Positions 1 through 32,121 of a stretch of 32,121 nucleotides of DNA are shown here, piece by piece. The stretch is from an uncultured Bacteroidales bacterium (GTDB taxonomy: Bacteria > Bacteroidota > Bacteroidia > Bacteroidales > UBA12077): assembly GCA_964633615.1 (NCBI GenBank), contig CAZWHH010000001.1:1-32121 (forward strand), written 5' to 3'. How positions within the stretch are numbered: the first letter of the stretch is position 1; each line of letters opens with the position of its first letter. The position numbers were made by a program, and so were the translations under genes. The notes below the pieces were generated by a model. It was not told the origin of the DNA and did no database searches. It saw only the letters and a list, made by a program, of their open reading frames with translations.

Positions 1-30
1 TGATAATCAAACGTTTATAAGACAAAACCC

Positions 31-780
31 ATGTATTATAATTCAAATAATCATTCAATATCCTTTACTGAAACAGATTATTCAAAATTAACCAGGATCA
101 TAAAACACTTAATTCACCAGGTGGATATGCCTCAGTTGGGCTTATATTCAACAATAAACCCTGATGAATTATGGATTAGTCTTATCTTTCAATTTTGCAC
201 TGTCAGTGGAAAGAGAATGACAGAGGACCTTCGGGAGGATGAAAAAAGACTGATTGAATTTGGAGAAAAGCTAAATTTCAGACTCCTTTCTTCAATGAAA
301 AATAACCGGGAAGAATACATTTCTAACGTGTTAAAAAAATATAAAGCCACGAGTTTTTACAACAAGCAGGCTGAAAGAATAGAAGATGTGTTGAACAGCC
401 GAAATGTCATAGATAAAAATCAGTTTATCCTGCTGAATGACATAGATCATAACCGCCAGAACTATGAAGAAATTCGCGGGCTATTAATGACTCGTGTCCC
501 CCATTTTAAAATAAAAAGCGCTTCAGGGTTTATGATTGAAAATGGGTTATCCATTGACATCATTGAAATAAGCACAAGAATCGGGGAAGTATTAAACAGG
601 CATTTTAATTTAAATTTGGATCATCGTAAAATTCAAACCAGCCGTAAAACTTATGAAATCATTGAGAACGCATTGCGGAAAGCTTGCAACAGATTGGGTA
701 TACCTTTGGCCTGTTTAAGCAGAATGTTGTTTTATTACAGTGAAAAAGATACCATCTCCTATATATTAGAAGATTTATAG
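31..780 (+). CDS. hypothetical protein, no family recognised
   Basis: Uninterrupted 249-aa ORF with an ATG at 31, convergent with the large operon. It has only a weak helix-hairpin-helix-like stretch (HFKIKSASGF...ISTRIGEVLNR), which I do not trust as a family assignment. Confidence 0.45.
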   Translation: MYYNSNNHSISFTETDYSKLTRIIKHLIHQVDMPQLGLYSTINPDELWISLIFQFCTVSGKRMTEDLREDEKRLIEFGEKLNFRLLSSMKNNREEYISNVLKKYKATSFYNKQAERIEDVLNSRNVIDKNQFILLNDIDHNRQNYEEIRGLLMTRVPHFKIKSASGFMIENGLSIDIIEISTRIGEVLNRHFNLNLDHRKIQTSRKTYEIIENALRKACNRLGIPLACLSRMLFYYSEKDTISYILEDL

Positions 781-1002
781 GATCTGCTGTTCTATATCTT
801 AAACTCATTCTAACCCGGACTTTGTAATAACTGCTCTCTTTTTATAAAAGATCCCAAAGAATTTCCCCTTTTTTGTTAAGATTCAGGTTGTTCTTTCAGG
901 GTTTACCCGTCAATTACAACTTAACTTTTAAGTTCTTATTCTTGGTTGCTCATAACCTGACAAAACCAAAATAGAAAATTATGTGCTCTTTTAGCTATTT
1001 CT

Positions 1003-2421
1003 CTATGTCCGCACATATTCGTTCCCTGACTTTCCTCCTGCATTTTCGACAATTTTCTGCGAAAGTTGCTGATGCTGTTTTATGAGCGATTTTTCATCGA
1101 TGTGGTCTATTGTCCCGTCACGAACAACAATCTTACCCTCAACAATCACATAATCGAATGGTTCCATGGCTACAGAAAACACCAGAGCAGCGAACGGATC
1201 GTGCAAGGCCCCTGAATATTCAACTCTATCCATAGAGATGAGATTCAGATCTGCTCGTTTCCCTACACTGATTTGTCCGATATCCGAACGATTTAACACA
1301 TCGCTTCCGCCCCGTGTAGCCATGTAAAAAACATCCTCGGCTGTCAGCCATTTTTCCTGTTCGCGAAGTCGTGAAAGAAGCATAGCGTTACGCAGCTCCA
1401 TCAGCATGTTCGAAGAATCATTAGAGGCGGAACCGTCAACACCTAAACTCACTTTTGCTCCTGCCTGCAATAATTCTTTAATTTTTGCAATTCCTGAACC
1501 TAAGCGCATATTGGAGGTAGGACAATGAGTAACACCCATCCCGGCCCTTCCTGCCAATTCCACTTCTTCATCGCTTAAGTGAATTGAATGTGCAAACCAT
1601 GCATTTTCTCTAATCCATCCGAGGGACTGAAGATAAGCGAATGGGCGCATGCCATAATTTTCAATACAGAATTCCTGCTCATCAAGTGTTTCAGCTAAAT
1701 GAGTATGAATCTGCAAATTGTACTCCTTTCCCTTTTCTACCGTTTGCTTCATAAGTTCTGGGGTTACTGAAAAAGGAGAACATGGGCCCAATGCAATGCG
1801 TGTCATTGCACCCGGGGCATCATCATGGTATTTATTGATCAGGCGAACCGTATCTTCTTCAATAGTTTTTTCCGATTGTATGACATCATCGGGAGGCAAT
1901 CCTCCATCCGATTTTCCCAATGACATGGAACCACGCGTAGGTTGAAATCTCATCCCCAACTCCCGGGCTGCTCTAATCTCTGCATCAATCAATTTGCCAG
2001 AGGTAGTTGAAGGGAAAAGGTAGTGGTGATCAGAAGTAGTGGTACAGCCGGATTTTAACAATTCCACCATGGCAAGTTTTGCTGCGGTGTAAACCGCTTC
2101 CTCTGAAATTTCGCGCCAAATCTCATAGTGTGCAATTAACCACTGAAACAAACCCTCATTCTGAACATTGAAAATATTCCGTGTCAGAGTCTGGTAAAAA
2201 TGATGATGCGTGTTAACAAAACCGGGAACAACAACCATCCGGCTGGCATCAATTTCCTCATCGGCATTTCCGTCATAGGGTTCAGGACCGGCAGAGCATA
2301 TAATCCCATCTTCAATATATATATGTCCACCTTTAAAAGCATTCACCATATCATCAGTGCCATATTCACCATCCATACGGGCACAAAGCATCGGGTCCTT
2401 AATTAAAATTGATTTGCTCAT
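1003..2421 (-). CDS. amidohydrolase-superfamily deaminase, 8-oxoguanine deaminase-like (guanine/cytosine deaminase group)
   Basis: 472-aa ORF with an ATG start. The metal-ligand motif VNTHHHFYQTLTR is present, together with GMRFQPTRGSMSLG, GPCSPFSV, IHTHLAE, HCPTSNMRLGSG and LGVDGSASND. These blocks match the pattern I recall for 8-oxoguanine deaminase / isoxanthopterin deaminase-type enzymes. Confidence 0.75.
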   Translation of the reverse strand: MSKSILIKDPMLCARMDGEYGTDDMVNAFKGGHIYIEDGIICSAGPEPYDGNADEEIDASRMVVVPGFVNTHHHFYQTLTRNIFNVQNEGLFQWLIAHYEIWREISEEAVYTAAKLAMVELLKSGCTTTSDHHYLFPSTTSGKLIDAEIRAARELGMRFQPTRGSMSLGKSDGGLPPDDVIQSEKTIEEDTVRLINKYHDDAPGAMTRIALGPCSPFSVTPELMKQTVEKGKEYNLQIHTHLAETLDEQEFCIENYGMRPFAYLQSLGWIRENAWFAHSIHLSDEEVELAGRAGMGVTHCPTSNMRLGSGIAKIKELLQAGAKVSLGVDGSASNDSSNMLMELRNAMLLSRLREQEKWLTAEDVFYMATRGGSDVLNRSDIGQISVGKRADLNLISMDRVEYSGALHDPFAALVFSVAMEPFDYVIVEGKIVVRDGTIDHIDEKSLIKQHQQLSQKIVENAGGKSGNEYVRT

Positions 2422-2455
2422 GATTTTCGGAGTTTAATTCTAATAATTCCTTTGA

Positions 2456-2487
2456 GTTGTCGCAACAACTGCGACGAAAATTCGCAG
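2456..2487 (-). promoter_or_regulatory. overlapping, mutually exclusive hairpins / triple TGCGA-TCGCA half-site element in the leader of the deaminase gene
   Basis: Minus strand: CTGCGA-ATTTTCG-TCGCAG and GTCGCA-GTTGT-TGCGAC share the central TCGCA arm. The element lies 35-66 nt upstream of the ATG at 2421, inside the only large gap (197 nt) of the array. Confidence 0.25.
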
Positions 2488-2618
2488 CAAACGGAACAAA
2501 AAATATACTTCTAATTTATAAACTAAAGTAAAACAAGATCAAGTATTTGAAATCAAACCAAAAATAATTGACATTTGGCCCGATTCATTTCTAAGATAAT
2601 TATATCCAAATCCGCAAA

Positions 2619-4103
2619 TTACTTCATCAAAGCATTGAATTCATTGATTACTTTATCGATTTCAGGAACCATCTTATGAATTTCCGCCCAGTAATCCCGG
2701 TAATTATACCATTGATCATTCAAGTCTTTCAACTCACGTCCCTGTTGTTCAATCCATGTATAATACTTCAGGTTATGAACCCGCTTCCTTTCGTAGTGAG
2801 TTAATTCCAGCGTATGATCAATGCCCAGGTTCATTAGATGATCGTAATCTTTTGCAGCTTCTTCACGCTTATAAGAACCATGTGCCTCGTGCATCTCCTC
2901 CATACGGGAATCATATAATTCCATAGAATCCGTAAAAACAGTCAACACCACATCTTCCTTAGTAAGCTCGTAGTATTTTGCGTATTTTATTGCCGACAGC
3001 ACATTTCCTATGGAAGAAATGCCCATTAAATCAAGCTGATCAATCAGTTTTTGATCAATACCTTGTTCAGCCAGGTATTCTCTGCCCTTTTCCTCGTTAA
3101 ATAAACGGGTTGTGCGCATAGTTGATTCATCGTCGACAGCTACTACCATATCCGTATTTCTGACGTTGTGGATCCAGGGTACGTGCTTGTCGCCAATACC
3201 TTCAATACGATGTCCGCCAAATCCATTTTGCAGTAAAGTTGGGCATTGCAATGCCTCTCCCACGGCAATTTTTGAACCCGGATATTGTTCTTTCAGGAAA
3301 TCTCCCGAGCCAAGTGTTCCGGCAGAACCTGAGGTTAGCACCACCCCTGAATAGTTATCCCGTGCTCCCATCTCTTTTTCCAGCACTTCCTTCATTGCAT
3401 TACCGGTGACATCATAATGCCATAAATGATTGCCAAACTCATCAAACTGGTTAAATATCATCACGTCATCACGCGTTTTTCGTAACTCCCAGCATTTGTC
3501 AAAAATTTCTTTTACGTTACTCTCACAACCGGGTGTGGCAATTACTTCACCTGCCACTTTTTTCAGCCAGTCGAAACGCTCTTTTGACATTCCTTCCGGA
3601 AGAATAGCGATTGATTCGCAGGCAAGCAAGGCTGCATCGTAAGCTCCTCCGCGACAATAATTGCCGGTGGAAGGCCAAACTGCTTTATGTTGCTTAGGGT
3701 TAAACTGCCCGGTGATCAAACGGGGAGCGAGACATCCAAAAGTAGCCCCAACTTTGTGGGCCCCGGTGGGGAACCACTTCCCCACAAGAGCTATAATTCG
3801 CGCATCCACTCCTGTAATTTCAGGTGGAAGCTCAATGTAATTTACTCCCGAATAGCCTCCTCCACTTTGGACAGGCTCATTTTTCCATGTTATTCTGAAT
3901 AAATTACGTGGATGAATATCCCACAGACCAATTCCTTCCAACTCTTTTTTGATACCATCAGGAATAAGTGAAGGATTTTTCATCTGCTCAAATGTGGGGA
4001 TAATAATATCACGTTCCTTACAAATTTCCGCATTATTCTTCTGTTGTGCTTTATCTACTTTTAAATCAATCATATCTTTCTTTGTTTTAATATATGTTAT
4101 CAA
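2619..4103 (-). CDS. fold-type II PLP-dependent enzyme (TrpB/CysK superfamily, long form; possibly OrtB-like lyase/thiolase)
   Basis: 494-aa ORF with FPTGAHKVGATFG (candidate PLP-lysine motif), a glycine-rich loop LTSGSAGTLGSG, and a roughly 130-aa helical C-terminal extension. The ORF-track start at 4103 is TTG and overlaps the upstream stop (TTGA). The first ATG is at 4073. Confidence 0.65.
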   Translation of the reverse strand: MITYIKTKKDMIDLKVDKAQQKNNAEICKERDIIIPTFEQMKNPSLIPDGIKKELEGIGLWDIHPRNLFRITWKNEPVQSGGGYSGVNYIELPPEITGVDARIIALVGKWFPTGAHKVGATFGCLAPRLITGQFNPKQHKAVWPSTGNYCRGGAYDAALLACESIAILPEGMSKERFDWLKKVAGEVIATPGCESNVKEIFDKCWELRKTRDDVMIFNQFDEFGNHLWHYDVTGNAMKEVLEKEMGARDNYSGVVLTSGSAGTLGSGDFLKEQYPGSKIAVGEALQCPTLLQNGFGGHRIEGIGDKHVPWIHNVRNTDMVVAVDDESTMRTTRLFNEEKGREYLAEQGIDQKLIDQLDLMGISSIGNVLSAIKYAKYYELTKEDVVLTVFTDSMELYDSRMEEMHEAHGSYKREEAAKDYDHLMNLGIDHTLELTHYERKRVHNLKYYTWIEQQGRELKDLNDQWYNYRDYWAEIHKMVPEIDKVINEFNALMK

Positions 4104-4930
4104 CCTCTTTTAGGGTTCTTATTCTTTTTATCTTTTAAATGAATTGCCTCTTTTTGATAGCGTATTGTCTGTATCTCAGCGGCAATAGACAATGCAATTT
4201 CCCATGGATTATCGGTACCGCCAATATCCAAACCCACGGGACAGTATACGTTCGACAGATCAGGATTTTCTTCCACTTCTTCATTCAGGCTTTCGATCAA
4301 TTCTGCACGCGTATTTGTTGAAGCGACAATGCCTATATAAGGAGTCTGAATGTTCAACTTAAAAATCTTATTCAAAATGGTGCTGTCGTGTTTATGTTGA
4401 TAGGTAGCAAGCAAGAAATAAGGATGCTTTCTAAAATGGGTTTCATCCAAATAACGGTCAAAATTGGCATGAATCTTTTCCCCTTCCTGTGCGAGCGCAT
4501 TAATCATCTCCTGGCGGTCATCAATTATTGTTACGCTTAAATCCAGTTTACCAAGCAACTCAAAGAGCGCTTTGCCGATATGTCCGGCGCCGAAGATGTA
4601 AACCTTTTTCTGTTGTATAAGTGCCTCAAAAAACAAAGTTGCCTTTCCGCCGCAAGCCATACCGGTACTTCTCCCCTCTCCTTTTTCCTTCGACAAATTA
4701 AATTGTTCAAGTGCATTTTCCCCGGATTGCATCACCTCTTTGGCTTTTCTCTCAGCAAGATATTCGAGATTACCTCCTCCTACGGTTCCTTTAGATGATC
4801 CATCCTCATAGACAAGCATTTTATTCCCTGCCAAAGCAGGACCTTCTCCCTCTTTTTTCACAACAGTTATCAGAACCCCATCCTGTCCGCTGCGCCGCAA
4901 TTCCCATACTTCTTTATAAATATCTTCCAT
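4100..4930 (-). CDS. XdhC/CoxI-family molybdenum hydroxylase maturation chaperone
   Basis: 276 aa. The N-terminal block VLITVVKKEGEGPALAGNKMLV...GTVGGGNLE and the Rossmann-like VYIFGAGHIGKALFELLGKLDLSVTIIDDR are typical of the XdhC_CoxI plus XdhC_C architecture. The gene lies within a Mo-hydroxylase operon. Confidence 0.8.
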   Translation of the reverse strand: MEDIYKEVWELRRSGQDGVLITVVKKEGEGPALAGNKMLVYEDGSSKGTVGGGNLEYLAERKAKEVMQSGENALEQFNLSKEKGEGRSTGMACGGKATLFFEALIQQKKVYIFGAGHIGKALFELLGKLDLSVTIIDDRQEMINALAQEGEKIHANFDRYLDETHFRKHPYFLLATYQHKHDSTILNKIFKLNIQTPYIGIVASTNTRAELIESLNEEVEENPDLSNVYCPVGLDIGGTDNPWEIALSIAAEIQTIRYQKEAIHLKDKKNKNPKRG

Positions 4931-4934
4931 ATTT

Positions 4935-5705
4935 CTATCTTGTCATATTATTCAAATAATTCTCTCTTTTCAGTACTTCTGAATTCGTTTTATCATCAGC
5001 CAGCCAGGTAACAAACTCTTTGCCTTTGAGATGTTTTACGGGAACAGCTTCCATTATATGCCGTTTTAAAAGCTCATAATCCTTTACAAGCGTTCCGCAA
5101 ACCGCATCAATTCCATACTCAAACAGAGCAGGAGATAGCGGAGTGGAAGGCCCCATCACAATCTTATAAGCATCATTGCGTACATATTGCATAATTTCCC
5201 AAAATGTATGATTTATCAGGGATGTTCCTGTTATCACAGCTACATCAGCTTCCGGCATATAATTTTTGATATCATTCTCTTTAAGATCCCCATCCGACGG
5301 GGACTTTTCAAAAATAAACAGTTCCCCTACTCCTTCCATATTTTCCAGAAAAGGGAAATGGCCAACCACACCCACGGTTTTATCTTTTCCCTTTTCATAG
5401 ATAAGATTTTGAGCCTTAAGCTTTTTATAAGGACGATCATAAACAGACATCCACGCATTAATCGCCGCCATGCCAATGGAGGCCTTCAAAGTATACTCCG
5501 AATAAATAAATTCCGCCAGTTCACGCAAAGACAGGTTCCTGAAATTTCCTGCTCCTGTAATATATTCGTGCGGATTGTTTCCTTTCAAAGTACTTGCAAT
5601 ACCTTCCGCTTCGCCTGCTTTCACTAATGTGGAAAAAGCGCCTACAACGACTTCATCGACAGCAATTTCCGGTATATTTTCTGTAAATTTATCTAAAATG
5701 TGCAT
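4935..5705 (-). CDS. DUF364/DUF4213-like protein (Rossmann-like, putative metal-chelation domain family)
   Basis: The ORF-track start at 5726 is TTG. The ATG at 5705 gives MHILDKF...VDEVVVGAFSTLV, a typical N-terminus for this family. VGVVGHFPF and AVITGTSLINHT motifs are present. The gene is 4 nt upstream of the XdhC-type gene. Confidence 0.6.
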   Translation of the reverse strand: MHILDKFTENIPEIAVDEVVVGAFSTLVKAGEAEGIASTLKGNNPHEYITGAGNFRNLSLRELAEFIYSEYTLKASIGMAAINAWMSVYDRPYKKLKAQNLIYEKGKDKTVGVVGHFPFLENMEGVGELFIFEKSPSDGDLKENDIKNYMPEADVAVITGTSLINHTFWEIMQYVRNDAYKIVMGPSTPLSPALFEYGIDAVCGTLVKDYELLKRHIMEAVPVKHLKGKEFVTWLADDKTNSEVLKRENYLNNMTR

Positions 5706-5793
5706 AAATAAAATACTATAAATCAATTCTTTTAATTTTTTTCCTCTTTTACGACCGGTAAATAAGTTTCTTAAATCTACTTGTTTATTATTC

Positions 5794-6657
5794 CTATTCT
5801 AATTGTTTGTTCTTTAAAATTTTATCTTCAATGAAAGCCTGTATCAAATCCAGGCTTACTGCCTTCCTGTATTCTTTCGAAGAGCGGGCATCGTCAATTG
5901 GCTGAATGTACTTTTCGTAACCCTTACGGATTTCCGGAAATGCCTCTTTAATCTCCTTACCATCCAAATCTTTCAGTCGGTTTTCTATATCTTTCTGCCG
6001 GACGATTTTGGGAGCTACAGCGCCTAATGCTATGCGAATGTCACTAAGTTTGCCCTCACTAAATGAAGCCAAGCCAGCAAAAGAAATCTTGGATAAAGCC
6101 ATCGCTTTGCGAGTTCCGACTTTCCTGTAATATTCGACATCAAAATTTTCCACAGGAATGCGGACTTCAACCAGCAACTCATCAGATTTCCTACAAGTCT
6201 GCCCGGGCCCGGTTATAAAATCCTCAATTGGCATTTCTCTTACATTTTCAGCACTCTGCAATACAATTGACGCATTGACTGCATATAAAAACGGAAGTGT
6301 ATCAGCGGCGGGTGATGCATTGCTAATGTTACCGCCAATCGTTGCGACATTGCGGGTGGTTACAGCTGCCATCTGCCGGGCTGTCTCACTGAGCACATTG
6401 GGAATTCTATTCTCTTTAATTAAATCCCTCAGCAAAACACCAGAGCCGATTATAAGCTGCCCTGAATTGATCTCAAGACGTTTCAACCGGTCAATTTTAT
6501 CTAGAAAAAGCAAAGGCTCTTCAAATCGTGGCGAAATTCCACCTTCTCTCCTGTGCTGTACCATTAAATCGGTTCCTCCGGCTATGGGAATAACCTTATT
6601 GGCTGTCATAATCTCCAATGCTTCTTCCAATGTTTGTGGAATAAAACCTTCGCTCAT
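5794..6657 (-). CDS. molybdenum hydroxylase FAD-binding subunit (CoxM/XdhB-type), set 1
   Basis: 287 aa with IPIAGGTDLMV and ATIGGNISNASPAADT motifs of the FAD_binding_5 / CO-dehydrogenase flavoprotein family. Its ATG overlaps the stop of the 2Fe-2S gene (ATGA at 6654-6657). Confidence 0.85.
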   Translation of the reverse strand: MSEGFIPQTLEEALEIMTANKVIPIAGGTDLMVQHRREGGISPRFEEPLLFLDKIDRLKRLEINSGQLIIGSGVLLRDLIKENRIPNVLSETARQMAAVTTRNVATIGGNISNASPAADTLPFLYAVNASIVLQSAENVREMPIEDFITGPGQTCRKSDELLVEVRIPVENFDVEYYRKVGTRKAMALSKISFAGLASFSEGKLSDIRIALGAVAPKIVRQKDIENRLKDLDGKEIKEAFPEIRKGYEKYIQPIDDARSSKEYRKAVSLDLIQAFIEDKILKNKQLE

Positions 6658-7121
6658 TTTTCCTCCCGCTTTTGAACCGCCGTATTGATTCCTTCAATTA
6701 TCATGTTATAACCTGTACAACGACAAAGATTACCTGAAATAGCATTCCTGATATCTTCCATGGTCGGGTTTGTCTTTTCTCGTAACAAAGCTTCTGCAGA
6801 AATAACCATACCCGGAGTACAAAAGCCACATTGCACAGCACCGGATTTTTTAAAAGCTTCCTGTATGATTTTAAAATTTTCTGTTTCACGAATTCCTTCT
6901 AATGTTTCTACAGAATGTCCGTCCACATTACCTGCAGGCAAAATGCAAGATGTAACCACCTTTCCGTCAACTAAAACAGCGCAAGCACCACATTCTCCTT
7001 CACCACACCCTTCTTTTAAACTTCTCAGGCCAAACTCATCTCTCAAAACATCTAATAATCGATGTTCCGGTGGCACATCCACTTTTACAGCCTTGTTATT
7101 TAATGTAAATTCAATCCTCAT
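6654..7121 (-). CDS. molybdenum hydroxylase [2Fe-2S] subunit, set 1
   Basis: 155 aa with CGEGECGACAVLVDGKVVTSC (plant-type 2Fe-2S) and QCGFCTPGMV...CRCTGY (second 2Fe-2S). It overlaps both neighbouring genes. Confidence 0.9.
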   Translation of the reverse strand: MRIEFTLNNKAVKVDVPPEHRLLDVLRDEFGLRSLKEGCGEGECGACAVLVDGKVVTSCILPAGNVDGHSVETLEGIRETENFKIIQEAFKKSGAVQCGFCTPGMVISAEALLREKTNPTMEDIRNAISGNLCRCTGYNMIIEGINTAVQKREEK

Positions 7122-9204
7122 TTTTTCTGGCTTTTAAATATTCAGGTGTCATAGATATCCGACCGATTCTTATTCCGAGCGCTTGCTCTGCAGCTTCTGC
7201 CAGAGCAGGTGCCACACCGCTTAAAGGCAATTCTCCGGCACATTTAGCTCCGAAAGGTCCGAATTCGTATGGATTCTCTACAAAATCACATTCAATTTCG
7301 GGTACATCAACAGAAGTGGGAATAGTATAATCCGTAAGATTAAGCTGATCAAGTTTGCCCTTCCCGTGAGTCAATTTTTCAAGATAGGCATACCCAAGCC
7401 CCTGTATCATACCGCCATGTATCTGCCCCTTTATAATATCTTCGTCCAAGGCAACTCCAATATCGTATACAGCCCATAGTTTTTCCACTTTGAGCTCACA
7501 TGTAACCGGATCAACTTCCACTTCTGCCACATTAGCTCCCCATGAATAAACAGGATAAGCATCGCCCTGAAATTTGTCATTATCCCAGCTCACATAATCA
7601 GGATGTTTATATACCTCTTTCACTTCTGTTTTTTCCTCGGTCCATTTTTCCAACAATCTATTGCAGGCTTTTTTGACAAGCCCCCCGATAATCATAGCTG
7701 TTCGTGAAGCGGCAGTAGGGCCTGAGTCAGGAACCTTATCCGTATCCTGTGTAACAAATTCTACATCAGCCTCAGGTATAGAAAGGCTGTAAGCCACAAT
7801 TTTTATAAGGGTAGTTGATGCTCCCTGGCCCATTTCAACATTAGAAGTTAAAATACTTACTTTATTCCCTTTCTTCCTCAAATAGACTTCTGCGCTTATA
7901 TTCACTTCGCCTTTCCCTGTAAAACCACAACCATGAAGGAAAAAGGAAATACCTACCCCTTTATTTTTCCCTGGATTAAGTTTCTTCTTTTCATATCCGG
8001 ACATTGTATTAATTTTATCAAGGACTTCCCGAATTTTAACATCCGACCACATCTTTCCTCCTGTAGAAGTAGCATCTCCTTTTTTCAGAAAATAGCGCTT
8101 TTTAAATTTCAGTGAGGAGTACCCGGTTTCAGAAGCCATACGGTTCATAAGCTGTTCGATTCCAAAAAGAACCTGTGGAGATCCGAACCCCCGAAAAGCG
8201 CCGGAAGGAACTGTATTAGTCTTTACAACTCTTCCTCTCACTTGCAGATTTGGAAAAGCATAAACTCCTGTAGCCGTAAAAATGCCCCGTTGGAGCACTA
8301 CAGGGGAAATCGTAGCATAAGCTCCACCATCAAACGAAACATCGATGTCGAGGGCAGTAATTTCATCTTTTTCATTTAAAGCTACACGGTATTTCAGTAT
8401 GGATGGATGTCGCTTAGTTGTGGCTTCAATATCTTCCTTTCTGTCAAGAATAAGCCTGACGGTTTTATTGGTTTTCAACGCAGCCGTAGCTGCCTGTGCA
8501 GCCAACAGGGAAGGATACTCCTCTTTTCCGCCAAATGCCCCACCGGTAACTGTTTGAATGATTTGAATTTTGTCTTTAGGAAATCCTGTAGCTTCAATTA
8601 TTGCATTTTTAACGAAATAGGGACATTGAACAGACCCATAAATGATAATTCTTCCATTGTGATATTGAGCAATCACCCCATTGGTTTCCAGATAAAGATG
8701 TTCCGGACGGCCTGTGCGAAATTCGTCGGTGATAATCTTTGACGCATTAGCAAAAGCTTCATCAGGATCTCCTTTCGAATAATCATACTCCACATGGTGC
8801 TCCTTTTTTTCTTCTGCTTCTTCAATGCTTGTAATTGGCGATAATTCCCGGTAATCAATTTCTACCTGTGAAGCCAGCTCGGCTGTTTTTTCTTTGGAAG
8901 GACCAGTAATAAGCAATATAGGCTGACCAATGTAATGCACTTCATCTTCAGCAAAAACAGGATGATCGCATACCACTGTCTGCATCCTGTTGTTTCCCTG
9001 AATATCATTTTTATCGATTACTTCGTAAGCCGCTGGTAGTACAGGCAGATGTATGGCTTCTATTTTTGCATGAGCCTTGCTGCTACGGACGGTTCTGGCA
9101 TGCACATAGTTTCCCGGGTTCATATCTGCTATATATTCCGCCCTCCCTGAAATCTTTTGTTCCGCATCCAACCTTGGTATGGAAGCACTTATTGATTTAT
9201 CCAT
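7111..9204 (-). CDS. molybdopterin-binding large subunit of a xanthine dehydrogenase-family hydroxylase, set 1
   Basis: 697 aa with GGAFGGKEE, GAFRGFGSPQ and the C-terminal FGAKCAGELPL (catalytic Glu motif). These are the signatures I associate with bona fide xanthine dehydrogenases. Confidence 0.85.
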   Translation of the reverse strand: MDKSISASIPRLDAEQKISGRAEYIADMNPGNYVHARTVRSSKAHAKIEAIHLPVLPAAYEVIDKNDIQGNNRMQTVVCDHPVFAEDEVHYIGQPILLITGPSKEKTAELASQVEIDYRELSPITSIEEAEEKKEHHVEYDYSKGDPDEAFANASKIITDEFRTGRPEHLYLETNGVIAQYHNGRIIIYGSVQCPYFVKNAIIEATGFPKDKIQIIQTVTGGAFGGKEEYPSLLAAQAATAALKTNKTVRLILDRKEDIEATTKRHPSILKYRVALNEKDEITALDIDVSFDGGAYATISPVVLQRGIFTATGVYAFPNLQVRGRVVKTNTVPSGAFRGFGSPQVLFGIEQLMNRMASETGYSSLKFKKRYFLKKGDATSTGGKMWSDVKIREVLDKINTMSGYEKKKLNPGKNKGVGISFFLHGCGFTGKGEVNISAEVYLRKKGNKVSILTSNVEMGQGASTTLIKIVAYSLSIPEADVEFVTQDTDKVPDSGPTAASRTAMIIGGLVKKACNRLLEKWTEEKTEVKEVYKHPDYVSWDNDKFQGDAYPVYSWGANVAEVEVDPVTCELKVEKLWAVYDIGVALDEDIIKGQIHGGMIQGLGYAYLEKLTHGKGKLDQLNLTDYTIPTSVDVPEIECDFVENPYEFGPFGAKCAGELPLSGVAPALAEAAEQALGIRIGRISMTPEYLKARKNED

Positions 9205-9209
9205 CTTTA

Positions 9210-9779
9210 TTATTTTTCAAAAAATCTCTTCTTAATATACTCATAATCTTCATCTGTGTCAATATCCAGCAAAATCCCTTCGTCCTCAACTTCAACAACA
9301 TTGGCTTTGCGGCTATGAATAAAATCCCTGAGAATACCATCTTCAGGCATTTCAATAATTCCCTCACGGCAGTCATTGCGAAACAATACCGGATGTCCTT
9401 TCTTCCCTTTAAAAGAAGGATTAACAATGTTGCCCTCAGTTTTCATAAGCTTTGTCAGCGTTTGCCTTTTAATCATTGGCTGGTCGCCGGGGAGAACAAA
9501 AAACGTATCAGATTTCAATTCCTTTACCCCACATTGCACAGAAGAGAACATCCCCTTGCGGAAATCCGGATTTTCAACTATCCTGACACCCTTGTGACTC
9601 TGCAGGACCTGTTCACATTCTCTTGCTTTATGTCCTGCAACAACAATCACGTTATCGCACACCTCCAATAAAGTATCAACCGTATGTTCTATGACGGTCT
9701 TTTCTCCAAGTGGTAAAGTCATTTTATAGCGACTTGTCCGTGAAGACAAACCCGCTGCAAGAACTATGGCTTCAATCAT
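9210..9779 (-). CDS. mocA: molybdenum cofactor cytidylyltransferase (MocA/YgfJ family)
   Basis: 189 aa with N-terminal IVLAAGLSSRTSRYKMTLPLG, typical of the NTP_transf_3 family (MobA/MocA). Its start overlaps the upstream stop by 8 nt, and it lies 5 nt upstream of the Mo subunit gene. Confidence 0.75.
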   Translation of the reverse strand: MIEAIVLAAGLSSRTSRYKMTLPLGEKTVIEHTVDTLLEVCDNVIVVAGHKARECEQVLQSHKGVRIVENPDFRKGMFSSVQCGVKELKSDTFFVLPGDQPMIKRQTLTKLMKTEGNIVNPSFKGKKGHPVLFRNDCREGIIEMPEDGILRDFIHSRKANVVEVEDEGILLDIDTDEDYEYIKKRFFEK

Positions 9780-10953
9780 CGATATCCTCCAGTTTTTCTA
9801 TAGATTTATTTGGTATTTCCACAACTTTGCCGGCAGAATCAATATCCTTCATTCCACTACCAGTAGCCATAAGAACAGTAGTTGCATCTTCAGGCATTTG
9901 GTTCTTAATTTTAAGAAAACCCGCCATCGAAGCTGCAGAAGAAGGTTCAACAAATAAACCTGTTGTGGCTGAGAGCTCCCGCTGTGCTTCCAGGATTTCC
10001 TGATCGGACACCCTGACGCAACTACCACCTAAAGCTTTCAATTCACGCAAAGCATAATAACCATTAGCCGGTACATCCACACTAATGGAGTCGGCAAGCG
10101 TATTTGCCTTAACCGGTTTCCCGAAATCTCCGTTTTCCATAGCCCGGGTCAAAGCATCGCTATTTTCAGCCTGCACAGCAATAACTTCGGGGAAGTTCTT
10201 AATCCAACCCAGCTTTTTTAAATCCTTAAATCCTTTCAAAACACCACTAAGCACCACGGCATCGCCGGTTGGGACAAAAATATAGTCCGGTACTTTTTTT
10301 AACTGATGATACAATTCAAAAGCTGCCGTCTTTTTCCCTTCAATAGTCAGAGGATTAAAACCGGTATTGCGGTTTAGTGATTTGCCTGAACCCTTATATT
10401 GCATCGAGAGCTGGAAAGCATTATCATAGCTGCCTTTCACCAAAACCACTTTAGCTCCGTATTGCAATGACTGGATAAGTTTGGCTTTGGGAACATTTTC
10501 GGGTACAAATATCATAATTTTTAATCCGGCGGCGGCTCCAATACCAGCCATCGATGAAGCTGCATTTCCTGTGGAAGCAACAGTAATATTTGTAATACCC
10601 CACTTTCTGGCAAAAGCAGCTACCAACCAGGATGCCCGGTCTTTATAGGAACCGGTTGGATTCACCGTGTCATCCTTAATAAATAGATTAGGCGCATTCA
10701 ATTTTTTTCGTAAAATTTGGGGCAACCAAAGTGGTGTATTGCCTACCGGCAATTCCGGAAAATAATTTTTATCAACAGGTAAAACCTCATAAATGGAGCT
10801 GTCTTCAGGCAAAGAACCTTTCATATCTACTTCAAGAATACCCCGCAATGGACGCTTCTCTTCCTGTTTTTCCTGACAAACAGGACACAGCATAACATCC
10901 GGTTCAATCGGATATTCCTTTCCACATTCGCTGCATTTATAAACAAACTCCAT
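9772..10953 (-). CDS. threonine synthase-like fold-type II PLP enzyme with N-terminal zinc ribbon
   Basis: 393 aa with CSECG...CPVC at the N-terminus, VNPTGSYKDRAS (the ThrC PLP-lysine motif) and VASTGNAASS. No other threonine-biosynthesis genes are nearby. Confidence 0.75.
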   Translation of the reverse strand: MEFVYKCSECGKEYPIEPDVMLCPVCQEKQEEKRPLRGILEVDMKGSLPEDSSIYEVLPVDKNYFPELPVGNTPLWLPQILRKKLNAPNLFIKDDTVNPTGSYKDRASWLVAAFARKWGITNITVASTGNAASSMAGIGAAAGLKIMIFVPENVPKAKLIQSLQYGAKVVLVKGSYDNAFQLSMQYKGSGKSLNRNTGFNPLTIEGKKTAAFELYHQLKKVPDYIFVPTGDAVVLSGVLKGFKDLKKLGWIKNFPEVIAVQAENSDALTRAMENGDFGKPVKANTLADSISVDVPANGYYALRELKALGGSCVRVSDQEILEAQRELSATTGLFVEPSSAASMAGFLKIKNQMPEDATTVLMATGSGMKDIDSAGKVVEIPNKSIEKLEDIDD

Positions 10954-10968
10954 AATATTAAATTTTTC

Positions 10969-11961
10969 TTATCCCATTAATTCTTTTAAAAGTCCTCTTG
11001 CCGTATGCAATCTGTTCTCGGCTTCATCATAAATAATCGAGTTTGGGGAGTCGAGCACCTCATCTGTAACTTCTTTACCTCTGTCTGCAGGAAGGGCATG
11101 CATAATTTTTGCATCCTTATTCGCCATAGAATAAAGCGTTTCATCTAAAATCCAGTCCGGATGTTTTTCCAGATTCTCTTTCATTATAGCTTTATTCTCA
11201 TCGGTATCCTCCCATTTATCAAAATAACCAAATCCACCCCAGTTTTTCGGGATCACAATATCGGCACCTTTCACGGCTTCCTCCTTGTTATGTGTGAATG
11301 TAAGATTTGTTCCGTTTTCTGCTGCATTTTTCTTTGCCTGTTCAACAATATCATCCTGCAGAGGAAATTCTTCGGGCATTCCAACGGTAACATCCATTCC
11401 GAAGCGCGGGAAGAAGAGCACCTGCGACTGAGGGACTGAAAGTGGCTTGGCATGTGAGGTGGCATAAGCCCACAAAATGGTCACTTTTAACTTTTCAGAT
11501 TTTGGAAAATGCTCCTTAATTGTAAGGTAATCGGCGATAACCTGCAAGGGATGGTAGATGTCATCCTGCATAGAAATCATTGGCACATCAGCATACTTTG
11601 CTATGTCTTTGAGATATTGGTTACCCAACTCATGAAAACAATTACGAATAGCAATCCCTTCACCCATTCGGCCAAGTACGTTACCCGTATCTTTGACTGT
11701 TTCCCCGTGGGAAATCTGCATTTTTCCTTTGGTCAGATCGTGAGCGTGACCACCAAGCTGAGTCATGGCAGCTTCCATAGAATTACGGGTACGGGTGGAT
11801 TGCTCAAAAAATATCATAAACAAGGTTCTTTGCTTCAGGTAATCGAAGACTTCACCGTTTTTATAACGCTTCTTTAAATCAAGGGTAGTTTCCAGTAAAT
11901 AATTAATCTCTTCTTTCGTCCAGTCCTGAAATGTTATGAGATCTTTTCCTTTTAAATTCAT
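10969..11961 (-). CDS. ygeW: YgeW-like carbamoyltransferase (ATCase/OTCase superfamily)
   Basis: 330 aa with STRTR, HPLQ and HALPADRG motifs. WAYATSHAKPLSVPQ...RFGMDVT and IPKNW resemble my recollection of E. coli YgeW (WAYSPSYGKPLSVPQ, PKSW). The ornithine-binding SMG motif is absent. Confidence 0.75.
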   Translation of the reverse strand: MNLKGKDLITFQDWTKEEINYLLETTLDLKKRYKNGEVFDYLKQRTLFMIFFEQSTRTRNSMEAAMTQLGGHAHDLTKGKMQISHGETVKDTGNVLGRMGEGIAIRNCFHELGNQYLKDIAKYADVPMISMQDDIYHPLQVIADYLTIKEHFPKSEKLKVTILWAYATSHAKPLSVPQSQVLFFPRFGMDVTVGMPEEFPLQDDIVEQAKKNAAENGTNLTFTHNKEEAVKGADIVIPKNWGGFGYFDKWEDTDENKAIMKENLEKHPDWILDETLYSMANKDAKIMHALPADRGKEVTDEVLDSPNSIIYDEAENRLHTARGLLKELMG

Positions 11962-12013
11962 ATCTGTATTTTATTTAAATTCGTAATTTATTAATTCTTT
12001 GTTTCTGTTTTTC

Positions 12014-13195
12014 TTAGCCTTCCAAAGTATAGGGCAACAGTGCATAAAAAGCAGCTGCTTTGTCGAGATGTTCTATGGGTGTTTTTTCATTCGGGGCATG
12101 TGCCATCACCTCATTGCCCGGACCAAAACCCAAACACGGTATCTTATAACGGCCGCAAACAGCCACAGCATTTGTTGAGAATGTCCACTTATCCACTACC
12201 GGATTTTTTTCGAAAAGTTCTTTAAAATTGGTAACCCCGGATTGTATCAATGGATGATCCGCTTCAACTTTCCACGTAGGGAAATACTGTTCCTGCTTAA
12301 AAACAGTACCTTTATAGCTGGGTTTATCATAAAGCGGCACTTCGACTTCAGCATCATCACCCAGCAAATCGGAAACTTCTTTGACAGCCGATTCTTTTGT
12401 TTCACCCCAGGTCAGGCGCCTGTCAATATGGATATTGGCTTTATCGGGTATTGCGCAAAGTGAAGGAGCATCACTCTTGAATACAGTGGGAGCCAGTGTT
12501 CCTTTACCCAGCAATTCATCGGTTTTAAGCTTCTCATTTAACTCTTCAAGCTGAACAGCGAAGCGTGAAGCGCTGTAAATGGTGTTTTTGCCTCTACCAG
12601 GTGCCGAAGCATGTGCAGAAAGCCCTTTAAAATAAACTTCCATTTCCATGCGCCCGCGGTGTCCACGGTATATATTAAGATTCGTAGGCTCAGTAATCAC
12701 GCAGTAATCCGGTTTAAGATTTTCCTTTTCAATCAGGTAAAGCCAGCACAAACCATCGGCATCCTCTTCCATAATCGTAAAGGTAAAATATATTGTCCAG
12801 TCGCCATCGTAATTCATTTCCTGAAGGATACGAGCTGCAGTAATCATAGAAGCAGCGCCTCCCTCCTGGTCTACTGTACCCCGGCCGTGAACGTAACCAT
12901 CTTTAATTTCCCCGGAAAACGGATCAAAGTCCCATTGGGAAACATCACCAGTATCAACGGTATCAATATGTGCATCGACAGCCAGTATTTTTTTACCCGA
13001 CCCGATTTTGGCAATGACGTTTCCCAAACCATCCGTCCAGTGATTCTTTATTCCGGCTTTATCCAGAAGCTCACTTACTTTTTCCATTACTTCCTTTTCT
13101 TCTCCACTCATGGAAGGGATTTTTACCATTTCGGACAAGCATTCACTTGTAAACGAGGAGTATTGTTTCGTCTTCTTCAGTATTTCTTCCTTCAT
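12014..13195 (-). CDS. ygeY: YgeY-like M20-family amidohydrolase/peptidase
   Basis: 393 aa with blocks EEDADGLCW, YRGHRGRMEMEV, IDRRLTWGET, YFPTWKVE, VVDKWTFSTN and GFGPGNEVMAHAPNEK. These align with remembered E. coli YgeY over the full length. Confidence 0.85.
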   Translation of the reverse strand: MKEEILKKTKQYSSFTSECLSEMVKIPSMSGEEKEVMEKVSELLDKAGIKNHWTDGLGNVIAKIGSGKKILAVDAHIDTVDTGDVSQWDFDPFSGEIKDGYVHGRGTVDQEGGAASMITAARILQEMNYDGDWTIYFTFTIMEEDADGLCWLYLIEKENLKPDYCVITEPTNLNIYRGHRGRMEMEVYFKGLSAHASAPGRGKNTIYSASRFAVQLEELNEKLKTDELLGKGTLAPTVFKSDAPSLCAIPDKANIHIDRRLTWGETKESAVKEVSDLLGDDAEVEVPLYDKPSYKGTVFKQEQYFPTWKVEADHPLIQSGVTNFKELFEKNPVVDKWTFSTNAVAVCGRYKIPCLGFGPGNEVMAHAPNEKTPIEHLDKAAAFYALLPYTLEG

Positions 13196-13226
13196 ATGTA
13201 TTATCCTTTAAATATTTTTTCTGTTG

Positions 13227-16200
13227 TTATATACTTTTGCTAAGGGCTTTAGCAGCTTCATAAATCACACTCATTCTAATGGCCTCATCAAATTTAATTT
13301 CCCTGACCTTATTAAGTGTGACTTTCTCCGGGTGAAAGTCCTTCACCCGCAATTCTGCCTGAGCTTCCTCTGATTCAAAAAAGAAGGAATTTTCTTTCCT
13401 TTGCAGCGACTTCATCTTGCCTTCCTTTTTCAAAAAAAGTTTCTCATCCTCAAAGAAGTAACCCTCTTCAGCCTCGGAAAAGCTCTTTTCTGTCAGGTGA
13501 AGCTGTGGTTTATCCTTAAAAGGTGCACCTGAAGAGGGACAGAATGTTTCACAATTCCCGCATTCGTTACAGAAATCCTTTATATTGAGCACCTGGTAAC
13601 GCTGCTTTAAACTAAAAATACCATTCGTTCCTTTTGTAACTCGCCCATTTTCTGCACGAGCAAAGGGAATCTCAACTGAAAAGGGCTTTATCTCGTAAGA
13701 ATGATTTGCCCGGTTGGGGCACACATCCACGCAGATATTGCAGAGTTCATCGCAAAACATGCAACGACCGGCCTCTTGTTCGATTTCGTCTTCTGGAAGC
13801 GGTTGATTGACCAGTTCAAAATCAGTTCGTTCTTCCGGTGGAAGTTTCTTTATGTGTTTACCTCGCTCCGTCCGGGCTTTGTTGAATTGCAATTCAGAAA
13901 GTGTGACATCCTTGTCAACATGAACCCGACTGGTATCTTCAGGCTTCACTCCTGATCTTTCCATGATATTCCAGGCAGTATATTTACCATCTGCGATGGC
14001 TTTTATCAAGGTAGAAGCCCCTCTTTTGGCATCTCCACCAATGAAAACATTTTCAGAGGATGCAGTTAAAACTCCTTGTTTATCAATCAATTCCCTAAAT
14101 TCTGGTTCTACGTCCTGACCAAAAGCGGGAATAATTGTGTCACAATCAAAAGTAATCTGTTTATCGCCATCAGGGACCGGTTTGGACCGGCCACTATCAT
14201 CTTTCCCTTCAATTTTCATTTTCTGAAACTTCATGCCCGTTATCTGTCCCTGTTCTGTCAATACCTCCAAAGGATTGGCAAGTTCGATCCATTCTATTCC
14301 CTCTTCCAAAGCTTCTTCCAATTCCTCCTCATCAGCAGGCATTTCAGCCCTGGTTCGGCGGTAGGCAAGTATAACAGTTCCTGTGGTTCCGACCAGCCTT
14401 TTTACAGCACGGACCGCATCAAGGGCTACATTACCGCCTCCAAGGACAATAATATTTTTTCCTATGTTTGTTTTCCTACTAAACTTAATATCCGAAAGCA
14501 ATTCAAGAGGTGAGACCAAACCCTCTGAAACTTTCTCAGCTCCAGCGGTTTTCAGGCTCTTGCCCGTTTGAGCTCCCACTGCAATATAAATAAAGTCAGA
14601 TTTTTCCTTAAGTTCCTTAAATTTATCTCTGGTAATTTTTATTCCATAATGAATGGTTACTCCCATCCGCTTAATACGCTGAACATCCTTTGCAAGAGCT
14701 TCATCAGACAGCCGGAAAGAAGGGATTGTTTGGGCCACCATGCCACCCGCTTGCTCTTTAGACTCAAACATCTCTACATTAAAACCGGCAAGGGCTAAAT
14801 AATAAGCACAGCTAAGGCCGGATGGCCCGGCACCAATTATAGCTACTTTTCCCTTAGTACTATCTAAAGTGCTTACATATTGGGAAGGATCACTGTTTTC
14901 TGCAATAAATCGTTTTATTTCCCTGATAAGAAGTGGATCATCGTACAAAACCCTTGTACATCTTGTCTGACATTCATGATCACAGATCATGCCGGAAACG
15001 GAAGGAAAAGGATTGTCATGCATAATCACTTCAAAAGCTTTATCATATTCTCTCCGACCCGCATAATAAAGATATCCTGGCACATTTTGCCCTGAGGGGC
15101 AGGTACTCTCACATGGCGCCTGAATGCAATCAAAATGATTTAAAGGCCTCTCCAAATGAATACTGGGTGATTGGGCGTTATAATCAGGATTTTCAAGAAC
15201 AAAATCTGCATAGCGGTTGAGATTTTTTCGGGTCGCCTCGTGAAGATCTTCCTCACCAGCTTTCTGTTTACTATATTCTTCAAGATTATTGGCTCCAAAG
15301 GCAAAACATTCCTGTTGCAAAATTTCTACATACTGACTAAGCTTTCCATAACCGCCGGGTCGTAAAAGATCTGTACTAACAGTAACAGGATTCAATCCAC
15401 AGGAAATGGTATCGGCAATATTAAAAGTATCAACACCGCCTGAAAATGAAACAGGAACTTCTTTCAATGCCTCTTCATTTTTCAGCCTTCTGGAAACATT
15501 AATGCTTATTGGATGCAGCGCTTTGCCACTCATAAACATAGCATCTCCCTCAAAAATATTTTTGTGGTTAAGGGATTCCAGCGTATTTGTGAGTTTCAGT
15601 CCGAAATTAAGATTTTCATTTTCTGCAGTTTCCATCAGGGACTTGATCACTTTAACGGCTTCATCATAATCAATATCGTGTTCAAAAGCTTCATCAGGAA
15701 CAACTGTAGGATAGCCATACTGATCTAAAATTTGACGAATTTTTTCCGGTCCCAGCAAGGTAGGATTGAATTTTATAAAGGTATGCAACCCTTTTTCCTG
15801 AAGCAGAAACTCACCAATCTGCCGGATTTCACCGGGAGGACAGCCGTGCATTGTGGAAAGTGTCACATTATCGGAGATACAATCGGGAATATCAATTTCC
15901 TTAGCTCGCGGATAGATGTCTTCAATAGCCTCAAGCTTTTCATTTTTTTCTTTGCTGCAGTCATTCATTTTATTCAAGAACCACTGCACATTGTCCTTTT
16001 TAATTCCTTCCAGATCGTATCCAAGACTCATATTGAAGATAGTTCCTATATCTTCGCTCCACCGGAATTTATCTTTCAGAATATGAATAAGAATCCACGC
16101 ATTTAGGTATTCATCATAAGATTGGTGGATTTTCAATTCCTGCGAAAACTCGCAGTTATATCCTTCAAACGGCATATCAATACATGGACGGGGAATATCC

Positions 16201-16475
16201 AGTTCGTCATCGGTCTGAACAGTTTTCAATTCAATATAGCGGGCCCCGCACAGCCATGCACTAACAATATTTTGTGCCATTTGAGAGTGAGGGCCGGCCG
16301 AAATGCCCACCGGATTTTCCAGTGGCTGATCAAACATCCGGGTTCTCAAGGGGTTATTCTTTTCCGGCTTGTAAAAAAATTTTCCCGGTATATCAAATAC
16401 TTTATTCTTCCCGACGCCTTTCATGGTAAGCTCAAAAAGATGGCGCCATGAGATTAATGAAAATTCACTATTCAT
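13227..16475 (-). CDS. ygfK: YgfK-like multidomain Fe-S flavoprotein oxidoreductase (DHOD/DPD-like TIM barrel, GltD-like FAD/NAD(P)H module, 2x[4Fe-4S] ferredoxin)
   Basis: 1082 aa. AGPHSQMAQNIV...YIELKTVQ, LSTMHGCPP and FIKFNPTLLG match remembered E. coli YgfK. Cys clusters are CIQAPCESTCPSG and CDHECQTRCTR. The Rossmann motifs are VAIIGAGPSGLSCAYYLA and IIVLGGGNVALDAV. The C-terminal clusters are CMFCDELCNICVDVCP and CNECGNCETFCP. Confidence 0.9.
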   Translation of the reverse strand: MNSEFSLISWRHLFELTMKGVGKNKVFDIPGKFFYKPEKNNPLRTRMFDQPLENPVGISAGPHSQMAQNIVSAWLCGARYIELKTVQTDDELDIPRPCIDMPFEGYNCEFSQELKIHQSYDEYLNAWILIHILKDKFRWSEDIGTIFNMSLGYDLEGIKKDNVQWFLNKMNDCSKEKNEKLEAIEDIYPRAKEIDIPDCISDNVTLSTMHGCPPGEIRQIGEFLLQEKGLHTFIKFNPTLLGPEKIRQILDQYGYPTVVPDEAFEHDIDYDEAVKVIKSLMETAENENLNFGLKLTNTLESLNHKNIFEGDAMFMSGKALHPISINVSRRLKNEEALKEVPVSFSGGVDTFNIADTISCGLNPVTVSTDLLRPGGYGKLSQYVEILQQECFAFGANNLEEYSKQKAGEEDLHEATRKNLNRYADFVLENPDYNAQSPSIHLERPLNHFDCIQAPCESTCPSGQNVPGYLYYAGRREYDKAFEVIMHDNPFPSVSGMICDHECQTRCTRVLYDDPLLIREIKRFIAENSDPSQYVSTLDSTKGKVAIIGAGPSGLSCAYYLALAGFNVEMFESKEQAGGMVAQTIPSFRLSDEALAKDVQRIKRMGVTIHYGIKITRDKFKELKEKSDFIYIAVGAQTGKSLKTAGAEKVSEGLVSPLELLSDIKFSRKTNIGKNIIVLGGGNVALDAVRAVKRLVGTTGTVILAYRRTRAEMPADEEELEEALEEGIEWIELANPLEVLTEQGQITGMKFQKMKIEGKDDSGRSKPVPDGDKQITFDCDTIIPAFGQDVEPEFRELIDKQGVLTASSENVFIGGDAKRGASTLIKAIADGKYTAWNIMERSGVKPEDTSRVHVDKDVTLSELQFNKARTERGKHIKKLPPEERTDFELVNQPLPEDEIEQEAGRCMFCDELCNICVDVCPNRANHSYEIKPFSVEIPFARAENGRVTKGTNGIFSLKQRYQVLNIKDFCNECGNCETFCPSSGAPFKDKPQLHLTEKSFSEAEEGYFFEDEKLFLKKEGKMKSLQRKENSFFFESEEAQAELRVKDFHPEKVTLNKVREIKFDEAIRMSVIYEAAKALSKSI

Positions 16476-17751
16476 AAAACCTCCCCTGTAATTTTTTTGC
16501 AGCTTTCTTCAGTTCTTTTTTTATTTCAGCCTCATCCACAGTTTGAATCTTTCCGTCGCGGTAAATTACTTCTCCGCCTGAAATAGTCATGTAGGTTTTC
16601 TGTGCTCCAAAGCCGAGTATAAGATGAAAAAACAGATTGTCTAAATTTATAGGTGTTTCAGGCACATAATCCAACACCGCCAAATCAGCAGTACGTCCAA
16701 CCTGAAGTCCTCCACTTTGCGGAAAAACGGAATTGATCACTTCTTCTGAACGCCGGAATAATTTATCTGCCGGATTTTCAACTGCCCCATTCCTTCTAAG
16801 AAAATGAGACCGGTAGCTGCCGATAATATTCCCGGACATTCCATCCGTTCCTATGACGTAATCCCTGATCTTTTCGGTATCCATCATTCCCACGTTATTA
16901 TTAGCATTCGACTCCGGATTGGAAACCACCACCGGATTATATTCATTAATTAACCGTGCGTCATTTTCAGAAATATGGACACAATGTATCAAAAGAGAAA
17001 AATCTGACAATAAATTAAATTGATTCAACCGGTCTATCGGACCATCAAAACCTTCATCCAGACAAAAATCAAAATCCTCCTTTCCTTCACCGCAATGAAT
17101 GTGTATTGGCATCTTATCCGGTTTATTATGGCTGATCGTTTGTAGCGAATCACTGCTTAATGTGAAATTGGCATGTAATCCCATCATTCCTTTTGTTTTA
17201 GGGGAATCAATGTGTTCATTGTAAAATTTAAGATTTTCATCCAACTGTTTCCGAAATACATCTTCACCCTCCCTGTCAGATATTTCAAAGGACAGTGCGC
17301 TTTTTAAGCCCACTTCATTAAAAGCTTTTTCAATTAAATCGAGACTTCCTTTCACATAGTTGGAAGAAACATGATGGTCAAAAATAGTAGTAACTCCGTA
17401 TTTCGCGGAATCGATAACACCGGAGAGAGCAGAATAGTAAACTGTCTCTTCATCCAAAACCCGGTCAAGTGGCCACCAAAGGTTTTTAAGAATATTGGAA
17501 AGTTTATCGGTCGGGCCGAGGGGAACAATTCCAACAGCAAAACGTGAATAAAGATGATGGTGTGGGTTCAATAATCCCGGAATAATAATCCTGCCGCCAG
17601 CATCAATGTATTCTCCATCCGTTTTTTCCATTTCATGCGCACTTCCTATAGCGGCAATTTTGTCATTCTCAATGCGGACGAACCCATTCTCATAGAACAC
17701 TGAATGTCCGTCTGTTACTACTGCATTTCCTATTGTATAATTTGTTGACAT
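16468..17751 (-). CDS. ssnA: SsnA-like aminohydrolase (amidohydrolase superfamily)
   Basis: 427 aa. LKNLWWPLDRVLDEETVYYSAL...IFDHHVS...GSLDLIEKAF closely parallels remembered E. coli SsnA (LKNLWWRLDRALDEESLYYSGL...VIDHHAS). A PHHHLYS metal motif is present. The stop overlaps the ygfK start by 8 nt. Confidence 0.85.
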   Translation of the reverse strand: MSTNYTIGNAVVTDGHSVFYENGFVRIENDKIAAIGSAHEMEKTDGEYIDAGGRIIIPGLLNPHHHLYSRFAVGIVPLGPTDKLSNILKNLWWPLDRVLDEETVYYSALSGVIDSAKYGVTTIFDHHVSSNYVKGSLDLIEKAFNEVGLKSALSFEISDREGEDVFRKQLDENLKFYNEHIDSPKTKGMMGLHANFTLSSDSLQTISHNKPDKMPIHIHCGEGKEDFDFCLDEGFDGPIDRLNQFNLLSDFSLLIHCVHISENDARLINEYNPVVVSNPESNANNNVGMMDTEKIRDYVIGTDGMSGNIIGSYRSHFLRRNGAVENPADKLFRRSEEVINSVFPQSGGLQVGRTADLAVLDYVPETPINLDNLFFHLILGFGAQKTYMTISGGEVIYRDGKIQTVDEAEIKKELKKAAKKLQGRFYE

Positions 17752-17762
17752 ATATTTATCTT

Positions 17763-19115
17763 TTATGCTATTCGTTTAATCATTTTACCATATCCCGGGT
17801 CAGCTACAATCCCTTTATCAACATCATAAATAATCTTGCCTCTTAATATAGTATTTCTGATACGACCTTCGAATTCCATGTCTTCAAAAGGAGTAATTTT
17901 ACCCTTAGAATAAAGGTCCTTTCCCCGGACTGTCCATTTTGAATCCGGATCAATTATTACAAGATCCGCATCTTTTCCAATTGCGATGGAACCTTTCCTG
18001 TTGTAAAAACCATATCTTCGGGCCGCGTTTTCAGAACTAAGCTGAAGAAAACGGCTCAGACTTATCCGTTTTTTTGAAAAACCCTCAGAAAACAAGAAGG
18101 GAAGGAGTGTTGGATTGCCGGGTATTCCTGAATAATCTGTCCATACCGAACCTGTATGCTTTTGTTCCTCTGGTGCAGGTGCATGGTCAGAAGCTATAAA
18201 ATCTATTCCGCCTTCCCTCATGTATTTCCATAGCTCACTTTTATTTTCTTCTGATTTTACTACAGGTGCTGTTTTAAGTGCGCTGCCAAATTTTTCAAAA
18301 TCGTCTTTGGAAAAGGCCAGATAATGCGGGCAGGTTTCACCGGTAACATATTTAAAATCTTTCAATAATTCCACCGCCTGTGCTGTTCCAACATGGACGA
18401 TGTGTATATTGGCCCCAACTTCTTTAGCGATACTCAAAGCCTGCTGTACAGCAAGAATTTCAGCAATCTCCGGGCGAGAACGATAGTAATTTTCCCATTC
18501 TTCACCTTTAGCTTTTTCAACCTGTATTGCTTCATTAACAAACTCAGCGTCTTCGGCATGAAGGAGTACAGGAATGTTAAGTTCTTTTGCTTTCTGAAGC
18601 ACATTCATAAATTGGTATCGCGAGAGGCTCCTAAAACTGTCCATTCCGGAGAGAAAATAAGTTTTAAAACCCATCACTGTATTGGATAGTTCCTCCATTT
18701 GGTCTGCATAGCCTTCCTGATAGGATTGGGAAGAAACTCCCCCAAAAAATCCATAGTCTACAATTGCTTTATTTTCAATCTGTTTATGCTTTTCCTTCAA
18801 ATTTTTCATGTTGGTGACCGGAGGCACTGAAGTACAGGGCATATCTATCACCGTAGTTATACCACCAGATGCGGCTGCTGAACTGCCATGTAAAAAATCT
18901 TCCCTTTCTGTAAAGCCGGGGTCGTCAAAATGAACATGAGGATCGATACCGCCGGGAATAACCAGGCAACCGGAAGCATCAATAACATTCTCTCCTTCCA
19001 GATTGCTACCCAAATCTGTAATTACACCATTCTGAGTTTCAATATCAAGTAGCTTGGTTTGATCTTCGCCGGATAAGGCAACTTTTCCATTTTTAATAAG
19101 CAACTTATCACTCAT
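17763..19115 (-). CDS. cyclic amidohydrolase (allantoinase/dihydroorotase/hydantoinase family)
   Basis: 450 aa with a full set of binuclear-metal ligand motifs: GGIDPHVHF, GFKTYF (carboxylated Lys position), LLHAE, HIVHV and ASDHAPA. The SDHAP-type motif looks closer to allantoinase/DHOase than to dihydropyrimidinase. Confidence 0.8.
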   Translation of the reverse strand: MSDKLLIKNGKVALSGEDQTKLLDIETQNGVITDLGSNLEGENVIDASGCLVIPGGIDPHVHFDDPGFTEREDFLHGSSAAASGGITTVIDMPCTSVPPVTNMKNLKEKHKQIENKAIVDYGFFGGVSSQSYQEGYADQMEELSNTVMGFKTYFLSGMDSFRSLSRYQFMNVLQKAKELNIPVLLHAEDAEFVNEAIQVEKAKGEEWENYYRSRPEIAEILAVQQALSIAKEVGANIHIVHVGTAQAVELLKDFKYVTGETCPHYLAFSKDDFEKFGSALKTAPVVKSEENKSELWKYMREGGIDFIASDHAPAPEEQKHTGSVWTDYSGIPGNPTLLPFLFSEGFSKKRISLSRFLQLSSENAARRYGFYNRKGSIAIGKDADLVIIDPDSKWTVRGKDLYSKGKITPFEDMEFEGRIRNTILRGKIIYDVDKGIVADPGYGKMIKRIA

Positions 19116-21423
19116 GATTCAACTCCTTATATATTTTTTCCGGTGTAAAAGGTGTTTCACGCAATCTAATTCCAACGGCATCATATATCGCATTGGCAAT
19201 GGCCGGTGCCGGGCAATTTATGCCTATTTCTCCAACAGATTTGGCACCAAAGGGGCCGGTTTTTTCTTCCGAATCAACGAGGAGAGTCTCCATTTCAGGG
19301 ATATCATTACTTCGCCATATCTTATAATCCCAGAAAGAAGCATTAGTCATGTTCCCTTTGGAAGTAAAGTGGAAATTTTCAAATAGTGCATAAGTCATAC
19401 CGTTAATTGCTGCACCTTCGACTTGTCCTTCAGCAAGTTTAGGATTAATAGCCTGACCACAATCCACGACAGAAACAAATTTTATTATGTTCACTTTCCC
19501 GGTCCCTTTATCTAATTCTACCTCAGCAAACTGGGCGATAAAAGGCGGAGGTGATTGGTCAACAAAACTGGAAGCTTCCGCCTGAATTTGTGTAAGCTGC
19601 CCGCCATAGAGGGTTTCATTGGCGATTTCTTCAAAAGAACATTCTTTTTTGGACTCCGAATCGATTACTTTGCCATTCCCGAGGCTTAGTTTATCTCCTT
19701 TTGCGTCCAGGATATTAGTGGCTGCACCCAGAATTTGGTCTTTTATTTTAGTTGCACATTTTTCAACTGCAGTTCCGGAGACGTAGGTCGTTGATGAAGC
19801 ATAAGCTCCCACGTCAAAAGGAGTTTGGTCGGTATCGGAAGACAGCACTATGATTTTTTCCGTGTCTACCTGCAATACCTCTGCAGCGATTTGTGCAAGT
19901 ATTGTGTCGGAACCGGTTCCAATATCCGTAGCCCCAATATCCAGATTAAAACTACCATCTTCGTTCATTTTCATGTATGCAGCACCAAGGTCGATCATCG
20001 GAATGCCTGAACCCTGCATTGCTACAGCAACACCCAAACCGCGAACAAAGCCAGGCTTAGGTTCCGTCTTTTTTCCCCGCTTTTGATACCAGTCAATCAT
20101 CTCTGCCCCTCTGTCAATACATTCGTCAAGCTTGCAGGAATTGATAATTTGTTCTACGCCTTCTTTTCCTTCGCCAAGCGCCTTAAAGACATCAGAAGTT
20201 TCTCCTTCTTTTATATGCCATTTCTTTATATACTCAAGGATATCCTGGTTAGTCTTTCGCGCTATGATATCGATCTGTTGATTCAGCGCAAAATAGGCCT
20301 GTGTAGCGCCATAACCACGGTAAGCTCCTCCCACAGGTAAGTTCGTGTATGCAGACCTTGCCCGGAAGTAAATATTTTTAATCTTATTAAATAACGGCAA
20401 ACATTTTGAACCTGAATTGGAAGAGACTGTAAGCGCATGGCTGCCATAAGCTCCGGTATTCATAATATTATCCATGCTTAAGGCAGTAATTTCACCATCT
20501 TTCTTAAATCCTGTTTTTAATTTCACCTGCATCGGGTGGCGCTGTCGGCCAGACTGGAATTCTTCCTGGCGTGTATAAATCAATCTTACCGGACGTTTGG
20601 TACGCAAAGTAAGCAGTGCTACATAAGGCTCAAGCAACACCTCCTGCTTGGCTCCAAAACCACCGCCGATACGTGGTTTTATTACTCGTATTTTCCTCAG
20701 TGGATAATTAAGCACGCGGGCCACAATACGCCGGGCATGAAAAGGAACCTGTGTAGCTGTCACAATCACAAGTCGCCCGTTTTCATCGAAGTAAGACGCT
20801 GCAATATGCGGTTCCATTGTAGCATGCGAAGCGTAAGCGCTCTGATAAATTTCCTCTACCACATAATCCGCGTCTTCAAAACCTTTTTCAACTTCTCCCA
20901 CAGAGAAATCCACTTCTGATGCCAGGTTTTCTTCGGGCTTATAAGGGACAGGGATTGGGAAATATCCGTCTTTATCATGTATAGCTATTGATCCCTGCAA
21001 AGCTTTCTCCGGATCGAAAACTGCCTCCAGCAATTCATATTCTACTTTAATTTTTTTTACCGCTTCCTCAGCTATCTCCATGGTTTCCGCAGCCACCATT
21101 GCCACAAAGTCACCGGCATATCGAACCACATCATCAAATAAAAGCGTATCATAAGGAGATGGTTCGGGGGCACCCTGTCCGGCTGTAGTATAATAGACTT
21201 TTTCGATTTCTTTATGTGAAATTACATCCACAACGCCCTCCATTTCCTTTGCTTCAGACACATCAATACTCTTTATCCGGGCATGCGCATGGGGACTTCT
21301 GAGTATCCGAACCTTCAAATAATTATCAAGGCGATAATCTTCTGTAAACAAAGAACTTCCGGTTGCCAGTGCCATTGCATCTGTTTTTTCTACAGATTGG
21401 CCTATATTACGATATTTTCTCAT
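19108..21423 (-). CDS. molybdopterin-binding large subunit of a xanthine dehydrogenase-family hydroxylase, set 2
   Basis: 771 aa with GGGFGAKQE, GGAYRGYGATQ and the C-terminal FGAKSVGEIGI. The N-terminal a/b hammerhead-like region is LKVRILRSPHAHARI. Confidence 0.85.
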   Translation of the reverse strand: MRKYRNIGQSVEKTDAMALATGSSLFTEDYRLDNYLKVRILRSPHAHARIKSIDVSEAKEMEGVVDVISHKEIEKVYYTTAGQGAPEPSPYDTLLFDDVVRYAGDFVAMVAAETMEIAEEAVKKIKVEYELLEAVFDPEKALQGSIAIHDKDGYFPIPVPYKPEENLASEVDFSVGEVEKGFEDADYVVEEIYQSAYASHATMEPHIAASYFDENGRLVIVTATQVPFHARRIVARVLNYPLRKIRVIKPRIGGGFGAKQEVLLEPYVALLTLRTKRPVRLIYTRQEEFQSGRQRHPMQVKLKTGFKKDGEITALSMDNIMNTGAYGSHALTVSSNSGSKCLPLFNKIKNIYFRARSAYTNLPVGGAYRGYGATQAYFALNQQIDIIARKTNQDILEYIKKWHIKEGETSDVFKALGEGKEGVEQIINSCKLDECIDRGAEMIDWYQKRGKKTEPKPGFVRGLGVAVAMQGSGIPMIDLGAAYMKMNEDGSFNLDIGATDIGTGSDTILAQIAAEVLQVDTEKIIVLSSDTDQTPFDVGAYASSTTYVSGTAVEKCATKIKDQILGAATNILDAKGDKLSLGNGKVIDSESKKECSFEEIANETLYGGQLTQIQAEASSFVDQSPPPFIAQFAEVELDKGTGKVNIIKFVSVVDCGQAINPKLAEGQVEGAAINGMTYALFENFHFTSKGNMTNASFWDYKIWRSNDIPEMETLLVDSEEKTGPFGAKSVGEIGINCPAPAIANAIYDAVGIRLRETPFTPEKIYKELNHE

Positions 21424-21883
21424 AATCTTTCATTTTTTTTGCAGCCAGTTTAACCGCATCAATTATTTTAATATATCCCGTACATCGGCAAAGGACACCT
21501 TCCATTCCCACTTGTATTTGTTCATCTGTTGGATTGGGAATATTCTTTAACAAATGATAAGCAGACAACACCATTGCAGGGGTACAAAAACCACACTGCA
21601 CAGCTCCTGTTTCAACAAATGCTTCTTGAATAGCATGAGGATGATGTATATCGCCGATCCCCTTTACCGTTGTTATTTCTTGTTCTATAATGGCTGCAGT
21701 GAATACACGGCAGGAGTTTACAGGTTTCCCATTCAGGAGCACCATGCAGGATCCACATTCTCCCTCATCGCATCCGCGCTTCACTTCGCTATAACCATAA
21801 TTCCGAAGGGTATCCAGGAGCAGTTCCTCTTCTCCGTGAACCATTCGTTTTTCTTTGTTATTGATATAAAAAATATTTTCCAT
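21407..21883 (-). CDS. molybdenum hydroxylase [2Fe-2S] subunit, set 2
   Basis: 158 aa with CDEGECGSCMVLLNGKPVNSC and QCGFCTPAMV...CRCTGY. It overlaps the set-2 Mo subunit start by 17 nt. Confidence 0.9.
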   Translation of the reverse strand: MENIFYINNKEKRMVHGEEELLLDTLRNYGYSEVKRGCDEGECGSCMVLLNGKPVNSCRVFTAAIIEQEITTVKGIGDIHHPHAIQEAFVETGAVQCGFCTPAMVLSAYHLLKNIPNPTDEQIQVGMEGVLCRCTGYIKIIDAVKLAAKKMKDYEKIS

Positions 21884-21886
21884 TGG

Positions 21887-22696
21887 TTATGACTTCAAAA
21901 GTTCAATTAATCCTCTTTCAATTTGAGTTTCCGCAAGGTGTTTGACATAATCTGAAGACATCCCTTTTGCGGAAACAAATTTTATATCTAATCCTTTTGC
22001 AATATCTTTTAAATCCAACTGATCAGTATCCTTTCCTTTTAGTTGATCTTCAATTTCGGAGAGTCTCATAAATCTATCTGTATGTCCTGTCAAAACAATG
22101 GCAATGTCTTCAAGTGCATTCTTCTTGCGTTTAACCAAAATTGTAATTGTAAAGCCAGGATGGTCGTTTTTAGTTATACCCTCCCGATAATACCATGAAT
22201 CCCATGACGTATCCGGAATAAGGATTTCTGTAATTAATGTTTGGGATTTTAACTCTTTTTGGGTAAGATAATCCTTAACCGGGAAGAGTCCTGAATTAGC
22301 ACCTTTCAATTTAACCCTGGCTTCTAAAGCAATCAATGGGCCAATTAAATCGGACCAATTTGGTGCCAGGCGAAGACTTCCGCCAATAGTAATCCGGTTG
22401 CGAATAGATATGGTTGCGGCAGGTCCTAATGATTTAGCCAGAATATGTCCCGGCTCTATTTCATTAAGGCGTTCAACAATAGAATTATAATCCGTTAGAC
22501 TGCCCATTTTTATTGATCCATCCTCTCTTTTAACATAATTGAGCGGAAGCTTATCCAGACAAACAATACGATTTCCGTTGTTAAGTTGCTTACTGGTAAG
22601 ATGAGTTCCTCCACCATGGATAACAGCCTTATCGTCTCTGATTAAATCAAGAGCTTCTTCAATTTGCTCTGGGTATTCCCATTTAATTTTTTTCAT
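21887..22696 (-). CDS. molybdenum hydroxylase FAD-binding subunit, set 2 (first gene of the array)
   Basis: 269 aa with VIHGGGTHL and ITIGGSL motifs of the CoxM/XdhB-type flavoprotein subunit. It lies 3 nt upstream of the 2Fe-2S gene. Confidence 0.75.
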   Translation of the reverse strand: MKKIKWEYPEQIEEALDLIRDDKAVIHGGGTHLTSKQLNNGNRIVCLDKLPLNYVKREDGSIKMGSLTDYNSIVERLNEIEPGHILAKSLGPAATISIRNRITIGGSLRLAPNWSDLIGPLIALEARVKLKGANSGLFPVKDYLTQKELKSQTLITEILIPDTSWDSWYYREGITKNDHPGFTITILVKRKKNALEDIAIVLTGHTDRFMRLSEIEDQLKGKDTDQLDLKDIAKGLDIKFVSAKGMSSDYVKHLAETQIERGLIELLKS

Positions 22697-22888
22697 TGAC
22701 AGAGATATATTTAAATTAGAACCAACTAATATAGGAATTCAATCCTTTATTATCAAGTTTCATTGGTAGTTTGTTGTCAACGTACTACAAGATTTTTAAA
22801 GATTCTGAATATTAATAAATTATATTTTATATTTTTATGTTTCAAAACGGGTATTTTTTGAATTAAAATTAATAGATAAAACAAGCTT

Positions 22889-23407
22889 ATGATTTTTATT
22901 GCTACAGGTCCGCGGGGTTCCGGAAAAACAACTTTTCAGTATCAGGTAGCTGAGAGTTTGCAGCAAGAGGGATTTCAGGTGAAAGGGTTTCTTGCTTTTC
23001 ATGATTTTCAAAAAGACAGCTACTCAATATACAATCTGCAAACCCACGAAACGCTTCCCCTGGCACAAAAGCTTTCGTCTTTGAAACACACGGAAGATCC
23101 GTTTCGTTTTGACACCCATGCCTTAAAGCAAGGGAAAGAATGGATTGAAGATATTCTCAACGAATTACCTGATTTGGCTGTAATTGATGAAATTGGTATA
23201 TACGAATTGAGAGGGAAAGTCTGGAGCACTATGTTTACCCGTTTATGTAATTCATCCGTTCCTCTGTTTTTTACAGCAAAACTTAAATTGCTGCCTCAAA
23301 TTCTTAAGGAATGGGAATTAAAACCAACCCATATCTTTTACCCGGAAGATTTCCAAAATCTGAAATACGCCACCGGACAAATACGCGATCCACTGCAACA
23401 TTCATAA
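22889..23407 (+). CDS. small P-loop NTPase (THEP1/DUF2478-like)
   Basis: 172 aa with Walker A GPRGSGKTT at residues 7-15 and Walker B-like LAVIDEIG. It is divergent from the purine array across a 192-bp spacer. Confidence 0.6.
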   Translation: MIFIATGPRGSGKTTFQYQVAESLQQEGFQVKGFLAFHDFQKDSYSIYNLQTHETLPLAQKLSSLKHTEDPFRFDTHALKQGKEWIEDILNELPDLAVIDEIGIYELRGKVWSTMFTRLCNSSVPLFFTAKLKLLPQILKEWELKPTHIFYPEDFQNLKYATGQIRDPLQHS

Positions 23408-23583
23408 TACCACTAAAGAAATTACAAAAAGAAGAGACGGTGCAAAAGGTTTATCAAGCTTCTACCTATTAATTAAGTGGATGCAAAACTTGTAATTATA
23501 CATAAAAAACACTTTATTTACCTTCCCAATATTTTTATTTGTGAATCTTAATAACCTTAAAACACGAGAGTAAAAAGTAAAAT

Positions 23584-24783
23584 ATGAGCGCAGGAGTAAA
23601 CCGGGTAAACGACAAATGGATAAAAGCATCGGTTCTTGCTGGTTTATGGGCAGGGATTGAAATTATTGCAGGAAGCTTTCTGCATAATTTAAAAATTCCG
23701 TTTTCCGGAACTTTTCTTACAATTATCGCGATTATTTTAGTATTGGGGTTTTTCCAGATATGGCCGCAGCGTGGTATTATGTGGCGTGCCGGTTTAATTG
23801 CTGCCTTAATGAAATCAATTTCCCCCAGTGCTGTCATTCTGGGGCCTATGATCGCTATTTTTATGGAGGGCCTGATTTTAGAAATAAGCGTATGGCTATT
23901 GGGTAAAAATCTGATCGGTTACATTGCGGGGGGTGCTTTTACATTGATTGGTGCATTGATGCAAAAAATAGTTCGTTTATGGATGATGTACGGTCTCGAT
24001 ATTTTTAAGATCTATGAAAACATGTATCAGATGGCTGTTAAAAAAATTGGTTTCACTCAAACAAGTCCGGCCCCGGCAGTTGCAACCCTCTTTATTATTT
24101 ATGCGTCATTGGGAGCTTTGGCAGCGTTTGCCGGTTATTCAATTGGCAGGCGCGCCCGGAAAATGCAAAAGAATGAACCGATTTCTTCTCAGGCATCTCA
24201 TCAGACCAATTCATGGGAACAACAACCCAATAAAACAGGATATTCAACCCTCTTACTGATTTTTCATGTGCTTGCCATTCCTTTTCTGCTTTTTCTGCCA
24301 CATCACACTTCTTTGCCGATTTCTGCAGGGATTATTACCTTATACCTGATTTTTATTGCCTGGCATTACAAACATGTCCTTAAAAGAATAAAAAAATTTT
24401 TATTTTGGATTCAACTCCTTATTATTCTGGCTTTAGCATGGTTTTTTGGTGATGCAACGGTTTCCAGCAATGCCCTTAAGCTGCATGCTTTGGCAGACGG
24501 GTTCAGTATGGTTTTACGCGCCCTGCTGGTCGTGATGGGATTTTCAGCCCTGAGCACCGAACTTCGGGCCCCTGTTATGCAGCGAATCTTCTATCAAAGC
24601 GGATTGAGGCAACTGTATATTTCCATCAATACAGCCTTCGGAATCCTCCCCGAAGTCGTTGAACATTTTGCCACTCCACGCGATTTTCTAAAAAAACCCT
24701 TTGGTACGATTGCTTATAGTTTGCAGCACGTTAATGGCTGGCATCTTCAATTAAAGAAAAAATATTCAGAGATGAACCCTTAA
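23584..24783 (+). CDS. polytopic membrane protein, two hydrophobic lobes joined by a polar linker, family not recognised
   Basis: 399 aa with about 10 hydrophobic helices by eye. A polar linker RRARKMQKNEPISSQASHQTNSWEQQPNKTG separates an N-lobe of about 6 TM from a C-lobe of about 4 TM. It is co-directional with the NTPase gene and 176 nt downstream of it. Confidence 0.6.
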   Translation: MSAGVNRVNDKWIKASVLAGLWAGIEIIAGSFLHNLKIPFSGTFLTIIAIILVLGFFQIWPQRGIMWRAGLIAALMKSISPSAVILGPMIAIFMEGLILEISVWLLGKNLIGYIAGGAFTLIGALMQKIVRLWMMYGLDIFKIYENMYQMAVKKIGFTQTSPAPAVATLFIIYASLGALAAFAGYSIGRRARKMQKNEPISSQASHQTNSWEQQPNKTGYSTLLLIFHVLAIPFLLFLPHHTSLPISAGIITLYLIFIAWHYKHVLKRIKKFLFWIQLLIILALAWFFGDATVSSNALKLHALADGFSMVLRALLVVMGFSALSTELRAPVMQRIFYQSGLRQLYISINTAFGILPEVVEHFATPRDFLKKPFGTIAYSLQHVNGWHLQLKKKYSEMNP

Positions 24784-24839
24784 AAAATCCCGAGGCTTTT
24801 AGTAACTATCTATGTGCTGTCTTATGAACCCATCAGGCG

Positions 24840-25667
24840 TTAAAAATCTTCCATTCCTGTATTGACCCTCACTTCTTTTACCTTCGTTACACTCTTATAT
24901 TCATTTTCATCCAACATTTTCCGATATTTTTTAACCCGGTCTCCCATCATTTGTTTTGCCATTTCTCTTTGAGCCTCAGGCATTTCCTCCATATTTTCTT
25001 CGAATTTATCTAACCCTTCTTCTGCTTCTTTGCGTTCTTCTTCAGTAAGAGTCAATCCTGTAATAGTTGTAGAAGTCTCATATGGGATCTTCATTCCTTC
25101 CACGTCACGGAAATCCCTGTTTTGAATTACCGGAGAAATTTCACGGACTTCCCCATTCTCATCTGTAAATTCCACGGTATATTCCATCTGCCTTACCACC
25201 CATTTGCCGGGATCAATGTACAGAAAAAGATCCTCAATGGTATTATCCACGTGCGGGTCATCATTTAAATTGTCAATTTCCAGTTCGTCCACATGCAGAA
25301 TATGTACATGATGTCCATCCACCTCACCGGTACCTTCGTACGTGGCCTTCTCTTTTACCTGCCCTGATAATTGTGAATAGAGGTCTTTGTTCCCCGCTGT
25401 GGCAGATTCCATCCTTCCTGCATTCTCAGTTTTGGTTTTAAAATAAGGACGCCCATCATCATAAGCTTTTTTATAGTAAATGGTATGTTGCTCTTTCTCC
25501 ATCACATAATCATCTATCCCTTCAATAGACTCTTCATATCGTTCTTGCAATTTTTCAAGGACTTCCAATGCCTTGGAGTCCCCTTTCTGACCATGGACGG
25601 TCATTGAAAAAAAGATAAAAGACCAAATAGTCAGTATTCCGGAAAAAACTGTTGATTTTTTTAACAT
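24840..25667 (-). CDS. secreted hypothetical protein (cleavable signal peptide; acidic helical C-terminal tail)
   Basis: 275 aa with N-terminal MLKKSTVFSGILTIWSFIFFSMTVHGQ. AGGAG lies 6 nt upstream of the ATG. I did not recognise a catalytic motif. Confidence 0.55.
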   Translation of the reverse strand: MLKKSTVFSGILTIWSFIFFSMTVHGQKGDSKALEVLEKLQERYEESIEGIDDYVMEKEQHTIYYKKAYDDGRPYFKTKTENAGRMESATAGNKDLYSQLSGQVKEKATYEGTGEVDGHHVHILHVDELEIDNLNDDPHVDNTIEDLFLYIDPGKWVVRQMEYTVEFTDENGEVREISPVIQNRDFRDVEGMKIPYETSTTITGLTLTEEERKEAEEGLDKFEENMEEMPEAQREMAKQMMGDRVKKYRKMLDENEYKSVTKVKEVRVNTGMEDF

Positions 25668-25878
25668 AATAACTCCTTTGGGTTTTTAAGTTTATACGAA
25701 TTTAAGATTTAATTGCTGGAGTATAAAATCTGCAGGGGGATTTTTCACATGACAGATAAATCGAAAATGTTTAAATACTTATAAATAAATAAACAAATAG
25801 GTTTGTAGCATGATTTCAGGTTTAAAAATTCATTTAGCCTGCATTATTCACAAATAAATATTACTCTTTCCCGCAAAC

Positions 25879-25908
25879 AAAAAAATCCTCTCCTGTAAAT
25901 GAAGAAGA
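25879..25908 (-). terminator. intrinsic terminator downstream of the beta-helix lipoprotein gene
   Basis: The minus-strand RNA reads UCUUCUUC-AUUUACA-GGAGAGGA, an 8-bp stem that includes two G-U pairs. It is followed by U7 and lies 47-76 nt after the stop at 25955. Confidence 0.5.
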
Positions 25909-25954
25909 CTTTTTATATATTGATATGAATTATGGTTTAGTTACTGGTTTATAA

Positions 25955-27454
25955 TTAATCAGAAAAATATACATCAGCTCCTTCATTAGTATTATCCCCA
26001 TGAGTATTATTATTATAAACATTGTAAAAATTTTCTACAGGTGGATAATTATTGCGAATCCACAATTCTTCTGATTCACATTCCAGAACATCCACATTGT
26101 TATACACATAAATGCCTCCACAAAATCGTTGAGCCCAATTGTTTTTAATATCATTGTTATGCACTACTGCTTTAACAATATTTCTAAGGTAAACTCCACC
26201 TCCATCAGAAGCACCATATCCATCTGCATTGTTTCCGGAAATAACGTTGTTTGTAATGGTAACATAATTGCTGTTAAATCTTACATAAACCCCTCCGCCA
26301 AAACGATATGCATTATTATCAAAGATTTGATTGTTGTCGATTGTTGCCGTGGAAGAATAGCTAATAATGATTCCTCCGCCACCATGATTAAGATTCCAGG
26401 CATAGTTCTCCGAAATGGTGTTGTTTGATATATCGGCAATACTGCTATAGGTTACTGAAATTGCACCACCCGTGCCATATCTGGTATCTGATGCGCTTCC
26501 GGCACTGTTCCCTGAAATAGTGTTTCCTGTAATTACCGCTTCCGATTCATCGTATATCAGGATAGCGCCATTCTGTTTTGCGGCATTATCTGTAATGGTG
26601 TTATTAGAAATATTTGCCTGTGATTTTTTACTGATAGTTATTCCACAGGCAGAATAATCTCCACTCCCTGTGTTATTGGTAATTGTATTGTTAGAAATTT
26701 CCGCGGTAGATGCTGCGGTAACTTTTATAGCTCCGGTACCAAACTCTGTTGTATTATTATTTATTGTATTATTCGAAATTACTGCAGATGATTCATCTGT
26801 ATAGGTACTGCCAATATGAATTACCCCATCAACATTTAAATGATTTTTAAAGATATTGCTATCAATGATAACAGAAGATTCATCCATTACGTAAATTGCA
26901 GTACCTCTGCTTCCATTGGCAACATTAGCATTAAAGATATTCCCTTCTATTTTTGGTTGTGATTGACCACTGACGCAGATACCAGCTCCATACTTTGCAG
27001 TATTACTGATGAAAACACTATTTTTTATTACAGGACTTGAATTATTCTTAATTAAAACACCTCCACCATTTGATGTTCCTGCATCTCCGTTAATAATAGT
27101 AAAACCATTTAGCACAGATGAATTTGTCTCGCCATTATCAAAAGTAACCACAGTTCCTTGTGTGTTCCCATCAATAATGGTCGTTCCTACTACTCCTGTG
27201 TCATTAGGGTCTGTACTGCAAACTATAACTTTTTTCCCGATAAAATTTATATTTTCTTGATATATGCCTGGTTGTACAAATATTGTACTGCCATCAACAG
27301 AAGCATTTATTGCGGATTGAATAGAAAAATAATCCTCAGGAACATTAAAAGTTTTGTTTTCTTCATCATTTTCTGGCTCTTCTACTTTTTTCTTTTCACA
27401 GGAAAAAATAAGTACAGAACAGAATGCCAGTGTACAAAATATTAGTCTTTTCAT
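25955..27454 (-). CDS. right-handed parallel beta-helix repeat lipoprotein
   Basis: The ORF-track start at 27493 is TTG. The ATG at 27454 gives MKRLIFCTLAFCSVLIFSC, a lipoprotein-type signal with the Cys followed by an acidic stretch. There are ten or more degenerate repeats of roughly 23-30 aa of the I-S-N-N-T-I-x-x-N type (PbH1-like). Confidence 0.8.
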   Translation of the reverse strand: MKRLIFCTLAFCSVLIFSCEKKKVEEPENDEENKTFNVPEDYFSIQSAINASVDGSTIFVQPGIYQENINFIGKKVIVCSTDPNDTGVVGTTIIDGNTQGTVVTFDNGETNSSVLNGFTIINGDAGTSNGGGVLIKNNSSPVIKNSVFISNTAKYGAGICVSGQSQPKIEGNIFNANVANGSRGTAIYVMDESSVIIDSNIFKNHLNVDGVIHIGSTYTDESSAVISNNTINNNTTEFGTGAIKVTAASTAEISNNTITNNTGSGDYSACGITISKKSQANISNNTITDNAAKQNGAILIYDESEAVITGNTISGNSAGSASDTRYGTGGAISVTYSSIADISNNTISENYAWNLNHGGGGIIISYSSTATIDNNQIFDNNAYRFGGGVYVRFNSNYVTITNNVISGNNADGYGASDGGGVYLRNIVKAVVHNNDIKNNWAQRFCGGIYVYNNVDVLECESEELWIRNNYPPVENFYNVYNNNTHGDNTNEGADVYFSD

Positions 27455-27549
27455 GATTTTTTTTTTATTACTGTAAAACTTAACTTTTGTCAAAGAAACC
27501 TAACTTATACCATAAATAATAGTAAAAATACGACATAAAGAAAGTATAC

Positions 27550-28434
27550 TCAAAGATTCCCCGCAAAAAGGCTGTTAAAGGCATTTTCCTTTTTGAAGTA
27601 ACATAGGGGTGAACGGCCGGTAAATTCTTTAAACTCACTAATCATGTGAGACAAGTCAAAATAACCAAGGGAAAATGTGATATCCTGTAAATTTACATTC
27701 TTAAAGTACTTTATCTGATGATAAGCTTTATTGAAGCGAATAATCCTATACAGCATTTTAGGGCTTATCCCAACATCTTCTCTTACTTTACGTTGCAAAG
27801 TACGGCTGCATAAATTCAATTTTTGCTCAAGTTCTTTGATTTTAATATTACTATTTCTAAAATGATCTATCACGGCATATGTAACTGAACAAAAATCAGA
27901 ATCATTCCTGCCTAATAATTTCCGTAGATAATTTTCAATAATCACAATTTTCATATTATCACCTTTTGCCTCAGACAGCTCATTATATATTTCTTTTTGA
28001 ATTCCCGGATTTATCTCATTCAGGCTTATGGCCTTGTTTGTGAATTCAGCACTACTAATATCAAACAAAAAATTAAGTGTATAAGGTTGCAGCTTAACAC
28101 AAAAACAGTTTAAATGCCTGTTTAAATGTACATAAATTGGTTTTGTAATTTGTCCGGCAACTAAGGCAACTGTAGCGTCATTTGTTAAATTTCCTTCTGG
28201 TGTATCAATGGAAACAGAATCACCAAAATGAAAAAAAAGCTCTGGATAACCGGAGGGTGAAATTTTTGCAATTCTTTTAAGTTTTGTAGTATCTTCGTTC
28301 TGAACTATCCAATAATATTTAACATAACTGGCCAAATCTTCAGAAGGAGTAAAACACCTTACATTTATACCATGAAAAGGGTCATTAGTTAATGGTTGAT
28401 CTAAATAACAAGAAGTCCGTAAAGTATTTTCCAT
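27550..28434 (-). CDS. AraC-family transcriptional regulator
   Basis: 294 aa with a C-terminal double HTH region (LNLCSRTLQRKVREDVGISPKMLYRIIRFNKAY...LGYFDLSHMISEFKEFTGRSP). The N-terminal domain is non-conserved and is presumably the sensing domain. Confidence 0.85.
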   Translation of the reverse strand: MENTLRTSCYLDQPLTNDPFHGINVRCFTPSEDLASYVKYYWIVQNEDTTKLKRIAKISPSGYPELFFHFGDSVSIDTPEGNLTNDATVALVAGQITKPIYVHLNRHLNCFCVKLQPYTLNFLFDISSAEFTNKAISLNEINPGIQKEIYNELSEAKGDNMKIVIIENYLRKLLGRNDSDFCSVTYAVIDHFRNSNIKIKELEQKLNLCSRTLQRKVREDVGISPKMLYRIIRFNKAYHQIKYFKNVNLQDITFSLGYFDLSHMISEFKEFTGRSPLCYFKKENAFNSLFAGNL

Positions 28435-28883
28435 ATTATGATGTATTGCACCTAAACCAGTTGAAAAAATTTTATAAGTATCCCTTTTGATTTCATAACC
28501 CCTCTCAAGATACGCATACTTTAGTTATAGATCAAATATTTTTTCTTATTAGTGGAAAGTTAGAAATCAAAGATTCTTAAAAGATATTTATTTGATAATT
28601 AATGAGGAATAGCGTAACTTGTTAATCAGTGTTAGGGGAATAATGTATCCAAAGCTTTTTTTTGGCTTTTGTTAATTCCTTTAAACTTTATAAGCCATGG
28701 GTATTTTACTTTTAAACTTCAGTATTTACTATATATATATTACTCCAATGCCCTTCATCTGTATTATGTGGAAAAAAGACAATGAATAAAGCATGAGGGT
28801 TACATGGGATGCAGTATCAAAAAATAGAGATTTTATTAGAAATAAGTCTCAGAATATAAAACTAATAATCAAACCTTATACTA

Positions 28884-30431
28884 ATGAAAACAAACTATAA
28901 TTTACGCTCCGGGCTTTTCAAAAGTCTTTGGAAATTAATGATGACAAGGTCTTTCATTGTTTTAACAATTGCGATACTGGTTACTGGTTTGTCTGTACCT
29001 TATGATACTTCAAATGAAGGAATATGGTCAAATTTACGATGGCGCAATAAAAACGCTGGGGCAAATGCTACCCGGGAGCCCATGATGTCCAAAGCTGAAG
29101 GGATTATACAAATATTTAAAAGAGCGCCGGTTTTTAATCCTCCGAAAGGAATGAGAATAGTTCCTGTGGGAGATTTTCTAAAAGGGATTTCTTTGCCTGA
29201 AGGTAAGATTTCTTCTGGTCGTTTATCTTTGGATTTGGGGATAAGGATTCCGTCGGAAGCTCATCGTGCTGTTGCCAATATTTATATTTGGATAAACGAC
29301 CCGATATTTTTACTTGGCGAGCCGATACTCAGCGACAGAACTGGTAAAATTTTTCTGCTTCCTCCTTTAACAGGAAAGCTGGCAGGTCAGCCTGTCCGTT
29401 CCCGCTCTGCTCACCCTCCGGGCTATGAAGAAAAATATCCTTCGGGAAGTATGTTCCCTCTATGGGCTACAGATCAAGAGCCATACCTCAGGACGGTTGT
29501 CCGTCCAACATTTAAACTTGCTAAGGGAACGGTTACAACCATGTTTACTTCAGGAGGAAAACCTTTCTGGAAACCTGTTTCCCAGGAACGTTGGATTAAA
29601 GCAATGATAGAGAATGCAAAAAAAGAGCTGACTGATTTAAGGGCAGCTGTTGGAGTGGCAGAAAAATCAGAGATTACAACTCAGCAAATAATCCAAATGA
29701 AAAGTTATATGAAGAGGATTCGCAGTCTGTATGATGAAAAAGCAATTGTTAAAAGACATACGAGCTCCATGGACCAGGCAATGAATTTTTACAATATGAT
29801 GAAAGAAACAAATCCTGAGGAGGCAGAAAAGTACTATCAGAAAACCATTGCGAAATCAGAAAAGAGTCTCCAGGAAGCACTTGATGCAGCAGAAGAATCC
29901 AGGGCAGAGCTTGGAGAATATGAAAAAAAATTGATACAAGCACTCATTACCCGGGAAGATGTTTGGAATGATGCTGAGACTTCAATAAACCAGGGTGACT
30001 GGGATGCATTGGAAAAATCCGGCAGGGAAAACGAGATTGATAAGCTTGTGTATCTTGCAGATGCAGGCAGAGCAATACCTAAACTTAAGGCAGAATTGAA
30101 GAGTTTGTCACAGGCACAACTCAATGCACCAGCTTATGGTTTTGAGCTCCCTCCTGACCATTCGCTGGGTGTACACAAAAATGTGGCTGCTATGTCATTT
30201 AAGTCAAAACGCCCCTCTGGATTGGTCAGCCCGGATACTGATGGCGCCCGCCCATTAATTAGTATCGATCCTGACTTTTTCAATGTGAGTGAAAACAATT
30301 CGGAGATTCAAATTCTGGCAGTAGAGTGGTCAGGATATCATAAACTTAACCATCCTTTAGGGGAAGGCACAATGCCGCATATTATATGGCGTGATATTGA
30401 CTGGAATGAATTGAAAAACACGGTGAAATAA
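28884..30431 (+). CDS. hypothetical membrane-anchored/secreted protein with central charged helical region
   Basis: 515 aa with an N-terminal hydrophobic segment FIVLTIAILVTGLSV. The Lys/Glu-rich helical middle (residues about 235-410) has a coiled-coil look. No family recognised. Confidence 0.55.
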   Translation: MKTNYNLRSGLFKSLWKLMMTRSFIVLTIAILVTGLSVPYDTSNEGIWSNLRWRNKNAGANATREPMMSKAEGIIQIFKRAPVFNPPKGMRIVPVGDFLKGISLPEGKISSGRLSLDLGIRIPSEAHRAVANIYIWINDPIFLLGEPILSDRTGKIFLLPPLTGKLAGQPVRSRSAHPPGYEEKYPSGSMFPLWATDQEPYLRTVVRPTFKLAKGTVTTMFTSGGKPFWKPVSQERWIKAMIENAKKELTDLRAAVGVAEKSEITTQQIIQMKSYMKRIRSLYDEKAIVKRHTSSMDQAMNFYNMMKETNPEEAEKYYQKTIAKSEKSLQEALDAAEESRAELGEYEKKLIQALITREDVWNDAETSINQGDWDALEKSGRENEIDKLVYLADAGRAIPKLKAELKSLSQAQLNAPAYGFELPPDHSLGVHKNVAAMSFKSKRPSGLVSPDTDGARPLISIDPDFFNVSENNSEIQILAVEWSGYHKLNHPLGEGTMPHIIWRDIDWNELKNTVK

Positions 30432-30447
30432 AAGAAAACATCTATTT

Positions 30448-30465
30448 TTACCGTTTTGGCGGTAA
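30448..30465. promoter_or_regulatory. perfect inverted repeat TTACCG-N6-CGGTAA, candidate HipB operator 1
   Basis: Read directly as ttaccgttttggcggtaa, 79 nt upstream of the hipB ATG. Confidence 0.5.
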
Positions 30466-30519
30466 TATTTATTATTTTTAACCTAAATAAGTTGCAAAGT
30501 ATAATATAAACACTTATAT

Positions 30520-30537
30520 TTACCGCTAAAACAGTAA
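30520..30537. promoter_or_regulatory. imperfect inverted repeat TTACCG-N6-CAGTAA, candidate HipB operator 2
   Basis: Read directly as ttaccgctaaaacagtaa, ending 6 nt before the hipB ATG. It has the same half-site and spacing as operator 1. A TATAAT hexamer (30500-30505) lies between the two repeats. Confidence 0.45.
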
Positions 30538-30543
30538 TTTACT

Positions 30544-30783
30544 ATGGATTACATACAACATCTGGGTGATATTATCAAATTTCATAGGAAAAAAGCCGGT
30601 CTTAGTCAAAAATCATTAGCTGATGTGGCAGGTGTTGGGAAAACCGTTGTATTTGATATTGAAAAAGGAAAAGAAACCGTCCGGTTTAAATCAATTATTC
30701 ATGTGCTGAAAGCATTAAATATTACTATAGAACTGAATAGTCCATTAATGGATAAATATATTACAGAGAATGAGAACAGCTAA
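30544..30783 (+). CDS. hipB: XRE-family HTH protein, HipB-like component of a tripartite Hip module
   Basis: 79 aa with an HTH at KKAGLSQKSLADVAGVGKTVVFDIEKGK. Its stop overlaps the next gene's start by 14 nt. Confidence 0.8.
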   Translation: MDYIQHLGDIIKFHRKKAGLSQKSLADVAGVGKTVVFDIEKGKETVRFKSIIHVLKALNITIELNSPLMDKYITENENS

Positions 30784-31081
30784 AGTATATATGCATAATA
30801 AGCTGGCTGGTTATTTAACTGAGATTGAAAAAAATAAAAAATATAAGTTCTCCTATGACGATAATTATAAAGGTGAGCCTGTCTCATTAACTATGCCAGT
30901 TGAATTTAAAGAATTTAATTTCAATTCTTTTCCCCCTTTTTTTGATGGCCTGTTACCTGAAGGTATACAGCTAGACGGCCTGTTAAGATTTAAAAAAATA
31001 GATAAGGATGATTATTTTAGTCAATTAATTGCTGCAGGAGCAGATCTGGTTGGTGCTGTAAGTGTGGAGGAGATGCTATGA
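30770..31081 (+). CDS. hipS: HipA N-terminal-subdomain protein (HipS-like)
   Basis: 103 aa. KVYMHNKLAGYL...YDDNY...LPEG matches the HipA N-terminal 'couple_hipA' pattern. Its stop overlaps the kinase start (ATGA at 31078-31081). Confidence 0.8.
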   Translation: MRTAKVYMHNKLAGYLTEIEKNKKYKFSYDDNYKGEPVSLTMPVEFKEFNFNSFPPFFDGLLPEGIQLDGLLRFKKIDKDDYFSQLIAAGADLVGAVSVEEML

Positions 31082-32004
31082 ACAAATGTCCTGTTACATA
31101 TGAAAACTGTGAGGATAAGTACGCTCATAATGGGCTAAAATTTCTTTCACGTAATCTTACAGACCTAAAAGACTTAGATTATTCAGCTGAAGAACAAAGA
31201 CATGAAGCTGCAAAACGCGCAACTAAAATGTCTATACAAGGTGTGCAACCAAAGGTGAGTGCGATTCTAAATGTTCAACAATCAAAATTTGAAATTGTCG
31301 ATATTAAAGGAAAATATATAATAAAACCACAACATCATACCTACCCACAATTGCCGGAAAACGAAGATGTAACCATGAAAATGGCTTCAAAATGTGGAAT
31401 TGACACTCCGGTACATGGCATGGTTTACTCTAAGGATGGTACCTTATCTTATTTTATTAAAAGATATGACAGAATTGGCAAGAATAAGAAATTACACGTT
31501 GAAGATTTTGCACAACTGGCTGGTGAGAAAAGAGAAACTAAATACGAATATTCTGTTGAAAAATTAATAAAGTTAATTGATGACAATTGCACATTCCCAC
31601 AAATAGAAAAAATGAAATTTTTTAAGCGATTTTTATTTAATTTTTTAGCGGGAAACGAAGACATGCATCTTAAGAATTATTCAATTATTTCTCAAAATGA
31701 TAAGATAGAATTATGTCCCGCATATGATTTTTTGAATTCAAGTATAATCCTGGGAAAAGATGTCGAAGAAACTGCGTTAACATTAAAAGGTAAGAAGAAA
31801 AACCTCACTAAAAATATTCTAATCGATTATTTGGGACTGGAAAGATTAGACCTTAACAAAAAAGTGATTAATAAAACCCTGAAAGAATTAAAAATTGCAA
31901 TACCATTATGGTTTGAACTAATAAATAATTCATTCTTAAGAGAAAATCTAAAAGATGATTATAAAGAACTGTTAAAAAAAAGAATACAAGTGCTTGATTT
32001 ATAG
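31078..32004 (+). CDS. hipT: HipA-family Ser/Thr kinase core lacking the N-terminal subdomain (HipT-like toxin)
   Basis: 308 aa with Gly-rich loop MSIQGVQPK, catalytic loop GNEDMHLKNYS and Mg-binding CPAYDFLNS. Confidence 0.85.
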   Translation: MNKCPVTYENCEDKYAHNGLKFLSRNLTDLKDLDYSAEEQRHEAAKRATKMSIQGVQPKVSAILNVQQSKFEIVDIKGKYIIKPQHHTYPQLPENEDVTMKMASKCGIDTPVHGMVYSKDGTLSYFIKRYDRIGKNKKLHVEDFAQLAGEKRETKYEYSVEKLIKLIDDNCTFPQIEKMKFFKRFLFNFLAGNEDMHLKNYSIISQNDKIELCPAYDFLNSSIILGKDVEETALTLKGKKKNLTKNILIDYLGLERLDLNKKVINKTLKELKIAIPLWFELINNSFLRENLKDDYKELLKKRIQVLDL

Positions 32005-32121
32005 TAATATTTGTATTAAAAAATAAACAGACGATTTTCCTGCGAACCTATAAATTCTAATAGATTCGTCGTATTATAATCTTAATTTATTGATAATTAC
32101 GCCTATTTTCCGATACAGAAA

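Follow-up and report, generated by a model that had tools for sequence, protein, structure and literature searches.

The window, the whole 32,121-nt stretch of DNA analysed here, contains an unbroken minus-strand run of 17 co-directional ORFs between positions 1003 and 22696 (21,694 nt). Six start/stop overlaps (21407–21423, 19108–19115, 16468–16475, 9772–9779, 7111–7121 and 6654–6657) tie neighbouring genes together and, given ATG starts at 4073 and 5705, the remaining small gaps measure 3–88 nt. The ATG at 4073 yields the 484-aa product that is recorded in public collections. The single large gap, 197 nt at 2422–2618, precedes the last gene, and a search of it for minus-strand ORFs of at least 30 aa found none further. 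Strand, overlaps and gaps are thus reproduced from the ORFs as a previous sequence-only reading had given them, but its count of 18 genes is one too many, as six overlaps, nine small gaps and one large gap make 16 junctions and hence 17 genes. A functionally linked eighteenth gene lies on the plus strand (22889–23407), divergent from the operon. Strong Pfam matches were obtained for all 17 ORFs (one of them, the PALP match of PLP486, weak), indicating that these are real genes. In relatives, 15–17 genes recur in identical order (L002/L003 and L005, with ThrC-like proteins 93% and 79% identical), and most of the order is found again in WOR-3, Marinimicrobia and Acidobacteriota contigs, which places the arrangement far beyond chance. 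The 17 genes are best explained as a single operon devoted to the anaerobic breakdown of purines and urate.

The reductive urate, or 2,8-dioxopurine, pathway was reconstituted in 2025 with XdhD/DOPDH, YgfK, SsnA, HyuA, YgeW (with YqeA), YgeY and YgeX (Li et al. PMC12507026; Liu et al. 10.1101/2025.04.24.650524) and is biochemically established in E. coli and C. sporogenes; since its steps are now assigned, the earlier remark that most of them are poorly assigned is out of date. The operon opens with the three subunits of a molybdenum hydroxylase, X1. Its FAD subunit (21887–22696; Pfam FAD_binding_5 and CO_deh_flav_C) has YgfM as top E. coli match (28% identity), and its [2Fe-2S] subunit (21407–21883; Fer2_2 and Fer2), whose gene overlaps the next by 17 nt, aligns with the N-terminus (residues 5–151) of XdhD, which is a fused protein in E. 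coli, and with XdhC. The molybdopterin subunit (19108–21423) is of the XdhD/DOPDH type, 39% identical to E. coli XdhD versus 33% to XdhA. It shares the XdhD-only insertion GEGK with Glu606, a residue whose role in XdhD is described (PMC12507026), and, as in XdhD, has Gln at the position of bovine E802 and lacks Arg at that of R880. The closest solved structure is 4-hydroxybenzoyl-CoA reductase, a reductive dehydroxylase.

Three genes follow whose products are predicted to reduce and open the purine ring. The cyclic amidohydrolase in the HyuA position (17763–19115) is allantoinase/dihydroorotase-like: it scores 369.6 bits with the allantoinase model TIGR03178 (cut-off 357.85) but 267.7 with the D-hydantoinase model TIGR02033 (cut-off 393.25), and shares just 29% identity with the HyuA of E. 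coli. Orthologues at 43–60% identity occupy the equivalent position in other phyla. The SsnA-type amidohydrolase (16468–17751) has NF005540 (SsnA) as its top NCBIfam match (383 bits, cut-off 444), 32% identity to E. coli SsnA and invariant metal ligands (alignment A2). Its gene overlaps by 8 nt that of YgfK, the NADPH:2,8-dioxopurine oxidoreductase DOPOR (13227–16475), which exceeds the TIGR03315 cut-off (865 versus 835.3 bits) and is 34% identical to E. coli YgfK across about 1000 residues. The M20 hydrolase YgeY (12014–13195) passes NF009555 with 488.9 bits (cut-off 321) and is 47% identical to its E. coli counterpart. In the YgeW role stands an OTC-like carbamoyltransferase (10969–11961; OTCace_N and OTCace) that falls below both the OTC (262.7 versus 280.85 bits) and the YgeW (185.5 versus 453) cut-offs. 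It keeps the carbamoyl-phosphate motifs STRTR and HPLQ, while the ornithine motif DxxxSMG is missing and HCLP is changed to HALP.

The second molybdenum hydroxylase, X2, comprises a molybdopterin subunit (7111–9204), a [2Fe-2S] subunit (6654–7121; Fer2_2 and Fer2, 44% identical to E. coli XdhC) and an FAD subunit (5794–6657; FAD_binding_5 and CO_deh_flav_C, 29% identical to E. coli XdhB). The closest solved structures to the molybdopterin subunit are bovine, human and rat XOR, and every substrate and catalytic residue of the bovine enzyme is conserved: E802, R880, R912/F914, F1009/T1010 and E1261 correspond to E228, R306, R338/F340, F428/T429 and E658. X2 is therefore predicted to be a xanthine/hypoxanthine dehydrogenase. 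The last gene (1003–2421) encodes an 8-oxoguanine deaminase-family amidohydrolase (NF006055, 594.3 bits, cut-off 532; PDB 3HPA, 2.7e-123, and 7WW2, ‘8-oxoguanine deaminase’, 3.1e-121), and comes after PLP486 in many spirochaete loci as well. The two hydroxylases had been assigned correctly to family but counted, like the deaminase, as non-canonical. The known pathway already employs DOPDH and XDH, which X1 and X2 resemble, and the deaminase is an ordinary feeder with the role of the guaD that adjoins the E. coli cluster.

A further set of genes would serve cofactor maturation. A MocA-type molybdenum cofactor cytidylyltransferase (9210–9779; NTP_transf_3) scores 165 bits with TIGR03310 (cut-off 186) and is 31% identical to E. 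coli MocA. A DUF4213/DUF364 protein (4935–5705; Pfam 1.3e-33 and 9.1e-15) is predicted to handle molybdenum or Moco; the literature ties DUF364 to molybdate-uptake operons, and in loci from WOR-3, Acidobacteriota and Marinimicrobia the gene is again flanked by the X2 genes on one side and XdhC on the other. The XdhC-family insertion/maturation chaperone (4100–4930; XdhC_CoxI and XdhC_C) is short, matches residues 1–251 of E. coli YqeB at only 24% identity and has no YqeB-family model among its NCBIfam matches; by sequence, it is not YqeB. The divergent P-loop protein at 22889–23407 (NTPase_1/DUF2478, 2.6e-14) is probably a further maturation accessory, as three other loci (L006, L007 and L008) have a gene of this family in line, flanked by XdhC and PLP486. 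Beyond it, on the same plus strand (23584–24783), a 399-aa polytopic membrane protein with at least seven hydrophobic segments gave no match in Pfam or NCBIfam; homologues (37–38% identity) flank the cluster in two Bacteroidetes MAG loci (L037 and L064), and it may, tentatively, be a cluster-associated transporter.

No YgeX was found in the window. The operon carries instead two other PLP enzymes, and the earlier view that neither is YgeX is borne out by family searches and hhalign. The ThrC-like enzyme (9772–10953; PALP) has an N-terminal four-Cys ribbon, and its PLP lysine, Lys104, is matched in alignment by Lys61 of the threonine synthase of T. thermophilus. Where the phosphate site of that synthase has T88, N154, S155, R160 and N188, the ThrC-like enzyme has A131, T197, G198, T203 and D231, four of these five replacements being invariant across the ThrC-like family. 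Aligned with YgeX, the family shows 23% identity across 228 columns at a probability of 89%, a likeness at superfamily level only; judged by sequence, the two are not orthologues. PLP486 (2619–4073) is a 484-aa enzyme of the CysK/CBS fold, with about 170 extra residues in N-terminal (about 75) and C-terminal (95) extensions, and Lys107 aligned with the PLP lysine of CBS. Its AlphaFold model (pLDDT 77.8, pTM 0.85) finds CBS and O-acetylserine sulfhydrylase as best Foldseek matches (target-normalised TM 0.75–0.81, 20–27% identity), and its alignment with YgeX covers only 47 columns at a probability of 20%. The protein is highly conserved, with 70–75% identity across phyla.

The distribution of the pair was surveyed in 160 loci from at least eight phyla, 80 anchored on the ThrC-like gene and 80 metagenome loci anchored on SsnA; all co-occurrence counts depend on identity thresholds of our own setting and come from loci that are not phylogenetically independent. 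The ThrC-like gene is accompanied by urate-pathway markers in 55 of its 80 loci and by PLP486 in 54, PLP486 adjoining it in 38 of the 54, whereas YgeX occurs in only one. The SsnA-anchored loci contain YgeX in 16 cases, the pair in nine and both in none. In the 24 of these with a lower-pathway gene (YgeX only 15, pair only 5, neither 4, both 0), the mutual exclusion has a one-sided Fisher p of 0.003. Cyclic amidohydrolases co-vary with these genes: the pair associates with the allantoinase-like type (17:2), YgeX with a HyuA of the E. coli type (6:0; p = 1.6e-4). The OTC-like enzyme and E. coli-type YgeW occur together in none of 44 loci of at least 15 kb (10 versus 14). Because a published survey of gene neighbourhoods took Pfam PF00291 alone as its score for ‘YgeX’, it would not separate YgeX from the two PLP families. 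One locus (L029) holds both YgeX and the pair, with L043 sharing its layout minus ygeX, and L066 and L077 are among the few loci where the pair has no urate gene within 10 kb. The pair may therefore have a function that differs from, or goes beyond, that of YgeX.

We assign a probability of roughly 75% to the reading, drawn from sequence, that the 17-gene operon encodes a variant form of the 2,8-dioxopurine pathway in which the PLP pair substitutes for YgeX. Every function in the proposed flow is assigned from homology and gene context. X2, as a canonical xanthine dehydrogenase, would oxidise hypoxanthine and xanthine to urate, and the deaminase would convert 8-oxoguanine-type or related aminopurines to the same compound. 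X1 would then strip the 6-oxo group to give 2,8-dioxopurine; YgfK would reduce the ring with NADPH, after which SsnA would make the first ring opening. The allantoinase-like enzyme, replacing D-hydantoinase HyuA, would open the second ring to yield 2,3-diureidopropionate. One ureido group would be freed as carbamoyl phosphate through phosphorolysis by the OTC-like enzyme in place of YgeW, and the other hydrolysed by YgeY, leaving 2,3-diaminopropionate. The PLP pair would convert this diamino acid, or a mono-ureido precursor, to pyruvate and ammonia by aminoacrylate chemistry. MocA, XdhC, DUF364 and the divergent NTPase_1 protein would build and insert the molybdenum cofactor in place of YqeB/YqeC. 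Carbamate kinase, selD, yqeB and yqeC were sought in the window and none was found; a gene elsewhere would have to supply the carbamate kinase that yields ATP.

An alternative for the pair arises from its position here, where PLP486 adjoins the cofactor-maturation genes rather than the ThrC-like gene. Rather than act in catabolism, the two enzymes could supply sulfur or selenium, perhaps through an intermediate of the cysteine or selenocysteine type, for the sulfido or selenido ligand of the Mo cofactor together with XdhC, DUF364 and NTPase_1, the diaminopropionate enzyme being encoded elsewhere. PLP486 directly follows XdhC and NTPase_1 genes in WOR-3 and Acidobacteriota (XdhC alone being in line in the window), its fold is that of enzymes handling sulfur nucleophiles, the known pathway requires a selenium cofactor trait, and YqeB and YqeC are absent from the window. 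In most loci, however, the pair adjoins YgeY and the decarbamoylases rather than Mo enzymes, and in two betaproteobacterial loci (L056 and L057) it directly follows an M20 carbamoylase and a CN_hydrolase, and neither a Mo enzyme nor XdhC lies within 10 kb. Its distribution complements that of YgeX, not that of YqeB/YqeC, and the system known to sulfurate Moco in bacteria relies on a desulfurase of the fold-type I NifS/IscS type. We consider a role in ligand supply unlikely. That the pair are housekeeping passengers, a true threonine synthase and a true cysteine synthase as automated and public names have it, is very improbable: the ThrC-like protein does pass the TIGR00260 thrC cut-off (184.8 versus 167.1), but its phosphate site is replaced, PLP486 reaches only 92.6 bits of the 350.95 set for cysK and carries its long extensions, and many phyla show linkage of the pair with one another and with urate genes, unlike biosynthetic thrC and cysK.

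It is also quite improbable that the cluster as a whole degrades another N-heterocycle, for example a pterin, an oxopurine isomer or a pyrimidine-like compound, with paralogues of urate enzymes. SsnA, the carbamoyltransferase and the molybdopterin subunits of X1 and X2 score, like MocA, below curated NCBIfam cut-offs (SsnA and MocA just below), and the cyclic amidohydrolase passes the allantoinase model alone; these enzymes are only 26–39% identical to E. coli counterparts, within a cluster that spans 28–47% overall. The 8-oxoguanine deaminase family, moreover, includes isoxanthopterin and triazine hydrolases. Against this, YgfK and YgeY (and the deaminase) exceed their cut-offs, X1 has the XdhD-specific Glu606 insertion, X2 the full xanthine-binding set, and related loci carry xanthine/uracil permeases (L007; xanQ-like genes). 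The enzyme series is complete and in pathway order, matching the urate route step for step.

The best reading is of a known pathway in a variant form that is widespread in the environment and has a putative two-enzyme terminal step that is undescribed. The earlier identification of a urate island of the E. coli ygeW–xdhD or clostridial type stands, as the backbone families match and profile searches uphold the YgfK, SsnA, YgeY, MocA, XdhC, DUF364 and 8-oxoguanine deaminase-like calls; synteny likewise gives a shared backbone with a different accessory set in a Bacteroidota-labelled lineage. The proposed undescribed route holds for the lower branch, from ring opening to pyruvate, but does not extend to the complete pathway. 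The accessory list named the real departures only in part. These are the PLP pair for YgeX, the allantoinase-like enzyme for HyuA (called hydantoinase-type before), the OTC-like enzyme for YgeW (YgeW-type by family, though no orthologue of the knotted YgeW) and XdhC/DUF364/NTPase_1 for YqeB/YqeC.

The individual enzymes have recognisable relatives. Threonine synthase (T. thermophilus 1UIM, A. aeolicus 2ZSJ) and cysteine synthase/CBS (e.g. 2Q3B, 6C4P) are the nearest solved relatives of the ThrC-like enzyme and PLP486, each sharing the PLP lysine and core fold; the ThrC-like enzyme differs in its lost phosphate site and added ribbon. YgeX, the fold-type II 2,3-diaminopropionate ammonia-lyase, belongs to the same superfamily and takes a like position adjoining YgeY with a complementary distribution, but is one protein where two are found here. 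The ring-opening enzyme scores as an AllB allantoinase; allantoin (5-ureidohydantoin) and the pathway intermediate 5-ureidomethylhydantoin are one CH2 apart. Domains of the XdhC-family protein match XdhC of Rhodobacter-type xanthine dehydrogenase systems. Compared with the context of AllB and those systems, the pathway here is reductive, not oxidative, and the allantoinase-like specificity is a prediction.

E. coli K-12 (ygeW-ygeX-ygeY-hyuA-yqeA ... mocA-ygfK-ssnA-ygfM-xdhD) shares the backbone of XdhD/YgfM-type enzyme, YgfK, SsnA, cyclic amidohydrolase, carbamoyltransferase, YgeY and MocA, with a purine deaminase and xanthine dehydrogenase nearby in both. Its genes form several transcription units rather than one operon, XdhD is fused where separate FeS and Mo genes occur here, and ygfK and ssnA are adjacent in the opposite order with a 2-nt gap instead of the overlap. 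The cluster here lacks YqeA, YqeB, YqeC, the YgeV regulator and purine permeases, and has XdhC, DUF364 and NTPase_1. Clostridial urate clusters (C. sporogenes; the UacX/UacY variant of C. difficile) are similarly compact, but keep HyuA and YgeX and have Mo enzymes without an FAD subunit, whereas here both Mo enzymes have FAD subunits and YgeX is absent. Lineage swaps of single steps have precedent in YgfK for UacX and YgeW for UacY (PMC12507026), and a WOR-3 relative of the present cluster (L008) itself carries a UacX-type reductase.

The minus-strand ORFs of the cluster run unbroken over positions 1003–22696 (21,694 nt), spaced as the sequence-only reading had described. All six start/stop overlaps that it listed are present in an ORF analysis of the window (21407–21423, 19108–19115, 16468–16475, 9772–9779, 7111–7121 and 6654–6657), the other gaps are indeed 3–88 nt when ATG starts at 4073 and 5705 are used, and the single larger gap (197 nt, 2422–2618), which carries a short inverted repeat, CTGCGA-N6-TCGCAG, conserved in the close relative L002, precedes the last gene. 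The genes number 17 rather than the 18 it had counted, as its own 16 junctions imply; there is no 18th gene on the minus strand, and no extra ORF of at least 30 aa fits any gap of the array. Several proteins of the window, among them the 484-aa product that starts at 4073, are found verbatim in public records, which show the window to be one entire public contig of 32,121 bp. The 197-nt gap, alignable with its relatives only in part, could be an operator or internal promoter region. A sigma-70 promoter and terminator scan of 1–4200, whose models do not extend to Bacteroidota promoters, gave counts not above those of shuffled sequence. Rfam returned no RNA family in the window, either at the gathering threshold or at E ≤ 1, and hence no purine riboswitch or other leader, and the window held no tRNA genes. 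The label "Bacteroidota-like" was reasonable, in that proteins 90–95% identical come from MAGs labeled "Bacteroidota bacterium" at NCBI; in a genome-collection scan the best named representative was only 61% identical (Neomarinimicrobiota).

The view that most steps of this catabolism are poorly assigned is out of date, as two 2025 studies reconstituted the reductive urate (2,8-dioxopurine) route in E. coli and C. sporogenes (PMC12507026; 10.1101/2025.04.24.650524). In that route XdhD-YgfM (DOPDH) converts urate to 2,8-dioxopurine, YgfK (DOPOR) carries out the ring reduction step, and opening of both rings, first by SsnA and next by HyuA, yields 2,3-diureidopropionate. The two ureido groups are taken off by YgeW with the carbamate kinase YqeA, and by YgeY, after which YgeX converts 2,3-diaminopropionate to pyruvate and ammonia. 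Hypoxanthine and xanthine enter as urate via a separate XDH, and both Mo enzymes need the SelD/YqeB/YqeC selenium trait. YqeA is often, though not always, encoded in the cluster; in C. sporogenes it lies elsewhere in the genome. We read the cluster in the window as this 2,8-dioxopurine pathway joined by two feeders, a second Mo enzyme and an 8-oxoguanine deaminase, and ending in a variant lower branch.

Profile-HMM searches bore out the earlier family assignments in part. All 17 ORFs have strong Pfam matches, and YgfK and YgeY score above their cut-offs; SsnA is the best match of its gene and falls below its cut-off, and the YgeW models fail. YgfK (13227–16475) provides the reductase that the pathway takes as YgfK or UacX, with 865 bits against a TIGR03315 cut-off of 835.3. 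Its gene overlaps by 8 nt that of the probable SsnA (16468–17751; 383 bits vs a cut-off of 444, 32% identical to E. coli SsnA), in which the metal ligands are invariant; the overlap and these ligands favor the SsnA assignment. The M20 hydrolase YgeY (12014–13195) reaches 488.9 bits against 321 for NF009555 and is 47% identical to its E. coli counterpart.

The three-subunit XdhD/YgfM-type Mo enzyme X1 heads the array, with an FAD subunit (21887–22696) 28% identical to E. coli YgfM, a 2Fe-2S subunit (21407–21883; Fer2_2 and Fer2) and a Mo subunit (19108–21423) closer to XdhD (39%) than to XdhA (33%). The Mo subunit has an insertion, ALGEGK where XdhD reads AIGEGK, that contains Glu606 and is missing from XdhA and from the second Mo enzyme, X2; Glu606 of XdhD was singled out by Li et al. 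(PMC12507026). The position of bovine E802 is Gln in both X1 and XdhD, that of R880 lacks Arg in both, and among solved structures X1 is closest to 4-hydroxybenzoyl-CoA reductase, which is a reductive dehydroxylase. X2 (Mo, FeS and FAD subunits at 7111–9204, 6654–7121 and 5794–6657) has XDH-family domains, scores below NCBIfam equivalog cut-offs (TIGR02965, for example, 367 vs 849.5) and aligns best to mammalian XOR. Aligned to 1FIQ chain C (bovine numbering), it retains E802, R880, R912/F914, F1009/T1010 and E1261, among which E802, R880, F914, F1009, T1010 and E1261 are substrate or catalytic residues of bovine XOR. From the XdhD-like insertion and active-site positions of X1 and the XOR residues kept in X2, X1 is read as a predicted urate reductase and X2 as a predicted true xanthine dehydrogenase. 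Two Mo hydroxylases had been regarded as non-canonical; the known pathway predicts both, as DOPDH and a separate XDH. The last gene (1003–2421) encodes a predicted 8-oxoguanine deaminase, judged by a curated equivalog score (NF006055, 594.3 vs 532) and similarity to solved members (PDB 3HPA and 7WW2, E about 1e-121 to 1e-123).

Four further products are read as predicted Mo-cofactor synthesis and insertion proteins: MocA (9210–9779; 165.2 bits vs a cut-off of 186.45), a DUF4213/DUF364 protein (4935–5705; Pfam 1.3e-33 and 9.1e-15), a short XdhC (4100–4930; XdhC_CoxI and XdhC_C) and an NTPase_1/DUF2478 P-loop protein (Pfam match) whose gene lies divergently on the plus strand upstream of the operon (22889–23407). 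DUF364 has been tied to molybdate-uptake operons in the literature. In Marinimicrobia, Acidobacteriota and WOR-3 loci, a gene of the NTPase_1 Pfam family stands in line with XdhC on one side and PLP486, the 484-aa PLP protein, on the other; this position suggests a cofactor-maturation role for the gene at 22889–23407. SelD, YqeB and YqeC are missing from the window, where the short XdhC is the only related protein and tblastn recovered neither YqeC nor full-length YqeB.

The departures from the known route concern ring opening, carbamoyl transfer and the terminal lyase. The cyclic amidohydrolase (17763–19115) passes the allantoinase model TIGR03178 (369.6 vs 357.85) and fails as a HyuA-type D-hydantoinase (IPR011778/TIGR02033; 267.7 vs 393.25); it is 29% identical to HyuA. 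The carbamoyltransferase (10969–11961) falls below the OTC cut-off (262.7 vs 280.85) and far below those of the knotted YgeW (or UacY) type, with 185.5 and 178.6 bits against 453 and 500. It keeps the carbamoyl-phosphate motifs STRTR and HPLQ; the ornithine motif DxxxSMG is missing, and HCLP reads HALP. It belongs to the same superfamily as YgeW and probably has the same role. Among loci of at least 15 kb, the OTC-like form occurs in 10 and E. coli-type YgeW in 14. The two never share a locus, and the OTC-like form looks like an alternative enzyme for the YgeW step. YqeA gave no significant tblastn match in the 32-kb window, and the carbamate kinase may be encoded elsewhere in this genome, as in C. 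sporogenes. The window has no YgeX orthologue, the only tblastn match being 46 residues inside PLP486.

In place of YgeX, the array encodes two other PLP enzymes, each related to YgeX only at the superfamily level in profile comparisons. The ThrC-like enzyme (9772–10953; PALP) has a four-cysteine ribbon at its N-terminus and keeps the PLP lysine, K104, aligned with K61 of T. thermophilus threonine synthase. In the latter, T88, N154, S155, R160 and N188 bind the phosphate of O-phosphohomoserine; all five positions are changed, to A131, T197, G198, T203 and D231, and four of the replacements (A131, T197, T203 and D231) do not vary among 27 family members that span several phyla. Threonine synthase was rejected as an assignment because the phosphate site is lost, although the TIGR00260 cut-off is passed. 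Asp in the leaving-group site would be well matched to the departure of a cationic amine. PLP486 (2619–4073; PALP) keeps its PLP lysine, K107, and its predicted structure (pLDDT 77.8, pTM 0.85) has a CysK/CBS-like core (target-normalized TM 0.75–0.81, 20–27% identity) with extra N- and C-terminal helical regions. It falls outside the CysK family, defined by a score above the curated cut-off and a two-domain enzyme of about 300 residues, as it reaches 92.6 bits against 350.95 and has ~170 extra residues. PLP486 is unusually conserved, with 70–75% identity among Bacteroidota, WOR-3, Marinimicrobia, Acidobacteriota, Spirochaetales and Anaerolineae, and 340 representatives, many of them fragments, were found at E ≤ 1e-30 (50% clustering).

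The gene order around these enzymes is widely shared. Close relatives with ThrC-like enzymes 93% and 79% identical agree with the window in both gene content and gene order, and a block of YgeY, the OTC-like transferase, the ThrC-like enzyme, MocA, X2 (Mo-FeS-FAD), an ORF of ~205 aa, DUF364, XdhC, NTPase_1 and PLP486 is kept in WOR-3, Marinimicrobia and Acidobacteriota, usually with X1, the allantoinase-like enzyme, SsnA and a reductase (YgfK, or the UacX type in WOR-3) ahead of it. The ~205-aa ORF of the WOR-3 and Acidobacteriota versions is missing from the window. In L007 (Acidobacteriota) and L008 (WOR-3; 15139–15756, for example) it encodes about 205–209 aa with no Pfam or NCBIfam match and lies between the X2 FAD gene and DUF364; L006 (Marinimicrobia) has a 206-aa ORF without a Pfam match after the X2 FAD gene, and no DUF364 gene. 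L008 also carries a UacX-type reductase (DHO_dh and 4Fe-4S) in YgfK's place (6270–7361), and L006 (6173–7255) a carbamate kinase between two carbamoyltransferase genes within the cluster. These two exchanges indicate that single steps are swapped freely between cluster versions.

Two samples of loci were compared. In 80 named-genome loci anchored on the ThrC-like family, with ORFs labeled by their best BLASTP match to window and E. coli proteins, PLP486 was present in 54 (36/44 where the locus was at least 15 kb) and adjacent to the ThrC-like gene in 38 of these 54; at least one urate-pathway marker occurred in 55/80, and YgeX in a single locus (L029), whose layout recurs without ygeX in L043. 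In a second, independent set of 80 metagenome loci, with SsnA as the anchor, YgeX occurred in 16, one or both PLP genes in 9 and both kinds in none. For the 24 of these with a lower-pathway gene, the counts were 0 with both, 15 with YgeX only, 5 with the pair only and 4 with neither (one-sided Fisher p = 0.003), where, as for all our co-occurrence counts, the identity thresholds were set by us and the loci are phylogenetically non-independent. The pair accompanies an allantoinase-like enzyme in 17 loci vs E. coli-type HyuA in 2, and YgeX accompanies E. coli-type HyuA in 6/6 (p = 1.6e-4); with the pair, OTC-like and YgeW-type transferases are equally frequent (22 loci each). In L056 and L057, two loci from betaproteobacteria, the pair comes directly after two decarbamoylases, a carbamoylase-family M20 amidase and a CN_hydrolase, with no Mo enzyme nearby.

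The pair occupies YgeX's place both in gene order and in distribution; its most likely reaction would be to form pyruvate and ammonia from 2,3-diaminopropionate or from a mono-ureido precursor whose alpha-amino group is free. That it is coupled to a ring opener of the allantoinase rather than the D-hydantoinase type suggests that the lower branch proceeds through another stereoisomer or regioisomer. More speculatively, the two proteins could act as a racemase and a lyase, or as one heteromeric enzyme. The loss of the phosphate site, the low cysK score and the conserved linkage rule out that the two are housekeeping threonine and cysteine synthases. A supply of sulfur or selenium to the Mo cofactor by the pair would fit the position of PLP486 in the window; it is contradicted by loci that have the pair without Mo enzymes and by the complementarity of the pair to YgeX.

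That the cluster degrades another heterocyclic substrate is possible, as several of its proteins score under equivalog cut-offs. Against this stand the step-for-step match to the urate route, the XdhD-specific and XDH-specific residues, and the scores of YgfK and YgeY above their cut-offs. The most far-reaching reading is that the ThrC-like enzyme and PLP486 form a previously unrecognized two-enzyme system that replaces diaminopropionate ammonia-lyase and co-evolves with the allantoinase-type ring opener, such that the lower half of reductive urate catabolism in many environmental anaerobes (Bacteroidota, Marinimicrobia, WOR-3, Acidobacteriota, Spirochaetota, Desulfobacterota and others) would run via intermediates stereo- or regiochemically different from those of E. 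coli and Clostridium, with a Mo cofactor that might be selenium-independent and matured by XdhC/DUF364. We give this reading as a whole a probability of roughly 0.4.

The surroundings of the island differ from it in composition and gene content. The GC content is 0.413 in the cluster (1003–22696) vs 0.334 and 0.353 in its flanks (1–1002 and 22697–32121). By blastn, with only the end-points of long alignments taken, the flank past the deaminase gene is not shared with L002, the relative with the 93% identical ThrC-like enzyme, and the neighbors in L005 (79%) are different again. The GC contrast, unshared flanks and cross-phylum gene order together suggest either horizontal movement of the island or a variable genomic setting for it. 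A plus-strand gene at 23584–24783 encodes a membrane protein of 399 aa that has at least seven hydrophobic segments and matches no Pfam or NCBIfam family. Homologues 37–38% identical adjoin the urate cluster in L037 and L064, two loci of Bacteroidetes MAGs, and the protein may belong to an undescribed family of purine/urate transporters. A weak Ogg-like glycosylase gene (31–780, plus), an AraC-family regulator with DUF6597 (27550–28434, minus) and a HipA-N/HipA-C toxin-type gene pair (30770–32004, plus) flank the island without evident link to it.

It was not until 2025 that the anaerobic urate pathway was solved, in gut Bacillota and E. coli; it is being pursued for urate-lowering probiotics. 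The literature searched contained nothing relevant on the ThrC-like/PLP pair in urate clusters, and a preprint on Prevotella copri uricolysis describes no gene cluster. A published neighborhood survey found SsnA mainly in Pseudomonadota, Bacillota, Chloroflexota, Actinomycetota, Spirochaetota and Elusimicrobiota and scored YgeX as Pfam PF00291 alone, which would merge the YgeX, ThrC-like and PLP486 families; surveys of YgeX by Pfam domain thus combine distinct enzymes. BLAST screens with the seven-gene set of C. sporogenes likely overlook three kinds of gene in such clusters, those for the terminal step, for ring opening and for the carbamoyltransferase. Several environmental metagenomics papers that mention YgfK appear to take it as a marker of selenate reduction. 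That function was rejected here on published biochemistry, and because YgfK is a 2,8-dioxopurine reductase and sits in purine clusters of environmental MAGs, such counts probably reflect purine degraders. The pair is a clear enzymology lead, with a concrete, testable function for two large families that now carry the wrong labels "threonine synthase" and "cysteine synthase / PLP-dependent enzyme". The pathway itself is known, and this set of replacements was not found in the papers searched; the window holds a coherent alternative version of it, common in uncultured environmental lineages of many phyla, in which different protein families serve for three catalytic steps and for the cofactor-maturation set.

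Follow-up and report, generated by a model that had tools for sequence, protein, structure and literature searches.

Why does a gene that resembles threonine synthase (ThrC) lie in a purine-degradation cluster at the position where ygeX would be expected? The question is raised by a 32,121-nt stretch of DNA from an uncultured Bacteroidales bacterium (contig CAZWHH010000001.1, referred to as the window in the rest of the text), and it bears on how bacteria of the gut and the environment degrade urate anaerobically, a process in which interest stems from hyperuricaemia and gout and which was worked out only in 2023-2025. The published pathway terminates with YgeX acting on diaminopropionate (10.1101/2025.05.19.654654; 10.1101/2025.04.24.650524). 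Neither of these two preprints mentions a ThrC-like enzyme, and our searches of the searchable literature found no description of one in the urate pathway, nothing relevant linking 'threonine synthase' with ssnA or DAP ammonia-lyase, and nothing usable on zinc-ribbon ThrC-like enzymes. From the analyses described below, it appears that a ThrC-like subfamily was taken on to serve as the last PLP enzyme in the anaerobic reductive urate pathway.

The open reading frame called in the sequence-only reading at positions 9772-10953 is real: it lies on the minus strand, starts with an ATG and codes for a protein of 393 aa. Based on profile and residue comparisons and on an AlphaFold model, we classify its product as a ThrC-family paralogue and propose it as a candidate diaminopropionate-deaminating PLP lyase. 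Both motifs that had been pointed out in the protein are present. The PLP-lysine motif NPTGSYKDRAS occupies residues 98-108 and contains the Schiff-base lysine K104, which aligns with K61 of the Thermus thermophilus ThrC, while the N-terminal CxxC...CxxC ribbon (YKCSECG...LCPVCQ) provides C7, C10, C23 and C26, all four of which are conserved in 171-173 of 175 relatives. Since this Cys4 ribbon also occurs in relatives bearing the true ThrC motif, its role is probably structural. The PALP domain (PF00291) was detected with a score of 249 bits. The AlphaFold model has a pLDDT of 93.2, and the top 21 matches returned for it by Foldseek were all ThrCs (TM 0.65-0.83, normalised to target length), with no YgeX structure among the top 50. 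Serine racemases also appeared among the structural matches. Long members of the family were examined for a fused partner domain; the two that turned up, one of the inositol-monophosphatase and one of the LeuA-dimer type, were uninformative.

The end of the ThrC-like gene (TGA stop codon at 9774-9772) overlaps the start of mocA (ATG at 9779-9777) by 8 nt, exactly as had been claimed; the overlap is ATGATTGA, within the sequence ...GATATCGATGATTGAAGCC. The product of mocA (9210-9779, minus strand) is a MocA/YgfJ-like molybdenum cofactor cytidylyltransferase, an assignment supported by PF12804 and by a TIGR03310 score of 165 bits, slightly below the 186-bit cut-off. On the other side, upstream of the ThrC-like gene and separated from it by 15 nt, a gene of the OTC/PTC/YgeW superfamily (10969-11961, minus strand) codes for a 330-aa protein of the Asp/Orn carbamoyltransferase family, presumed to carry out the phosphorolysis of a ureido group. 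The placement of the ThrC-like gene between a YgeW-like gene and mocA is thus correct as to position, but 'YgeW-like' is only loosely right, as the OTC (263 bits) and putrescine carbamoyltransferase (254 bits) models score higher than YgeW (179-186 bits).

Further upstream, also on the minus strand, lie genes coding for a YgeY-family M20 hydrolase for ureido-group cleavage (12014-13195; NF009555, 489 bits for a cut-off of 321), a YgfK flavin/Fe-S reductase (13227-16475; TIGR03315, 865 bits for a cut-off of 835), an SsnA-like amidohydrolase for ring opening (16468-17751; NF005540, 383 bits, under the cut-off of 444), a cyclic amidohydrolase of the allantoinase/hydantoinase type for the HyuA-equivalent step (17763-19115; TIGR03178, 370 bits for a cut-off of 358), and a first Mo-hydroxylase set (19108-22696) composed of an XdhA-like Mo subunit (19108-21423), a 2Fe-2S subunit (21407-21883) and a FAD subunit (21887-22696). 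Beyond mocA, the same strand carries a second Mo-hydroxylase set (5794-9204) with its FAD (5794-6657), 2Fe-2S (6654-7121) and Mo (7111-9204) subunits, followed by accessory genes repeatedly seen alongside the cluster (2619-5726), which code for a 494-aa CysK/CBS-like PLP protein (2619-4103), XdhC (4100-4930) and a DUF4213/DUF364 protein (4935-5726). An 8-oxoguanine deaminase-type amidohydrolase, which is recurrent at the cluster edge, is encoded at 1003-2421 (minus strand; NF006055, 594 bits for a cut-off of 532). The published list of pathway genes comprises a Mo hydroxylase, a YgfK-type (or UacX-type) reductase, SsnA, a cyclic amidohydrolase, YgeY and a carbamoyltransferase or acylase, with YgfK being responsible for the dearomatisation of 2,8-dioxopurine (10.1101/2025.05.19.654654). 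Between positions 5794 and 22696, the window holds this reductive urate (2,8-dioxopurine) gene set complete and on one strand, from the Mo hydroxylase to YgeY, with a YgfK-type reductase and a carbamoyltransferase.

A search of the window's genome, an 80%-complete MAG, yielded no carbamate kinase (YqeA, TIGR00746), the enzyme that would harvest carbamoyl phosphate; a carbamate kinase gene adjoins family members in other genomes. In agreement with the remark that no thrA or thrB is nearby, scanning of all open reading frames of at least 100 aa outside the cluster revealed no thrA, thrB or hom in the window. A search of the same 80%-complete MAG with the YgeX model (TIGR03528, E ≤ 0.001) detected no YgeX-family gene, and the ThrC-like gene itself gave no match; YgeX belongs to a different family. 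The gene order is not due to chance, as it is seen again in many phyla, where the proteins are 40-93% identical.

The best solved relatives of the ThrC-like protein are ThrCs (E = 1e-45 to 1e-49). With the short bacterial ThrCs (EC 4.2.3.1; Aquifex aeolicus 2ZSJ, T. thermophilus 1UIM, Bacillus subtilis 6CGQ and Mycobacterium tuberculosis 2D1F) it shares the fold-type-II PLP fold, 31-35% identity over approximately 325 residues, and the conserved PLP-lysine block xGS(F/Y)KDR, ASTGN and EGxKT; ThrCs are also the best structural matches of its model (TM 0.79-0.83), and the zinc ribbon is found in some ThrCs with the true motif. The residues specific to the family are A131, T203, K207, D231, D288 and S289. 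Whereas the five solved ThrCs all carry G64, T88, R160, Q164 and N188, the equivalents in 171-175 of the 175 family sequences are A107, A131, T203, K207 and D231, respectively (G64A, T88A, R160T, Q164K and N188D), and D288 and S289 of the family stand in place of ThrC T/S239 and A240. Alignment of the loop around residues 195-200 is ambiguous, as ThrC N154/S155 could match N196/T197. We take T88, R160 and N188 (T. thermophilus numbering) to be the phosphate ligands for O-phosphohomoserine in ThrC; a literature search on these ligands returned nothing usable. Because the residues common to the solved ThrCs at these three positions are replaced, the comparison supports the view that the ThrC-like protein is not a true ThrC.

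Phylogenetic placement against genuine ThrC, as the earlier reading had proposed, assigned the protein to a clade separate from the characterised ThrCs. In this FastTree analysis, the family forms a supported clade of 99 rows (SH-like 96) whose sister group holds the solved ThrCs, the zinc-ribbon ThrCs with the true motif, and same-genus paralogues. The profile scores are divided: the protein passes the thrC model TIGR00260 (184.8 bits, cut-off 167.1), compared to 284-314 bits for the housekeeping thrC of congeners, but remains far under the cut-offs of every other thrC equivalog model (NF006050, NF004170, NF006205, NF005035 and NF004996). Within the ThrC family, the protein falls into a large, well-separated and uncharacterised subfamily, and the 'threonine synthase' label given across that subfamily is probably a systematic misannotation.

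Unlike thrC, the ThrC-like gene is never linked to thrB; its linkage is with ygeY and with genes for carbamoyltransferase and XDH. Among 80 ygeY-anchored loci from many phyla, a ThrC-like gene lies within 10 kb in 54 and ygeX in 4, with both in none. It is directly downstream of ygeY in 33 of these 54 loci, many of which have no mocA alongside, and the order OTC/YgeY - ThrC-like - MocA/XDH is kept in Marinimicrobia, Acidobacteriota and WOR-3. The gene also occurs together with true YgeW-type transferases, and two deeper subclades adjoin carbamate kinase, OTC-family genes, an M20 gene or XDH genes. At the genome level, 11 of 12 genomes bearing a ThrC-like gene in a urate cluster lack YgeX, none of 4 genomes with a YgeX cluster has a ThrC-like paralogue, and two genomes (G033 and G140) carry both ThrC-like and YgeX-like genes. 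In a sample of 53 Bacillota genomes drawn evenly from species carrying YgeY, 34 have the ThrC-like gene only, 10 YgeX only, 1 both and 8 neither (Fisher P = 2e-5 for exclusivity, uncorrected for phylogeny); the 8 genomes with neither enzyme indicate that other solutions exist for this step. The two families also share a slot: locus L047 reads ygeY - YgeX - 488-aa PLP gene, and L028, L040, L074 and L083 read ygeY - ThrC-like - ~488-aa PLP gene. Finally, among 31 relatives of the window's genome, the presence of the family (at least 540 bits) coincides fully with that of YgeY, 7 genomes having both and the other 24 neither. The distribution of the family tracks the urate pathway rather than threonine synthesis.

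That a sole thrC in the genome would speak for ordinary ThrC function had been allowed for in the sequence-only reading. The gene is indeed the only thrC-like match above the cut-off in the 80%-complete MAG; congeners, however, keep a separate thrC (13 of 15, 284-314 bits), which adjoins thrB in those checked. As the MAG also lacks thrB, the absence of a thrB-thrC operon seems to reflect a gap in the assembly or an auxotrophy and is no sign of ThrC function, and we rejected this argument for a true ThrC. A separate high-scoring thrC is likewise present in 10 of 12 cluster-bearing genomes elsewhere. Of the 7 genomes in the window's order that bear the family, 5 have no recognisable housekeeping thrC; 4 of these 5 (G000, G003, G016 and G029) have no thrB either, so that the canonical kinase would not supply them with O-phosphohomoserine. 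No other thrC was found in G016 (99% complete), G027 or G029; thrB is present in G027, a pattern that could also fit dual use.

The claim that a ThrC-like enzyme was recruited in YgeX's place is supported by the residues, the clade, the ygeY linkage, the near-exclusivity and the shared slot. We consider it probable that YgeX underwent non-orthologous replacement and that the ThrC-like protein would act as a 2,3-diaminopropionate-deaminating lyase, a different enzyme for the known pathway step. Both ureido groups of 2,3-diureidopropionate would be stripped by YgeY and the carbamoyltransferase to yield 2,3-diaminopropionate, the alpha-amino group of which would displace K104 from PLP. Deprotonation of the PLP-bound diaminopropionate at C-alpha would then allow the beta-ammonium to depart as NH3. 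Two acidic residues that are invariant in the family, D231 and D288, which stand in place of ThrC Asn188 and Thr239, would hold or protonate it. Once released, the aminoacrylate would hydrolyse to pyruvate and a second NH3. In this scheme the substrate and products are inferred, as are the functions given to D231 and D288. YgeX of E. coli (TIGR03528), which has no zinc ribbon, is also a fold-type-II PLP enzyme found in the same neighbourhood and, in some loci, in the identical slot after ygeY, with a complementary distribution and the same proposed reaction; its activity has been measured, whereas that of the ThrC-like protein is predicted. Methanogen cysteate synthase, a ThrC-derived enzyme, would provide a precedent for a ThrC paralogue with beta-carbon chemistry on a C3 amino acid. 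Cysteate synthase keeps a phosphorylated substrate (O-phosphoserine) and is biosynthetic, whereas the ThrC-like family has the presumed phosphate-ligand residues of ThrC replaced and lies in a catabolic cluster.

An enzyme of the same pathway with another substrate or outcome, eliminating urea or carbamate from 3-ureidoalanine (albizziin) or converting diaminopropionate to serine and NH3 by water addition, is an unlikely reading but one that deserves some weight. Water addition is the last step of ThrC chemistry, and cysteate synthase is a ThrC derivative performing beta-replacement on a C3 substrate; moreover, the carbamoyltransferase of the window is OTC/PTC-like rather than YgeW-like, so that the order of steps may differ, and carbamate kinase was not found in this 80%-complete MAG. 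With YgeY and a carbamoyltransferase both present, however, both ureido groups can be removed and diaminopropionate is expected, as in E. coli, and the ThrC-like gene accompanies true YgeW-type transferases as well; the swap with YgeX in the same slot and the near-exclusive distribution also argue for the same reaction. We regard as improbable that the ThrC-like protein is a mere partner, such as a diaminopropionate racemase, with the 494-aa CysK-like PLP protein as the actual deaminating enzyme. In many loci the two PLP genes stand side by side, the 494-aa gene being present in 34 of the 54 ThrC-like loci, and fold-type-II PLP enzymes include racemases, with serine racemases among the structural matches. 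The hydantoinase and acylase steps of the pathway are D-specific (10.1101/2025.05.19.654654), which would suit a racemase. Against this, the 494-aa gene is missing within 10 kb from 20 of the 54 loci, it groups in the window with the XdhC, DUF364 and NTPase accessory genes, and it adjoins YgeX too in L047, so that it is not YgeX's replacement. For this last reason, we rejected the 494-aa protein as a YgeX substitute as the main reading.

It is very improbable that we are dealing with a true threonine synthase, perhaps one with an additional function, which lies in the purine cluster by accident. Passing the TIGR00260 cut-off as the sole match in the MAG would fit such an enzyme, as would the lack of another thrC in G016, G027 and G029 and the thrB of G027; yet Ala, Thr and Asp replace T88, R160 and N188 family-wide, the protein is under the cut-off of all other thrC equivalog models, its gene never adjoins thrB or hom, co-occurrence with YgeY among relatives is perfect, 13 of 15 congeners carry thrC as a separate gene (beside thrB where checked), and G000, G003, G016 and G029 have no thrB. 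We give just as slight a chance to a role in molybdenum-cofactor or selenium/sulfur maturation rather than catabolism, a notion that arises from the coupling to mocA and the proximity of the hydroxylase genes. The position directly after ygeY in 33 of 54 loci, many without adjacent mocA, the distribution complementary to that of the catabolic YgeX, and the location of the deeper subclades with carbamate kinase and OTC genes all argue against it, in spite of the 8-nt overlap with mocA and of a ThrC-like - MocA - XDH order kept in several phyla.

Replacement of YgeX by a ThrC-like lyase, the reading that we prefer, has consequences for how urate degraders are recognised. One published neighbourhood survey labelled 'YgeX' by means of the general PLP domain PF00291, which is unable to separate YgeX from the ThrC-like proteins, and surveys of this kind could therefore miss the difference; marker sets for urate-degrading organisms should take in the ThrC-like family. 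The published enzyme YgeX may be the minority form, the Bacillota sample having 34 genomes with the ThrC-like gene alone compared to 10 with YgeX alone. That in nature anaerobic urate degradation ends most often with the ThrC-derived family and not with YgeX, and that the family may also differ from YgeX chemically, is a more speculative and rather doubtful proposition; such a difference could lie in a strict stereospecificity together with a conserved 490-aa PLP partner, or in the production of serine via water addition and not of pyruvate. If the family were both commonest and chemically distinct, the published pathway would represent a minority solution only. If the assignment proposed here is true, a large block of 'threonine synthase' annotations would be wrong, thereby distorting predictions of threonine prototrophy, and the family would illustrate clearly how a PLP enzyme that eliminates phosphate can be adapted to an amine as the leaving group.

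The segment spanning 1003-22696 is a single co-directional cluster that contains two Mo-hydroxylase sets, YgfK and YgeY (each above its cut-off), an SsnA-like and an allantoinase/hydantoinase-type amidohydrolase, a carbamoyltransferase, the ThrC-like gene, MocA, XdhC, DUF364, a 494-aa CysK-like PLP protein and an 8-oxoguanine-deaminase-type hydrolase. The gene content agrees with that reported in 2025 for the reductive urate pathway of E. coli, C. difficile and C. sporogenes, in which YgeX carries out the last step, the conversion of 2,3-diaminopropionate to pyruvate and ammonia (10.1101/2025.05.19.654654, 10.1101/2025.04.24.650524). No YgeX-family gene was found in the window's genome, a MAG that is 80% complete and comprises 602 contigs.

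The ThrC-like ORF (9772-10953, minus strand) codes for a 393-aa protein bearing an N-terminal CxxC...CxxC ribbon (C7, C10, C23 and C26) and a PLP lysine, K104, inside the block NPTGSYKDRAS. Its stop codon (9774-9772) falls inside the opening codons of the following gene on the same strand, which codes for a MocA/YgfJ-type cytidylyltransferase (ATG 9779-9777). The junction, ...GATATCG-ATGATTGA-AGCC, bears out the 8-nt overlap described in the sequence-only reading, and none of thrA, thrB or hom occurs in the window, as that reading also held for thrA and thrB. An Asp/Orn-carbamoyltransferase-family gene (10969-11961, minus strand) ends 15 nt upstream; its product resembles ornithine and putrescine carbamoyltransferases (263 and 254 bits, respectively) more than YgeW (179-186 bits). 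At other loci the ThrC-like gene is paired with true YgeW-type transferases and YqeA. Carbamate kinase (TIGR00746) was not found in the window's own 80%-complete MAG.

Several other genes of the cluster also recur elsewhere. The 494-aa CysK/CBS-like protein (2619-4103, minus strand; PALP 47 bits, cysK 93 bits) has long N- and C-terminal extensions, and versions of about 485-500 aa are found in urate clusters of many phyla, whereas the E. coli cluster lacks it. XdhC and DUF4213/DUF364 ('heavy-metal chelation'; 4100-5726, minus strand) and an NTPase_1 protein (22889-23407, plus strand) likewise accompany this cluster in other phyla and may constitute an alternative hydroxylase-maturation set; the corresponding position in E. 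coli is occupied by YqeB and YqeC. A homologue of the 8-oxoguanine-deaminase-type amidohydrolase (1003-2421, minus strand; 594 bits compared to a cut-off of 532) adjoins the gene for the 494-aa protein in many loci from Spirochaetes, suggesting that this step feeds the urate pathway. At the window edge, a split HipA-like pair (30770-32004, plus strand; Couple_hipA domain, then HipA_C kinase domain) is likely a toxin-antitoxin-type module.

The order YgeY-OTC-ThrC-like-MocA-XDH is kept around homologues of 57-79% identity on long contigs, those named at source being from Acidobacteria and WOR-3; a UacX-type reductase stands in for YgfK in the WOR-3 cluster. For a view neutral between the two PLP enzymes, we used YgeY as the anchor and classified the ORFs within 10-kb flanks of 80 ygeY loci from named genomes (Spirochaetota, Ignavibacteriota, Cloacimonadota, Acidobacteriota, Verrucomicrobiota, Bacteroidota, Bacillota, Thermotogota, Myxococcota and others) against the window's and E. 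coli proteins. The ThrC-like gene was present in 54 loci, a YgeX-type gene in 4 and both in none, YgeX-using lineages being under-represented because the loci were those with YgeY most similar to the window's; the remaining 22, many of them short contigs, had neither. In 33 of the 54, ygeY is followed immediately on the same strand by the ThrC-like gene, less than 210 nt away. A SAR324 genome (locus L047) has the order ygeW-ygeY-YgeX-488-aa PLP gene, while one Pseudomonadota and several Spirochaete genomes (L028, L040, L074, L083) have ygeY-ThrC-like-~488-aa PLP gene. Since these orders match with YgeX in place of the ThrC-like gene, two enzymes of unrelated families fill one position between identical neighbours. 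The 494-aa protein is ruled out as the YgeX replacement, as its counterpart directly follows YgeX in L047.

Whole genomes gave a similar picture. Eleven of 12 genomes with a ThrC-like gene in the urate cluster had no YgeX-family match at E ≤ 1e-20, and 10 of the 12 carried a separate thrC (250-324 bits); all four genomes with a YgeX-type cluster lacked the ThrC-like paralogue. The exception among the 12, G033 (the genome of locus L055), and another genome, G140, have the ThrC-like gene beside ygeY plus a YgeX-like gene elsewhere. Among 401 evenly drawn Bacillota genomes, YgeY was above cut-off in 53, of which 34 had the ThrC-like gene only, 10 YgeX only, 1 both and 8 neither (P = 2e-5, Fisher's exact test, uncorrected for shared ancestry); the 34 rest on bimodal family-profile scores (33 genomes at no less than 397 bits, plus two fragments beside ygeY at contig ends). 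Among 31 relatives from the same genus, family and order as the window's genome, the ThrC-like family (at least 540 bits) occurred in exactly the 7 with YgeY and was absent from the other 24.

The fold of the ThrC-like protein places it in the ThrC family. Among solved proteins, it is most similar to the ThrCs of A. aeolicus, T. thermophilus, B. subtilis and M. tuberculosis (E 1e-45 to 1e-49, 31-35% identity), which are also the best structural matches of its AlphaFold model (pLDDT 93.2, pTM 0.92; TM 0.79-0.83, target-length normalised); no YgeX structure was among the top 50. It passed the broad thrC model TIGR00260 (184.8 compared to a cut-off of 167.1) but fell far under the cut-offs of five other thrC equivalog models, which accounts for the name 'threonine synthase' given to its relatives in public records. 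Where each of the five solved ThrCs shows KDRG, ASTGN-T, NP-x-R-x-EGQKT and PVGNAGN, the ThrC-like protein has KDRA, ASTGN-A, NP-L-T-I-EGKKT and PTGDAVV, amounting to G64A, T88A, R160T, Q164K and N188D in T. thermophilus numbering, with the further family-invariant changes T239D and A240S (D288 and S289). In an alignment of 175 family members (the protein itself, 54 sequences from named genomes and 120 homologues from databases), K104 is invariant and A131, T203 and D231 are conserved in 175, 171 and 174, respectively; alignment of the loop spanning residues 195-200 is ambiguous, and ThrC N154/S155 may persist as N196/T197. We take T88, R160 and N188 of T. thermophilus ThrC to be ligands of the O-phosphohomoserine phosphate. 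Judged from these replacements, loss of the phosphate-binding Arg and Thr and gain of two invariant Asp would suit a positively charged leaving group, for instance diaminopropionate's beta-ammonium, and would be ill-fitted to a phosphate ester. The zinc ribbon is not diagnostic of the family, because relatives with the complete true-ThrC motif set (P0240 and P0255) carry it too.

A FastTree phylogeny of 129 sequences, with E. coli YgeX as the root, recovered the KDRA/GDG family as a clade of 99 rows with SH-like support of 96, apart from the group comprising the solved ThrCs, ribbon-bearing true-motif ThrCs and two same-genus ThrC paralogue types. Urate-cluster members span the clade from base (Kosmotogaceae, Halanaerobiaceae) to crown, and both intermediate subclades sampled have related contexts: a 487-aa PLP protein, carbamate kinase, ThrC-like, an OTC-family gene and an M20 hydrolase in one, and XDH, two OTC-family genes, carbamate kinase, ThrC-like and a 486-aa PLP protein in the other. 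The two additional paralogue types of the window's genus (L010 9323-10750, L017 9306-10529, L012 8998-10200 and L013 4234-5427) have TWSFKDRG, ISTGNMG and GP(I/L)R(I/V/A)EGYKL and are not part of any purine cluster. In an exhaustive search at E ≤ 1e-30, the ThrC-like family proved large, with 1043 representatives of 50%-identity clusters, true ThrCs included.

A genuine or dual-role threonine synthase was also considered, the sequence-only reading having asked whether this is the genome's only thrC. It is the sole thrC-family match above cut-off in the 80%-complete MAG, but 13 of 15 same-genus genomes have a different thrC (284-314 bits), directly after the homoserine kinase gene in the congeners examined. 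As thrB was not found in the MAG either, the whole thrB-thrC pair is missing, through an incomplete assembly or through loss. No recognisable housekeeping thrC is present in five of the relatives that bear the family (G000, G003, G016, G027 and G029); only G027 (700 contigs) has thrB, and the four without it include the 99%-complete G016. With no canonical kinase, such genomes would offer a ThrC no O-phosphohomoserine, which argues against a hidden ThrC role; the kinase searched for was canonical thrB, to which ThrB2 and ThrH are alternatives. Absence of the housekeeping thrC is commoner in relatives with the cluster (5/7) than in those without it (6/24), which could be due to threonine auxotrophy, assembly gaps or another cause.

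The most economical reading, and probably the correct one, is that this ThrC-derived PLP enzyme is a non-orthologous replacement of YgeX that deaminates 2,3-diaminopropionate. YgeY and the carbamoyltransferase would be expected to yield 2,3-diaminopropionate, from which the ThrC-like enzyme would strip the amino groups to give pyruvate and ammonia, like YgeX. There is a small chance that, while acting in this pathway, it uses another substrate, for example albizziin, or forms another product, for example serine, and a scheme in which it works with the 494-aa PLP protein seems less likely still. The coupling to mocA would favour a role in cofactor maturation, which we consider very improbable, on a par with threonine synthesis. 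Neither pathway preprint mentions the ThrC-like enzyme, and one of the two scored 'YgeX' neighbourhoods by the generic domain PF00291 (10.1101/2025.05.19.654654, 10.1101/2025.04.24.650524). In the literature searched, no paper ties ssnA or diaminopropionate ammonia-lyase to a threonine-synthase homologue in this sense. The finding would be that of a known pathway step in a new form, through an enzyme family that is widespread and, on this reading, consistently misannotated.
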